From: Cereibacter sphaeroides
GTDB lineage: Bacteria; Pseudomonadota; Alphaproteobacteria; Rhodobacterales; Rhodobacteraceae
Length of the DNA stretch: 30,000 bases
Reading direction: 5' to 3'
Assembly: GCA_003243455.1 (NCBI GenBank)
Contig: QFQS01000013.1
Span: 2,348 to 32,347 of the forward strand
Part shown: positions 1-30,000 of the stretch, piece after piece
How the letters are laid out: each line of letters begins with the position of its first letter
How positions within the stretch are numbered: position 1 is the first letter of the stretch
The notes under the pieces: generated by a model
The model's database searches: none
The model's input: the letters and a program-made list of their open reading frames with translations, nothing else
Told to the model about the DNA's origin: nothing
Made by a program: the position numbers and the translations under genes

Positions 1-219
1 CCGGACTTCTCCCCGGCGTCGCAGGACCAGATCGCCCTCCAGCAAATCAGCGAGCGCCGCGCGCTGGCCGACATTGACGCAGGCCGGATCGCCGACGCGG
101 TGAAAAAATGTAACACCATCTGGGCCTCCCTGCCTGGCTCGCCGTATGGTCAGCGCACGGAGACGCTCGACGACTTCCTGAGCTATTTCCGCAAGGCTGG
201 CGGTAAGGTCGCCGCATGA
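1..219 (+). CDS. Endolysin C-terminal fragment (lambda R-like lytic transglycosylase type); 5' end lies outside the window
   Basis: Frame +1 reads PDFSPASQDQIALQQISERRALADIDAGRIADAVKKCNTIWASLPGSPYGQRTETLDDFLSYFRKAGGKVAA*. From memory this aligns with the lambda R C-terminus (DFSPKSQDAVALQQIKERGALPMIDRGDIRQAIDRCSNIWASLPGAGYGQ...KFKEAGG). The TGA stop at 217-219 overlaps the next ATG (ATGA). Confidence 0.85.
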   Translation, partial: PDFSPASQDQIALQQISERRALADIDAGRIADAVKKCNTIWASLPGSPYGQRTETLDDFLSYFRKAGGKVAA

Positions 220-737
220 TGGCCGCCCTCCGGTTGTTCCTGCGCGCCTACTGGAAGCCGCTCGCGGTGCTGGTTGCCGTGCTGCTGGCTCTGGGGGGAT
301 CTTTCTGGGCTGGTCATGTCTGGACCGATCGAGGCTGGCAGGTGAAGGAGTCCGCCCGCAAGGCGGACGAATCCGCCCAGGTCGCCATCGGTGAACATGC
401 CGCCCGCATCATTGAACAAGGGCGGGACATTGCCCGCGAGGAGGCTGTAAAACATGCGAACGAACAAGCCGCACGGGCGCGCGCTGATTCCGCTGCTGCT
501 GGGGCTGCTCTTGATCGGCTGCTCGCACGAGCAAAGGCCGCCGAACAAGGTAACGCCGCCGCAAGTGCGACCGCTGCCCTCGGAAGCCAGGCAAGGGACA
601 AGACCGCCCGAATGTACGCCGACTTGCTCGAAGGGACTGGAGCGCTCGCTCGACGGTATGCTGATATAGCCGACGACGCGATCACGAGGGGGGAGACTTG
701 CGAAAGGATCTATGACTCGATAGTGAGTCAGCAATGA
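216..737 (+). CDS. i-spanin (Rz-like inner-membrane spanin subunit)
   Basis: 173 aa. It has an N-terminal TM helix (LAVLVAVLLALGGSFWAG) followed by an Ala/Arg/Glu-rich coiled-coil domain. It follows the endolysin with an ATGA overlap and carries an embedded lipoprotein ORF in another frame. Confidence 0.8.
   Translation: MMAALRLFLRAYWKPLAVLVAVLLALGGSFWAGHVWTDRGWQVKESARKADESAQVAIGEHAARIIEQGRDIAREEAVKHANEQAARARADSAAAGAALDRLLARAKAAEQGNAAASATAALGSQARDKTARMYADLLEGTGALARRYADIADDAITRGETCERIYDSIVSQQ
454..669 (+). CDS. o-spanin (Rz1-like outer-membrane lipoprotein), fully embedded in the i-spanin gene
   Basis: 71 aa. The signal peptide ends in the lipobox LLIG|C (Cys23), and the short mature part is Pro-rich with additional Cys residues. 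A GAGGAGG RBS lies at 438-444. Confidence 0.8.
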   Translation: MRTNKPHGRALIPLLLGLLLIGCSHEQRPPNKVTPPQVRPLPSEARQGTRPPECTPTCSKGLERSLDGMLI

Positions 738-741
738 GAGA

Positions 742-764
742 GGGGCCTTGCGGCCCCTTTTTTT
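742..764. terminator. Bidirectional intrinsic terminator between the convergent lysis and Ig-like genes
   Basis: GGGGCC-ttgc-GGCCCC hairpin (742-757) followed by T7 (758-764). The minus-strand side is followed by CTCTCTCATT. The stop codon of the Ig-like gene lies inside the T tract. Confidence 0.7.
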
Positions 765-1764
765 ATGCGGTGACGGTGAGAGCGCAAGCCGTGGAGGTTG
801 CAGTCTTGCCGCCCGCGTCAGTAACGCGGCAAGTGTAGGATCCTGCGTCGCCAGACGCTGCTCCGGTTTTCGTGAACGTGGCCGACGTCGCGCCGGAAAC
901 TGCTACGCCATCCTTAAGCCACCGATAGGCCAACGGGGCTACGCCGCCGGAAGCCTGCACAGGGCCGATCGAGATATTGCCACCAGTAGCGACGGAGGAC
1001 GTCGCCGGGGGCTGCGTCGTAAACGCCGGGAGCGTGTTTAACGTCACGGCGCAAGCCTGAGACGTAACGGAGCCTTGCTGGCTAGCGCTGTCCTTCACAA
1101 TACACGTATACGTCGCATTGTCCCCGGTCGAGGCGGTTTTGGTATACGTGGCCGACGTGGCCCCAGTGATGTTTACGCCGTTTTTCTGCCACTGGTAGGA
1201 GTACGGCGCGAGGCCGCCAGCCGCTGCGACGGTCAGCGTCAACGGGTCGCCGATGTAGACGGCTTTAGTCGGCGTCAGGTTGGTGGAGAGGGACAGGGCG
1301 ACTTTGAGGCGGATCCGCTGGGAGTCCTTCGTCTGGCCCTGGCTGTCCGTCACGGTCACGTAATAGTCGCCGTTGTTGCTCGCCTGGTAGTTGGCGATCG
1401 CATAGCTCGGCGAGTTGGATCCGACGTTAACAGTCGTCCCGCCGGAGACTTTCTTCCACTGGTAGGAAAGCGGTTCGATCCCCCCAGAGGCGGTGACGGT
1501 AAGCGTCTGCGTTGCGCCAGCCGTTACGAAGGTCGATCCGGCATCACCGCCAGCCACGCCGGGGAGATCCTGCGTAAACACGATCGGAGGTAGCAGGGTC
1601 GGATCGTACTCGATGTAAAACATTTTCGTGGGGTCGAGATTAGCCGGGTCAGCGTCTAACCAGATAAGATCTTTTTGCGGAGTCGCGCCGCTGGCCGGAT
1701 CCTCGATCCGGGTGACTTTCCAGCCCAGCAAGTCCGGGCGGTAGTAGCGATGCCAGTAACCCAT
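763..1764 (-). CDS. Protein with three tandem immunoglobulin-like (I-set-like) domains behind a ~70-aa unique N-terminal domain
   Basis: 333 aa. Three ~85-90-aa repeats each carry the signature (P)xxYxW.K.G...(A/S)TY..(T)....G.Y.C.V.D (PLSYQWKK / PYSYQWQKNG / PLAYRWLKDG ... YYVTVTD / YTCIVKD / YTCRVTD). A GAGGAC RBS lies 8 nt upstream of the ATG. Confidence 0.8.
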   Translation of the reverse strand: MGYWHRYYRPDLLGWKVTRIEDPASGATPQKDLIWLDADPANLDPTKMFYIEYDPTLLPPIVFTQDLPGVAGGDAGSTFVTAGATQTLTVTASGGIEPLSYQWKKVSGGTTVNVGSNSPSYAIANYQASNNGDYYVTVTDSQGQTKDSQRIRLKVALSLSTNLTPTKAVYIGDPLTLTVAAAGGLAPYSYQWQKNGVNITGATSATYTKTASTGDNATYTCIVKDSASQQGSVTSQACAVTLNTLPAFTTQPPATSSVATGGNISIGPVQASGGVAPLAYRWLKDGVAVSGATSATFTKTGAASGDAGSYTCRVTDAGGKTATSTACALTVTA

Positions 1765-1839
1765 AATTTTGTCCTCGTGGTGTGGCCGTGGTATAGTTCC
1801 CCGGCATTGTAGATCATCTTTGGGCCGTAAACGAAAGGA

Positions 1840-1866
1840 GCCGCTTTTTAAGCGGCCCTTTTTTTT
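1840..1866. terminator. Hairpin plus T8 terminator-like element; the T tract is on the + strand
   Basis: GCCGCTT-ttt-AAGCGGC stem-loop (1840-1856), then CC and T8 (1859-1866). On the minus strand the hairpin is followed only by TCCTTTCGTTT. Confidence 0.5.
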
Positions 1867-1966
1867 ACAGTGCTAATGATACGGCGTAACCAATTGCGGC
1901 CCATGCTGCCGCGCTGGCGGCGATTACGGCCCAGATTACATAGCGGTGTCCGCGTAAGTCTTTCAT
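1865..1966 (-). CDS. Possible 33-aa single-pass membrane micro-protein (below the ORF-track cutoff)
   Basis: My translation is MKDLRGHRYVIWAVIAASAAAWAAIGYAVSLAL*. Its ATG overlaps the upstream TGA (ATGA, 1963-1966). It has a hydrophobic 22-aa core. Confidence 0.35.
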   Translation of the reverse strand: MKDLRGHRYVIWAVIAASAAAWAAIGYAVSLAL

Positions 1967-2358
1967 TTGAATTTCCCCTCTCTCTTGAATTTCATGATCC
2001 GCCCACGAAGGGACGGGACAGTTTTGCCTAACCAGTTGGCGACGTGCGCGTGGGTCAGCTCGTCCGGGACTACCACGCCGCGCCCGGTGGAGATCACCAG
2101 CTCGTCCAGGTCTGCCTCGGTCAGCTCATGCTCCAGGAAGCGTAGGAGCCTGCTATCCTCTCCGGTGGTCCATTCCGTATAGGTCCGGTTGAATGCCAGA
2201 GACACGCCCAGCTCCGACGCCCGGACCTGCATCTGGCGGAAGTTGCGCCCGATTTTCTTTGCCAGTTCCTCGCGTGGCATGGTCCCGGCCAGGCGGATCA
2301 GCTCCGCGTCCTGCGCGTCAGTCCATCCGATAATTTCCGCTGTTACTTTACCCATCAT
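1963..2358 (-). CDS. Small DNA-binding protein with two tandem GcrA/Myb(SANT)-like HTH repeats
   Basis: I prefer the internal start MMGKVTAEII (AGGGGGG RBS, ATGA overlap with the upstream ORF) over the 230-aa track ORF. The repeats are GWTDAQDAELIRLAG.MPREELAKKIGRNFRQMQVRASELGV and EWTTGEDSRLLRFLE.... They resemble the WTDE..E.L..LW..G.S..QIA..LG..RNAVIGK.HRLGL N-terminus of GcrA, from memory. Confidence 0.6.
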   Translation of the reverse strand: MMGKVTAEIIGWTDAQDAELIRLAGTMPREELAKKIGRNFRQMQVRASELGVSLAFNRTYTEWTTGEDSRLLRFLEHELTEADLDELVISTGRGVVVPDELTHAHVANWLGKTVPSLRGRIMKFKREGKFK

Positions 2359-2549
2359 CCCCCCTTGAGGCGCTTTCTGTTTTTGGTGGCCGCTATGGCC
2401 TCTTTGAGCGTCGTCTCTTTCCCGCCGCCCGGTTGTACCCGGTCCAGTTTTGGGTCCGGCTGGTGGAGGAAGATCTCGCCCTCCGGTGTCTCGATCGATA
2501 TGTCCGCGATCGCCTCTTTGCCAAAGACTGCCGACACTTTGCTGATCAT
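2355..2549 (-). CDS. Hypothetical small protein (64 aa from the ATG; possibly 85 aa from the TTG at 2612)
   Basis: MISKVSAVFGKEAIADISIETPEGEIFLHQPDPKLDRVQPGGGKETTLKEAIAATKNRKRLKGG. The stop is translationally coupled to the next gene. The start is ambiguous. Confidence 0.45.
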   Translation of the reverse strand: MISKVSAVFGKEAIADISIETPEGEIFLHQPDPKLDRVQPGGGKETTLKEAIAATKNRKRLKGG

Positions 2550-2605
2550 GTCGTCCAGTCCGGCGGCCTGCGCCGCCTCCCATACCTCGCGGCGCGTACC
2601 CTGTT

Positions 2606-2842
2606 TTAACAATCTTTGTGGTCGTCCCACGGTCCGAAGCCTCCCACGTAGACAAATTCTCCGCCGTTCTCCCGGCGCTCCTGCCTGGCGTGATATGCCG
2701 CGTTCTGCCCGGTTCGTTTCTCCTGCTTCATTGCCTTGCAGGTCTTGGAACAAAAGCGGCCCCAGCCCCGTTTAAGGTCCGCCATGCGGACCTCGTGCAT
2801 TTTGCCGCACCATTCGCACGGCTTGATTTTTTTAGCGGCCAT
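2606..2842 (-). CDS. Small zinc-ribbon-like protein (CxxC...CxxxC)
   Basis: 78 aa, MAAKKIKPCEWCGKMHEVRMADLKRGWGRFCSKTCKAMKQ.... It has four Cys in a Zn-ribbon spacing and overlaps the neighbouring genes in the operon. Confidence 0.6.
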   Translation of the reverse strand: MAAKKIKPCEWCGKMHEVRMADLKRGWGRFCSKTCKAMKQEKRTGQNAAYHARQERRENGGEFVYVGGFGPWDDHKDC

Positions 2843-3113
2843 ATGCTTTCCGTAATGCGTCGTTAGCGTTTGCCATCAGCTCGGCGATCTCGCGCTGCGT
2901 GGCCTTGTATGCCTCCTGGCCTGCGTACCACATGCGGAGGCGGTTGGTCAGGCACTGCGCGTTAAAGGCCAGTGTCTGCGCCTGGACCAGCATCAGGCGG
3001 CTAACTACGCGCGCTTTGTTTGCGCGGGCGAAGATTGTCCCCGGCTGGTCGCCCCAGTATTTGGCGCGGAGGTCTGCCAGTGTCTGGCCGTTTTTGTTGG
3101 TTGCTGTAGTCAT
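2832..3113 (-). CDS. Hypothetical protein (93 aa)
   Basis: I prefer the start MTTATNKNG, which has a GAGGAA RBS 7 nt upstream, over the upstream start at 3173 in the track. I recognise no motifs. Confidence 0.6.
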   Translation of the reverse strand: MTTATNKNGQTLADLRAKYWGDQPGTIFARANKARVVSRLMLVQAQTLAFNAQCLTNRLRMWYAGQEAYKATQREIAELMANANDALRKAYGR

Positions 3114-3144
3114 TTCGTTTTCCTCGCTGGTTGGTGTGAGAAAG

Positions 3145-3173
3145 AATATAACAAAGGATAAATGGGGCCGCAA
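3145..3173 (-). promoter_or_regulatory. Putative sigma70-type promoter for the small-gene sub-operon
   Basis: The minus strand reads TTGCGG-17 nt-TATATT. The -10/leader contains the 15-mer TATTCTTTCTCACAC (3134-3148), which recurs at 27273-27287. Confidence 0.4.
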
Positions 3174-3197
3174 GGATTATTTTAATTATTTCGTGAT

Positions 3198-3226
3198 AAA
3201 AGAGAAAAGGCCCCGGAGTGGGGCCT
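3198..3226 (-). terminator. Intrinsic terminator after the MTase-like gene
   Basis: The minus strand reads AGGCCCC-actcc-GGGGCCT followed by TTTTCTCTTTT, starting 5 nt after the TAG stop of the 245-aa gene. Confidence 0.7.
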
Positions 3227-3230
3227 GAGA

Positions 3231-3968
3231 CTAGCGGACGTTAGCGAGGAAGGTAGCGAGCGCGAAGCCCTCCGGGGTGGCGCTGCGTATGTTCTTTGTG
3301 CGGGTACTCGATCCGCCCAGCTTGGACCAGCCGGGATTATCTTTAGCCGCCGGGACTGGCTTCACCTCCGGCATAACGAAGCCGCCACCACACCAGATCC
3401 CGGTCTGCTTCGGATAGGCATCGCGCGCCGGGTAGATCTCCGGGTATAGGCGGTGCTGGTGGTCGTCCGGCAAGTAGCCGCCGTAATGGTACGGGTGAAA
3501 CCAATAATCACAGGGCCGCCACATCGTCGAGAGCCGGGAGATCTTCGGATTCTCCAGCATCCAGGGGACGGGCATCGAATCATCATAATGTCCGTTCTCA
3601 TAGGCGGCGAGGTCCGCCACCTCCTCCACCATGCGAGCCAGCGCGACGGCCTTGTGTTGGAAGTACGGATCCCGCGCCCGTTTCAGCTCCCACCAGCGCG
3701 CCCCGGTGCAAGTAAGGTCGGTACACTCGGCAAACGAGGCGACAAACTCAATACCTGCGCCGACCTCCTCGACGATGGTCAGCGCCTCGATCTCGGTGTG
3801 CTGCGCGTTAAACATGCGCCCGACGCGGATAAGGTTCGGCTCCTGCGGGTCTGGGTGGATCCCGTCCTCGTGCTGGCCGTCATACATCCAGCATTGATAG
3901 CCAGCCCGGAGCCACGGATCAACCATGATCCGCGTAAGGTTGAATAAGAAAATCGCCTTACGCGTCAT
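3231..3968 (-). CDS. Divergent DNA (cytosine-5) methyltransferase-like protein with degenerate motifs
   Basis: 245 aa. FAECTDLTCTGA resembles motif IV (PPCQxFSxAG), WMLENPKISRL resembles motif VI (ENV), and FLFNLTRIM..WLRAGY sits where motif I (LFxGxGG...AG) would be but lacks the glycines. A GAGG RBS precedes the ATG, which lies 1 nt after the upstream stop. Confidence 0.45.
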   Translation of the reverse strand: MTRKAIFLFNLTRIMVDPWLRAGYQCWMYDGQHEDGIHPDPQEPNLIRVGRMFNAQHTEIEALTIVEEVGAGIEFVASFAECTDLTCTGARWWELKRARDPYFQHKAVALARMVEEVADLAAYENGHYDDSMPVPWMLENPKISRLSTMWRPCDYWFHPYHYGGYLPDDHQHRLYPEIYPARDAYPKQTGIWCGGGFVMPEVKPVPAAKDNPGWSKLGGSSTRTKNIRSATPEGFALATFLANVR

Positions 3969-3969
3969 G

Positions 3970-4554
3970 TTACGGCCTCGCTGGCATAATGATCATCGTG
4001 GACGGTCCGAAAGGCGTCTTAAACTCGACGCGCATCGGCATGTTATTACCCGCGAAGTGGAGATCAACAAACGGCATCTTAATCCCGAATTTTTTCCCCA
4101 GCTTTTCGACGAGGCCCAGATATTCCGCCATCACCTTAACGTCCGTCACGGCTTTGGAGTTGTTCTTCGCGCTCTCGATCACGCGGCCCAGATCAGGATA
4201 ACGGGCGTCCACAATGTCCACGGTCCCGACGGCCAGACGCTGGCGGCGGAAGTCGAAGCCGTCCAGGTCCTGCGGCTTGTCGGCCATCTGCGCGCACCAG
4301 TACACGATCCCGGCTTCGGTATCGATCACGGCGGTGGAGTAGGCGCGCCCGGTCGGCGGCGTGGAGACATTCAGGATCAGGCCCTCCGCCGGGGCCTCGG
4401 TCAGCGCGGAGCGGGTGGAGAGCGCTACGTGGCCGTTAGACGTCTGGATCTCGTCGCCTTTGAAGTGTAAAGCGTTCAGGTAATACCGCACATCCTGGCG
4501 GCCTTTGGTGAGCTGGTGAGCGCGGAGCGCGTCAACGGGTGCATAGATGATCAT
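3970..4554 (-). CDS. Truncated DNA polymerase III beta sliding-clamp (DnaN)-like protein lacking domain I
   Basis: 194 aa. QDVRYYLN (aa 20-27, nt 4474-4497) is identical to the E. coli DnaN domain-II motif HQDVRYYLNGMLFE. SNGHVAL matches TDGHRLA, IVDARYPDLGRVI matches LVDGRFPDYRRVL, and the C-terminal MIIMPARP matches YVVMPMRL (all from memory). A GGGAGA RBS is present. Confidence 0.65.
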   Translation of the reverse strand: MIIYAPVDALRAHQLTKGRQDVRYYLNALHFKGDEIQTSNGHVALSTRSALTEAPAEGLILNVSTPPTGRAYSTAVIDTEAGIVYWCAQMADKPQDLDGFDFRRQRLAVGTVDIVDARYPDLGRVIESAKNNSKAVTDVKVMAEYLGLVEKLGKKFGIKMPFVDLHFAGNNMPMRVEFKTPFGPSTMIIMPARP

Positions 4555-4567
4555 CTTTGAGTCTCCC

Positions 4568-5269
4568 TTAAATCAGGCTTTTGCCTGCGTACATCATTTC
4601 GGTAAGCGTTACGTATTCCGTCTTGATCTCGCCACGCTTGCGGGGCTTGATCAGGAATAAGACGGACGACTTCGGATTTTTGCCGCCAGGCTCCCCGGTC
4701 ACGGCATCCACAAACGCCACGCGCCCGGACGTCTCGCCGTCGCTGGTGATATGGACGATCACGGAGGCATGATCCAGCGCTTTCTTAAACCAGGCCGTGG
4801 AGGCGTCGGAGTTGACGAGGAGGACCGTCGAGACGCTGCGCGTCTTTGCCTGCTCGATCGCTTTGGTCACAAACGGCATCGGCTCCGCGTATGGTGGGTT
4901 ACACCATGCCAGCCCGTTCTCCGCTCCCCATTGCACATCGTCCCGGAGCGCGTTCGTCTCCTCGTCCAGATAGCAGGCGCACAGGGCGTTAATCTTCTCG
5001 GCGGCCACGTCGATCCCAAACTCGCCGAAACGCTTACGCGCCCAGGCGAAAAGCCACTCCGGCGTCCGCCACTTCTGGCGCACTTTGTCCGGCGTCTTGC
5101 TGCCCTTGAAACGGCGACCGCTCACGCGGTTCTCGTCGTCGGCCATGATCTCGTTAGTCGCTTTCTGGCCGATGGCCGCGAGCTGGGTCATAACGCCGTG
5201 GGCCACGCCATGCTCCGCGCCTGCCTGCTCCAGCATTTCGATCGTGCTCTTGTCGTTCTCGTCTTTCAT
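4568..5269 (-). CDS. Phage Dam-family DNA N6-adenine methyltransferase
   Basis: 233 aa. It has WRTPEWLF..., the catalytic NPPY motif (WCNPPYAEP) and the ...RVAF... layout typical of the phage 'Dam' N6-A MTase family. An AAAGGA RBS is present. Confidence 0.85.
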   Translation of the reverse strand: MKDENDKSTIEMLEQAGAEHGVAHGVMTQLAAIGQKATNEIMADDENRVSGRRFKGSKTPDKVRQKWRTPEWLFAWARKRFGEFGIDVAAEKINALCACYLDEETNALRDDVQWGAENGLAWCNPPYAEPMPFVTKAIEQAKTRSVSTVLLVNSDASTAWFKKALDHASVIVHITSDGETSGRVAFVDAVTGEPGGKNPKSSVLFLIKPRKRGEIKTEYVTLTEMMYAGKSLI

Positions 5270-5299
5270 TGGATTATCCTTTGTTGGTGGATCGCAATT

Positions 5300-5328
5300 A
5301 ACATAATGGAAGCGTGATTTTATTTCAA
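5300..5328 (-). promoter_or_regulatory. Putative promoter of the MTase/clamp operon
   Basis: The minus strand reads TTGAAA-17 nt (TAAAATCACGCTTCCAT)-TATGTT. The spacer carries the recurrent ATCACG motif. Confidence 0.45.
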
Positions 5329-5408
5329 GAGGAAAATGTGATTTACTTGTGTTGTCTCTTTCCTTCGTCGGAAAAAATTAGCGCCCGCTGGTATCGGTCG
5401 CGCCCATT

Positions 5409-5434
5409 GGCCCCTCGTGCGGGGCCTTTTTTTT
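5409..5434 (+). terminator. Strong hairpin plus T8, oriented for the + strand, inside a minus-strand gene block
   Basis: GGCCCC-tcgtgc-GGGGCC followed by TTTTTTTT. On the minus strand the hairpin has an A tract before it and no U tract after it. The primase stop codon (5433-5435) lies in the T tract. Confidence 0.5.
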
Positions 5435-6245
5435 ACCCAAACGCGCCGCAATAGTCAGCGCCCCAGCAAGCCCTCCCCGTCCGATCGTGCCGATACATCC
5501 AGATCTCGTCCGGGTCAGTCGCCACCATGCGAAGCTCCCGATCGCCCTCATACTCCAGCGCCACCTCGACGGCATTACCCGGCGTAAACGTCAGCCAGAC
5601 CTCGGCCCCTGTCCGCGCGGCCACCTTTGCAGCATGGCCGGGATCGGCCACCAGATAAGCCGTCTTGCCCCCGGCGACTGGGTGGATCAGGCCGTAGGAT
5701 CCCCACGTAGGGCCACCAGCGGCAAACGTCACGGAACGGTCCGGCGCGACCTTCGCCACGTTGCAGGGCGATCCCCCCATCGCACGGAAGCACGGCACAT
5801 ACAGGAAGCCGCCGCGCATGGTCCCTTTACTCATGATCAGCTCGACCTCCTCCGGCTTGAGGCTCCAGTCCTCGCGGGGCCGCTGCTGCATGGCTGCGAA
5901 TTTCTTCGCCTCTTTGACGATGGTTTCCCGCTTCTCCGGGGTGAGTCCGCCGATCCAGTCGCCCAGGTCGTTGATCGCCTCGTTGAATGGCTGGTTACGG
6001 GAGGCCATAAACCAAAACATCCCATCACGCGCGCCGCCACACGAGCCGGAGCAATACGCGAAGCCGTCCCGGCGTTTTTCCTTGTCCTTGTGGCCCCAGC
6101 GAAAACGGTCGTTACCTCCACATATCGGGCATGGTTGATGCCGCCCCTTGAATATGGCGCGGTCCCAGCCGCACAGCTCGATCAGGACTTGCTCCCATTT
6201 GTCCGGCATGGCGGCCAGTACATCCTCTTTTTTATAAATTGCCAT
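5433..6245 (-). CDS. DNA primase-like protein (P4-type primase Zn-ribbon plus Toprim-like domain)
   Basis: 270 aa. It has the HQPCPICGGNDRFRW zinc-ribbon signature and a C-terminal YLVADPGHAAKVAARTGAEVWLTF Toprim-like segment. A GGAGG RBS is present. Confidence 0.75.
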   Translation of the reverse strand: MAIYKKEDVLAAMPDKWEQVLIELCGWDRAIFKGRHQPCPICGGNDRFRWGHKDKEKRRDGFAYCSGSCGGARDGMFWFMASRNQPFNEAINDLGDWIGGLTPEKRETIVKEAKKFAAMQQRPREDWSLKPEEVELIMSKGTMRGGFLYVPCFRAMGGSPCNVAKVAPDRSVTFAAGGPTWGSYGLIHPVAGGKTAYLVADPGHAAKVAARTGAEVWLTFTPGNAVEVALEYEGDRELRMVATDPDEIWMYRHDRTGRACWGADYCGAFG

Positions 6246-6267
6246 GTTGTCCTCCGGTTAATTCTGC

Positions 6268-6300
6268 ATTACTATAAATCACGCTTTAATGATATTACAA
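6268..6300. promoter_or_regulatory. Overlapping divergent promoters for primase (-) and helicase (+)
   Basis: The minus strand reads TTGTAA (6295-6300)-18 nt-TATAGT (6271-6276). The plus strand reads ATTACT (6268-6273)-17 nt-GATATT (6291-6296). Both spacers share AAATCACGCTT. Confidence 0.4.
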
Positions 6301-6313
6301 GGAATAAAAAGGC

Positions 6314-8368
6314 ATGGTAGAGACACTGGAGCGCCAGATAGCGGCGATCGACAAAGACGCCATACTCCGCGCGCTGGGCGACTTGCCCGTGACTCCATAC
6401 GATCATCAGTTCGTAGCGTATGAGGCTTGTCAGCAAGCGATCCGCAAATATCCCGGCCCGGTTATTGTCGATGCCGCCGTGTCTGCGGGTAAGACAATCA
6501 TGATCGCCATGCTGGCGCGCCGGATCCGCGATCTCGGCTATCCGGCCATGATCCTGTCTCGTCAGGCGGAGATCATCGATCAGGACCATGAGGAGCTGAA
6601 AAACTTCCAGGTGTGGTCCTCGATCTACTGCGCGGGCATCAATAACACGAAGTCGAACAAATTCCCGATCATCGTCGGCTCGGAGGGTACGGTGATCGGC
6701 GGCATTAAGCCAGGCGAAAAGCTGGCGAACTATGCGCCGCTGTTCCTGCTGATCGATGAATGCCATCACGTCAACATTGAGGACCTGATCCGCTCGGAAA
6801 ATCGCAAGGTCCCGGAGTACCTGGTGGAGAATGGGGCCTATGTGCTGGACGAGTTCGGCGAAAAGGTTCAGGTAGGGGAACACGTCGGAGAGACTTACGA
6901 AGAAATGATCGAGAGTGGCCGCGCCGCCTATACGATCATCATTCGCACGTTTCAGGAGCGATGCCGCCGCGTCCACGGTAAGGAGCTGCGGATCATCGGT
7001 TACACCGGGACGCCTTACCGGGGCTGCGAGTCCATCATCCAGCCGGACCTTAAGGAGCCGGGATTCTGGCGTAAGAAGGTATGCGAGATCTCTACGGAAT
7101 ACCTGGTAAGCGTCGGCGCTGTCGTCCCGACACGCTTCGGGATCTCCGATCTCCGGTACGACCTGAGCCAGTGGCGATCGACGGGCGAGGAGGGGATCAA
7201 GGAGTTTTCCGACGCTGATATGAAAGCGATGGAAGCCGCGATCCACAAGGACAAAAAGCTAACACAAAAAATCATGGCGGAAGTGTACGCCATCACCGAA
7301 AACCGTAATGGGGTGCTGGTGACGTGCGCCGGGGTCCGCCACTGTAAAGAGGCCGCCGCCGCGCTGCCGGAGGGGACGCCGTTCGCCATCATCACGGAGG
7401 ACACGACGCCGCGCAAACGCCGCGAGATCCTCAAAGATGCCAATACGGGCAAAATAAAATTCATCTTCCAGGTTAACGCGCTCACGACGGGCGTCAACGT
7501 GCCTTTCTGGGACACGTCGGTGATCCTGCGTAAGATTGGCTCCCTTACCCTGTTAACCCAGCTCTTAGGCCGTGGGATGCGTATTCTTAAGCCGTTCCAT
7601 CTGTCCGCCGGGTACACGAAAGAGGATCACCTGGTACTCGACTACGCCGGGACGCTCGACGAGCTGGGATCGTTGTACTTCTCCCCGCTGCTGGAGGCTT
7701 ACCAGCATAACGCCGACGAGAGCAAGGGTAAGCTGGTTCAGCGCTGCCCGAAATGTTACGCGGCTGGCCGCACGGTAATGAATGGCGAACATGCTCGCCG
7801 TTGCCGCTGGGTGGATCCTGATACGAAAATCCGATGTGACCACTTTTTCACGTTCATAACCTGCGACGACTGGAAGGACTCCAGCGGGAAGATCGTCACG
7901 CAAAAAGGCTGCGGCGCGAAAAATGACATTGTGGCCCGCATTTGCCGCTGCTGCGGGAATAGCCTCGTGGATCCGAATGAGAAGCTATCCCACACGGCAT
8001 ACAGCAAGGATGATTATTGCACGGTCAGCGATTTCAGGATCGAGCCAGCGCGAGGCCGTAATGGCAACGATACGGGCGGCGTGGCTTTCCGGTACGTTCT
8101 GGAGCGTGACGGCGTGGAGTTCATCGCGTGGCAAGTGTTCTGGCCGGGTAGCGATTCCCCCCAGGCGCGCAAGGAGTGGCTACATAACGCGGTCAATAAG
8201 CACGTACTGGACGGAAGCATGAGAAAACAGATCAAGGAGTGCCGGACGGTCGGCGCTGTCATGAGTTACGCCGGGTACTTTATGCGCCCGCTCAAAGTGA
8301 CTCACCGCAAGATCGGCAAGGGTAAAGACATTATTTCGAACAAAATTTTTCTGAATGAGGACTTTTAA
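6314..8368 (+). CDS. SF2 (DEAD/DEAH, type III restriction Res-like) helicase with a C-terminal multi-Cys zinc module
   Basis: 684 aa. It has Walker A DAAVSAGKT, Walker B/DExH LLIDECHH and helicase C-domain motifs (TTGVNVP, LLGRGMR). The C-terminus has CPKC...C..C and C...CRCCG clusters. Confidence 0.9.
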   Translation: MVETLERQIAAIDKDAILRALGDLPVTPYDHQFVAYEACQQAIRKYPGPVIVDAAVSAGKTIMIAMLARRIRDLGYPAMILSRQAEIIDQDHEELKNFQVWSSIYCAGINNTKSNKFPIIVGSEGTVIGGIKPGEKLANYAPLFLLIDECHHVNIEDLIRSENRKVPEYLVENGAYVLDEFGEKVQVGEHVGETYEEMIESGRAAYTIIIRTFQERCRRVHGKELRIIGYTGTPYRGCESIIQPDLKEPGFWRKKVCEISTEYLVSVGAVVPTRFGISDLRYDLSQWRSTGEEGIKEFSDADMKAMEAAIHKDKKLTQKIMAEVYAITENRNGVLVTCAGVRHCKEAAAALPEGTPFAIITEDTTPRKRREILKDANTGKIKFIFQVNALTTGVNVPFWDTSVILRKIGSLTLLTQLLGRGMRILKPFHLSAGYTKEDHLVLDYAGTLDELGSLYFSPLLEAYQHNADESKGKLVQRCPKCYAAGRTVMNGEHARRCRWVDPDTKIRCDHFFTFITCDDWKDSSGKIVTQKGCGAKNDIVARICRCCGNSLVDPNEKLSHTAYSKDDYCTVSDFRIEPARGRNGNDTGGVAFRYVLERDGVEFIAWQVFWPGSDSPQARKEWLHNAVNKHVLDGSMRKQIKECRTVGAVMSYAGYFMRPLKVTHRKIGKGKDIISNKIFLNEDF

Positions 8369-8815
8369 ATGTACCTGTTAACCCGTGGAAATGTGACGAT
8401 CGACGTAAACGAGGGCAAGGACTGGCTGGAATTTACCCGCCGCCATAATCTGCCGCTCTGCCCGCTGGAGGCGGTGGAGCAAAAGGAAACTAACACTTAC
8501 TTGCGCTACTTCCACCCTGAGATCCTGGCGTTCCATCCGGTCAACGAATCGGGGGCCGCTGGTGATGAAAAGTACGGCGCGGAGCTGAAAAAACGCGGAC
8601 GCCTCACCGGGATCTCCGACTGGGTGATCCTGGAGCCACGCGGCGGCCATCCCTATGCCCTGATCGAGCTTAAGCGAAACCTTAAGAGCAAGAGCCGATT
8701 AACGCCGGACCAGAAAGAGGTCTTGCTGGCGGCCAAAAAGCGCGGCGCGTGGACTGCGGTCGCGTGGGGTTGTGACGCTTTCGAGGCGGCGCTGGAAATG
8801 TATCTTGCTTTGTAG
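8369..8815 (+). CDS. VRR-NUC domain nuclease
   Basis: 148 aa. GISDWVILEPRGGHPYALIELKR...LTPDQKEVLLAAKKRGAWTAVAWG matches the VRR-NUC D...ExK plus Q core. The junction with the helicase gene is TAAATG. Confidence 0.8.
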   Translation: MYLLTRGNVTIDVNEGKDWLEFTRRHNLPLCPLEAVEQKETNTYLRYFHPEILAFHPVNESGAAGDEKYGAELKKRGRLTGISDWVILEPRGGHPYALIELKRNLKSKSRLTPDQKEVLLAAKKRGAWTAVAWGCDAFEAALEMYLAL

Positions 8816-8844
8816 TTGCGAACATCACGAAAGCATGATATAAA
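8816..8844 (+). promoter_or_regulatory. Putative internal promoter ahead of the recombination genes
   Basis: TTGCGA-17 nt (ACATCACGAAAGCATGA)-TATAAA, with the ATCACG motif in the spacer. Confidence 0.5.
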
Positions 8845-8876
8845 ATAAGCCTACCCACCACGAAAGAGACGAGACG

Positions 8877-9923
8877 ATGGAACTACAAACAAACGGCCTG
8901 ATCCCTGAGCTGCCGACAATGGAAGTTTACGGATCGATGTTTATCGACGCCCGCGCGGCGGAGGACCTGAGTAACGAAGCCTATCACGAGGACGAGATCT
9001 ATATTACCGGGTCGAGCCTCTGGACCATTTTTAGCCAGTGTCCGGCGGCGTGGCGTTTCCAGAAAGCACAGGAGGACAAGGCCAAAAAACTTAACTCCGC
9101 CCAGAAGCCGCTCACGTTCGGGACCACTTCCCACACGATGTTACTTGAGCCGGACCGCTTCCAGCGTGAATTTTTCCGCCTGCCTAACCCGGACGACTTC
9201 CCGGAGCTGATTACCTCGATCGCCAAAATGCAAGCGTGGTTAAAAGAGCGCGGCCAGAAGGGCTACTCCAACAAAACGGCGGAGGAGCTGATCGCAATGT
9301 GCCGCCAGATCCAGCAACCGGACGAAGTGCTAAACATCTGGCACGAGATCGAGGCAAACGCCATCAAAGAGGCGAACGGTCGCGAGATCGTCCCGGCGAA
9401 GGACTGGGACCGCGTTCACTCTATGCGCGACGTGCTGCTGGCTAACCACAATTACCGCCGGATCATCGAGACGGGGATCCCGGAGCTGTCCATCTTCTGC
9501 ATTATCGACGGCGTTCCCGTTAAGGTGCGCCTGGACCGTGTGACGGACCTCGGCGAGATCATCGACTACAAGACCACGCAAAGCGCGGAGCCGGAGCGCT
9601 TCGGGCGTCTGGCTCACGATCTGGGCTACTGGTGCAAGATGGCGTTACAGCATGACTGCTTCCAGCTCTGCTACCAGCAAAACCCGACCGGGACGAAGTT
9701 ACTTGTACAGGAGAAGGACGAGCCGTGGCTGGCGCTCATGAATCGCCTTACGCCTGAGCAATTGATGATCGGGCGCGGCCAGTACAAGACGGCGCTCCAG
9801 CTCTTTAAACAGTGCCGCGATCTGGATATCTGGCCCGCCTACGCGAACGGCCAGGAGGAGATCGACCTCCGCACTCCGATTTATTTACAGCAACGTTACA
9901 AAGAATATTTTAAGGAGATCTAA
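8877..9923 (+). CDS. PD-(D/E)XK recombination exonuclease (RecE/exonuclease VIII C-terminal-domain-like)
   Basis: 348 aa. VRLDRVTDLGEIIDYKTTQS gives the D...(D/E)xK nuclease motif. It lies immediately upstream of the ERF annealase and SSB. Confidence 0.75.
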   Translation: MELQTNGLIPELPTMEVYGSMFIDARAAEDLSNEAYHEDEIYITGSSLWTIFSQCPAAWRFQKAQEDKAKKLNSAQKPLTFGTTSHTMLLEPDRFQREFFRLPNPDDFPELITSIAKMQAWLKERGQKGYSNKTAEELIAMCRQIQQPDEVLNIWHEIEANAIKEANGREIVPAKDWDRVHSMRDVLLANHNYRRIIETGIPELSIFCIIDGVPVKVRLDRVTDLGEIIDYKTTQSAEPERFGRLAHDLGYWCKMALQHDCFQLCYQQNPTGTKLLVQEKDEPWLALMNRLTPEQLMIGRGQYKTALQLFKQCRDLDIWPAYANGQEEIDLRTPIYLQQRYKEYFKEI

Positions 9924-10649
9924 ATGGAAAACATCATTCAGTTTTCGGCCACTCGTGGCGAGTTTATGAAAGCGTTTTTTGCTGCCCGGAAGAACATCGG
10001 CACGATCTCCAAAACGCGCAAAAACGACCACTTAAAATCGACTTACGCTAACCTGTCGGACTACCTGGACGCCATCGACTCCGCGATCGAGGAGCAAGGC
10101 TTGATGGTGATCCAGTCTCCTGGCGCGTTCACCGCTGCGGGCGATATGCCGATGGAAACCAGGATCGAGCATGTCGAATCTGGCGAGTTTATGGTGGCGC
10201 TCATGGAGATCCACGTCGATCGCAAAAATGCCCAGGGCGACGGCTCCGCGATTTCCTACGCCCGCCGCTACCACATCGGCGCGCTGTTCGGCCTGACTGC
10301 CGACGACGACGACGGCCACGGCGCTAAACGCAAGTTTGCCGACTACAAAAAAGAGTTTGACCTGATCGAAGATATTACCGAACTGAAAAAAGAGGCCCGC
10401 GTGGCGTTCATGTACCTGAAAGGCCAGGAGACGGAGCAAAACCTGATCCACGAGTACGTCGCGAAACGCGAAGCCAAAGCGGCGGCCTCTACTGCGGTCG
10501 GCTTCAATCCGGCGGCCCCGGTTGCTCGTCGTGGTCAGAAGCCGCAAAATGCGCAAGCCACGGTACAGGGGCAGACGCCGGAGCCGGAAGCGAAAGAGGC
10601 CCCCGCTCCGGTACAGGACGACAAAAAACCGAATCTTGAGGACTTCTAA
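9924..10649 (+). CDS. ERF-family single-strand annealing protein
   Basis: 241 aa. It has an ERF-like N-terminal core ([14 protein letters not shown]..., SYARRY...GL) and a low-complexity acidic/Pro-rich tail. An AAGGAG RBS is present. Confidence 0.75.
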
Positions 10650-10651
10650 AC

Positions 10652-11200
10652 ATGGCATCACGCGGCGTAAATAAGGTGATTCTGGTCGGCAATCTGGGAC
10701 AGGATCCCGAAGTAAGATATATGCCGTCGGGCGGGGCGGTCGCGAACATCACGATCGCCACCTCTGAGTCCTGGCGCGATAAGCAGACCGGGGAGCAAAA
10801 AGAACAAACGGAATGGCATCGCGTGGTTCTGTTCGGCAAGCTGGCGGAGATCGCCGGGGAGTACCTCAAAAAAGGCTCACAGGTCTACATTGAGGGCCAG
10901 TTACGGACGCGCAAATGGACAGACCAGCAAGGCGTCGAGAAGTACACGACGGAGGTCGTCGTGAACGTTGGCGGCACTATGCAAATGCTGGGTAGCCGGG
11001 GCGGGAATGATGGCGGCCAGTCTGGGGGGAACGGTGGCGGGCGTCAGTATTCCGGCCAGACCTCCGGCTGGAATGGCAATTCTCGCAATTCTCCGGGCAG
11101 TGGCGGGGCGCAAACGCAAAAAGGCGGGGGTAGTAGCCAAAATGCCGGACAAGGCGCTGGAGAGCCTCCTATGGACTTCGACGACGATATCCCGTTTTAA
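10652..11200 (+). CDS. ssb: Single-stranded DNA-binding protein
   Basis: 182 aa. [42 protein letters not shown]... is nearly identical to E. coli SSB over the OB fold. It has a Gly-rich linker and the C-terminal [11 protein letters not shown] tip. Confidence 0.95.
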
Positions 11201-11206
11201 CTCACT

Positions 11207-11222
11207 GGCCCCTCCGGGGGCC
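11207..11222 (+). other. GC stem-loop after ssb with no U tract
   Basis: GGCCCC-tccg-GGGGCC followed by TGATCCTCCC. It may be a processing or stability element, or a weak attenuator. Confidence 0.35.
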
Positions 11223-11243
11223 TGATCCTCCCAGGGGTCGAAG

Positions 11244-11684
11244 ATGAAACAATGTACAGTCTGCAAAGAGCTTAAGCCGCTGGAGGCGTTCCACAGAAAC
11301 CGGAGCAAAAAGGACGGGCGGGACTGCCGCTGTAGCGCCTGCAAAAACGCGAAGGGCCGGAGCTATTACCACGCCGATCCAGTGCGCAAAGAGAAGATCA
11401 TCGCCAGCGTAAAGGCATACCAGGCCGGACCGGGACGCGAGCTGGCAAACGCCACAAAGTCGGCATACCACACGAGACACGCCAAAAAGCGGCGCGCTCA
11501 TAATCTGGTCTATAACGCTTTAAGGCGCGGGGACCTCGTGAAAAGCCCGTGTGAGTGCTGCGGGGAGTTAAAGGTGGTAGGGCATCACGACGACTACGAT
11601 CGCCCGTTAGACGTGCGCTGGCTTTGCGAGAGGCATCACAAGGAATGGCATCGGCTCCACGGGGAAGCCTTAAATCCCGATTGA
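11244..11684 (+). CDS. HNH-type endonuclease-like protein
   Basis: 146 aa. It has an N-terminal CxxC...CxxC region and a C-terminal CECCG.LKVVGHHDDYDRPLDVRWLCERHHKEWH motif (HNH/His-Me finger signature). Confidence 0.65.
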   Translation: MKQCTVCKELKPLEAFHRNRSKKDGRDCRCSACKNAKGRSYYHADPVRKEKIIASVKAYQAGPGRELANATKSAYHTRHAKKRRAHNLVYNALRRGDLVKSPCECCGELKVVGHHDDYDRPLDVRWLCERHHKEWHRLHGEALNPD

Positions 11685-11709
11685 CGTAAATCACTAACTA
11701 ATTAATAAT
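11681..11709 (+). promoter_or_regulatory. Near-consensus sigma70 promoter for the XRE gene
   Basis: TTGACG-17 nt (TAAATCACTAACTAATT)-AATAAT. ATCAC(T/G) occurs twice (11690, 11708). Direct repeats GACGTAA and GACGTTAA flank the promoter. Confidence 0.55.
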
Positions 11710-11726
11710 CACGGAGACGTTAACAA

Positions 11727-11954
11727 ATGTTGGAGCCTATGATGGCACAGAAACTTAAGCCCGTTTGCCTCGTGAAAGAAGTCCGCGAGGCGAAGGGCGT
11801 AAAACAGAAAGATTTAGCGGACGCGACGGGCATCCTCCAGCAACGTTTAAGCTGCTATGAGAACGGCCACGAGCTGCCGTCTGTAACTAACCTCTGCCGC
11901 CTGGCTATGGCGCTGGATGTTTCCATTAACGATTTGATCGAGTACGGAGTGTAA
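11727..11954 (+). CDS. XRE/Cro-type helix-turn-helix transcriptional regulator
   Basis: 75 aa. VREAKGVKQKDLADATGILQQRLSCYENGHELPSVTNLCRLAMALDVSINDLI is a canonical HTH_XRE pattern. Confidence 0.8.
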   Translation: MLEPMMAQKLKPVCLVKEVREAKGVKQKDLADATGILQQRLSCYENGHELPSVTNLCRLAMALDVSINDLIEYGV

Positions 11955-11955
11955 C

Positions 11956-12195
11956 GTGGAGAATAAAGCCCAGCCCATGACCGGGGCAGATATCAAAGGC
12001 TATCGCACATTAAGCGAAGGTGATAAGCAACAAATGAATCACCTTAAGGATGTAAGCCGACACTTTATTAACCTGCTGGAAACGGCGAAAGAGTCTGGAG
12101 CGGATCCTCGCTGGATCGCTCGTGCGCGTACTGCAATGCAAGACGCTTGCATGTTCGGCTGTCGGGCGGTAGCGAAACCGGACGATGATTGTTAA
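11956..12195 (+). CDS. Hypothetical protein (79 aa, GTG start)
   Basis: GGAG lies 8 nt upstream of the GTG. The ORF is helical with a DPRWIARARTAMQDACMFGCRAV segment. Its function is not recognised. Confidence 0.55.
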   Translation: MENKAQPMTGADIKGYRTLSEGDKQQMNHLKDVSRHFINLLETAKESGADPRWIARARTAMQDACMFGCRAVAKPDDDC

Positions 12196-12212
12196 ACCGG
12201 AATCGAGAGACG

Positions 12213-12241
12213 AGAAAGGGGCCATTACGGCCCCTTTTTTT
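12213..12241. terminator. Bidirectional intrinsic terminator between the early-right operon and the tailspike gene
   Basis: AGAAA-GGGGCC-attac-GGCCCC-TTTTTTT. The tailspike stop codon lies in the T tract. The element is nearly the same as the one at 742-764. Confidence 0.75.
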
Positions 12242-14591
12242 ATAACGGCGGGAAAGTGGAGATCTGTTTCCACATCCTGATTTTAGTCCCCTCCGGGACG
12301 GGGTTCTGGATGGGGTCGGCAATATCGACAACTATCGGCTTGCCCGTATCGTCCGGCGGCGTCTGGTACGGCGGACGGACGACCGTCGTAACGAGATCAG
12401 CGCCACCAGCCCCACCCTGCGGAATGACGATCCGCGTACCGGGGGACAGCATCGTGGTATAAAGCCACGGCGATCCACTGCTTACCCCGTTAGGCGTCAG
12501 GAATTGCACGATCTGGCGAGCGCCTACGGCTGCGGCGTGGATCTTGGCCCGGTCGTCCTTCGGGAAGTATGCGCCCCACTCCGTAACGATGTACGGCTTA
12601 AGGTTCACGATCCCCCCAGGACCATTAGCCGGGTCGTTGCTGCCATAGTCGTAAATCCAGACCACATCACCGCGATCAAACTCACGTCCGCACGGGAAGA
12701 AATTGCCGTATCCGCCGTGGCTGGTGATTTCCGGGAAAAACTGTTTCCCGACGTTCCCCAGGAGCTGGCCCAGCGAGCCGTCCAGGTTGACGTACATCCG
12801 GGCCTCGACGTTACAGTTAATCATGTTGATATTGCTGTAACGGCATTTGCTCCACGCCTGTTTTGCCGGGTTAAGGCTGTTAACGTTCATCATGTTAAGC
12901 ACAGACTTGGTGCGGATATACTGGCCGCTGGAAGTCGTACCGCCTGCGGAGTCGTCGCCCACGGCGTCCAGCTCCCAGAAATTAACGTTAATCATGTCGA
13001 GCTGAGTCGCCACGCCGAAGATCGTCAGGCGATAACAGTCGATATTTTCCAGCTTAACGCGGTTGTCGTGCGGCGCACGGTTCACGCCTGCGGTCGGATC
13101 GCCGGGGTCGGCTGCAACCGGGCAGTAAACGCGGCCCGTTTTGGTGCGCACGTTGCGGATCGTATAGTTGCGCGGAGATGACAGACGCGGCGGCCCCCAT
13201 TCCATATGGATAATGCGGAGGTCGTGGACGTCGGTCGAGGAGTTGGTGACAGGCTCCCCGGTCACGCCATCGATCAGGAAGTCCTTACAGCCGGACGTAT
13301 AGATCCCGGCGGTGGTGATACCAGTCCCCACAGACTTGTTTACGTTCGGGTTAACGGTCACATTCTCGATCGAGAAGTCGCGGCCCATTTCAACGTGAAT
13401 ACACTGTTTACAGTCATTCACGAGGACGTTACGGATCGTAAAGTTGCGCGCGTAGTTCTCGTCAGGCAGATCCCAGCCGTAAGGGCCTTTGCCCGCGATA
13501 CCAATCCCCAGGCCCCAGTTAGAGGCGAAGTTGCCGGGGTTAATCCCGTCGATGTTGTCGAGGAGAATATTTTCGATAACGCAACCATTTTCAAAGCATT
13601 GATGGACCACGTTAAGCTCGATCCCGTCGCCCTGCATGTTGACGAAAGCGAGGTTGCGGAAGATACCGCGCGACATAAACGCATTCCCGCCCTGGTGAAT
13701 GATGCCGTTATATCCATTGGTGAATAAACATCCGTCGATCTCGATCGTTCCCCAGATCTGCGGGCCGCCTGATTGTACGCCCTGGATGTTGATATGGCTG
13801 TTATTGCTGCCGCCGGGGATCCCGTCGTACCAGCAATCGAACATCCTCACGTCGCCGCCGTCATGGCGCATACGGTGGCCGTTACGGCCATTGACGCCGC
13901 GTAGGGTGGTATTCTGACACCACATCGAACGACCGCGCCACGTACCGCCGATAACCTCACAATTCACGAAGCGGGGATCGTTGCCAGTCAGCGTCCAGTC
14001 GCCGCCAAAAATGCGAATATTGGAGGCGGTCAGGATCCCGTTAGTGGTCCCTTTCCAGCCGTCCGCCCGGACGTCGAGGCCGTTCGCGCTGGCGTAGTCA
14101 AACATGGCCTGTAAAGCTGCCGTTACAGTTGCGTAAGGTGCTTTGCCGACGAAGTTCCACGGCGTCACGTAGCCGTTTAGCTGCTCCTGCACGTTGCCGA
14201 CGGGCGTCCCGACGTACTTCGCCCCGTTCTGGGACAGAAGCAAATTCCACATCTGGACGGGATCATATTTAAAGAGATTGGAAAAGGTGAAGATCACGAC
14301 GTCGTTTTGGTCTGCGACGACCATAGACGACTCAATTTTGGTGATCAGCTTGACCACTTGACCATTCCAGACCGGGAAGCCTGCGACGTTCGTCCGCACG
14401 GGTTGCGGGATAGGCGTCAGGGTCCCGTCCTCGTTCTCGACGTAGACCTGGACCTGGTTCGCCGGGTTAGTGGGATCCGTGTCAGCCTTTCCCGCGTAGA
14501 TCTTCCCGTTCGCCAGCGCGGCGAAACGGTCGTTGCGAAAGAAAGGTTGCGACGGCATTCCCAGATTGGAAAAGACCTCAAGATCTGCCAT
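12240..14591 (-). CDS. Tailspike: P22 gp9-like N-terminal head-binding domain plus a right-handed beta-helix receptor-binding/depolymerase body
   Basis: 783 aa. The N-terminus FAALANGKIYAGKADTDPTNPANQVQVYVENEDGTLTPIPQPVRTNVAGFPVWNGQVVKLIT matches P22 gp9 [62 protein letters not shown] (from memory). The remainder is rich in beta-helix-like N/G/I/V repeats. Confidence 0.9.
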   Translation of the reverse strand: MADLEVFSNLGMPSQPFFRNDRFAALANGKIYAGKADTDPTNPANQVQVYVENEDGTLTPIPQPVRTNVAGFPVWNGQVVKLITKIESSMVVADQNDVVIFTFSNLFKYDPVQMWNLLLSQNGAKYVGTPVGNVQEQLNGYVTPWNFVGKAPYATVTAALQAMFDYASANGLDVRADGWKGTTNGILTASNIRIFGGDWTLTGNDPRFVNCEVIGGTWRGRSMWCQNTTLRGVNGRNGHRMRHDGGDVRMFDCWYDGIPGGSNNSHINIQGVQSGGPQIWGTIEIDGCLFTNGYNGIIHQGGNAFMSRGIFRNLAFVNMQGDGIELNVVHQCFENGCVIENILLDNIDGINPGNFASNWGLGIGIAGKGPYGWDLPDENYARNFTIRNVLVNDCKQCIHVEMGRDFSIENVTVNPNVNKSVGTGITTAGIYTSGCKDFLIDGVTGEPVTNSSTDVHDLRIIHMEWGPPRLSSPRNYTIRNVRTKTGRVYCPVAADPGDPTAGVNRAPHDNRVKLENIDCYRLTIFGVATQLDMINVNFWELDAVGDDSAGGTTSSGQYIRTKSVLNMMNVNSLNPAKQAWSKCRYSNINMINCNVEARMYVNLDGSLGQLLGNVGKQFFPEITSHGGYGNFFPCGREFDRGDVVWIYDYGSNDPANGPGGIVNLKPYIVTEWGAYFPKDDRAKIHAAAVGARQIVQFLTPNGVSSGSPWLYTTMLSPGTRIVIPQGGAGGADLVTTVVRPPYQTPPDDTGKPIVVDIADPIQNPVPEGTKIRMWKQISTFPPL

Positions 14592-14603
14592 TTATCGCTC
14601 CAT

Positions 14604-14625
14604 TAGAAAGGGGGCTTGCGCCCCC
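14604..14625 (-). other. Stem-loop or weak terminator upstream of the tailspike gene
   Basis: The minus strand reads GGGGGC-gcaa-GCCCCC followed by TTTCT. Confidence 0.4.
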
Positions 14626-14629
14626 GTTG

Positions 14630-17600
14630 TTACTGCTGGTTATCGTCTGCGGCGGCTCGTCCGCCAGCGCCCGAAAAGAAGCCCACGATCCCGGCCCGGT
14701 TAACTGCTGCCTGTTCCTCCGGGGTCATGGCTGCGAATAGCTCGCGCCACTGGGGGGAATTTGCCATTTCGCGCTCCGCTTCGTTGACGAAAGTCCGGCC
14801 CGCCGGGGTGAGCTTGCCGGAGCTTTGCGCCGCTGCTGCCTGCATGAGTTTATTAAAATTCGTGCCGGATAGCACATTATCCGCAAGGACCGATCGCGGG
14901 ACACGGTTCGCACGGGCCAGGCCCTGGGCTGCGGACAGTGCGGCGTTACCTGCCGGACCTGCTGCGGCGTATGCTGCGGCATGTTTCCCGATCCACCCAG
15001 CCGCGCCGTAGAGCTTGGACAGCGGACCGCCAGCTCCCGGATCGTCGAAGCGTTTCACGAAGTCATTGATCGCCCCGGTGGTCGTGGTGAAACGTTGTGC
15101 GCGGTCGATACCATTCGCGACGCGGTAGATCTGCATGAAGCGGACGCGCTGCTCTCGCGGTAGGTGCTTCATAACGTTACCCAGAGTGCCGTTAGCCTGC
15201 GCCGTCTTGTACCAGTCCACGAAGCCGGGGACGGCAAAAGTATTGCGCGCGCTACGTGCGCCCAGGGTACGCTCCAGCGCGTTAGCCACTACCTCGCCTT
15301 TGAGGCTCTCCGGGGTGGCCGCCATCAGCTTGTCCCAGTCGCGGGCGCTGCCGCCTTTCTTGCCCAGGTTAAGGATCGCGTTTTGTACTTTCCCGGTGAT
15401 CGAGTCGTTGAGGTTTTTCCCCAGCGTATCGATCGCGATCGTCTCCAGGTCCTTACGACGCTTAACGAGCTGTTTCCCCACGTTCCAGTCGTCCGCCGCG
15501 CCGTACTTGGCCGCGATAGCCTCCTGATCCTCGGTTAATCGCGCGTAGAGCTGTTTTAGCGCTGCCTTGTCGGAGTCCACAAACGGACCGGAGCGAGTGT
15601 TAAGCGCCTGGCCTACCTGTCGGCGGAGCTTGTCCAGACGGGCATAAGTCGGCGGCCCCATAGAGTCGTTAACAGGCTGTAGCCAGTCCAGCGCCTTACG
15701 CTCTGCCGCGTCCAGCGTCCCCAGCCCCTCTACGTCCGCCTTGTCCCAGATATGGCGTAACGTGTTGTTTGCGTCCACGGTTTCGTTTTTCGGGATTTTG
15801 GTCGCGATCTGGTTATAAACGTCGTCCGCCTGTTTCCCCAGGTCGTCAATAATGGCACGGGTGCGGGTGCTAAACGCCTGATCGATCGTCTGCGCGTTCA
15901 TGGTCCCCATGCTGTCGATCAGCTCGTCCGCTTTCCCGGCCAGACGCCCGATCCCTTCGAGCTGCTGGGATTCCAGGTTAGAGCCTTTGCGGCTAACTAG
16001 CTGCTGGACCGTCGCGCGGAACTGAGGATCACGCGCATAAGCCGCCGGGGTCAGCGAATCCTCGATCCCCAGTTGCTGGGCGGTGCGCATCAGCTTTTTG
16101 TCCACGTCGGCCATGTTCGCAAGGTCGATCGCGTCCTGGGAGGCCCGGAGGTTCTCGCCGTTCGGCGCGGCCACGTTCTCGTCGCCAGTAAAGCGGAATT
16201 TGCTTTGATCGCGGGCCACGGCGTCCGAAATATTGGCCTCGGTGGCCGCCGGGGTCGGTGCTGCGTCGCCAGCGGCACGAGAAGCCGCTCCAGCCTCCTC
16301 CCATGCGCCCTTAGCCGCATTCCATACCTTGCTTGCTCCGCCGATAAGCGCACGGCCTACGGCCTCGCCAGCGGGCGATAATGCGATGTTGGTCAGCGTC
16401 TCCTCCGGGTCGCCACGGCCAGCCGCGATCGAGCCGGGAACGGCACGAGCCGCCGGAGCTGCCACCCATTTCTCCACGCCATCGGCGACGCGGGTCAAAA
16501 CGCTGGCGACTTCGGGGCTTGCGCGCTCTGCGAGGCCCATCAGCTCCGTAGCTGCTTTGGCCTTACCTGCGGACGGCAACGGCGCGAGGAGGTCCCCGAT
16601 CAGGGTCCCGATCTGCGCGTATTTGTCGGTAGGCGGTTCGAAGCCGGGGATCCCCACAGGCGTGATAGTTGGCGCTTGCGTGTCCTGGTCAACGATACCC
16701 AGCGACTTACCCGCATCCGTGGCCGCGTTGGAAACCATATTGACCAGCGAGATCGGCGTGTTGAGGAGGTCGATCCCGGTCTGGACGATACCGCGCCCGC
16801 CCTGGTCGAGAGCGTGGAGCGCGGTCTGGCCTAGCTGTTCCCAGTTTTGGGCGGCTTGCTCGTTGGGATCGACGGATCCAGGGGCCTGTCCGGCTTGATC
16901 AGCGCTGCCCGGCTCTCCGTTACCGTTCGGCGCTGCCGCCCCTCGTGCGACATTAGATCCCGCTTGATTAGGTGCATTGCCAGCGGGGACGGCTGCGACT
17001 TGCTGATCGGCCCATCCGGCTCCGGCGGTTGCGCCATTTTCTCCAGCTCCGGCGGTAAAGGTTCCTGCTTCGTCGAACTGGTCGAAAAAGTTACCAGAAG
17101 ATTTAGAGCCATCCCGGCGGGCGCTGGTTGCGCGCTGAATAGGTTCGCCGCTATCACCAGCCCCTCGACTAGTCCACTCGTTAAAACGTTCATCCACATA
17201 TTGACGCCCCTCCGGGCCGGGGGTTGCCTGGCCCGCCAGTTGTTTGTCTACGTTGCCGGGGCCGTCGTGGTAAGCCTGGAGCGCAAGGCCCCAGTCTCCG
17301 TAACGCTGGTACATCTGGGAGAGGTACTGCGCCCCGGCGTCAGCCTGGAGCGCCGGATCGCTTTTGAGGGCGTTCCAGTCGTAACCCATATCCTCCGCCG
17401 TGCCTTTCATGACCTGCGTTAAACCGTGCGCGCCTTTGCTGGAGACAGCGGACGTAGGATCCGCCGTGCCGCCCGTTTCCTTGCTCGCGAGTGCCGTCAT
17501 GATGCCAGCGGGTAGGCCCCATCGTGCCCCGGCGCTCTCCAGTAAATCAGAATACCCGCCGCCAGACGATCCCGCTTGCGAAGGAATCTGATTAGGGAGC

Positions 17601-17653
17601 GCCGTCGCACTTTTCGGCATGTTCTGATCAAACTGGTCGAAGAAATTCGCCAT
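14630..17653 (-). CDS. Ejection/internal virion protein (P22 gp16 position) fused to an N-terminal SLT lytic transglycosylase domain
   Basis: 1007 aa. The SLT signature LASKETGG...GAHGLTQVM......AQYL...Y..YGDW.LALQAYHDGPGNV lies at aa ~40-135 (nt ~17249-17536). It is followed by an A/G/N/Q-rich linker and a large helical C-terminal part. It is the last gene before the tailspike, as P22 gene 16 is the last ejection gene. Confidence 0.8.
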   Translation of the reverse strand: MANFFDQFDQNMPKSATALPNQIPSQAGSSGGGYSDLLESAGARWGLPAGIMTALASKETGGTADPTSAVSSKGAHGLTQVMKGTAEDMGYDWNALKSDPALQADAGAQYLSQMYQRYGDWGLALQAYHDGPGNVDKQLAGQATPGPEGRQYVDERFNEWTSRGAGDSGEPIQRATSARRDGSKSSGNFFDQFDEAGTFTAGAGENGATAGAGWADQQVAAVPAGNAPNQAGSNVARGAAAPNGNGEPGSADQAGQAPGSVDPNEQAAQNWEQLGQTALHALDQGGRGIVQTGIDLLNTPISLVNMVSNAATDAGKSLGIVDQDTQAPTITPVGIPGFEPPTDKYAQIGTLIGDLLAPLPSAGKAKAATELMGLAERASPEVASVLTRVADGVEKWVAAPAARAVPGSIAAGRGDPEETLTNIALSPAGEAVGRALIGGASKVWNAAKGAWEEAGAASRAAGDAAPTPAATEANISDAVARDQSKFRFTGDENVAAPNGENLRASQDAIDLANMADVDKKLMRTAQQLGIEDSLTPAAYARDPQFRATVQQLVSRKGSNLESQQLEGIGRLAGKADELIDSMGTMNAQTIDQAFSTRTRAIIDDLGKQADDVYNQIATKIPKNETVDANNTLRHIWDKADVEGLGTLDAAERKALDWLQPVNDSMGPPTYARLDKLRRQVGQALNTRSGPFVDSDKAALKQLYARLTEDQEAIAAKYGAADDWNVGKQLVKRRKDLETIAIDTLGKNLNDSITGKVQNAILNLGKKGGSARDWDKLMAATPESLKGEVVANALERTLGARSARNTFAVPGFVDWYKTAQANGTLGNVMKHLPREQRVRFMQIYRVANGIDRAQRFTTTTGAINDFVKRFDDPGAGGPLSKLYGAAGWIGKHAAAYAAAGPAGNAALSAAQGLARANRVPRSVLADNVLSGTNFNKLMQAAAAQSSGKLTPAGRTFVNEAEREMANSPQWRELFAAMTPEEQAAVNRAGIVGFFSGAGGRAAADDNQQ

Positions 17654-18970
17654 TTAAAGCCCCTCCGGTAAAAATCCGAATTTTGCCTTAAATTGCTCTT
17701 TACGGGTAGGGGTAGGCTCCGCATAAAGTGCGTCGATCGCCGCCTGCGCGTTTTGAACGGGCATCCCCCCAGCCGAAAGCTGGCCGACTGCTGCCGTCTT
17801 GTTGTCGTCGATCGCAATGTCGCGCTTGTACGCTTCGACGCGCCCGCCCTGCGACTTCTCGATCGCGTCCTTGCCTTTGCTGAGGGCGTCAACGTAGCGC
17901 TGCATGACGTCTTTAAGCTGCTGCTCGCTCATGGTTTTAGGGTCGGCATTAATCAGCGCCTGAGCTGCGGCGCGGCCCTCCTGCTCGGTTACGGGGCCAG
18001 TACCGCGCAAAGACTGGATCCCGGCGACGCGGGCCTGGTCTTTCATCTGGTTAAACTGGTTCATGATTTCCGCCGTAGCGTCACCGCCACCAGTGGCCGC
18101 ACTCCATGCCCTGTTACCCAGACCATTGATCCCGGTCACGAAGCCCAGATCCTTACGCTGCAAAAGGCGGTTAGCCTGGTCGATCGCGGTATCGATCGGC
18201 GCGAGCGTGGTCTGGTAGGTCTGGAGAAAATCGCGTTTCGTGTTGAGCTGGTCGGCCTGCATCTTGCTTTGTTGCTGGACCAGTTTCGAGCGCTCAATGT
18301 CGTTTTTCTCCTGCGCGATCCGGGTGTTAAGTCGCTCGTTCTGGAGGCCAATATAGCGGAGGTTTCGGTCCGCCGCGTTGCTGGCCGCCGTGAGATCCTG
18401 CCCCCGGATCGTGGTCTGGTTTTTCATCGTCTCTTTGGCGTAGTCCAGTTGGTCCTTGCTGGTATTGCTCGCCAGGTGGAGCGCCTGCACGGAGCGACGG
18501 AAGCCGTCCGGGTCGGTCGCTGCGGCCTGATAGGCTTTCTGCGGGTCGATACCCAGCGCCTTAAGCGCGTCCGCGTTCTGCTGGACAAACTGCTGGGCCT
18601 GCTCCGGCCCCTGCGAGAGAGCGACGTCCGCCTGGCTGGCGAGCTGCGCGCCCTGCTGCTGGCGGATCCCGTCCATCATGCCTAAGCGCTTTTGAAGCGC
18701 CTCGATCTGGTTCGGGTACTTGTACGCCAGCGCCTGCAATTTCGACGGATCACCCTGCGCGGCCTGCCAGTCAGCATTGAATTGCTTCATTTGCTCCTGT
18801 TGCTGCTGGGCGGCCTGCATTGCCATCCCCTGCTGTCGGTTCTGGATCGCCGCTGCGGTGTTCTGCTGGATCTGGCCGTAGTTGTTTAGCGTGTCCTGCG
18901 CGCCCTGCTGAATGATCCCGATATTCTGCGCGAAGGATCCAACGTTGGGATCAGTGCCGAAAATAGCCAT
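17654..18970 (-). CDS. Ejection protein (P22 gp20 position)
   Basis: 438 aa, Gln-rich with coiled-coil character. The assignment rests on synteny (order 26-14-7-20-16). The start is coupled to the upstream stop (TGATG). Confidence 0.6.
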   Translation of the reverse strand: MAIFGTDPNVGSFAQNIGIIQQGAQDTLNNYGQIQQNTAAAIQNRQQGMAMQAAQQQQEQMKQFNADWQAAQGDPSKLQALAYKYPNQIEALQKRLGMMDGIRQQQGAQLASQADVALSQGPEQAQQFVQQNADALKALGIDPQKAYQAAATDPDGFRRSVQALHLASNTSKDQLDYAKETMKNQTTIRGQDLTAASNAADRNLRYIGLQNERLNTRIAQEKNDIERSKLVQQQSKMQADQLNTKRDFLQTYQTTLAPIDTAIDQANRLLQRKDLGFVTGINGLGNRAWSAATGGGDATAEIMNQFNQMKDQARVAGIQSLRGTGPVTEQEGRAAAQALINADPKTMSEQQLKDVMQRYVDALSKGKDAIEKSQGGRVEAYKRDIAIDDNKTAAVGQLSAGGMPVQNAQAAIDALYAEPTPTRKEQFKAKFGFLPEGL

Positions 18971-19632
18971 CAGATAAAGCTCCCGAACATATTACCGAAC
19001 ATGGAGGCCCCGGTGTTCATATCCTGCGCCACGCCCTGGTTAAGCGCGTTCTGGCTGTAGCCTGCCACCTGCCACGGCAAGGCCGCTTTAGCCGCGTTTA
19101 CGTTGCCTTTCTGGCCCTGTAGCGCGTTAAGGGCGTTGGTCCCTTGTGCCGCTGCTGCGGACTGCGCGCCAGCGCCGGACAGGCCCACGTTAGCCAGGCC
19201 CATAAGCTGGTTATACATGTCCTGCTGCTGCGCCGTCATTTGCGCGAGGTAGTTCTGGCCCAGCGTCGGCGCGATGGTGGTCAGGGAGTTGGCCGTGGCC
19301 GCCCCGCCTAAGTTACCCGTAGCCTCTGCGCTGGCAAGGAGCGAGTTACGCGCCTGGCCCTCGGCCATCTTGTACTCGTTGCCGTTGTAATACTGCTGGA
19401 GCGTTTTCTCTCGATCGATCGGCTGGCCCGCCAGCGCGATCAGGTCAGGGAGCGCGCCCGTACCAGCTTCACGGAACGGAGAGAGCCACGCGTCCTGTCG
19501 GTTCATCAAGTCGCGCTGCCAGTCCATTTGTTTGTCGAGGCTCTTTTGCTGCTGCTTCGCCGCCTTATTCGCGCCGATGCCGCCTAAGATACCGCCGACG
19601 GCGTTACCAATTCCGCTAACAATGCCGCCCAT
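18970..19632 (-). CDS. Ejection protein (P22 gp7 position)
   Basis: 220 aa. It has a Gly-rich hydrophobic N-terminus (MGGIVSGIGNAVGGILGGIG) and an A/Q/N-rich remainder. A GAGGAGG RBS is present. The assignment is syntenic. Confidence 0.6.
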   Translation of the reverse strand: MGGIVSGIGNAVGGILGGIGANKAAKQQQKSLDKQMDWQRDLMNRQDAWLSPFREAGTGALPDLIALAGQPIDREKTLQQYYNGNEYKMAEGQARNSLLASAEATGNLGGAATANSLTTIAPTLGQNYLAQMTAQQQDMYNQLMGLANVGLSGAGAQSAAAAQGTNALNALQGQKGNVNAAKAALPWQVAGYSQNALNQGVAQDMNTGASMFGNMFGSFI

Positions 19633-20011
19633 CTGGTGGCCTCCTCATGAAAATCATTTGCACTTTTTGCCCGGTGATCAATTCTACTTGCTGCGGGTCG
19701 CTTTCAACAAATCCAAAGCGGCGCAAACAATTTCGGACGCCCTCGTGACCTGGGAGGATCGGCGCTCGGATCGGTACGCTGCCAAACTTCGCCATAAAGT
19801 CCGCCAGCGCCTCCCTAACGTACTTTCGGAAGCCGGGACGCATTGCCATATGCCCGTCCAGTCCGCCCTCCTCGTTGGCGTTGATGGCGAATATGCCGCA
19901 CTCGCCCCATAGCCAGTAAGTGCATACATCATTTTCCGGCCATTCAGGGACGCCCCACGCGCGCATAAGGGCCGCGCCGTAGTCCTCCGGGACCTGCCTT
20001 AAGCCGATCAC
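19616..20011 (-). CDS. P22 gp14-position head/ejection-accessory protein
   Basis: 131 aa. The GTG start overlaps the upstream TGA (GTGA). It sits between the needle gene and the gp7-like gene, exactly as P22 gene 14 does. Confidence 0.55.
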   Translation of the reverse strand: MIGLRQVPEDYGAALMRAWGVPEWPENDVCTYWLWGECGIFAINANEEGGLDGHMAMRPGFRKYVREALADFMAKFGSVPIRAPILPGHEGVRNCLRRFGFVESDPQQVELITGQKVQMIFMRRPPDGRHC

Positions 20012-20586
20012 GTCCCGGCCATCCCGTGCGACATAACGAGCGCCACCAGCGCCGCGATCACCTGGCGAGCCTCCACCAGACCGTCCGCGAGCGCCTGGAT
20101 CTCTGCTTGCGAGTACGCCGCCCCGGCGGTGTAAGCCGCGCTACCATTGATCGCCCCCTTTTTGAGCGTCCCGGTCGGGGACGTCCAGCCCGTTTGACGG
20201 CCTCCCATTACCTTGATGTTGTTCACGCGGATCTCGGTCCCGATAGAGAGCGGTCCTTCCATCACCTGGAGCGCGTTCTCGTTTAGTTTCACCACGTTAC
20301 TATTAATGGTGATAATGGAGCCGTTAAGGTTGTCGATCTCGCCGTTAATCTGGGAGATCTGGCCCTGCTGGTCGGTCAGCGCGGCGTCCTGCTGGTCGTT
20401 GCGGATCCTTTGCTGCTCTGCGACCTGAAACGCGTCGGAGGCGTCGCTCCCGGCCTGATCTGCGGCGCTGCCTGCGCTGGCAGTAACTCCCCCCAGGCGG
20501 GTAAGCCAGTCTTTGAAAGCGACGGACGTCCCCGGCGGGAGGCTGCTTAGGTTGAGCTGCTGGATAAGGAATTTAGTATCAGCCAT
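20008..20586 (-). CDS. Tail needle (P22 gp26-like trimeric coiled-coil plug)
   Basis: 192 aa. The C-terminal GGRQTGWTSPTGTLKKGAI......YSQAEIQALADGLVEAR....ALV..HGM matches P22 gp26 GARQTGWTAATGTANKGVF...YTQSEIQAIANALITERR...AL.AHGL (from memory). It has a central heptad-like region. Confidence 0.85.
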   Translation of the reverse strand: MADTKFLIQQLNLSSLPPGTSVAFKDWLTRLGGVTASAGSAADQAGSDASDAFQVAEQQRIRNDQQDAALTDQQGQISQINGEIDNLNGSIITINSNVVKLNENALQVMEGPLSIGTEIRVNNIKVMGGRQTGWTSPTGTLKKGAINGSAAYTAGAAYSQAEIQALADGLVEARQVIAALVALVMSHGMAGT

Positions 20587-20596
20587 GAGGCCCCCA

Positions 20597-22057
20597 TTAG
20601 CTTACGCGGACGCGCGCACGGGACAGCGTGGCAGGCGTAGCGCCTACGGTGCGGATCTTGAATCCAATCACGGTCCGGCAACGTCCGACCTTGTGCAAAA
20701 TAACGCGTTTTAGCCACTGCTGCGGCGTGTTGTAGTCGATCAGGATCTCCTGTCCGAATACGCTCCCGTCCTCCGTGGCACTGATCCACATCCGGCTCGT
20801 TACGCTGTCGCCGCCCACGCTGGCGTCGATCTCGAAGTCGCTTAACATCATGCCCGTAAACGGCATCAGCGGCGTATAGAGGACGATCTCCTGGTCTGCC
20901 CCATACTGCGCGCAAGTGGTCATATCAAACGCGCCCAGGACAGCCAGCGTCTTGTCTCCGACCGTTACGCGGTTCCCCTCGTTAACGTAGTCGATCGCGC
21001 GGTGCGGTCCGCTGGCATTTTGTACGCCCGTTTTAATGATCGTCCAGACCGGGAGGCCCTGCGCCTGGCTAACCGGGTGATCGTAGACGAGCGTTTGATC
21101 CGGTAAGTGGACAATAAGCAATTTATGGCTTTCAAAGCTGATCGCCTCCAGTCGCGTTTGTTGGAGCTGGGCCACGGTGTACCCGGCAAGAATCTTTTTA
21201 ACCTGCACGGAGGCCAGATCAGACCAGTCGCCGCCGCCGGGGTTCATCAGCGCGATCGTATACTCACCCACGAAAGGCGACGTAAGAAAGGCGAAACTGT
21301 TCAGGTACTGGCATACGGTTTCACGTCCCAGCGTCCCGGCCTCGACGGTGTAGGATGGCTGATTGGCGTAAACGTTCTGGGCGTCCCCGGTCAGGCCGAA
21401 AAACTCGATCGAGGCGGTCCCGAAGCAAATCACGTAATCGCGCCACGCCCTGATCGCCACGATGCCGTCCGGCATGGACTCCGCACGATAGAACGGCGCG
21501 ATCTTGTCCGGGTGGCTCTCGTCCTCCAGCGAGGAGATCCAGAAAGTGTCCGAATTTTTCACGCTGAAAATGTAGCGCTGGCGGAGGTGGCACACGTCGT
21601 TAATGTCGCCCCAGGTGAATTGAGGGTTGTTAACGCCCGTCCCGGAATCCAGCGGCCAGTTACTAAACGTCTTGCGGGTCCCGTCGTAGCGGTAGAGTAA
21701 GAGCTGGTTTCCGGTCACGACGCCCTGAGAATCGCGGCTATGGGCCATAGGAGTACGATCCTCGCCGTTGACGTCGCCGACCTCCACGCCTGCGTTATAC
21801 AGCTTGCCGCCCATTACCCTATAAGCGGAGTTCGAAACCGTGTTCCAGTCGGAGCCACGGGACAGGCCCGCCACGTCCGCGACTTTCTTAAGCCCCGGCA
21901 TCATGCGCATATAGCCGTTACCGCCCTTAATCTGGCGAGCAATGGCGAGCATGTTCTCCGGTAGCCGGGTGATCCAGTCGAAGTCCGTCCGGCTGCGGCC
22001 ATCACCGAAAACGATCGGCAGGTTAACGACCTGCCCGCGTTGCGCATAAGCTCCCAT
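20597..22057 (-). CDS. Tail hub/gatekeeper protein (P22 gp10-like)
   Basis: 486 aa (P22 gp10 is ~470 aa). It lies between the gp4-like and needle genes. An AAGGGG RBS is present. Confidence 0.7.
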   Translation of the reverse strand: MGAYAQRGQVVNLPIVFGDGRSRTDFDWITRLPENMLAIARQIKGGNGYMRMMPGLKKVADVAGLSRGSDWNTVSNSAYRVMGGKLYNAGVEVGDVNGEDRTPMAHSRDSQGVVTGNQLLLYRYDGTRKTFSNWPLDSGTGVNNPQFTWGDINDVCHLRQRYIFSVKNSDTFWISSLEDESHPDKIAPFYRAESMPDGIVAIRAWRDYVICFGTASIEFFGLTGDAQNVYANQPSYTVEAGTLGRETVCQYLNSFAFLTSPFVGEYTIALMNPGGGDWSDLASVQVKKILAGYTVAQLQQTRLEAISFESHKLLIVHLPDQTLVYDHPVSQAQGLPVWTIIKTGVQNASGPHRAIDYVNEGNRVTVGDKTLAVLGAFDMTTCAQYGADQEIVLYTPLMPFTGMMLSDFEIDASVGGDSVTSRMWISATEDGSVFGQEILIDYNTPQQWLKRVILHKVGRCRTVIGFKIRTVGATPATLSRARVRVS

Positions 22058-22066
22058 GCTCGCCCC

Positions 22067-22522
22067 TTAGTTGGCCGTGTCGTCGTCGTAAAAGCGGCTA
22101 TGCGCCCAGGTCGATTGATTCCCCGCCCCGGTCAGCATGTCGTTACGGCGTTTGAGCGTCGGCACTTCGTAGAATGCCACCTTAATGTCGTCCCATTTCT
22201 CCTTAAGGAGCGCCCGGACGTCTGCGGGGAGTTCCATCTGGTTATCGATCAGCATCCTTTGTGCCATCTTGAGCGCGATCGCCTCCAGCGTCCACAGCTC
22301 CAGACCTGAGTCCTCGTTACCATCGGGGATCCCGTCGGAGTTGGTGGTGAAGATGTACGGAAAATTCAGGTTATCCTTGATACACTCCGCCATAAAAGCC
22401 TCTAAATCAGTCAGCCCGTCAACGACGGACTGCTGATCGGCAATTAGGAGGGTTGCAGTCGAGGACAGGCCCGCACGGCGTAACGCCTGGTTAACGATCC
22501 TGATCTTCTGCAACGTCGCCAT
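22067..22522 (-). CDS. Head-to-tail adaptor (P22 gp4-like)
   Basis: 151 aa. QALRRAGLSSTATLL...QSVVDGLTDLEAFMAEC parallels P22 gp4 AALRKLGVASDATLT...QDAVDDLEAMMAEW (from memory). The junction with the upstream gene is TAATG. Confidence 0.75.
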   Translation of the reverse strand: MATLQKIRIVNQALRRAGLSSTATLLIADQQSVVDGLTDLEAFMAECIKDNLNFPYIFTTNSDGIPDGNEDSGLELWTLEAIALKMAQRMLIDNQMELPADVRALLKEKWDDIKVAFYEVPTLKRRNDMLTGAGNQSTWAHSRFYDDDTAN

Positions 22523-23070
22523 TATTTTTTCCCTTTCGCCTTAGTATCCACTTTCTGGCCGTCTACTTTCTGGCCGTCTTTTTTGCCGTCGTCCGCTTTG
22601 GCGTCGTCCTTCGGCTCGTCTTTCTTCGGCTCCACTTTCACGCCGTCCGGCTGTTCAGAAGCGACGATCGTCTCCCCTTCGGTGTGGACCTGATCGCCCA
22701 CCAGTTTCTCGTCCTCCGGGGTCGGTGCTGCGGCTGCGGGGACGACCTGAGCCTGGCCCTCTGCCACCTGCACGGCGTCCAGTTTAAGGCGTTGCTCCTC
22801 GATCTCCTGCTCCGCCTGGGTGGATTTCTGTTCGCGGCTGGCGCGCTCGGCTTCCTTCTGCTTCGCCTCCTCGATCGCTTCGTCCAGGATGTGGATCTTG
22901 TTCGGGTGATCCACCCAGAGGCCGGACTCCAGACGCTTTTCGGCTTCCAGCGCCGGGAAAATAGCATAGTGGACGAGGTGCGGACCGCAACGGACGGCAG
23001 TCAGGCGGATCGCTTCGGTGATGATGTTCGGGCGGGTGTAGATCATTTGTTCGTAGGACATTGGAGACAC
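22522..23070 (-). CDS. Hypothetical protein with a globular N-domain, a charged helical linker and a Lys-rich repeat tail
   Basis: 182 aa. The C-terminus is ...KKDEPKDDAKADDGKKDGQKVDGQKVDTKAKGKK. A GAGGAG RBS is present. It lies between the coat terminator and the gp4-like gene. Confidence 0.7.
   Translation of the reverse strand: MSPMSYEQMIYTRPNIITEAIRLTAVRCGPHLVHYAIFPALEAEKRLESGLWVDHPNKIHILDEAIEEAKQKEAERASREQKSTQAEQEIEEQRLKLDAVQVAEGQAQVVPAAAAPTPEDEKLVGDQVHTEGETIVASEQPDGVKVEPKKDEPKDDAKADDGKKDGQKVDGQKVDTKAKGKK
22551..22580 (-). repeat. 2 x 15-nt tandem repeat inside the CDS, encoding (GQKVD)x2
   Basis: CTTTCTGGCCGTCTA / CTTTCTGGCCGTCTT on the + strand. Confidence 0.8.
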
Positions 23071-23103
23071 TCCTCTGGTTAGTTAACGGGACAAGTATAA
23101 GCG

Positions 23104-23130
23104 AAAAAAAAGGGGCCACAAAGGCCCCCT
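23104..23130 (-). terminator. Strong intrinsic terminator immediately after the coat gene
   Basis: The minus strand reads GGGGCC-tttgt-GGCCCC followed by T8 (+ strand A8 at 23104-23111), ~20 nt after the coat stop. Confidence 0.8.
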
Positions 23131-23151
23131 TTCTCATATTGCCGCGCCAGC

Positions 23152-24414
23152 TTACGCGGGCTGCTTCGGCAGTAACAGCCCCACATATTCCGGGACCAGT
23201 ACGGACACGCCGTAAAGCGTGGTAAAACGAGCCGTACACACGCCCGCGATGTGGTTGAAGTCCCAGGACATGATCAGGGTAGCGCCGTTCTTCGTGCGGC
23301 TACGCATGACTTTCGGCCCCATGTCGGACGGGAATGCCAGGTTGCCGAACATGAGTTCTACGGAGCCGTCGGCCCATGCCAGGTTTCCGTTAGCGGCCAC
23401 TTTGTTGATCACGGTGATAGCCGCGCCGCTTGCTGCGTTGGCGTCAACGTTAGCATACGGACGAGACGGCAGATCCGCGTTATTGACCGGGAGGATCTGC
23501 GGGGTGATCGTGATGTTGTTGCCGGAAACGTCCAGGACGCGGAACGTCTGGAGCTGGTCGGTCGTGTCCTTGCTGATCATATGGACGGAGTGAACGCCCG
23601 CGATCGTGAACGCGTCGCCCGCTTTCAGACCGTGACCAGCGGAAACGGCGATGATGCCCTGGCGGTTATCGATCGGGACGTCGTTCGCGTTTTTGGACTG
23701 GACTTTGTGCGCCGGGGCAGCGGTCAGGGTGATCGCGCCAGTCGGGCCAGCGCCTACGCGCGGAGCCAGATCGACCTTGTAAGCGTCAAAGCTCGCAATG
23801 TCCGGGATTTTCGCCTTTTCGAAAGCGCTCTGGTTGATGCCTGCGGAGTACGCACGGCCCGCCAGCTCGCCCGCGATATCTTTGTAAGAGAACGGCTCTA
23901 CAAAGGCGCGGCGAGGGACGCCCATCGGGATCCCGATAGAGGTCATTTTCGCGTCCAGGGTCGCGAAACCGTTCCACAGGTCTTTACCCAGCGTACCCGT
24001 AGAGTTATCGCCTACGGTTGCGACCTGAGTCGCGTAACGGCCTGCGGTGTTCGCCACGTCAGAATCGATCTGAGCGGCCAGACGCAGGGCAGCGGCGCGG
24101 CCCATTTCTTTCATGTACTCCGGGCGACGCATTTCGCGCGCGTCCAGTTTCCACAGGACGTTCTGAGGCTCTTTGAACGCAGACGGGACCAGACGCTCCA
24201 CGATATCGGTCGGCTGTTTGGAGGTCAGATCCAGACCTTCGACGATATCAGCGTGGTAACGCTGCGGGCGATAGATGACGTCACCTGCTTTCTGCATGGT
24301 TTCATCATCCGGGCGGTATTTGGAGGCGTTGTTAGACATTACGCAGGCAGCGTCAAAGCTCTCTACGTACTCCTCCCACATAATTTCTACTTGCTTTGCT
24401 ACCTGGTTAGCCAT
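23152..24414 (-). CDS. Major capsid (coat) protein, P22 gp5-like
   Basis: 420 aa from the ATG (MANQVAKQ), with GGAG 9 nt upstream; the start at 24429 in the track is a TTG. The size, position and C-terminus ...YGVSVLVPEYVGLLLPKQPA parallel P22 ...[21 protein letters not shown] (from memory). Confidence 0.9.
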   Translation of the reverse strand: MANQVAKQVEIMWEEYVESFDAACVMSNNASKYRPDDETMQKAGDVIYRPQRYHADIVEGLDLTSKQPTDIVERLVPSAFKEPQNVLWKLDAREMRRPEYMKEMGRAAALRLAAQIDSDVANTAGRYATQVATVGDNSTGTLGKDLWNGFATLDAKMTSIGIPMGVPRRAFVEPFSYKDIAGELAGRAYSAGINQSAFEKAKIPDIASFDAYKVDLAPRVGAGPTGAITLTAAPAHKVQSKNANDVPIDNRQGIIAVSAGHGLKAGDAFTIAGVHSVHMISKDTTDQLQTFRVLDVSGNNITITPQILPVNNADLPSRPYANVDANAASGAAITVINKVAANGNLAWADGSVELMFGNLAFPSDMGPKVMRSRTKNGATLIMSWDFNHIAGVCTARFTTLYGVSVLVPEYVGLLLPKQPA

Positions 24415-24447
24415 TCTCTGTTTCTCCAACCGATGGGCGAATAGGGT

Positions 24448-25419
24448 TTAGTCTTTCTTCTCTAACTTTGCTTTCAGCTCAAAATATGCGTCCCAGTTGC
24501 CGGAGCTGCGCGCTTTTTCCTTCGCTGCTTCGAGCTGGCCGATATTTTTAGCGCCGCCGTTGCCTTTCACCTGCGGAGCGCCGTTAACGTCTTTCTTCGC
24601 TCTCGGCGCGGTCCCTGCTCGGCGATCAATGTCGGCGATCAGGTAGCCCAGGCGAATATGGTCGTTATTATAGGCGTCCTCGATCTCTTGTCGCAATTTT
24701 TCGTTACGCGCAAGAGCCATAACGGTAAGGGTAGGCTTTTGGCTGTTCAGAAGCAAAGCGGCTTGCAGCGGCTCCGGCAGGGACGACACGATCTCCTCTG
24801 CCTGCTCATAGCCTGCGAATTTCTTCACGGCCACGGCGCGCTCCTGCTTGTACACTTCGCCGCGCTCCTGGATACGCGTCTGGAATTGCTCGGCCTTAGC
24901 CTGCTGGGTTTTCTGGTGAGCTTCGGCCTCGGCCTTTTGCTCATACCATTTGTCCATCGCCTCGGCCAGCTTGCCCTCGTCCCAGTCGATCCCCTCGTCG
25001 CCTAATTGCGGCTTAGGCGGCAGATTGTCGAGACTGGTCGCGGTCTTGTGTTCGGTCTGGGTGGATTTCTGTTTGAGCTGGCGGGACTGCTCGCGGAGCT
25101 GCGCGCGTAATTTCTTCACCAGCTCGGAGTCGTTCGCGCCGTCCTCTACCTCGTCAGGATCCGCCAGGGGCTGGCCGTCGAAGGTAAACTCCTCGCCCTC
25201 GTCCTCGCCGTTCGGATCGTCGGTGGTGGTGCGCTGGCGCTCCGGGTCGTCGTCGTTGTCGTTCGGATCACCTTCGCCGCGCTCGCCATTGTCGCCCGGA
25301 TCGGAGTCGTCGGTGGTGGTGTCTGCGGTCTGTTCAGCCGCTCCGCCGCCAGCGTCGCCGCCCTGAGTGCCGTCGTCAAAGGCTGCGTAGTATTTTAACC
25401 ATGCGTTACGAAATTTCAT
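24448..25419 (-). CDS. Scaffolding protein
   Basis: 323 aa. It is highly charged, with an acidic Gly/Asp-rich N-terminal third, long helices and a basic C-terminal helix-turn-helix-like end. It lies directly upstream of the coat gene, as P22 gene 8 does. Confidence 0.8.
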   Translation of the reverse strand: MKFRNAWLKYYAAFDDGTQGGDAGGGAAEQTADTTTDDSDPGDNGERGEGDPNDNDDDPERQRTTTDDPNGEDEGEEFTFDGQPLADPDEVEDGANDSELVKKLRAQLREQSRQLKQKSTQTEHKTATSLDNLPPKPQLGDEGIDWDEGKLAEAMDKWYEQKAEAEAHQKTQQAKAEQFQTRIQERGEVYKQERAVAVKKFAGYEQAEEIVSSLPEPLQAALLLNSQKPTLTVMALARNEKLRQEIEDAYNNDHIRLGYLIADIDRRAGTAPRAKKDVNGAPQVKGNGGAKNIGQLEAAKEKARSSGNWDAYFELKAKLEKKD

Positions 25420-25476
25420 TGTAGATCCCCGTTTTGTTGCATACGCGATGTATTTCGCCCATCGGTGGCGGGGATA

Positions 25477-25506
25477 AGTGTAAGAGAAGTTTTACATCAT
25501 ATGCAA
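25477..25506 (-). promoter_or_regulatory. Weak candidate promoter ahead of scaffold and coat
   Basis: The minus strand reads TTGCAT-18 nt-TACACT in the 127-nt gap. It is flanked by the direct repeat GGTGGCGGG (25464-25472 and 25538-25546, + strand). Confidence 0.25.
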
Positions 25507-25546
25507 GGGGGAAAGGTTTAAGGCCGATCCCCCCAGAGGTGGCGGG

Positions 25547-25813
25547 CTATTTCGTGGCGGCTTTCACGAGGCATTGAGACAGATAGAGCGCCTCGTGGTG
25601 CGGCGGGACCGAAGCGGGGATCACGTAGTACAGCGCGACGTTAGGCCCCGTGTTCGCGTGGATCATTTCGCTGGCGACTATCCGCCACTTTTCGCCGTCC
25701 GGCCCGGTCAGGATGCCGTCGAGGTCGTGGAGTTCTTCCTTGACCTGCGCGATCCGGTTTAACGTTGTCGGTCCCTTCCCTGGGAACGCGAGATAGTGAT
25801 GGACGGTTTTCAA
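25547..25813 (-). CDS. Hypothetical protein (88 aa), cassette gene d
   Basis: The TTG start overlaps the upstream TGA (TTGA). It has strong G/C third-position bias like neighbouring genes. I recognise no motif. Confidence 0.55.
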   Translation of the reverse strand: MKTVHHYLAFPGKGPTTLNRIAQVKEELHDLDGILTGPDGEKWRIVASEMIHANTGPNVALYYVIPASVPPHHEALYLSQCLVKAATK

Positions 25814-26280
25814 AATGGTATGTCCAGCGGCTTGTCGTTGTTGGCCGGAGGAACGATCTCGGCGTCCTCCACGTCCTCCGCTTTGCGCGGGTTCACTTCG
25901 CGGGCTGCGTCCGCTGCGGCCACAAAATCGCCCTCCAGCGGCCCCTTGTAGGTCAGTTGTTTAATGCTTGCGATATCTGCGAGGAGCTTCGACTCTGCCA
26001 CTACAAAGTCGGCGCGGAGTTTCTGGAGTCCGGCTTCCATGATCGGGAGGCTGATCTCTGCCTGCTCCTCGGCGGTCGGCATGGTGTAATCAATATCGAT
26101 CTCGATCTCTTTTAACAGGACGTAAGCCGCATTTTTGCCGCCTGAATTAATATGCTCCTGGACGCCCCAGATCGCGCCGTAATCGTAACTTTCCACGGAC
26201 ACGGATCCGCGCTTGTCGCCGACCTGGCTACCTTCGGCCACGCAAAGGCAAACGTACATTGTTTTTTTGATAGTTGGCAT
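25810..26280 (-). CDS. Hypothetical acidic protein (156 aa), cassette gene c
   Basis: ATG start with an AGAGGA RBS. It has no TM segment and no recognised motif. Confidence 0.7.
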   Translation of the reverse strand: MPTIKKTMYVCLCVAEGSQVGDKRGSVSVESYDYGAIWGVQEHINSGGKNAAYVLLKEIEIDIDYTMPTAEEQAEISLPIMEAGLQKLRADFVVAESKLLADIASIKQLTYKGPLEGDFVAAADAAREVNPRKAEDVEDAEIVPPANNDKPLDIPF

Positions 26281-26304
26281 TGTCTCTAATCCTCTTTGGG
26301 GTGG

Positions 26305-26322
26305 GGCGGGACGATGCCCGCC
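26305..26322 (-). other. GC stem-loop between cassette genes b and c, with no U tract
   Basis: GGCGGG-acgatg-CCCGCC. Confidence 0.4.
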
Positions 26323-26329
26323 GCCGGGG

Positions 26330-26746
26330 TTATTTGTTGCGAGCGCCGATCATGCCCTGCCACATGAAAACGACGGTATCAGATAACAGCGCTTTCACCT
26401 CGTCCTCGCCCATCTGCTCATAAAGCGAATCAAGCGCGCCGGGGATCTGCTCCCATAGTGCCTTTTGACCTTCCTCCACCTGCGCGTCCGTCGGCTGGAG
26501 CTGGACCTCGATCGGGGAGGGTTCAGTGTCGCCGGACTTTACGCGGGGGTGAGCGTTAGCCATGAGGGCCTCGGCTTGCATACCCACCAGCGCGAACGCC
26601 GTCGCCAGTGCCGCCAGATCCTCCTCGGTCGGCTGCTGGATAAACATCTGGGCCAGGCGGGCCTCCATAGTGCGGACCTTATCGCCGATCCCGTTCTCGT
26701 CGCACTCGGCCAGAATGATCGCGCGCGCTGCTTTTACTTGATCCAT
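26330..26746 (-). CDS. Hypothetical strongly acidic helical protein (138 aa), cassette gene b
   Basis: By my count it has roughly 23 Asp+Glu against 11 Lys+Arg. I recognise no motif. Confidence 0.7.
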   Translation of the reverse strand: MDQVKAARAIILAECDENGIGDKVRTMEARLAQMFIQQPTEEDLAALATAFALVGMQAEALMANAHPRVKSGDTEPSPIEVQLQPTDAQVEEGQKALWEQIPGALDSLYEQMGEDEVKALLSDTVVFMWQGMIGARNK

Positions 26747-26772
26747 TGTGTTCTCTCTCGTCGGTTAATGAT

Positions 26773-26790
26773 GCCCCGGCGGTCCGGGGC
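26773..26790 (-). other. GC stem-loop between cassette genes a and b, with no U tract
   Basis: GCCCCGG-cggt-CCGGGGC. Confidence 0.4.
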
Positions 26791-26797
26791 GGTCTGG

Positions 26798-27235
26798 TTA
26801 TGCGTTGCCCTGCGCCTGAGCTGCCAGGAGCTGGATAATCGGCTCCACGTCGGCCTCCGCCGCCGGGATAGGCAGGTCAACCACGCCGCGCGGCTCGCCT
26901 TTGGTAATGTGGAATTTCCAGATCGCCATCACGTCGTCCAGCGAGTAGCCCGCCAGGATCTCCTCGTGGATCTTCTGCGCGCCGTTGGTTTCGTTAAACT
27001 CCAGGACCTGATCAACGGTCGGCATCTGGTTCCCAAATTTCGCCATTGTGCGGGCCATAACGACCACGCCGACGCCACGGGACAGGAAGGTGTTACCCTG
27101 CTCACCGCCGGAAACCATCACGGCGATCTCCGGCTCGTCGGTGTTAGGGTGGTAGGCAAGGGCGAGGGTAACGAAGCCGCCGCGCGGAGTGACTTCGAAA
27201 ACGCGGGCTGCTGGGGTGGTGGTGATTTCTTTCAT
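26798..27235 (-). CDS. Hypothetical acidic protein (145 aa), cassette gene a
   Basis: ATG start with an AGAGGA RBS. The sequence looks mixed alpha/beta. I recognise no motif. Confidence 0.7.
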   Translation of the reverse strand: MKEITTTPAARVFEVTPRGGFVTLALAYHPNTDEPEIAVMVSGGEQGNTFLSRGVGVVVMARTMAKFGNQMPTVDQVLEFNETNGAQKIHEEILAGYSLDDVMAIWKFHITKGEPRGVVDLPIPAAEADVEPIIQLLAAQAQGNA

Positions 27236-27253
27236 GGTGTCCTCTCTCGGTTA

Positions 27254-27269
27254 ATCACGATAGCGTGAT
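27254..27269. promoter_or_regulatory. Perfect palindrome ATCACG-ATAG-CGTGAT, a candidate operator in the cassette leader
   Basis: A 6-bp inverted repeat with a 4-bp spacer lies between the putative -10 (27282-27287) and the RBS of cassette gene a. Its half-site equals the ATCACG(C) motif found in the early promoters. Confidence 0.45.
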
Positions 27270-27276
27270 GTTGTGT

Positions 27277-27305
27277 GAGAAAGAATAGCCCGGACGTACC
27301 GGGCT
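27277..27305 (-). terminator. Terminator-like hairpin directly after the portal gene
   Basis: The minus strand reads AGCCCGG-tacgt-CCGGGCT followed by ATTCTTTCTC. Confidence 0.5.
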
Positions 27306-27310
27306 GTAAA
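27282..27310 (-). promoter_or_regulatory. Putative promoter for the four-gene cassette, overlapping the portal terminator hairpin
   Basis: The minus strand reads TTTACA-17 nt-TATTCT. The -10 and leader 15-mer TATTCTTTCTCACAC (27273-27287) is identical to 3134-3148. Confidence 0.4.
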
Positions 27311-27336
27311 GTGTTTTTTTAATGGAATCGTTAAAT

Positions 27337-29571
27337 TTATTGCGCGGCACGTTCCAGGGTGCTGTCGGCCTGCTGCTGCGCCTGGCGCTCGGCCAGTTGC
27401 TGCGCTGCGCGGTCGCTCTGGATCTGGTGGCCCTGCCCGATGGATTTCAGGAACAAGTCGGCCTGTTTGTGCGCGTCCTGGCTCTGGGCGGTGACGTACT
27501 TCTGGAGGATAGCCACGGCGGCCATTAGCTGATCCTGCGGGATAGCTGCGGCCTCGGCCATCGTCTTGACGGTCTGCGCCTGCTTGAGCTGGCCGTCTGC
27601 CTGCGTCCCCTGCGCCTTGAGCTGCAATTCTAAGCGCTTGTTGTCCTGCTCCATAACGGCGGCCTTGCCCTGGTCTGCCACGCCCTGCGCTGCGACCATC
27701 TGCGCGTCCGGCTGGTCCTGCTGGCTCTGCTGGGCCTGCGCTACCATCTGTTTTTCCTCGTCCGTCTGCGGCTTCACAATGCCGGAGAGTAAAAGCTGGT
27801 TGCGGGTGTACTCTTTGAAGTCCTGGAGGCCCTCGCCGTCCATGTTCGCAATGATCAGGCTCATGACGATCGTCGCGTTAGGGTCGCCCGGTTGCATGGT
27901 CGCTAACAGGTTAGTCAGGCTGCGGACGGTCTGCTGGCGTCGCGTCTGGGAGGACTCGCCGACGTCGGCAACAATTTCATATTTGCCGCGCTTGAGGTCG
28001 TTAATCGCGATCACTTCCTTCGTCTCGCGATCGACGACTTTCCCGGTCATTAACACGAGGTCGTCGCTCCCGTCCTCCTGCTGGATCCTCACGTAAGACT
28101 CGGAGCCGTAAACCTTGCGAGCGGCGGACAGGTAGACGCGGCCACAATGGCGCAACGTCTTAGCCAGGTTGTCCATGTAGAGCGCGCCCTGGCCGTCCAT
28201 GCGGGCGAAAATAGCCTCCACGGTTTCGGTCGCCAGGTTAGACGGCAGCGCTTCGAGCTGGGAGGATCCGACAATCTGCTGGATAGTCGCCCCGGTGTAC
28301 TGGAGGACGGCAGCGAGCGCCGGAGAGAGCGGAGTCGCCGGAGTATAGCCCAGCGGTCCGGCCTGCTGGACGACCTCACCAGACGCATTACGGAGCGATT
28401 TAGCGGGCAGGTATGCGGGGCGCTTCGTGTTGCGATCCCCCCAGGCGTTGGCGAGATTCCCAGGGATCATGTCGATATCCATGATCGGGATGTTGTCGCC
28501 GCCTGCCTGCGCGGCCTGGTCGGCCATCATGGACACGATCAGGTTTTCAAGACGCTGGGCGTCCATCGCGAGCGTGGCGTGGCCCATCACGCGCTCCTGG
28601 TTGTCGATAAACGAGCGGCGCGCGTTGAAGATAAAGACCGGGATCCATTCGAACGGGATCAGCTTCGGCTCCTCGATCCACTCCCCGCCGGAAAACAGGC
28701 CGCAATAGACCTTACGACGTTTGACGCGGCGATCCTTGAGCTTTTTCCAGCCTGCGGCCTTAAGCTCGTCGAAAACCTGCTCCATGTCGTCCTCGTCGTA
28801 TACCTCCGTTTCCCCGGTGAGCGGGTTCTGGTAGGAGATCACGGTGGTGTCCTCGATCTTCACCTCATAGTAACGGGCGATATAAATCGCGTCTTTAGAG
28901 GCCCAGTCAAACCATTTGCCCGTGTTCAGCTCCATGAGGTCCTCCGGGGCCATCGCGTCCGGGTAACGCTCCTCGTACTTCTCCGGGGTCATGCTGAATA
29001 GCTCGGCCATCCACATAGCATCACTGCGATCGTACATTTTGGAGTCAGGATCGACAAAGAGGCACGAGGCCGGATCGTAGATCGGGTAAAAGACGATATG
29101 ACGCTCCTCATTGTCGGGATCAAATTCGTCCTCCAGCTCCGTGTCCATGCGAAACGCGCCCATCCCGCCGTCGATGCCGTCGCCGTAAGTGTTATCGACG
29201 GACTCCGGCCCGTTGCTCTCGTTGTAGTCGGCGCGGAATTTGCCGTTTAGCTTGTCGGCCAGCTCCTCGGATGCCTTTTCGTCCTTCGGACGGAATACCA
29301 CGGAGACACGGTTAAGGCGGTAATCGGTGATCAGGCGGTCGCACTCGCGGGCCACTTTGTTAAGTTCGAATCGAGGGTATTTCTCGAATCGTTCATCATC
29401 CATCGCAAAGCCGGAGTTAGTTGATCCTTCCCACTGCGCGCCCGGAATACGGACAAAGCGCTGGGTTTCGATCATTTTCTTGCGGCTTTGCTCCTCGCTG
29501 GCGATCGTCTGGCTCAGGCGCTTACGCGCCGTCTCATGCCAGTTCTGGGCCGATTTGGTGACTCGTGCCAT
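27337..29571 (-). CDS. Portal protein (P22 gp1-like, with a long C-terminal helical barrel)
   Basis: 744 aa. IARYYEVKIEDTTVISYQNPLTGETEVY...LKDRRVKRRKVY matches P22 [28 protein letters not shown]...IAERQIKRRRVY. The C-terminal GIVKPQTDEEKQMVAQAQQSQQDQPDAQMVAAQGV matches [36 protein letters not shown] (from memory). A GGAGA RBS is present. Confidence 0.95.
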   Translation of the reverse strand: MARVTKSAQNWHETARKRLSQTIASEEQSRKKMIETQRFVRIPGAQWEGSTNSGFAMDDERFEKYPRFELNKVARECDRLITDYRLNRVSVVFRPKDEKASEELADKLNGKFRADYNESNGPESVDNTYGDGIDGGMGAFRMDTELEDEFDPDNEERHIVFYPIYDPASCLFVDPDSKMYDRSDAMWMAELFSMTPEKYEERYPDAMAPEDLMELNTGKWFDWASKDAIYIARYYEVKIEDTTVISYQNPLTGETEVYDEDDMEQVFDELKAAGWKKLKDRRVKRRKVYCGLFSGGEWIEEPKLIPFEWIPVFIFNARRSFIDNQERVMGHATLAMDAQRLENLIVSMMADQAAQAGGDNIPIMDIDMIPGNLANAWGDRNTKRPAYLPAKSLRNASGEVVQQAGPLGYTPATPLSPALAAVLQYTGATIQQIVGSSQLEALPSNLATETVEAIFARMDGQGALYMDNLAKTLRHCGRVYLSAARKVYGSESYVRIQQEDGSDDLVLMTGKVVDRETKEVIAINDLKRGKYEIVADVGESSQTRRQQTVRSLTNLLATMQPGDPNATIVMSLIIANMDGEGLQDFKEYTRNQLLLSGIVKPQTDEEKQMVAQAQQSQQDQPDAQMVAAQGVADQGKAAVMEQDNKRLELQLKAQGTQADGQLKQAQTVKTMAEAAAIPQDQLMAAVAILQKYVTAQSQDAHKQADLFLKSIGQGHQIQSDRAAQQLAERQAQQQADSTLERAAQ

Positions 29572-29588
29572 TGTGTTCTCCGTGGGTG

Positions 29589-30000
29589 TCAGTAGTTGCT
29601 CGGCACATTATAGCCGTGATAGTCGTCGTTTTTCACGCGCTCCGGCGGCTGCATCAACATGCAAAGCACGTCGGCCATGCCTGGCGATTTCATTTTGAGC
29701 TTGGTCCGCATCTGCGGCTTAGGCATACGGGCAAACTTGCCGTTGGTGTTGTATACGCGCGGAATACGGCAGACCTCGGCGCGTAACTTCTGCATATGCT
29801 CCCCGATCCCGGCCTTGTCCAGACTGATCAGCTCCTCCGGGTTGTGGTAGATGCCTTTCACGACGGCCTCGTAAGTCTTTTCGAATCGGCGGCGTAACAG
29901 GTAGATATCCTGGCTCCCCCTGTTCGCAAAAGCATCAACATTTTTCAGGAGGTTGTCGCCCTCGGTCTTGTTATTGAGCCAGTGATCCAGCTCCACCAGC
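29589..30000 (-). CDS. Terminase large subunit, C-terminal part (5' end outside the window)
   Basis: The ORF is open to the window edge. ...YLLRRRFEKTYEAVVKGIYHNPEELISL......LRAEV..I......NGKF...PK..M.K.LKMKSPGMADVLCM is the typical end of TerL nuclease domains. It lies immediately upstream of the portal gene. Confidence 0.85.
   Translation of the reverse strand, partial: LVELDHWLNNKTEGDNLLKNVDAFANRGSQDIYLLRRRFEKTYEAVVKGIYHNPEELISLDKAGIGEHMQKLRAEVCRIPRVYNTNGKFARMPKPQMRTKLKMKSPGMADVLCMLMQPPERVKNDDYHGYNVPSNY

Follow-up and report, generated by a model that had tools for sequence, protein, structure and literature searches.

Avoidance of GATC (the Dam site) in enterobacteriophages was reportedly described by McClelland in 1984 and by Deschavanne and Radman in 1991. 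In this classical view, phages with a Dam enzyme of their own are at most neutral for the word, as T1 is. Phage orphan Dam enzymes are thought to guard phage DNA against restriction and MutH. The avoidance itself has been put down to MutH and under-methylation (Pereira-Gomez and Sanjuan 2015, PMC5014478; PMC4687349), and when GATC sites were added to phiX174, the mutation rate was 8-50-fold lower, with under-methylation limiting the effect and neighbouring sites enhancing it (PMC5014478; PMC4687349). In addition, the characterised relatives T1 Dam and HP1 Dam are GATC-specific, specificity is relaxed in some adenine methylases of phages, and the role of phage orphan Dam methyltransferases has been described as poorly understood (PMC7556043).

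Over-represented words have been described as well. Cyanobacterial HIP1 (GCGATCGC) goes together with orphan methylases for GATC and CGATCG; whether it serves a function under selection or arises from a repair ratchet is debated (PMC4390886; PMC5861425). Furthermore, Chi, DNA uptake sequences, and KOPS are short words kept dense via weak selection, with interchangeable positions and turnover. For these words the proteins that read them are known, and their orientation usually follows the strand, whereas GATC is palindromic.

Here we analysed a stretch of 30,000 nt (the window), in which GATC is in surplus. Enterobacteriophage avoidance involves this same word and these same hosts, and also Dam, MutH, and the under-methylation of fast-replicating phage DNA; in both cases selection would act on synonymous positions genome-wide. 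However, the sign is opposite: measured against a codon-aware null the enrichment is 1.5-1.9x, and against base composition about 3x. The phage carries its own Dam and has a surplus, where the classical view allows neutrality at most. As with HIP1, the over-represented word is a palindrome and a methylation target, its excess spans the whole genome, and it is kept via turnover rather than site conservation and occurs alongside orphan adenine and putative cytosine methylases. Nevertheless, the word is a bare tetranucleotide without a flanking consensus, its enrichment is 1.7-3x against 15-300x for HIP1, and it resides in a virulent phage genome instead of a bacterial chromosome. A HIP-type highly iterated palindrome (at least 8 nt, at least 10-fold excess) was rejected because of this low enrichment and because GCGATCGC has only three copies in the window.

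The original prediction had taken the phage to be P22-like. However, megablast with the window gave matches restricted to Sortsnevirus, Murrayvirus, and allied phages, and the records are classified as Sortsnevirus. The window thus belongs to the virulent IME279 species of Sortsnevirus, and according to the annotations its P22-type part is the morphogenetic module only (portal, coat, ejection proteins, needle, and tailspike). P22-like (Lederbergvirus) identity was therefore rejected; P22 also avoids GATC (O/E 0.42), unlike the enriched window. No DNA polymerase gene is encoded by the window phage. For comparison we used eight clade genomes from five lineages (IME279, sortkaff, Sortsne, Kc237, Lumpael, Kc166B, Skarpretter, and C130_2).

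GATC surplus in the window and the clade

The exact count was 347 GATC sites per 30,000 nt, or 1 per 86 nt (about 11.6 per kb). Earlier hand counts in sampled stretches proved correct except for positions 1-720, which hold 7 sites and not 8. Base composition (order-0) predicts 108.7 sites, an O/E of 3.19 that bears out the roughly 3-fold excess estimated at first. An order-1 Markov model predicts 146.5 sites and a maximal-order model 234.8, so the ratio is not near 1 even in the latter case (1.48).

It had been allowed that codon and dipeptide usage might explain the excess. When synonymous codons were shuffled within genes, with proteins and codon usage kept, 196.4 ± 9.3 sites were expected against 342 coding GATC (O/E 1.74, z 15.6). 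Whole-codon permutation gave 177 expected sites, and a shuffle that also preserves codon-junction dinucleotides gave 254 ± 7.5 (z 11.7). All three reading frames were enriched over the codon shuffle: 80 observed vs 47 expected for GAT/C (slash, codon boundary; z 6.7), 19 vs 4.5 for xGA/TCx (z 7.4), and 243 vs 145 for xxG/ATC (z 13.2). Furthermore, GATC is the top outlier among 136 reverse-complement-merged 4-mers of the window (z 16). It occupies 340 of the 626 synonymous positions where it is attainable (54%), and G precedes 65% of ATC codons. Thus, the surplus is real and lies at the DNA level, and codon or dipeptide usage does not account for it. The excess first described as strong is therefore genuine, but of the 3-fold figure roughly half comes from normal amino-acid and codon usage, which lifts the expectation from 109 to 196.

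The surplus is shared by the clade. GATC ratios in the eight genomes were 2.8-3.5 over the order-0 expectation and 1.45-1.94 over the codon null, and GATC was the first-ranked 4-mer in five of the six other clade lineages tested and the second in Kc237. The noncoding DNA of the window holds just 5 sites in 1206 nt; pooled from seven clade genomes, noncoding DNA holds 113 sites vs 64 expected (O/E 1.76). By comparison, neither P22 nor the host is enriched: E. coli K-12 is about neutral (1.05), although Dam-methylated throughout, and a host sample has one site per 204 nt, so that the window is 2.4-fold denser. T1 (1.04), phiKMV (0.91, despite 62% G+C), Taid (0.89), and the Dhillonvirus EK99P-1 (0.78) are about neutral too, and coliphage J8-65 (55.6% G+C) has 0 sites vs about 150 expected. 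These values agree with the statement that coliphages outside the clade show either GATC avoidance or neutrality.

A turnover test showed how the surplus is kept. The frequency of G at four-fold sites preceding a conserved ATC was 0.66-0.83 in every clade lineage vs 0.14-0.41 in controls. In near-saturated pairs, where the window lacks this G, the relative has it at 60-75% of sites (controls, 8-19%), and the memory of GATC sites was not above controls. Raised gain in relatives together with such site memory means that gains are up and losses are down at both outer bases, G and C. The excess is re-created at non-homologous positions in diverged relatives; since the bias re-formed at new sites in lineages with near-saturated synonymous sites, it is not a relic. 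Thus, the GATC excess is lineage-wide and upheld by a directional force that is weak but acts continuously. Enrichment in each frame and also in noncoding DNA, with frequency rather than sites conserved, is the pattern of a genome-wide word under density selection with turnover, and the comparison of relatives speaks for a lasting directional force, for instance selection for GATC density. However, substitution patterns alone cannot tell weak selection from equally strong biased repair, and it is in this sense that we infer selection.

Layout of sites and avoidance of palindromes

As first described, the sites lie in genes on both strands; the per-gene distribution showed enrichment in nearly every gene, both early and late. 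They are spread evenly over the window, with a local density of 5-18 per kb. The six sites reported for positions 6481-6600 were found again by exact count and are the maximum per 120 nt. Nevertheless, such local peaks are attributable to chance, because uniform placement of 347 sites gives this maximum with P = 0.92, and no significant GATC clusters were found in the window. If anything, the sites are slightly over-dispersed and very short spacings are slightly deficient; evenness of spacing is a suggestive trend only (p 0.02-0.09). No extended flanking motif was found around GATC in the window, where the flanks show codon periodicity alone. Helical phasing past this periodicity was not found either, the 21-nt spacing (10 occurrences, with about 6 at other spacings divisible by three) being not significant. 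As a separate observation, Chi is mildly enriched in the window (7 vs 2.8).

Restriction-site avoidance, as known from phages, is extreme here too. The window is without 31 of the 64 hexamer palindromes and has CTAG only five times, and GATC-containing hexamers are exempt from this purging. However, word removal alone creates no surplus elsewhere: in a shuffle that forbids the 31 absent palindromes and new CTAG sites, the expectation stays at 196 ± 8. Naked ATCGAT (ClaI-type) is missing from seven of the eight clade genomes, with 13-20 GATC-overlapped copies retained in each; in T1, 7 of 12 ATCGAT sites are naked. This footprint is what would be expected if GATC methylation protects. Preferential overlap with GATC was not found for TCGCGA and TCATGA, and TCCGGA is missing even in shielded form. 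Thus, the idea of a restriction shield does not generalise to these words.

Methyltransferase genes

Two methyltransferase genes of the window flank a resolvase gene, and this order is also annotated in IME279, Sortsne, Lumpael, and C130_2:

3231..3968, minus strand: putative second modification enzyme, divergent minimal cytosine-C5-methyltransferase-like, 245 aa (phrog_757, 'DNA methyltransferase')
3970..4554, minus strand: RusA-like resolvase gene, between both methyltransferase genes (phrog_3007, E 2.2e-44)
4568..5269, minus strand: phage N6-adenine DNA methyltransferase, T1/HP1 'Dam' type, 233 aa (PF05869, TIGR01712, phrog_111)

The phage had been credited with a Dam-family methyltransferase of its own. 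The 233-aa protein is indeed an intact phage N6-adenine methyltransferase, but of another family than E. coli Dam. It matches Pfam PF05869 (E 1.6e-46, 158.5 bits, cut-off 28.1) and the NCBIfam equivalog TIGR01712 (124.4 bits, cut-off 97.05), carries the catalytic motif NPPY at residues 124-127, which conforms to (D/N)PP(Y/F), and shares 36% identity with the DNA adenine methyltransferase of coliphage T1. By these measures it fits the phage orphan Dam enzymes. The E. coli/T4 Dam family (PF02086, MethyltransfD12) was rejected, since PF05869 is the sole Pfam match (E <= 0.01); the Dam-family label would fit by function alone. The protein is kept in all eight clade genomes (45-98% identity) and is the presumed writer of Gm6ATC. 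In sortkaff its gene appears split, yet that genome keeps the GATC excess; the split may be a recent event or a sequencing error.

For the 245-aa protein, no sequence match was found in Pfam (including PF00145), NCBIfam, or PDB. Its homologues carry the source name 'Dcm methylase', and its F-P-E-C-T and E-N-P motifs are invariant; cytosine-C5 methyltransferases have catalytic P-C and E-N-V motifs on a Rossmann fold. The AlphaFold model (pLDDT 93.5) has weak best fold matches (TM 0.40-0.43) to the DNMT1 catalytic domain and the prophage CP-933R MTase 3g7u. The protein was found in all clade genomes and in 1481 phage records.

The adenine methylase is not the whole cause of the surplus, because T1, EK99P-1, and Pectobacterium phage Taid have the same methylase family and are neutral, and Ec_L1, with both clade methylases, reaches just 1.19x. 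Possession of the methylase is therefore not sufficient for GATC enrichment, and in this respect the clade differs from the other PF05869 carriers tested. The original proposal of selection for dense m6A together with a phage Dam is partly upheld: a directional force is favoured by the turnover data, and the methylase by itself does not bring about enrichment.

Forces that may maintain the surplus

We lean towards positive selection that favours densely placed Dam-methylated sites as the force behind the surplus. In this scheme, the T1/HP1-type methylase and host Dam would together keep every GATC methylated during fast replication, and full methylation would lift the MutH and under-methylation penalty behind GATC purging in other coliphages. 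From its homology to T1 Dam and the ATCGAT footprint, the methylase probably targets GATC, and virion DNA would be fully methylated. Each additional Gm6ATC in the clade might then bring a small benefit, so that synonymous positions would drift to GATC where the protein allows. The turnover test (odds ratio about 5) would correspond to a scaled selection coefficient of ~1.6, as ln(odds ratio). As for the payoff, we would rank first m6A marking as protection for restriction targets that overlap a GATC, second a strand signal near every mismatch for host methyl-directed mismatch repair in a phage without its own DNA polymerase, and third a reader of dense Gm6ATC. Among the functions proposed for dense marking, only restriction shielding has a footprint, the indirect one at ATCGAT; mismatch repair and other coverage-type functions predict even spacing, which is at the suggestive level given above.

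Among the alternatives, a neutral by-product survives best, though we consider it unlikely. A strongly expressed GATC methylase and host MutHLS could preferentially fix new methylatable sites (an Elhai-type 'ratchet'), or methylation could shield sites from mutation, and GATC would build up with no benefit to the phage. This ratchet has been published for the closest analogue, the over-represented palindromes associated with orphan methylases of GATC and CGATCG specificity (PMC4390886). In addition, the effect measured here is small and of nearly-neutral order, and conversion bias likewise predicts raised gain and lowered loss. However, T1, EK99P-1, and Taid combine the same methylase family with MutHLS-proficient enterobacteria and remain neutral, Ec_L1 hardly departs from them, and E. 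coli is fully methylated without any surplus. Furthermore, the signal was measured at the outer G and C, and a bias there is beyond what simple mutation protection of m6A could produce. By reasoning, no MutH-directed repair step prefers the GATC-bearing strand, a gap that Elhai lists as a weakness of that author's own ratchet model (PMC4390886).

It is less probable still that a clade-specific or host factor binds dense Gm6ATC, with selection for binding density rather than for protection or repair. The enrichment is clade-specific and the methylase widespread, so an extra clade-specific component is needed, and for many clade genes the function is not known. Candidates are cooperative binding of the SeqA type, a protein for packaging or condensation, and a self-recognition mark. 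For the last, the P1 pac site, with its methylated GATC cluster, offers an analogy. One site per 86 nt against one per 204 nt in the host could tell phage from host DNA, and the slight deficit of very short spacings and the trend to evenness point the same way. However, a candidate reader was not found, and the window shows neither helical phasing past codon periodicity nor GATC clusters, so the idea is speculative.

A compositional artefact (high G+C, ATC or GAT codon preference, dipeptides, translation-level codon-pair bias, compensation for palindrome purging, or a relic of an earlier host) is largely refuted and very improbable, for although amino-acid and codon usage raises the expectation and other words are heavily purged, the codon, junction-preserving, and palindrome-constrained shuffles leave a 1.35-1.74-fold excess (z 11.7-15.6), the enrichment extends to three frames and noncoding DNA, G+C-rich phiKMV is neutral and J8-65 is empty of sites, and the bias has been re-established at new sites.

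Selection for a density of methylated sites could also take a bolder form, which we regard as doubtful: dense Gm6ATC may be a maintained 'self-mark' of the clade, its density sensed by a clade-specific reader or exploited through a host system (MutHLS high-fidelity replication or SeqA-type binding). If this were true, GATC would rank with Chi or uptake sequences as a functional word spread over the whole genome, and the clade would be the first in which a phage's orphan Dam methylase co-evolves, as one system, with how densely its target occurs, a mirror image of the way T7-like and phiX174-like phages purge GATC. In any case, a surplus opposite to the classical coliphage avoidance gives a concrete handle on the purpose of phage-encoded Dam methylases.

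Size and distribution of the GATC surplus

The window contains 347 GATC sites (1 per 86 nt), against 108.7 expected from base composition (observed/expected ratio, O/E, 3.19), 146.5 under a first-order model and 234.8 under a maximal-order Markov model. Thus, the roughly 3-fold over-representation claimed from hand counts in the original prediction holds at an exact count. All of these hand counts were right except that of stretch 1-720, which has 7 sites and not 8. Among all reverse-complement-merged 4-mers, GATC is the top positive outlier in the window (z 16), and its mirror, CATC/GATG, is the strongest negative one.

The gene model of the window draws on its listed ORFs and on how related phages are annotated, and comprises 37 CDS (96% coding). 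In a synonymous-codon shuffle within each gene, which retained all proteins and each gene's codon usage, 196.4 ± 9.3 GATC were expected, and 342 coding GATC were observed (O/E 1.74, z 15.6). Whole-codon permutation gave an expectation of 177, and a shuffle that also held every codon-junction dinucleotide gave 254 ± 7.5 (z 11.7). The full count and the codon and dipeptide null had been set beforehand as possible refutations, and the excess survives both (347 sites; O/E 1.74); codon or dipeptide usage as the whole cause is ruled out by the three shuffles. From these expectations, roughly half of the 3-fold figure comes from amino-acid and codon usage, and a large remainder is left.

Furthermore, the enrichment was found in all three frames, with 80 GATC against 47 expected in GAT/C, 19 against 4.5 in xGA/TCx and 243 against 145 in xxG/ATC, which favours a DNA-word effect and disfavours a translational codon-pair bias. 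G precedes the ATC codon in 65% of 376 cases and other A-initial codons in 25-39%. The Ile codon is ATC in 89% of cases after G (56-68% after other bases), and the Asp codon is GAT in 49% before C (14-34% before other bases). Compositional explanations of the GATC excess are essentially excluded.

Almost all genes, whether early or late, show the enrichment, and it is found on both strands, as had been predicted for the strands. The density varies from 5 to 18 GATC per kb, with a variance/mean ratio of about 0.9. The local peaks that had been pointed out did not stand: 6 sites in 120 nt is the maximum and a chance value under uniform placement of 347 sites (P = 0.92). Very short GATC-GATC spacings are under-represented in the window, no origin-like or pac-like clusters were seen, and helical phasing of the spacings was not significant. 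No flanking consensus was found around the window sites, in agreement with the varied flanks described originally, and an extended motif was rejected, the cyanobacterial HIP1 octamer having just 3 copies in the window.

Of the synonymously attainable GATC positions in the window, 340/626 (54%) are occupied, namely 63% in xxG/ATC, 46% in GAT/C and 26% in xGA/TCx. Compared with random choice among attainable positions, the evenness of placement was at most suggestive (p 0.02-0.09). The noncoding DNA of the window has 5 GATC in 1206 nt, a sample too small to judge. When the noncoding DNA of seven clade genomes is taken together, it has 113 GATC, with 64 expected from its own composition (O/E 1.76), which agrees with the codon-corrected coding excess.

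The phage clade, its controls and its methyltransferases

By megablast, the window in its entirety belongs to the Sortsnevirus IME279 species, with 97-98% identity to Escherichia phage sortkaff as well as the Klebsiella phage vB_KpnS_IME279; window position 1 corresponds to sortkaff 10186. Sortsne, Kosakonia phage Kc237 and the Murrayvirus group (Lumpael, IME_EC2) have 76-85% identity to the window. Sortsnevirus and allied phages are virulent podophages of ~42 kb with 59-60% G+C, whose isolation hosts were E. coli K-12, Klebsiella, Salmonella and Kosakonia. The phage had been called P22-like, which is taxonomically not so; it is the morphogenetic module (portal, coat, ejection proteins, needle and colanidase tailspike) that is P22-type. 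The annotations list phage genes for primase, helicase and recombination proteins, and none for a DNA polymerase. The following gene is present in the window and sortkaff and absent from IME279, with coordinates shifted by 225 nt relative to IME279:

2606-2842, minus strand: additional small gene of 78 aa, whose PHROG hits are weak and HNH-related

The GATC excess extends over the whole clade: IME279, sortkaff, Sortsne, Kc237, Lumpael, Kc166B, Skarpretter and C130_2 have O/E values of 2.8-3.5 over composition and 1.45-1.94 under the codon null. GATC ranks first among 4-mers in five of the six other clade lineages and second in Kc237. The same analysis was applied to control genomes.

Codon-null O/E of GATC in control genomes
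E. coli K-12 chromosome, 40 kb: 1.05
Coliphage T1: 1.04
Pseudomonas phage phiKMV, 62% G+C: 0.91
Pectobacterium phage Taid: 0.89
Dhillonvirus EK99P-1: 0.78
P22: 0.42
Bonnellvirus J8-65, same host strain, 55.6% G+C: 0 GATC, about 150 expected

The comparison with the host and P22 that the original prediction called for thus gave no excess in either (1.05 and 0.42), and phiKMV and J8-65 rule out a generic high-G+C effect. Textbooks have stated for forty years that phages of enterobacteria either avoid GATC or are neutral towards it. The clade has the opposite sign, and it stands as the opposite pole to the classical GATC-avoiding coliphages. Escherichia phage J8-65 (E. coli K-12 host, positions 1-40000) is without any GATC in 40 kb and without 38 of the 64 hexamer palindromes, a striking case of the opposite GATC strategy within the same host.

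Two methyltransferase genes of the window are conserved in all eight clade genomes:

4568-5269, minus strand: phage N6-adenine methyltransferase (PF05869/TIGR01712), above both curated cut-offs, with an NPPY motif
3231-3968, minus strand: C5-methyltransferase-like protein, 245 aa, with F-P-E-C-T and E-N-P motifs

The first has 36% identity to the T1 DNA adenine methyltransferase. It had been described as a Dam-family enzyme; it is indeed a phage N6-adenine methylase, but it lies outside the E. coli Dam family (PF02086). Schneider-Scherzer et al. in 1990 reportedly found T1 Dam to be GATC-specific, and Piekarowicz and Bujnicki in 1999, a study cited in PMC7556043, are said to have found the same for HP1 Dam. 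The gene is intact in the window and IME279 and is annotated as two ORFs in sortkaff (14753-15453), where tblastn aligns just residues 103-233 in one piece. This split is a frameshift or a sequencing error, and the GATC excess of sortkaff persists.

The second protein had no match in Pfam, NCBIfam or PDB sequences, and its annotation as "Dcm methylase" is name propagation. Its two motifs are invariant. The structure model is confident (pLDDT 93.5), and its fold bears a weak resemblance to the catalytic domain of DNMT1 and to methylase 3g7u of prophage CP-933R. By its motifs, model and fold matches, the protein appears to be a divergent, minimal enzyme that is only "C5-MTase-like". Its family has 1481 phage records (T1-like, rV5-like, Dhillonvirus and Campylobacter phages) and many metagenomic contigs.

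T1, EK99P-1 and Taid carry a PF05869-type methylase yet are GATC-neutral, and Ec_L1 carries both methylases with GATC at merely 1.19x. Thus, neither enzyme is sufficient, and the excess is not an automatic result of the PF05869 methylase or of the pair. An additional factor peculiar to the clade would be needed. A Vsr- or MutH-like nuclease is not among the annotated endonucleases of the window (HNH/EndoVII-like, VRR-NUC-like and RusA-like).

Turnover of sites and purged palindromes

Codon alignments of 26-34 orthologous genes were made between the window and six relatives. At four-fold third positions before an ATC conserved in both genomes, the frequency of G is 0.66-0.83 in every lineage, against 0.14-0.41 in matched control contexts. 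The three most diverged pairs are close to saturation (four-fold identity 0.38-0.42). In these pairs, of the sites at which the window lacks G, 60-75% carry it in the relative (22/32), against 8-19% in controls, and the memory of individual sites is not above that of controls, so site-specific conservation of GATC was not seen. Ile positions (ATC after G) and Asp positions (GAT before C) showed the same turnover behaviour. This pattern indicates a force that acts continuously at all sites that permit GATC, with gains made more frequent and losses less so, and it is the density and not the particular sites that is conserved. The odds ratio of about 5 would correspond to a scaled selection coefficient near 1.6, comparable to codon-usage selection.

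In addition, the window lacks 31 of the 64 hexamer palindromes, and the complete genome of sortkaff lacks 29 of them. For instance, CGGCCG (24.6 expected), GCCGGC (26.9), CCGCGG (23), GGCGCC, CCCGGG, CAGCTG and TGGCCA all have 0 copies against 14-27 expected under the codon-shuffle null. This purge indicates very strong restriction-driven selection. Since it is so extreme, we tested whether forbidding other words alone lifts GATC. A constrained Markov-chain (MCMC) shuffle, which never makes an absent palindrome or a new CTAG, gave an unchanged 196 ± 8, so the rise is not a side-effect of purging palindromes and CTAG.

The purged sets are lineage-specific. GGATCC has 30-38 copies in Sortsnevirus and Murrayvirus and 0 in Skarpretter despite 512 GATC there. 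GCGCGC (40) and CGCGCG (26) of the window have a single copy each in Lumpael and in Skarpretter; GACGTC, TCGCGA and CTTAAG occur in the window and are missing from Skarpretter. These sets read as a record of different restriction exposures.

Other words are also skewed. Of CTAG, 109 copies are expected in the window and 5 are present, while relatives have 2-4 in their complete genomes; CCAG/CTGG shows a strong surplus in the window (z 9). In enterobacteria, such scarcity and surplus together are usually attributed to very-short-patch repair. CCWGG is not depleted in the window (113 against 94). Under the codon null, GTTA/TAAC (z 9.5), GTAA/TTAC (z 6.5) and TTAA (z 6.1) are over-represented, as are CTTAAG (14 against 3.5 expected) and GTTAAC (13 in coding DNA against 5.4). 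This surplus could be a second-methylase target or A+T-rich leftovers of the palindrome purge. Chi (GCTGGTGG) is mildly enriched, with 7 copies in coding DNA against 2.8 (codon null, P = 0.01) and 16 in the whole sortkaff genome:

Window 2459 and 3455, plus strand: Chi
Window 3690, 5713, 12403, 20043, 26584 and 29993, minus strand: Chi

ATCGAT, a ClaI-type site, is blocked by overlapping Dam methylation. It has 13-20 copies per clade genome, and in seven of the eight genomes every copy is overlapped by GATC (14/14 in the window). Naked copies, without such overlap, number zero in those seven, against 2.5-3.7 expected per genome, while they make up between one third and more than half of the ATCGAT sites in T1, Taid and phiKMV. 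ATCGAT behaves like the other purged palindromes unless it is Dam-shielded. This behaviour points indirectly to a GATC methylation that is active and serves against restriction. A general Dam shield over TCGCGA, TCATGA, TCCGGA and TCGA was rejected, the pattern being seen in ATCGAT alone. Thus, shielding of Type II palindromes cannot explain about 150 surplus GATC.

Possible causes and meaning of the surplus

We lean, if only slightly, towards weak, continuous positive selection for dense Gm6ATC (adenine-methylated GATC) as the cause of the surplus. In other phages, GATC avoidance is attributed to a penalty from MutH and under-methylation (PMC5014478, PMC4687349). The phage's own methylase would cancel this penalty and thereby permit dense GATC. 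Among the candidate payoffs, we rank first protective marking, in which overlapping restriction targets would be shielded, perhaps including Type I half-sites, where hemimethylation would suffice. Second, dense GATC may recruit host methyl-directed mismatch repair to a phage without a DNA polymerase. In phiX174 with added GATC, the mutation rate was 8-50-fold lower, under-methylation was limiting and neighbouring sites improved the effect (PMC5014478). Third, a reader of GATC site density may exist.

The main rival, which we regard as unlikely, is a neutral ratchet of methylase plus repair. Such a ratchet has been proposed for HIP1 (PMC4390886), but T1-type phages with a methylase are GATC-neutral, and so is E. 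coli itself. Two more readings are excluded: continuing turnover rules out a relic of an earlier host, and m6A cannot merely protect existing sites from mutation, since it is the outer G and C, which are unmethylated, that show the measured bias.

What Dam methylases encoded by phages do is said to be little understood to this day (PMC7556043). In the open-access literature, we found no GATC statistics for Sortsnevirus or its allies and no GATC enrichment in any phage. The surplus can be likened to methylation-linked k-mer bias and to selected genome-wide words. It comes as a moderate surprise, and its chief merit is that it can be approached by experiment. The clade is a clean experimental system, which infects E. 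coli K-12, grows easily and has a ~42 kb synthesisable genome, with more than half of the synonymously attainable GATC positions filled and still filling. It bears on what dense adenine methylation pays for, whether restriction shielding, mismatch repair and mutation-rate control, or something new. Furthermore, the clade genomes have among the most extreme palindrome purges seen here and a shielded-only class of ClaI-type sites. They thus document in compact form the pressures that restriction exerts in enterobacterial hosts, a matter of relevance to phage therapy design.

Follow-up and report, generated by a model that had tools for sequence, protein, structure and literature searches.

What does a phage do with a fragment of a sliding clamp that is encoded between two DNA methyltransferases? 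In the window analysed here (the whole stretch of 30,000 nucleotides), a clamp-like gene is flanked by a Dam-type methyltransferase gene and a gene for a C5-methyltransferase-like protein. An earlier note on this DNA had proposed that the clamp homologue tethers the two enzymes to phage DNA or makes them processive, or alternatively that it subverts the host beta-clamp network.

Layout and signals of the unit

The locus comprises the following features.

5409..5426, no strand assigned: G+C-rich hairpin with A8/T8 flanks, called as terminator-like on the plus strand, lying after the primase stop (5433) and before the candidate promoter
5300..5328, minus strand: candidate sigma-70 promoter, TTGAAA-17-TATGTT, 9/12 consensus matches, function presumed
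4568..5269, minus strand: gene 1, phage Dam-family N6-adenine DNA methyltransferase, 233 aa (PF05869/TIGR01712)
3970..4554, minus strand: gene 2, mini beta-clamp, 194 aa, DnaN domain II plus the C-terminal half of domain III
3231..3968, minus strand: gene 3, compact phage Dcm-family C5-cytosine-methyltransferase-like protein, 245 aa
3208..3226, minus strand: intrinsic terminator hairpin, 7-bp stem with 6 G-C pairs and a 5-nt loop, followed by a T-run to about 3198

The ORF coordinates confirmed that the three minus-strand genes are tightly packed, with gaps of 13 nt between genes 1 and 2 (4555-4567) and 1 nt between genes 2 and 3 (3969). Shine-Dalgarno-like GGAG/GAGG sequences lie upstream of genes 2 and 3. 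Given that all three genes have strong family matches and show dN/dS values of 0.19-0.35 against their orthologues, indicating purifying selection, we regard them as real. The terminator described in the earlier note was also found, as a hairpin (3226-3208) followed by a T-run. It starts 4 nt past the stop codon of gene 3, and its sequence, AGGCCCCACTCCGGGGCCT with the tail TTTCTCTTTT, is that of a strong, canonical intrinsic terminator.

The promoter placed at 5300-5328 fared less well. The site is present. It precedes the first ATG by 31 nt, and its sequence is retained in IME279 and L003, two close relatives, so that a promoter at this position is plausible but unproven. However, it is a weak consensus match only, and promoter-like matches were not above the level of shuffled sequence (2 found versus 1.4 expected). 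The sequence of the hairpin at 5409-5426, which follows the upstream primase gene, is conserved in relatives as well; it may be a bidirectional or partial terminator that insulates the unit only partly.

The flanking methyltransferases

Gene 1 scored well above the cutoffs of both Pfam PF05869 (E 1.6e-46; 158.5 bits, cutoff 28.1) and TIGR01712 (124.4 bits, cutoff 97.05), which bears out its initial description as a clear NPPY Dam-type enzyme. It also matches phrog_111 and is classed by PADLOC as an orphan methyltransferase. The catalytic (D/N)PP(Y/F) motif is the NPPY within ‘AWCNPPYAEP’, an N-terminal extension of about 55 aa precedes the Pfam domain, and dN/dS is 0.19-0.27. The enzyme presumably methylates adenine at GATC. 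The genome is indeed rich in this site, as had been noticed: we counted 347 GATC sites, compared with 109 expected from base composition (3.2-fold) and 235 expected from a Markov model.

Gene 3 had been called a degenerate C5-methyltransferase-like protein. It matches phrog_757 over residues 2-243 (E 1.4e-65) and has at least 418 homologues, in which C82, E139, N140 and P141 are invariant. Its motifs include FAEC82 (motif IV), E139-N-P (motif VI), R151, K187 and a motif X-like RSATPEGF. Motif I reads FLFNLTRIM and is glycine-free (F-N-L-T-R, compared with F-D-x-T-G in close homologues and F-D-G-S-G in T1-like members); the motif IV cysteine is preceded by glutamate (A/P-E-C), and ENP is found where ENV is expected. 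The AF2 model has a pLDDT of 93. Foldseek searches of the PDB with this model returned DNMT1 as the best match (prob 1.0, E 6e-4, TM 0.40), followed by DNMT3A, DIM2 and 3g7u, and the matches among BFVD structures are viral cytosine methylases. The TM-scores of the gene 3 matches are moderate. By tblastn, gene 3 matches the dcm of Tls, the ‘Dcm-like C5 cytosine methyltransferase’ of EmilHeitz, and others.

At the level of sequence, no significant route led from the gene 3 family to PF00145 or to the PDB. Gene 3 has no Pfam match at E<=1, PF00145 included, and the hhalign comparison of its family with a PF00145 protein was not significant (Prob 0.1%), although at this low probability it pairs FPEC with TPCQ and ENP with ENV. 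The assignment to the C5-methyltransferases, which we regard as putative, rests on the modelled fold, the motifs and a characterised homologue. This homologue, the Dcm of phage K42, produces 5mC at CCWGG, is active when expressed alone in E. coli, and has been mutated at C82, E128 and K175/K176 (bioRxiv 10.1101/2023.08.16.553469). The T1-like homologue of BabyEgg carries exactly C82, E128, K175 and K176; the counterparts in gene 3 are C82, E139 (of ENP) and K187, all invariant in the family.

The Dcm of K42/KarlJaspers (Drexlerviridae; a 711-bp gene) falls in the same family, phrog_757, and the T1-like compact members are 38-40% identical to gene 3. The K42-type enzyme and gene 3 have in common Cys82, the ENP glutamate, the DAY-x-K lysine, a similar size and the lack of a separate TRD. 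In contrast, the T1-like enzymes have a canonical motif I (LFDGSG) and FPPC as motif IV where gene 3 has FLFNLTRIM and FAEC, and gene 3 carries an 11-aa insertion ahead of ENP. Compared with the classical C5-methyltransferases (PF00145; M.HhaI, Dcm, DNMT1), gene 3 appears to share a Rossmann-type methyltransferase fold and the order of elements, namely Cys (IV), an ENV-like motif (VI), Arg (VIII) and a motif X-like segment. However, it is 80-150 aa shorter, has no recognisable TRD, and has Glu-Cys in place of Pro-Cys. Thus the C5-methyltransferase-like fold seen in the earlier note stands, whereas ‘degenerate’ undersells a protein whose family, the compact phage Dcm proteins, is large and includes a member validated by biochemistry. 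Since the glycines of motif I are missing, its methyltransferase activity is nevertheless not assured. If active, it would attack cytosine C5 through Cys82, Glu139 and Lys187. The compact Dcm family is known to trigger the retron Ec86, and therefore sensitivity to this defence is predicted for these phages.

The mini-clamp: homology, architecture and distribution

The middle gene had been read as a truncated beta-clamp homologue with a clamp fold, and profile and structure comparisons agree with this reading. [quoted passage not shown] The protein therefore covers only beta 126-255 and 312-366, and domain I is absent. The family HMM matched E. coli DnaN at 2e-23, and many family members carry PF02767. 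Gene 2 itself gave no DnaN domain of Pfam above threshold (a spurious DUF3012 match was the only one at E<=1) and scored far below the equivalog cutoff of TIGR00663 (10.4 versus 137.65 bits). Its AF2 model has a pLDDT of 86, and the top Foldseek matches are all DnaN (prob 1.0). Compared with E. coli DnaN (PDB 1MMI/2POL), the mini-clamp shares the fold of domain II, the D-G/A-R-F/Y-P-D-x-x-R-V connector between domains, the GFN-x-x-Y-L helix and a V-V-M-P-x-R tail at the C terminus. However, it has 194 aa where DnaN has 366, without domain I and the first half of domain III; the family is basic (median pI 8.6) whereas DnaN is acidic; and the second helix of domain II, one of the two that line the channel, is not predicted in the AF2 model, at a pLDDT of about 90.

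A competing identity is found in the databases, where the mini-clamp is often labelled a ‘RusA-like resolvase’, a name that comes from phrog_3007 and was copied into RefSeq records. If the label were right, the 194-aa protein would be a Holliday junction resolvase. However, no RusA match was found in Pfam at E<=1, both the profile (the 99.8% match to DnaN) and the fold, which matches sliding clamps throughout, point to a clamp, and other depositors have named homologues beta-clamp or Pol III beta. We consider the RusA identity almost certainly wrong and reject it. Correction of the phrog_3007 label would concern hundreds of phage records.

The residues that form the pocket and the dimer interface of the beta clamp have been reviewed (PMC11139829). 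In our alignment, the interface residues I78, F106 and R103 on one side and I272, L273, E298 and E304 on the other are all absent from the mini-clamp, because it has neither domain I nor the segment 256-311, where they are located. The protein is thus predicted to have no canonical ring-closing interface. In contrast, all 18 positions of the hydrophobic pocket that receives the clamp-binding motif (CBM; subsites I and II) align to the mini-clamp. Identity between the window protein and E. coli beta is 11/18 in the pocket versus 24/157 elsewhere (p = 5.6e-5), the family majority matches at 15/18 positions versus 39/157, and conservation within the family is 0.73 in the pocket versus 0.36 elsewhere (p = 4e-7). 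The best-conserved columns, in E. coli numbering, are R152, G174, M362, P242, Y154, P363, L155, H175 and R365. We conclude from these alignments that gene 2 encodes a true beta-clamp homologue that has retained the CBM pocket and lost the dimer interface.

The pocket residues rank as the most conserved in beta clamps generally, and the alignment is for this reason anchored on them; fold stability could account for part of their conservation.

The family is large and uncharacterised, with 3125 representative clusters, nearly all of 170-215 aa, in phages and prophages. Its members occur in replication or early operons: immediately downstream of PolA at loci L077 and L087 and near PolA at others, between cII and O/P, between ParB and a helicase, and, in many Klebsiella and Salmonella prophages, in the early-left operon between Rha and the integrase. 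Our literature search found no functional study on phage mini-clamps, and PADLOC matched neither gene 2 nor gene 3 to a defence system. Clamp forms of 236-241 aa, considered as two-domain phage intermediates, were rejected; they are about 59% identical to residues 130-366 of E. coli DnaN and probably represent fragments of DnaN or ORF calls similar to beta*.

A shortened clamp has a precedent in E. coli. Skaliter, Paz-Elizur and Livneh reportedly described in 1996 a UV-inducible internal translation product of dnaN, beta*, which comprises domains II and III (about 26 kDa) and is said to act as a trimeric clamp. The mini-clamp resembles beta* in its N-terminal truncation (beta* starts at M135 of beta, the mini-clamp at about 126-137). 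However, beta* has a full domain III with its interface residues, whereas the mini-clamp lacks half of this domain and belongs to an independent, diverged gene family.

The reported trimer of beta* nevertheless bears on the possibility that the mini-clamp assembles a non-canonical ring and serves as a true sliding clamp for host Pol III or for phage PolA. Such a ring might take the form of a D2 tetramer, in which four protomers of 1.5 domains supply six domain-equivalents and half-domains pair across two-fold axes; as the half-domains of clamps seem to be pseudo-symmetric, B:B' pairing is geometrically conceivable. The basic character of the family and the position directly downstream of PolA at L077 and L087 would fit such a role. 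However, the predicted structure lacks one of the two domain-II helices that line the channel, the phage has no clamp loader while the host loader engages full beta, and many carriers of a mini-clamp have no polymerase of their own. We therefore regard a ring of this kind as unlikely.

Possible roles of the mini-clamp

Does the mini-clamp work on the methyltransferases beside it? To examine adjacency, 89 mini-clamp loci were clustered into 22 lineages; the methyltransferase seeds used miss some methyltransferase families. Within this limit, 15 of the 22 lineages had no methyltransferase within 3 kb. The trio of Dam, mini-clamp and Dcm-like protein occurred in 3/22, all in a clade related to Sortsnevirus (relatives of Murrayvirus, Skarprettervirus and Giessenvirus), so that the expected co-occurrence of the three families across phages did not hold outside this clade. 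There the arrangement is strict: Dam and the mini-clamp are neighbours at 12/12 loci, 11/12 have the Dcm-like gene downstream, and clamp identity goes as low as about 40%. A functional link specific to this lineage would be compatible with such an arrangement. Both methylase families are mostly found without a mini-clamp; the compact Dcm family was present in 1488 phage records compared with 217 for the mini-clamp. We also searched all ORFs of the window for the clamp-binding motif Q-phi-x-[LM]-(x)-[FL] and found none in the Dam enzyme, the Dcm-like protein, the primase or the helicase. Two matches occur in structural genes (QAALL, and QADLF in a portal-like ORF), where about four are expected by chance.

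Two candidates were set aside in the course of these searches. QLELF in PolA was rejected as a CBM, being N-terminal, present in one of three PolA proteins adjacent to a mini-clamp, not conserved and located in an ExoI strand. The 245-aa neighbour of the mini-clamp in Vibrio phage XM1 was tested and is not Dcm-like.

These results bear on the tethering proposal, in which a clamp homologue that surrounds phage DNA or tracks along it holds the Dam and Dcm-like enzymes there and makes them processive, as PCNA does for Dnmt1. The strict order of genes in the Sortsnevirus-related clade, the 13-nt and 1-nt spacing, which suggests translational coupling, and the benefit that fast methylation would bring to a GATC-dense genome can be cited in its favour, as can a few unrelated mini-clamps near other methyltransferases (C5 at L060 and L077, N6 in Vibrio phage XM1, and L019). 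However, because phage replication modules commonly contain methyltransferases, occasional adjacency is expected, and as a trait of the mini-clamp family it fails over the 22 lineages. The protein also has no domain I, no canonical ring-closing interface and no predicted second helix in domain II, and K42 Dcm works when expressed alone. What the phage unit shares with the eukaryotic pair is the joint encoding and expression of DNA methyltransferases with a member of the clamp family. However, Dnmt1 uses a PIP box to bind the PCNA ring, whereas the phage enzymes have no CBM- or PIP-like motif, the phage clamp fragment has no ring-closing parts, and the association fails across the family. Tethering is therefore very unlikely, and we do not retain it as an explanation of the unit.

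The alternative offered in the earlier note, subversion of the host beta-clamp network, fits better with a conserved peptide-binding pocket. Given that the pocket was kept and the parts of the ring were lost, grabbing replication proteins is likelier than tethering methylases. In its extreme form, the mini-clamp would be a pure decoy that titrates CBM-bearing proteins off host beta, with Pol III alpha/epsilon, delta, Hda, MutS/MutL and Pol II/IV/V as candidate targets; the effect would be shut-off of host replication, a block of mismatch repair at hemimethylated GATC, or blunted defence. Other phages target the clamp hub, and the place beside Rha and the integrase in Klebsiella and Salmonella prophages is an early-left accessory operon, the usual site of host-modulating genes. 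However, other phages carry the gene within their core replication module (cII-clamp-O-P, ParB-clamp-helicase, PolA-clamp). Moreover, the phage of the window encodes its own primase, helicase, RecE/Erf and SSB, and neither a DNA polymerase nor a clamp loader is annotated in the complete genome of IME279, a phage 97.8% identical to it, in agreement with the absence of both reported for the window. Lacking a polymerase, such a phage depends on host Pol III, and indiscriminate sequestration would therefore harm the phage itself. A pure decoy thus seems rather unlikely.

The reading that we prefer, and to which we give an even chance of being right, is that the unit serves DNA metabolism as an early operon of a Sortsnevirus-type podophage and has independent products, among which the mini-clamp is an adaptor or decoy that binds CBM peptides without forming the canonical ring. 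The three products would be co-expressed and most likely act independently. The Dam-family enzyme would methylate adenine, presumably in GATC, on a GATC-dense genome, and both methylases would mark or protect phage DNA. For the mini-clamp, we infer an oligomeric state other than the canonical ring and binding to the CBM-type peptide of a replication protein. Its candidate host partners are Pol III alpha, epsilon and delta, Hda, MutS/L and the translesion (TLS) polymerases, and in phages that have one, the phage PolA. As an adaptor it would recruit such factors to phage DNA; as a decoy it would divert them from it. A different emphasis, possible but doubtful, would treat the mini-clamp as a pocket-only fragment of the hub, found in more than 3000 clusters and part of a widespread phage strategy, that binds CBMs without a ring. 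Phages with no polymerase would thereby capture Pol III, or other CBM proteins such as Hda, MutS/L and the translesion polymerases, for their own primase-helicase, or the fragment would disarm the host clamp network; in the Sortsnevirus-related clade it may in addition be coupled to Dam, for example so that MutHLS stays off a GATC-dense genome.

Manipulation of the clamp interaction hub by phages is not new. Staphylococcal phages make clamp-binding polypeptides. Phage Mu uses the host clamp in MuC-beta late transcription (PMC12867686), and gp45 acts in the late transcription of T4 (PMC2988020). These phages are similar to that of the window in their use of the hub; however, they employ small clamp binders or full ring clamps, whereas the phage of the window encodes a fragment of the hub itself.

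In bacteria, replication and repair are centred on the beta clamp, a hub that is also an antibiotic target. Two methylases in one early operon are ordinary. If our reading of the mini-clamp is true, then a pocket-only clamp fragment would be a new viral route to hijack or blunt host replication, and nature would have supplied a minimal scaffold on which the interactions of clamp-binding motifs could be studied or inhibited.

Layout of the proposed operon

The analysis identified the following features in and around the three adjacent genes.

5409-5426, no strand assigned: G+C-rich hairpin GGCCCCGCACGAGGGGCC, directly past the stop codon of the upstream primase gene
5328-5300, minus strand: candidate promoter TTGAAA-17-TATGTT, matching 9 of 12 consensus positions
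4568-5269, minus strand: gene 1, Dam, 233 aa
3970-4554, minus strand: gene 2, mini-clamp, 194 aa
3231-3968, minus strand: gene 3, Dcm-like, 245 aa
3226-3208, minus strand: intrinsic terminator, a hairpin followed by a T-run, 4 nt past the last stop codon

The three minus-strand ORFs have exactly the coordinates given in the earlier note. They are separated by spacers of 13 nt (genes 1 and 2) and 1 nt (genes 2 and 3), with ribosome-binding sites ahead of genes 2 and 3, and dN/dS values of 0.19-0.35 across genes 1-3 indicate purifying selection on each. Klebsiella phage vB_KpnS_IME279 and Escherichia phage sortkaff, members of the genus Sortsnevirus with P22-like podovirus morphology, are close relatives of the window, showing 97-98% nucleotide identity over 3100-5450.

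A terminator had been claimed downstream of gene 3, and the one found there is of the textbook intrinsic type. The search for promoter-like matches returned 2, against 1.4 expected in shuffled sequence, which is no enrichment; the proposed promoter keeps its site, its good placement and its conservation in close relatives, but its consensus match does not exceed the shuffle expectation. The hairpin at 5409-5426, which carries A8 on one flank (T8 when read on the opposite strand) and is also conserved in phage IME279 and the related locus L003, looks like a bidirectional terminator. As it follows the primase gene, transcription started at the primase promoter may read through. The earlier proposal of a single transcription unit is plausible but falls short of proof.

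The mini-clamp, a truncated beta-clamp homologue

A Pfam search of the gene 2 protein found nothing, and PHROG (phrog_3007) and RefSeq label it a ‘RusA-like Holliday junction resolvase’. We rejected this label as a misannotation of a beta-clamp fragment, because an hhalign comparison of a 68-member mini-clamp family alignment with a DnaN alignment gave a probability of 99.8% and an E-value of 2e-29. Of the 217 phage records with the mini-clamp family, many have taken over the same label. When phmmer was run against PDB sequences, the matches were weak and to beta clamps only, via QDVRYYLN; the C-terminus IIMPARP also resembles the beta-clamp tail VVMPMRL. The best PDB matches of the AF2 model (pLDDT 86, with 16 homologues as input) in Foldseek were all DnaN (prob 1.0, E ~7e-4, TM 0.43-0.56), followed by PCNA, 9-1-1 and UL44. 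The profile and fold comparisons uphold the earlier reading of the protein as a truncated beta-clamp homologue.

In the hhalign alignment, residues 1-194 span E. coli beta 126-366, and a single long gap removes beta 256-311. Therefore, the mini-clamp consists of domain II and the C-terminal beta-alpha-beta-beta-beta half of domain III, without domain I. In addition, the second helix of domain II is not predicted in the AF2 model (pLDDT ~90). The dimer interface of beta involves I78, F106, R103, I272, L273, E298 and E304 (PMC11139829), and all seven residues fall within segments missing from the mini-clamp; assembly into a non-canonical ring may be an alternative.

The clamp-binding motif (CBM) pocket of beta comprises 18 residues (PMC11139829), all 18 of which align with positions in the mini-clamp; in the window protein, R23, L26, H42, P120 and M190 belong to this pocket. 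The window protein is identical to E. coli beta at 11 of the 18 pocket positions versus 24 of 157 elsewhere (Fisher p = 5.6e-5), and the family majority residue equals that of E. coli beta at 15/18 and 39/157, respectively. Mean within-family conservation was likewise higher in the pocket (0.73) than elsewhere (0.36; p = 4e-7), and the top-conserved columns, by their E. coli equivalents, are R152, G174, M362, P242, Y154, P363, L155, H175 and R365. These comparisons establish the homology, the architecture and the conservation of the pocket; from them, we infer that the mini-clamp is a ‘pocket-only’ clamp fragment, which would bind CBM-like peptides and would be unable to close a canonical ring. 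Measured against a true sliding clamp, it falls short in its number of domains, its interface and its scores relative to the family cutoffs, whereas homology to DnaN and, at the sequence level, the CBM pocket are present.

Searching 1.84 billion representative proteins with a profile gave 3125 mini-clamp clusters at E<=1e-3; nearly all of the best 150 of these are 170-215 aa long. The family is basic, with a median pI of 8.6. Three database proteins, P0379, P0380 and P0382, were rejected as phage mini-clamps, being ~43-60% identical to E. coli DnaN 130-366. They are 236-241 aa long, start near the internal Met135 of DnaN, and could be fragments or internal ORF calls of the beta* type; E. coli beta* is an internal domain II-III product of dnaN. 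The closest known systems are DnaN, beta* and the compact Dcm of phage K42. Related proteins are already entered in databases as ‘beta clamp domain-containing protein’ or as ‘DNA polymerase III beta subunit’, so that the gene itself is not new; in our literature search, no study of the function or structure of phage mini-clamps came up.

The two methylase genes

Gene 1 matches Pfam PF05869 (Dam; E 1.6e-46), scores above the TIGR01712 cutoff and encodes the NPPY catalytic motif, so that the earlier assignment holds; the product is predicted to be an ordinary phage N6-adenine methyltransferase. The GATC richness reported before was also recovered, with 347 sites in the 30-kb window against 109 expected from base composition (3.2-fold) and 235 from the Markov model. 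This excess is consistent with a GATC-specific Dam, short of proof. CTAG is nearly missing from the window (5 versus 109 by base composition and 25 by the Markov model), and CCWGG is somewhat rare (113 versus 161, Markov).

Gene 3 showed no Pfam match and no PDB sequence match; it matches phrog_757 (E 1.4e-65), and its homologues, more than 418 in number, go by the name ‘Dcm methylase’ in databases. The invariant elements of the family are F-L-F in strand 1, D30, (P/A)-E-C82-T, E139-N-P, R151, K187 and R-S-x-T-P-x-G-F, and their order is that of C5-MTase motifs I, II, IV, VI, VIII and X. With moderate TM-scores, the AF2 model (pLDDT 93) matched DNMT1, DNMT3A/3L, DIM2 and a prophage DNA MTase best in the PDB, and it matched phage ‘DNA-cytosine methylases’ in a viral structure library. 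In uncultured Caudovirales, the compact Dcm fold also occurs fused to helicase/UvrB-like domains (BFVD A0A6J5SE15, 1397 aa; A0A6J5NPY6, 1126 aa).

It has been reported that retron Ec86 is triggered by the 711-bp ‘Dcm-like’ gene of a T1-like phage (K42/KarlJaspers), which produces 5mC at CCWGG, and that the catalytic mutant of this gene is C82A/E128A/K175A/K176A (bioRxiv 10.1101/2023.08.16.553469). The 711-bp T1-like homologue of gene 3 in phage BabyEgg has exactly C82 (FPPC), E128 (ENP) and K175-K176. Judging from gene length, residue numbering and product name, the K42/KarlJaspers enzyme would belong to the gene 3 family, and gene 3 is a putative methyltransferase of this validated compact Dcm family. 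However, the gene 3 clade has FAEC in motif IV where T1-like enzymes have FPPC, and a glycine-less FLFNLTRIM in motif I in place of LFDGSG, which makes the activity of gene 3 uncertain. In the earlier description ‘degenerate C5-MTase-like’, the likeness to C5-MTases holds, whereas ‘degenerate’ is only partly apt for a family with a validated member.

Clamp-methylase coupling and the proposed role

In the Sortsnevirus-related clade (relatives of Murrayvirus, Skarprettervirus and Giessenvirus), the gene just upstream of the mini-clamp is Dam in 12/12 loci, and a Dcm-like gene lies downstream in 11/12, sometimes with small ORFs between, and this order is kept down to ~40% clamp identity. A lineage-specific link between the mini-clamp and Dam may therefore exist. 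One Murrayvirus-like contig, L008 (6001-7500), has no Dcm-like gene in the ~6 kb of sequence available downstream of the clamp. In Skarpretter-type phages (L082, 4595-5063; L010, 6585-7025), small inserted ORFs separate the clamp from the Dcm-like gene; one of these ORFs, of 78 aa, is annotated ‘putative Dcm methylase’.

Outside this clade, the mini-clamp lies in other early or replication neighbourhoods, as follows.

Hafnia phage yong1: cII, clamp, O, P
Serratia phage Eta: ParB, clamp, helicase, with primase nearby
L077 (1933-4579) and L087 (1929-4579): clamp immediately after a family-A polymerase
L060 (3168-7754) and L079: clamp near a family-A polymerase
Klebsiella and Salmonella prophages (L096-L098, 5001-5558; L014-type loci): early-left operon with Rha, clamp and, further on, integrase
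T1-like phages: neighbours uninformative

The polymerase and mini-clamp of L077, L087 and L060 may form a pair. These loci are unrelated temperate elements, in which an SNF2 helicase adjoins and, in some cases, a C5 methylase of PF00145. In the Klebsiella and Salmonella prophages, the clamp gene lies outside the replication module, with a ParE-like gene nearby.

Clustering at 50% identity sorted 89 loci into 22 lineages, in which we looked for MTases within 3 kb, using seeds that cover part of the MTase families. The trio occurred in 3/22 clusters, all of one clade; another MTase was found in three singleton lineages and in 1/56 loci (L060) of the largest cluster, and 15/22 clusters had none among the families covered. 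Co-occurrence of the three families, a check that the earlier note proposed, is limited to one clade in this sample. Moreover, phage records number 217 for the mini-clamp versus 1488 for the compact Dcm family, a canonical CBM search found none in either MTase, the primase or the helicase, and K42 Dcm methylates when expressed alone (bioRxiv 10.1101/2023.08.16.553469). Therefore, the idea that the clamp tethers the MTases or gives them processivity is not supported. A QADLF(L) at residue 703/744 of a portal-like ORF (27337-29571, minus strand) resembles the Pol III alpha CBM QADMF; it is probably a coincidence, as chance alone predicts ~4 such motifs for the window.

Among the genes of the phage are those for a primase (5433-6245), a helicase (6314-8368), RecE/Erf, SSB and a RepA-like ATPase. 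Polymerase and clamp-loader genes are missing, in line with the earlier note on the 30 kb, and the phage therefore has to rely on Pol III of the host. What the evidence supports best is an early operon for three DNA-metabolism proteins acting independently. The two methylases would mark or protect phage DNA, and the pocket of the non-ring clamp fragment would bind a CBM-bearing replication or repair protein. Candidate host partners are Pol III alpha (QADMF and its C-terminal tail), epsilon (QTSMAF) and delta, Hda (QLSLPL), Pol II/IV/V and MutS/MutL. The fragment would then serve the phage replisome as an adaptor, or work as a decoy directed at the clamp network of the host; its partner, its oligomeric state and which way the effect runs are what we infer. 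The interest lies in the pocket-only build of the clamp and in how broad its family is, and not in the methylase operon. If the gene 3 copy acts on CCWGG, Sortsnevirus-type phages may be sensitive to retron Ec86/Eco1.

Follow-up and report, generated by a model that had tools for sequence, protein, structure and literature searches.

The pocket between domains II and III of the bacterial β clamp, DnaN, is the docking site for the QL[SD]LF-like motifs of Pol III alpha and epsilon, delta, Hda, Pol II, Pol IV and Pol V, and MutS and MutL. In Escherichia coli a shorter form, β*, lacks domain I, begins at about residue 135 of β and retains the whole of domain III; this UV-induced product of an internal start in dnaN is said, in the work of Skaliter et al. 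(1996), to assemble into a functional clamp. Full-length DnaN (1MMI/2POL; TIGR00663; PF00712/PF02767/PF02768) counts 366 residues in three clamp-fold domains of about 120 residues each. Its ring closes through the packing of I78 and F106 of domain I on I272 and L273 of domain III, and the interface salt bridges involve E298-E304 (PMC11139829).

Among viral proteins, UL42 and UL44 of herpesviruses are PCNA-like, comprise two complete domains and have a virus-encoded polymerase as their partner. Their contact with the polymerase is made by a peptide-binding groove. Both are clamp-fold factors without a closed ring or a loader (PMC4889955). The small phage protein Gp168 of Twort, in turn, binds the host clamp ring and occupies its DNA channel (PMC8565349). 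Short phage homologues of the Pol III β subunit that cover the second and third domains were noted by Kazlauskas and Venclovas in 2011 (PMC3201878), and our literature search retrieved no functional study of such mini or two-domain phage forms.

Here we analyse a 194-residue protein of this kind, referred to below as the mini-clamp, which is encoded in the window, that is, the whole 30,000-nucleotide stretch of DNA under study, whose source is a Sortsnevirus-type siphophage (42.8 kb for the whole phage). Alignments and a predicted structure indicate that it shares with DnaN the clamp fold, an identical QDVRYYLN segment, every position of the motif-binding pocket and an MPxR C-terminal strand, and that it lacks domain I, the N-terminal half of domain III and probably helix α2 of domain II; unlike the acidic E. 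coli β, it is basic, devoid of the dimer interface and below the curated family cut-offs. We favour, while leaving considerable room for doubt, a reading of the mini-clamp as a phage-adapted β fragment, a free-standing, non-ring pocket module that would engage host proteins carrying clamp-binding motifs.

Homology to DnaN and predicted fold

Searched as a single sequence, the mini-clamp has no Pfam family at E ≤ 0.1, scores 10.4 bits with TIGR00663, below the curated DnaN threshold of 137.65, and retrieves β clamps from the PDB only marginally (phmmer, E 0.05), in a match driven by QDVRYYLN. A family profile of 16 sequences already matches β clamps at E 4e-9; one of 64 sequences reaches E 2.2e-29 (105.7 bits) against the PDB, where all 45 matches are β clamps, and a 157-sequence family HMM scores 74.9 bits against E. 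coli K-12 β. The AlphaFold2 model computed from the 64-sequence alignment has a pLDDT of 93.0 and a pTM of 0.88, and its topology is unchanged from that of an earlier model based on 16 sequences (pLDDT 86). With this model as query, Foldseek returns 44 chains from the PDB with E ≤ 1e-3; ranks 1-37 are without exception bacterial β clamps (probability 1.0; TM up to 0.60, query-normalised), followed by PCNAs. Judged by sequence profiles and predicted structure together, the mini-clamp is a genuine DnaN homologue with a DNA-clamp fold, and we regard the homology as settled because the family profiles give strong matches where the single-sequence searches were weak. The initial annotation, which had read the protein as a truncated β clamp from its sequence, thus faces neither the lack of a significant DnaN match nor an unrelated predicted fold.

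A widespread family of short clamp homologues

Profile searching over 1.84 billion cluster representatives retrieves 3125 clusters at E ≤ 1e-3, of which 437 remain at E ≤ 1e-10. Truncated DnaN-like proteins, whose prevalence the initial annotation had left to such searches, are by this count widespread. The best 150 of the 3125 clusters are nearly all 165-215 residues long and match end to end, and hundreds of diverged clusters retain equal length together with the same pocket residues. By tblastn the gene is found in 187 records of phages of Salmonella, Escherichia, Klebsiella, Shigella, Vibrio and Shewanella, among other hosts. Scanning IMG/VR with a degenerate nucleotide pattern that encodes DVRYYLNG yielded 80 loci, a sample biased to members with the exact motif, and also recovered full-length phage DnaNs. 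In the mini forms DVRYYLNG lies 18-34 residues from the N-terminus, versus 149 in β, which points to a constant N-terminal cut point, and it is followed by 143-170 residues versus 209 in β; many mini forms terminate in MPMRL, exactly like E. coli β. Proteins of 244-257 residues in the same scan align through β ~305-309 and represent true two-domain versions.

Record labels for these genes vary between 'DNA polymerase III beta subunit' (in GenBank KpV2811, VSt472 and Shewanella phage 1/41, among others), 'RusA-like Holliday junction resolvase' and 'hypothetical protein'. The mini-clamp matches phrog_3007 at E 2.2e-44, its residues 1-194 covering positions 1-186 of the 190 in the profile, and it is this PHROG that bears the resolvase label, repeated in several GenBank records. 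The label is unsupported: Pfam gives no RusA match at E ≤ 0.1, and the significant sequence and fold matches are all clamps, with no resolvase among them. The widely propagated 'RusA-like Holliday junction resolvase' annotation should be replaced.

It is conceivable that the gene is instead a non-functional remnant of a dnaN gene captured from a host, and Kazlauskas and Venclovas (2011) assumed that horizontally acquired clamp homologues are probably dispensable for replication (PMC3201878). The retention of length and pocket residues across hundreds of diverged clusters speaks against decay, as does the comparison with Klebsiella phage vB_KpnS_IME279, whose orthologous 'hypothetical protein' is 96.9% identical to the mini-clamp and differs from it by 16 synonymous and 6 non-synonymous changes (dN/dS 0.11), a ratio indicative of purifying selection. 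We consider it extremely improbable that the mini-clamp is either a resolvase or such a remnant.

Gene and operon organisation

The mini-clamp gene lies on the reverse strand, flanked upstream by a Dam-type methyltransferase gene and downstream by a gene for a phrog_757 member (Table 1). The Dam-type protein matches PF05869 (E 1.6e-46) and phrog_111 and is classed by PADLOC as an orphan methyltransferase, and the phrog_757 protein has no match in a Pfam search. Because the Shine-Dalgarno sequence of the mini-clamp abuts the Dam stop codon and the ATG of the downstream gene follows 1 nt past the mini-clamp stop codon, the three genes are read from the sequence as a single translationally coupled operon, and expression of the mini-clamp is predicted from an early or replication-side operon. 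The initial annotation had considered that the gene might prove to be a pseudogene; the dN/dS value, the Shine-Dalgarno sequence, the translational coupling and the hundreds of full-length relatives of the same size all argue otherwise.

Table 1. Features of the mini-clamp gene, its protein segments and the adjoining genes, with positions in the window.
Feature	Position	Strand	Description
Mini β-clamp CDS	3970..4554	-	ATG-started ORF, 194 aa, 21.4 kDa, pI 8.6
Shine-Dalgarno sequence GGGAGA	4562..4567	-	7 nt 5' of the mini-clamp ATG, right after the Dam stop
Dam stop codon TAA	4568-4570	-	Sequence read
Dam-type N6-adenine DNA methyltransferase, 233 aa	4568..5269	-	Operon gene upstream of the mini-clamp
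245-aa phrog_757 member, label 'DNA methyltransferase'	3231..3968	-	Operon gene downstream of the mini-clamp
QDVRYYLN, residues 20-27	4474..4497	-	Identical to E. coli β 149-156
SNGHVA, residues 39-44	4423..4440	-	Aligned to β TDGHRL 172-177, subsite I including the bridging H175
VDARYPDLGRV, residues 115-125	4180..4212	-	Aligned to β VDGRFPDYRRV 237-247, end of domain II and linker
MAEYL, residues 142-146	4117..4131	-	Aligned to β N320-V324, subsite II
IIMPAR, residues 188-193	3976..3993	-	Aligned to β VVMPMR 360-365

Retained and missing parts of the clamp

Profile alignments place residues ~1-125 of the mini-clamp on β 129-254, which covers domain II and the inter-domain linker, and residues ~136-193 on β 313-365, the second β-α-β-β-β half of domain III, where the match is anchored by EIGFNVSY (family consensus eigfnaeY) and by the MPxR C-terminus. 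The family HMM gives a corresponding map, with nodes 10-123 on β 137-254, where residues ~8-125 of the mini-clamp are aligned, and nodes 124-184 on β 313-365. The alignments thus skip domain I as well as the N-terminal half of domain III (β ~255-312), and both are absent. In the model, furthermore, a loop (residues 64-73, STPPTGRAYS) occupies the place where the second inner helix of domain II, α2, would be; P67 within this loop is 93% conserved across the 157-sequence family alignment, and helix α2 is probably absent as well. Alignment and model together describe a protein of about 1.5 clamp domains, not two. The initial annotation was right that 194 residues stand against ~366 in β and that domain I is absent, the profile alignment beginning at β 129; its 'two shortened domains' is imprecise, as the true extent is closer to one and a half, with the N-terminal half of domain III deleted and helix α2 replaced.

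The missing parts coincide with those that close the native ring: in the alignment I78 and F106, I272 and L273, and E298-E304 all map to β regions absent from the mini-clamp, and both sides of the native head-to-tail dimer interface are gone by this mapping. Of the four helices with which domains II-III line the channel, the model has equivalents for only two, and its third helix (122-131) is without a β counterpart. A PCNA-like trimeric ring, which the initial annotation had put forward as one way for such a protomer to close, is disfavoured by alignment and model because both sides of the native interface are missing and no more than two of the four helices facing the channel remain.

Conservation of the clamp-binding-motif pocket

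In β, subsite I of the pocket is formed by R152, L155, T172, G174, H175, R176, L177, P242, R246, V247, V360 and M362, and subsite II by H175, N320, Y323, V344, M362, P363, M364 and R365 (PMC11139829). We computed per-column conservation from the 157-sequence family alignment and mapped its columns to β via the family HMM. All 18 pocket positions are aligned in the mini-clamp, and 11 of them are identical (R23, L26, G41, H42, P120, R124, V125, Y145, M190, P191 and R193). The mean top-residue frequency is 0.70 in the pocket columns versus 0.375 overall, a difference not attained in any of 100,000 permutations; pocket positions furthermore account for 10 of the 20 columns with the highest conservation in the family (hypergeometric p 3e-7), an enrichment test that is not fully independent, since pocket residues are the best-conserved ones in DnaN generally and also anchor the alignment.

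The conserved positions are spread over the segments listed in Table 1. QDVRYYLN, which the initial annotation had singled out as an exact domain II signature, holds the equivalents of R152, L155 and the 148-152 loop, with family conservation of 98% at R23, 94% at L26 and 92% at both D21 and Y25. The further landmarks it had named, a GH..A strand, a VD.R.PD..RV segment and an (I/V)MP.R ending, are all present and aligned to E. coli β. In SNGHVA, G41 is conserved at 99% and H42 at 92%; VDARYPDLGRV carries the equivalents of P242, R246 and V247, with P120 conserved in 98% of the family; and IIMPAR forms the C-terminal strand contributing to both subsites (M190 97%, P191 94%, R193 85%). Within MAEYL, Y323 is retained as Y145, and the position of N320 is Met here and Asn in 64% of the family. 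Measured over the aligned sequences, the clamp-binding-motif pocket is the family's most conserved feature. Because subsite II is altered in the present lineage (N320 → Met142 and M364 → Ala192), the peptide specificity of the mini-clamp may differ from that of β.

The initial annotation had also raised the alternative of a decoy for clamp-binding partners. Such a partner-binding role appears to fit best, because family conservation concentrates on the clamp-binding-motif pocket.

Candidate partners and genomic neighbourhood

In four of the five named carrier phages, the Sortsnevirus reference included, PolA, PolB and PolC were not found, and a PolA match occurs in two of seven viral records from the DVRYYLNG-selected sample that are at least 90% complete and come from independent lineages. 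Matches to a clamp loader are absent from all 13 viral records carrying the mini-clamp. Because its carriers have no clamp loader and mostly no DNA polymerase, the mini-clamp does not serve a polymerase or clamp loader of the phage as its dedicated partner. The initial annotation had further pointed to the phage proteins as a place to look for clamp-binding motifs, and here the outcome was negative: a motif scan of the proteome of the whole 42.8-kb phage gives 7 matches against ~5 expected from a hand estimate based on residue frequencies, none of the 7 lies at either end of a replication protein, and the most promising in appearance, QADLF, sits in the portal protein.

The location of the mini-clamp in a coupled operon, between Dam and a phrog_757 'methyltransferase', raises the question of whether it serves as an accessory of DNA-modification enzymes that would hold or target the neighbouring methyltransferases on replicating phage DNA, in parallel to PCNA, which targets and holds DNMT1 on replicating DNA. 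Two other genera offer comparable arrangements: in Dhillonvirus EP23 the mini-clamp and an Nmad5 nucleotide-modification protein make up a two-gene island, and in KpV2811 the mini-clamp is preceded by ParB-like and C5-methylase genes. However, the modification genes of the three cases are not homologous to one another, and the motif scan found no recognisable clamp-binding motif in the flanking Dam or 245-residue protein. A census of 52 mini-clamp loci from the motif-selected IMG/VR sample, which reduce to 25 lineages at 60% identity and have 88 genes within two positions, also argues against the idea, as no Pfam family occurs more than once among these neighbours and no methyltransferase is found. 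Those with an annotation belong for the most part to early functions or to replication: Rep O, DnaB N-terminal domain, D5_N, Prim-Pol, PolA, SF2/SNF2 helicases, Cro, CII, ArdA, dCMP deaminase, endonuclease VII and HNH. A family-wide partnership with DNA-modification genes, as suggested by the three genera, is thus rejected by the census; because 25 lineages show no methyltransferase neighbour, the methylase association is best described, at the level of gene order, as local and not as a property of the family, and we consider a role as methyltransferase accessory very unlikely.

With regard to defence or anti-defence, PADLOC gives no match for the mini-clamp. The anti-Tmn protein of Dhillonvirus is a different gene, whose product is reported in its paper as a rod-shaped helical protein, with no mention of a clamp.

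Charge and the prospect of DNA binding

The mini-clamp has a pI of 8.6 versus 5.25 for E. coli β. This basic character extends to the family, whose median pI is 8.5, with 70% of members above 7.5 and a median net charge of +2, whereas among 8 phage DnaNs of full length recovered by the IMG/VR scan, 7 have a pI of 4.6-5.8. The conserved basic columns include R11 on the retained first helix and K151 and K154 on the retained domain III helix. The charge is compatible with direct contact either to DNA or to an acidic partner.

These features bear on whether the mini-clamp could be a true DNA processivity factor, either as a new oligomer or as a basic-face DNA binder like UL42 and UL44. The oligomer could be an open arc, in which two protomers complete each other's half-domain III, or else a ring of higher order, and in both versions host Pol III would be tethered to phage DNA without a clamp loader. 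The basic family pI, set against acidic E. coli β and phage DnaNs, and the conserved Lys and Arg residues on the retained inner helices are in keeping with this possibility, as are the conservation of the equivalent of the β 148-152 loop and the absence of a clamp loader from all 13 carrier records. Furthermore, segment 132-142, the equivalent of the β strand EIGFN, is unstranded in the monomer model and could pair with another chain. E. coli β*, formed by domains II-III from an internal start, is likewise said to act as a clamp, and its start position is almost the same as that of the mini-clamp, whose residue 10 aligns to β 139; the mini-clamp, however, lacks the interface-bearing half of domain III. 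Non-ring, loader-free viral clamps are, moreover, established (PMC4889955). Against a processivity factor stand the absence of both native interface halves, the presence of only two of four channel-lining helices, the helix 122-131 without a β counterpart, and the small net charge of the family. On balance we regard a true processivity factor as unlikely.

Discussion

The existence of the family is not in itself new: it is listed in GenBank and PHROGs, and short forms have been in print since 2011. What the present analysis adds is an exact deletion map, comprising half of domain III and helix α2 of domain II; a quantitative test of pocket conservation together with the family-wide shift to basic charge; and a negative neighbourhood census with the absence of clamp loaders from carriers. 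Relative to the short phage Pol III β homologues already described, the mini-clamp belongs to the same family, is phage-encoded and starts at β domain II, but its class lacks half of the third domain, whereas the 2011 description has the short forms covering the second and third domains.

In the reading we favour, that of a free-standing pocket module, the mini-clamp would, as the residue conservation suggests, bind at least one host protein through its clamp-binding motif during infection, probably early. Host Pol III or loader components could thereby be brought to the phage primase-helicase machinery; alternatively, regulators and repair factors (Hda, MutS/L and translesion polymerases) could be titrated away from the host clamp. 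We give neither recruitment nor sequestration preference over the other. The basic family charge and the conserved Lys and Arg residues on the two retained inner helices, which hint at DNA contact, count against a pure soluble decoy.

A more specific arrangement can be pictured, in which the mini-clamp acts as a loader-independent tether that lays its basic inner face on phage DNA, perhaps as a two-fold dimer, with the pocket holding host Pol III core or delta; in such a dimer two half-domains III would possibly complete each other. We consider this quite unlikely. Were it true, phages without a polymerase would have a processivity or recruitment factor of their own, made from a piece of the host clamp and comparable, in bacterial viruses, to UL42 and UL44. 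The likeness to the herpesvirus proteins would be one of working principle only: those are PCNA-like, with two complete domains and a virus-encoded polymerase, whereas the mini-clamp is β-derived, has about 1.5 domains and usually occurs without a phage polymerase. With Gp168-type inhibitors, the mini-clamp would have in common that phage early proteins are directed at the host clamp system; in contrast to them, it is a partial copy of the clamp and would be a competitor for clamp clients.

The β-clamp pocket is a target of antibiotics and the hub at which all bacterial polymerases are coordinated with the clamp loader, Hda and mismatch repair. A widespread phage family that has given up the ring but kept this pocket has the look of a natural tool to capture or redirect clamp clients, and inhibitor screens may find in it a minimal, monomeric scaffold of the pocket. 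To know whether it acts by recruitment or by sequestration would reveal the way in which small phages lacking a polymerase gain control of the host replisome.

Genomic setting of the phage contig

The 42,764-bp contig that carries the mini-clamp gene, of which the window spans positions 2348-32347, has termini overlapping by 79 bp and is a complete phage genome. Its GC content is 59.3% versus 62.6% for the Cereibacter sphaeroides assembly, and the phage is ~97% identical at the protein level to a Klebsiella phage. The 4.55-Mb assembly carries its own 372-aa DnaN with the motif EETRYYLNG, which looks alphaproteobacterial when the sequence is judged by eye and shares only 39% identity with E. 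coli beta. We consider the phage probably a contaminant or co-sequenced passenger, rather than a prophage of the sequenced organism.

Replication and putative methylation genes around the mini-clamp

The primase-like protein features a zinc ribbon of the primase-helicase type, and its alignment to the primase family phrog_510 (667 positions) spans family positions 10-303; its gene is transcribed divergently from that of the SF2 helicase, beyond which lie exonuclease VIII-like, Erf-like annealing protein, SSB and endonuclease genes. The related Klebsiella phage vB_KpnS_IME279 encodes a separate 'replicative helicase RepA' elsewhere in its genome, and a search of the Sortsnevirus reference genome found no DNA polymerase. 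Downstream of the mini-clamp, the 245-aa protein matches the 'DNA methyltransferase' family phrog_757 strongly and over its full length (E 1.4e-65), has no match in Pfam or PADLOC, and may represent a divergent or degenerate methyltransferase.

Features in the window and at related phage loci
Feature	Location	Strand	Basis
245-aa protein	window 3231-3968	-	translationally coupled to mini-clamp; phrog_757 match
270-aa primase-like protein	window 5433-6245	-	zinc ribbon PF08273; phrog_510 alignment
684-aa SF2 helicase	window 6314-8368	+	divergent from primase-like gene
Portal protein, 744 aa, QADLF(L) at residue 703	window 27337-29571	-	motif read in protein
Two-domain DnaN relatives, ORFs of 244-257 aa	L049, L066, L083 (IMG/VR contigs)		alignment to beta
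Mini-clamp + Nmad5 two-gene island	L010:4977-6335 (Shigella phage EP23, Dhillonvirus)		Nmad5 = PF18757, E 2e-58

E. coli Pol III alpha has QADMF as its internal clamp-binding motif, and the QADLF(L) of the portal protein is close to this sequence. We judge the portal-protein QADLF(L) a chance match rather than a clamp-binding motif, because it lies in a structural protein and the motif carries little information.

Distribution and size of phage clamp relatives

The label 'RusA-like Holliday junction resolvase' has spread with phrog_3007, the family of the mini-clamp, across many phage annotations (e.g., NC_070846.1 and NC_016566.1); all sequence and fold comparisons made here stand against that identity. 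In Dhillonviruses, the mini-clamp/Nmad5 island sits inverted within the head/lysis module; in phages of this genus, nmad5 is reported to trigger Tmn defence (PMC11846954). The two-domain relatives start at domain II, as does the mini form, and their alignment reaches beta ~305-309; phage DnaN relatives therefore form a graded series of three, two and about 1.5 domains.

What the first reader, a model, noticed from the sequence alone, without database searches (positions are those of the whole stretch)
25547..27310. Four acidic ORFan genes with an early-type promoter and palindromic operator, wedged between portal and scaffold genes
- **Synteny break:** The virion operon otherwise follows P22 gene order (TerL-portal-scaffold-coat-4-10-26-14-7-20-16-tailspike). 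In P22-type head modules the scaffold gene follows the portal gene directly.
- **The insert:** Here ~1.75 kb is inserted, encoding 145-, 138-, 156- and 88-aa proteins. By my residue counts the three larger proteins (145, 138 and 156 aa) are net acidic; I did not tally the 88-aa one. None has a TM segment or any motif I recognise. Third-position GC bias argues they are real genes.
- **Upstream control region:** The insert starts with a terminator-like hairpin right after the portal stop. That hairpin is overlapped by TTTACA-17-TATTCT and followed by a perfect palindrome, ATCACG-ATAG-CGTGAT.
- **Link to early genes:** The -10/leader 15-mer is identical to the one heading the small-gene early sub-operon at 3134-3148. 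The ATCACG motif otherwise occurs only in early-region promoters.
- **Between genes a-b and b-c:** GC-rich stem-loops without U tracts lie in the a-b and b-c gaps; genes c and d overlap (TTGA) with no intergenic space.
- **Inference:** This looks like an independently, possibly early, regulated accessory island embedded in a late structural operon. Candidate roles are anti-defence or DNA-mimic proteins (small and acidic) or capsid-internal proteins delivered with the DNA.
Basis: partly seen in the sequence, partly recalled or inferred. Interest (0 to 1): 0.78.

Follow-up and report, generated by a model that had tools for sequence, protein, structure and literature searches.

The report
Swappable accessory gene cassette between head genes
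Between the portal and scaffold genes of this lytic P22-like phage sits a conserved slot holding swappable small genes of unknown function, apparently with their own promoter; one encodes a protein whose tail copies the docking tip of the bacterial DNA-binding protein SSB.

Summary
The window is a strain of Sortsnevirus IME279, 97-98% identical to Escherichia phage sortkaff, where these genes are annotated "hypothetical".

**Confirmed:**
- Four real genes under purifying selection; three are acidic and d is neutral.
- The synteny break relative to P22, Sf6, Sf101 and APSE-1.
- The hairpin inside TTTACA-17-TATTCT, the palindrome, and the shared 15-mer.

**Refuted:** ATCACG is not confined to early promoters; it occurs 33 times in the window.

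**What the locus is:** a mosaic cassette slot specific to lytic P22-like podoviruses (Sortsne-, Murray- and Skarprettervirus).
- At least eight unrelated gene families occur there in different combinations.
- d belongs to a superfamily present next to the scaffold gene in almost every relative.
- IME279 has deleted d, so d is dispensable.

**Regulation:**
- The promoter hexamers are conserved across lineages, and the spacer hairpin covaries.
- The "operator" fits better as an RNA hairpin inside a leader-to-ribosome-binding-site stem.
- Nothing shows early timing.

**Protein function:**
- Proteins b and c gave no significant fold match; a and d were not modelled.
- No cassette protein matches any family of known function.
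- Protein c has a beta domain, a long helix, and a disordered acidic tail ending in DIPF, the SSB C-terminal tip. Even remote homologues keep the acidic tail ending in Pro-Phe.
- This suggests a decoy or adaptor for SSB-binding proteins. That is inferred, not tested.

The parts
27337..29571 (-). Portal gene (upstream flank)
   Evidence: Pfam P22_portal E=4e-154, phrog_156.
27305..27310 (-). P1 -35-like hexamer TTTACA, preceded by an A-rich tract
   Evidence: The equivalent is AAGACA in Murrayvirus, L020, L021 and Skarpretter, and TAAACA in L024.
27287..27305 (-). 7-bp GC hairpin AGCCCGG-5-CCGGGCT occupying the P1 spacer; terminator-like for portal transcripts
   Evidence: The stem keeps pairing through double changes: GCCCGC/GCGGGC in Lumpael, L020 and L021, and GCCCCA/TGGGGC in Skarpretter and L025.
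27282..27287 (-). P1 -10-like hexamer TATTCT
   Evidence: GGGCTATTCTTT is exact in 17 loci. The hexamer is TATAGT in Skarpretter and L025 and TATTAT in L024, so T1, A2 and T6 are kept.
27273..27287 (-). 15-mer TATTCTTTCTCACAC shared with 3134-3148
   Evidence: The 14-mer TATTCTTTCTCACA occurs three times in sortkaff.
3134..3148 (-). Second copy of the 15-mer, between two genes of the leftward small-gene block, after a terminator hairpin
   Evidence: It is conserved exactly in Kc237. Its leader also pairs with its own SD.
27240..27285 (-). 5'UTR RNA structure: leader UUCUUUCUC (27277-27285) pairs with the SD region GAGAGAGGA (27240-27248) and encloses the palindrome hairpin
   Evidence: MFE -28.3 kcal/mol for the 110-nt segment that also contains the spacer hairpin, z = -4.68, 0 of 200 shuffles fold as well. 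The same architecture occurs in L017, L013, Skarpretter and L025 with different sequence.
27254..27269 (-).
   Evidence: L017 has ATCACG-ATAA-CGTGAT and Skarpretter has TTCACG-ACAA-CGTGAA. It is absent in Murrayvirus and Kc237.
26798..27235 (-). Gene a, 145 aa, pI 4.7
   Evidence: Homologues only in Sortsnevirus-type genomes. dN/dS 0.29-0.55. No Pfam, PHROG, NCBIfam or PADLOC hit.
26773..26790 (-). a-b intergenic GC hairpin with no U tract, followed by the conserved linker ACCGACGAGAGAGA
   Evidence: The stem differs but still pairs in Sortsne and Kc237.
26330..26746 (-). Gene b, 138 aa, pI 4.3, all-alpha
   Evidence: phrog_35278, function unknown. 36 homologue clusters. AF2 pLDDT 77.5 with 7 helices. 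No PDB fold or sequence match.
26303..26325 (-). b-c intergenic GC hairpin
25810..26280 (-). Gene c, 156 aa, pI 4.45: beta domain (1-64), long helix (70-110), disordered acidic tail (111-156) ending in DIPF (codons 25813-25824)
   Evidence: AF2 pLDDT about 88 for residues 1-110 and below 50 for 111-150. The tail tip is kept in 17 of 21 aligned homologues and in remote ones. dN/dS 0.13. It always lies between portal and scaffold.
25547..25813 (-). Gene d, 88 aa, neutral; shortest member of a superfamily (88 to about 153 aa) sitting directly upstream of the scaffold gene
   Evidence: Deleted in IME279, leaving a 3' remnant.
25477..25506 (-). P2: promoter-like TTGCAT-18-TACACT upstream of the scaffold gene (downstream boundary of the cassette)
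   Evidence: The hexamers are conserved while the spacers diverge across all lineages. Coordinates were checked.
25443..25466 (-). Conserved hairpin in the scaffold 5'UTR
   Evidence: 7 pairs with one compensatory change. It is also present in Sf101.
24448..25419 (-). Scaffold gene (downstream flank)
   Evidence: phrog_648, head scaffolding protein, E=1.2e-77.

Best explanation
**What it is.** The 1.75-kb stretch is a cassette slot for accessory genes. The slot is a hallmark of the lytic P22-like podoviruses (Sortsnevirus, Murrayvirus, Skarprettervirus and metagenomic relatives). It is not an insertion peculiar to this genome.

**Layout.** The slot lies between the portal stop codon and a conserved promoter plus 5'UTR that belongs to the scaffold gene. 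It is filled by independently exchangeable modules. Each module is a ribosome-binding site, an ORF, a stop codon and a GC hairpin.

**Transcription (inferred).** It is probably transcribed from its own sigma-70-type promoter, P1. The P1 spacer is a hairpin that also acts as a terminator or attenuator for transcripts coming from the portal gene. A pyrimidine leader lies between the -10 hexamer and the expected start site and can pair with the ribosome-binding site of the first gene. Read-through transcripts would therefore be poorly translated, while P1-initiated transcripts would be open. Timing is unknown.

**Products.** The proteins are dispensable, lineage-variable cytoplasmic proteins and not core virion parts. 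The most constrained one, c, is inferred to be an oligomeric helical protein that displays a disordered acidic tail ending in DIPF, the tip of SSB. Through that tail it would dock onto proteins that normally bind SSB: host ExoI, RecQ, PriA, the chi subunit and RecO, or the phage's own recombination proteins. It would act as a decoy or an adaptor.

**Shown versus inferred.** Shown: gene reality, mosaicism, dispensability of d, conservation of the regulatory elements, and conservation of the tail. Inferred: promoter activity, the translational gate, and the partner of the c tail.
For: **Mosaic slot**
- Window and sortkaff carry a-b-c-d; IME279 carries a-x-b-c; Sortsne, L013 and L017 carry a, b and a longer d-type gene.
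- Kc237 carries y, b and a longer d-type gene; Murrayviruses carry y, (z), b, (c) and d; Skarpretter, L020, L021 and L025 carry c, a long d-type gene and sometimes x.
- The five families compared by hhalign (a, b, c, d, y) are unrelated to each other.

**Real genes**
- dN/dS is 0.13-0.55.
- GC content equals that of the flanks.

**Dispensability**
- d is deleted in the isolate IME279, leaving a remnant.
- c is absent from Kc237, Sortsne and Lumpael despite similar scaffold and coat proteins.

**P1**
- The hexamers and spacing are conserved, with -10 variants TATTCT, TATAGT and TATTAT.
- The spacer hairpin covaries.

**Separate unit**
- P2 and the scaffold 5'UTR are conserved.
- A strong terminator follows the coat gene, so the virion block is not one simple operon.

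**Leader-to-SD pairing**
-.

**c tail**
- DIPF or a close variant is kept in 17 of 21 homologues.
- Remote homologues end in DVPF, DFPF and DSPF after acidic runs.
- The tail is predicted to be disordered.
- The phage SSB ends in DFDDDIPF.
- Only SSB and c end in DIPF among 364 open segments in sortkaff.
- The SSB-Ct hexapeptide DDDIPF is the known docking site for partner proteins (PMC5872125, PMC10164576, seen).
Against: - There are no transcript data. The -35 is weak (AAGACA) in half of the lineages, and consensus promoter matches are not enriched over shuffles.
- The hairpin followed by UAUUCUUUCUC also fits a plain intrinsic terminator.
- The leader-to-SD stem is absent in Murrayvirus, Kc237 and Sortsne.
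- The strict position inside the head-gene block, and the near-universal d-type gene next to the scaffold gene, could instead mean a role in head assembly.
- A subclade (IME_EC2, sortsyn) has c without the tail, so the tail is not essential to whatever the core of c does.
- No binding partner has been tested.
- A C-terminal acidic tail ending in Phe could serve another interaction.
Confidence: 0.55

Rival explanations
1. The genes encode head-assembly helpers or minor or internal virion proteins. They would be expressed simply as part of late head-gene transcription. The hairpin after the portal gene would be only a terminator, attenuator or RNA-stability element that sets the portal-to-scaffold expression ratio.
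For: - The genes have the same orientation as the head genes and are embedded among them.
- c and d-type genes have kept this exact position in phages whose portal proteins are only 61% identical.
- A d-type gene lies directly upstream of the scaffold gene in nearly all relatives.
- The hairpin followed by a U-rich run is called terminator-like.
- In other phage types, such as SPP1 gp7, minor head proteins are encoded between portal and scaffold (own knowledge).
- Kc237 labels two of these genes 'internal virion protein'.
Against: - Distribution is patchy and unrelated to scaffold or coat type.
- d is deleted in viable IME279.
- P22, Sf6, Sf101 and APSE-1 build the same kind of virion with no such genes.
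- The Kc237 label has no support in its paper or in PHROGs.
- In Skarpretter the hairpin is followed by UAUAGUCUCC, which is a poor U tract but a good -10.
- A separate conserved promoter-like element precedes the scaffold gene.
Confidence: 0.2
2. The island would be transcribed early from a promoter of the early class and repressed through the palindromic DNA operator. It would encode anti-defence or DNA-mimic proteins.
For: - The proteins are small, acidic and variable.
- A 15-mer is shared with a site in the leftward small-gene block.
- ATCACG or CGTGAT lies within 60 nt of all three copies of the 14-mer in sortkaff.
- The palindrome half-sites are kept in L017 and, in symmetric variant form, in Skarpretter. 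That pattern would also fit a dimeric DNA-binding protein.
Against: - ATCACG is common, with 33 copies in the window.
- The palindrome is missing in Murrayvirus and Kc237, which keep P1.
- It is nested in a covarying RNA stem with the SD.
- At site 2 the best promoter (TTGCGG-17-TGtTATATT) is offset by 2 nt from the 15-mer register.
- No evidence exists for the timing of either site.
- The AF2 models of b and c resemble no solved structure in the PDB.
- Composition is indistinguishable from the backbone.
Confidence: 0.15
3. The genes are selfish or neutral passenger genes kept only because the slot tolerates insertions. They would have no role for the phage.
For: - Content turns over rapidly.
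- Individual members are dispensable.
- No functional annotation exists.
Against: - All four genes are under purifying selection. c has dN/dS 0.13 with saturated dS against L021.
- The terminal motif of the c tail is conserved in remote homologues.
- Regulatory elements around the slot are conserved.
Confidence: 0.07

Closest known systems
Phage 'morons' and accessory gene slots in lambdoid and P22-like genomes (own knowledge: Juhala et al. 2000; Hendrix et al.)
   Same: - Extra genes sit between two genes that are adjacent in relatives.
- They are flanked by a promoter-like and a terminator-like element.
- Content is variable and members are dispensable.
   Different: - This is a multi-gene mosaic with one near-universal member.
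- Base composition is identical to the backbone.
- The slot sits inside the head-gene block of lytic phages.
- The slot and its control elements are conserved across at least three genera.
Bacterial SSB C-terminal tip (SSB-Ct, DDDIPF) and its interactome (PMC5872125, PMC10164576)
   Same: Protein c has a disordered acidic C-terminal region ending in (D)-I/V/F-P-F-COOH, attached to a folded and probably oligomeric core.
   Different: - c has no OB fold and no Pfam SSB match.
- It is encoded among head genes, not replication genes.
- The phage also has a normal SSB.
Bas52_0087, a phage SSB-like protein with an FDDDIPF tip that triggers DRT10 (bioRxiv 10.64898/2026.04.29.721553)
   Same: It is a phage-encoded protein carrying the SSB tip motif and is proposed to interfere with ExoI and ssDNA metabolism. 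Oligomerisation is implicated.
   Different: - Bas52_0087 has two predicted OB folds; c does not.
- There is no sequence relationship.
- No defence link has been shown for c.
T7 gp2.5 and gp4 acidic C-terminal tails ending in Phe (own knowledge)
   Same: An acidic, disordered C-terminus with a terminal aromatic residue is used as a docking peptide.
   Different: - Those are replication proteins with known partners.
- The c tip copies the host-type IPF motif, not the T7 type.
Minor head proteins encoded between portal and scaffold or protease genes in other tailed phages (e.g. SPP1 gp7, Mu F-like; own knowledge)
   Same: Same genomic position.
   Different: - No homology.
- Presence is patchy.
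- No evidence of packaging.

Membership tests
Phage moron / accessory cassette | Absent from the same junction in related genomes | tested here: met
   In P22, Sf6, Sf101 and APSE-1 portal and scaffold are adjacent. Content differs among close relatives.
Phage moron / accessory cassette | Own promoter upstream and terminator downstream | tested here: inconclusive
   The promoter-like P1 is conserved. The downstream hairpin plus U run is clear in Murrayvirus but degenerate in the window. There are no transcript data.
Phage moron / accessory cassette | Base composition different from the surrounding genome | tested here: not met
   Cassette GC is 0.599 against portal 0.602, scaffold 0.594 and window 0.592.
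SSB family (OB-fold ssDNA-binding proteins) | OB-fold DNA-binding core | tested here: not met
   The AF2 model of c is a beta hairpin domain plus a long helix. There is no Pfam SSB hit and no Foldseek match.
SSB family (OB-fold ssDNA-binding proteins) | Disordered linker and acidic tip ending in IPF | tested here: met
   The tip is identical to the last four residues of the phage SSB.
SSB-Ct-mediated partner binding (function, not family) | Physical binding of the tail to SSB-interacting proteins | not testable with these tools
   Needs peptide binding assays or complex prediction.
DNA-mimic proteins (Ocr, ArdA, Gp5.9 type) | Fold and charge pattern imitating B-DNA; similarity to known mimics | tested here: inconclusive
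   b and c are acidic, but their models have no significant PDB match. a and d were not modelled. Mimics are structurally diverse, so this cannot be excluded.
Known defence-system components (PADLOC) | Match to a PADLOC model | tested here: not met
   0 families at E up to 1 for a-d.
P22 virion proteins | Homologue present in the P22 or Sf6 virion gene set at this position | tested here: not met
   P22 and Sf6 have no gene there. There are no Pfam P22-family hits for a-d.
Sigma-70 promoter | -35 and -10 hexamers with 16-18 nt spacing, conserved in relatives | tested here: met
   The match is 9 of 12. The hexamers are conserved while the spacer varies. Activity was not tested.
Intrinsic terminator | GC-rich hairpin followed directly by a U tract | tested here: inconclusive
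   The scan calls it in the window. The U run is only UAUUCUUUCUC and is replaced by UAUAGUCUCC in Skarpretter.
DNA operator (palindrome bound by a dimeric repressor) | Inverted repeat conserved wherever the promoter is conserved | tested here: not met
   The repeat is absent in Murrayvirus and Kc237, which keep P1. Where present it sits inside a covarying RNA structure.

The most novel reading that the evidence does not exclude
Protein c founds a new class of phage proteins. It would be a non-OB, coiled-coil scaffold that displays copies of the SSB C-terminal tip to capture the host SSB interactome, for example ExoI/SbcB, RecQ, PriA and RecO. It could act as a decoy that protects phage DNA ends or recombination intermediates late in infection, or as a counter-measure to defence systems gated by SSB or ExoI. 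A second element would accompany it: a terminator-in-promoter coupled to an anti-Shine-Dalgarno leader, so that only cassette-initiated transcripts are translated.
Probability: 0.3. Interest if true: 0.72.

Novelty: new variant of a known kind. Interest (0 to 1): 0.5.

Why it matters
- **A defined site for gene discovery.** The work turns a block of "hypothetical proteins" in an already sequenced phage group into a bounded, comparably regulated cassette slot. That slot is a practical place to look for new host-interaction genes in lytic P22-like phages.
- **A sharp, testable hypothesis.** Protein c suggests that a phage can display the SSB docking tip on an unrelated scaffold. If true, phages can tap or jam the whole SSB partner network without an SSB. 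This bears on recombination, replication restart, and defence systems that sense SSB or ExoI activity.
- **Compact regulatory designs.** The hairpin-in-promoter and the anti-SD leader would be a compact way to insulate an inserted operon. The scaffold 5'UTR hairpin, shared with temperate Sf101, may be the long-sought cis-element of scaffold autoregulation.

Tried and rejected
- **Library scans for a-d.** Pfam, PHROGs, NCBIfam and PADLOC gave only phrog_35278 (function unknown) for b.
- **Wider families.** Pfam, PHROG and PDB-profile searches on the broad d superfamily, and PHROG scans of the y, x and L024 g1 families, found nothing.
- **PDB profile searches for b and c.** Nothing significant.
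- **Foldseek on the models.**
  - c against the PDB: best E 0.54.
  - b against the PDB: best E 5.4.
  - c against BFVD: only its Skarpretter homologue.
- **HMM profile of c against 1.84 billion representatives.** Only 6 clusters matched, so it is a small clade-restricted family.
- **hhalign between families a, b, c, d and y.** No paralogy.
- **Rfam on 23000-27500.** No credible family.
- **Literature.** There are no virion proteomics or transcript data for Sortsne-, Murray- or Skarprettervirus. The IME_EC2 paper is not held.
- **Abandoned idea about P1.** I first thought P1 exists mainly to boost scaffold and coat expression. I dropped this as the main reading once a separate conserved promoter-like element was found just upstream of the scaffold gene.
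- **Formal pair count for the leader-SD stem.** MAFFT put the Skarpretter stem out of register, so I relied on individual folds.


Full report
**Identity of the window.** The region is 98.4% identical over its full length to Escherichia phage sortkaff (MN850581) and 96.7% to Klebsiella phage IME279. The rest of the window matches sortkaff at 97.4%. The window is therefore a strain of Sortsnevirus IME279, a lytic podovirus with P22-type virion genes. In all public records the four genes are "hypothetical protein".

**Checking the observation.**
- The four minus-strand ORFs exist at the stated coordinates and sizes.
- Proteins a, b and c are acidic (net -8, -12, -12). Protein d is neutral, with pI 7.0.
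- GC3 greatly exceeds GC2.
- There is no TM-like segment.
- dN/dS against relatives is 0.13-0.55, so these are real genes.
- The flanks are the portal gene (P22_portal, E=4e-154), the scaffold gene (phrog_648) and the coat gene.
- In P22 and Sf6 portal and scaffold are 13 nt apart. The gap is 90 nt in Sf101 and 50 nt in APSE-1, so the synteny break is real.
- The hairpin, TTTACA-17-TATTCT, the palindrome and the shared 15-mer are all present.
- The statement that ATCACG is confined to early promoters is wrong: it has 33 occurrences.

**What the locus is.** I compared 13 distinct relatives: GenBank phages, IMG/VR contigs and Logan contigs.
- Every lytic relative has 1.2-1.9 kb between portal and scaffold, but with different contents:

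| Genomes | Cassette content |
|---|---|
| window, sortkaff | a, b, c, d |
| IME279 | a, x, b, c |
| Sortsne, L013, L017 | a, b, longer d-type gene |
| Kc237 | y, b, longer d-type gene |
| Murrayviruses | y, sometimes z, b, sometimes c, d |
| Skarpretter, L020, L021, L025 | c, long d-type gene, sometimes x |

- At least eight families are involved, and the five compared with hhalign (a, b, c, d, y) show no relationship to each other.
- d (88 aa) is the shortest member of a superfamily (88 to about 153 aa). That superfamily sits directly upstream of the scaffold gene in essentially all relatives.
- IME279 has lost d by a deletion that leaves the last dozen bases, so d is dispensable.
- c is always found in this slot. 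It is the most constrained gene: 75% identical to L021, where portal is 61% and scaffold 35% identical, with dN/dS 0.13.
- Cassette GC content equals that of the backbone.
- Each intergenic gap carries a GC hairpin about 10 nt after the stop codon with no U tract. The stems differ between relatives but still pair, and a conserved linker follows. This gives a modular structure that would favour exchange.

**Regulatory elements.** Directly after the portal stop, all Sortsne- and Murray-type genomes, L020 and L021 share the exact 12-mer GGGCTATTCTTT.
- Across lineages the -35-like hexamer (TTTACA, AAGACA, TAAACA) and the -10-like hexamer (TATTCT; TATAGT in Skarpretter and L025; TATTAT in L024) keep a 17-18 nt spacing.
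- The spacer hairpin changes by compensatory substitutions: GCCCGG/CCGGGC, GCCCGC/GCGGGC and GCCCCA/TGGGGC.
- The -10 variants keep T1, A2 and T6, and in Skarpretter the run after the hairpin is not U-rich. This favours a promoter that overlaps a terminator-like hairpin over a terminator alone.
- Consensus matches as such are not enriched over shuffles, and no transcript data exist.
- Downstream of d, a second promoter-like element (TTGCAT-18-TACACT) and a 5'UTR hairpin precede the scaffold gene. They are conserved in every lineage, with divergent spacers.
- A strong terminator follows the coat gene.
- The cassette therefore looks like its own unit between two conserved control regions.

**The 'operator'.** Folded as RNA, the leader UUCUUUCUC (27277-27285) pairs with the Shine-Dalgarno region GAGAGAGGA of gene a, and the stem encloses the palindrome as a 6-bp hairpin.
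- The 110-nt segment, which also contains the spacer hairpin, folds with z = -4.68.
- L017 and L013 keep this structure.
- Skarpretter and L025 have the same architecture with different sequence: CUCCUC/GAGGAG around UUCACG-N4-CGUGAA.
- L020 has the outer stem only. Murrayvirus, Kc237 and Sortsne lack it.
- Because P1 is kept where the palindrome is absent, an RNA role fits better than a DNA operator.
- The anti-SD tract lies between the -10 and the expected start. Only read-through transcripts would carry it, which suggests a translational gate (inference).

**The link to 'early' genes.**
- The 15-mer is truly shared. The second site is conserved in Kc237, and a third copy of the 14-mer exists in sortkaff outside the window.
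- At the second site the leader again pairs with its SD.
- However, the best promoter there (TTGCGG-17-TGtTATATT) is offset by 2 nt from the 15-mer register.
- The timing of neither site is known, so "early-type" is unsupported.

**The proteins.**
- No cassette protein matches a family of known function.
- b has 36 homologue clusters. It is all-helical (pLDDT 77.5) and has no structural match.
- The Kc237 label "internal virion protein" for b and y has no basis in its paper or in PHROGs.
- c has 23 homologue clusters and only 6 representative clusters in 1.84 billion proteins.
- The c model has a beta domain (1-64), a long helix (70-110) and a disordered acidic tail (111-156). It has no fold match except its own Skarpretter homologue.

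**The c tail.**
- The tail ends in DIPF. The tip is kept in 17 of 21 aligned homologues and in Skarpretter and L020.
- Remote homologues end in DVPF, DFPF and DSPF after acidic runs.
- A Murrayvirus subclade has lost the tail.
- The phage's own SSB ends in DFDDDIPF. Only SSB and c end in DIPF among 364 open segments of sortkaff.
- DDDIPF is the SSB tip that docks many genome-maintenance proteins (PMC5872125, PMC10164576).
- A recent preprint links a phage SSB-like protein with this tip to ExoI and the DRT10 defence system.
- c lacks an OB fold, so it is not an SSB. It plausibly works like the SSB tail, as a decoy or adaptor. This is inference.

**Verdict.**
An accessory island, probably self-promoted, is supported. 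"Early", "operator" and "ORFan" are not.
- The locus is a new variant of a known kind (an accessory cassette or moron slot). It carries one specific and testable lead: the SSB-tip mimic on c.

Noticed in passing
window 25420-25510 (- strand): A promoter-like TTGCAT-18-TACACT and a 5'UTR hairpin (25443-25466, ACCGAUGG...CAUCGCGU) precede the scaffold gene. Both are conserved in every lytic relative and the hairpin also in temperate Sf101, with one compensatory change in L024. P22 and Sf6 lack any such gap. This is a candidate cis-element for scaffold autoregulation.
   Followed up: partly
window 10652-11200 (+) and 9924-10649 (+): The phage SSB ends in the canonical DFDDDIPF. The recombinase-like 241-aa protein just upstream ends in an acidic ...NLEDF.
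   Followed up: partly
window 730-768, 12206-12244, 23100-23138: A family of near-identical bidirectional terminators (GGGGCC-loop-GGCCCC flanked by A and T runs). One lies directly after the coat gene, which implies the virion block is not a single simple operon.
   Followed up: no
L006 (sortkaff) 8280-8293, outside the window: A third copy of the 14-mer TATTCTTTCTCACA. Its reverse complement supplies a TTGTGA-17-TATAGT promoter-like site on the + strand with ATCACG in the spacer. All three copies have ATCACG or CGTGAT within 60 nt.
   Followed up: partly
window 22522-23070 (-): A 182-aa protein with a long Lys/Glu/Asp-rich C-terminal half lies between the coat gene and the gp4 homologue (phrog_28530, function unknown). 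P22 has no obvious counterpart.
   Followed up: no
L002/L016 (IME_EC2) about 4414-4839 / 9067-9492: The c homologue is annotated as only 312 bp, yet tblastn aligns residues 3-143. This may be a frameshift, a pseudogene or a mis-annotated start. This subclade also lacks the DIPF tail.
   Followed up: no
L005 (IME279) 3750-4022 and L020 9142-9411: The extra IME279 gene x is 64% identical to a cassette gene of the distant L020 lineage, showing that modules move between lineages within the same slot.
   Followed up: partly
L017/L022 (IMGVR_UViG_2751185941_000002, 42,714 bp): A complete relative of this lytic phage is deposited as a contig of an Enterobacter bugandensis genome assembly (proteins P0045 and P0054). 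This could be a carried or contaminating phage.
   Followed up: no
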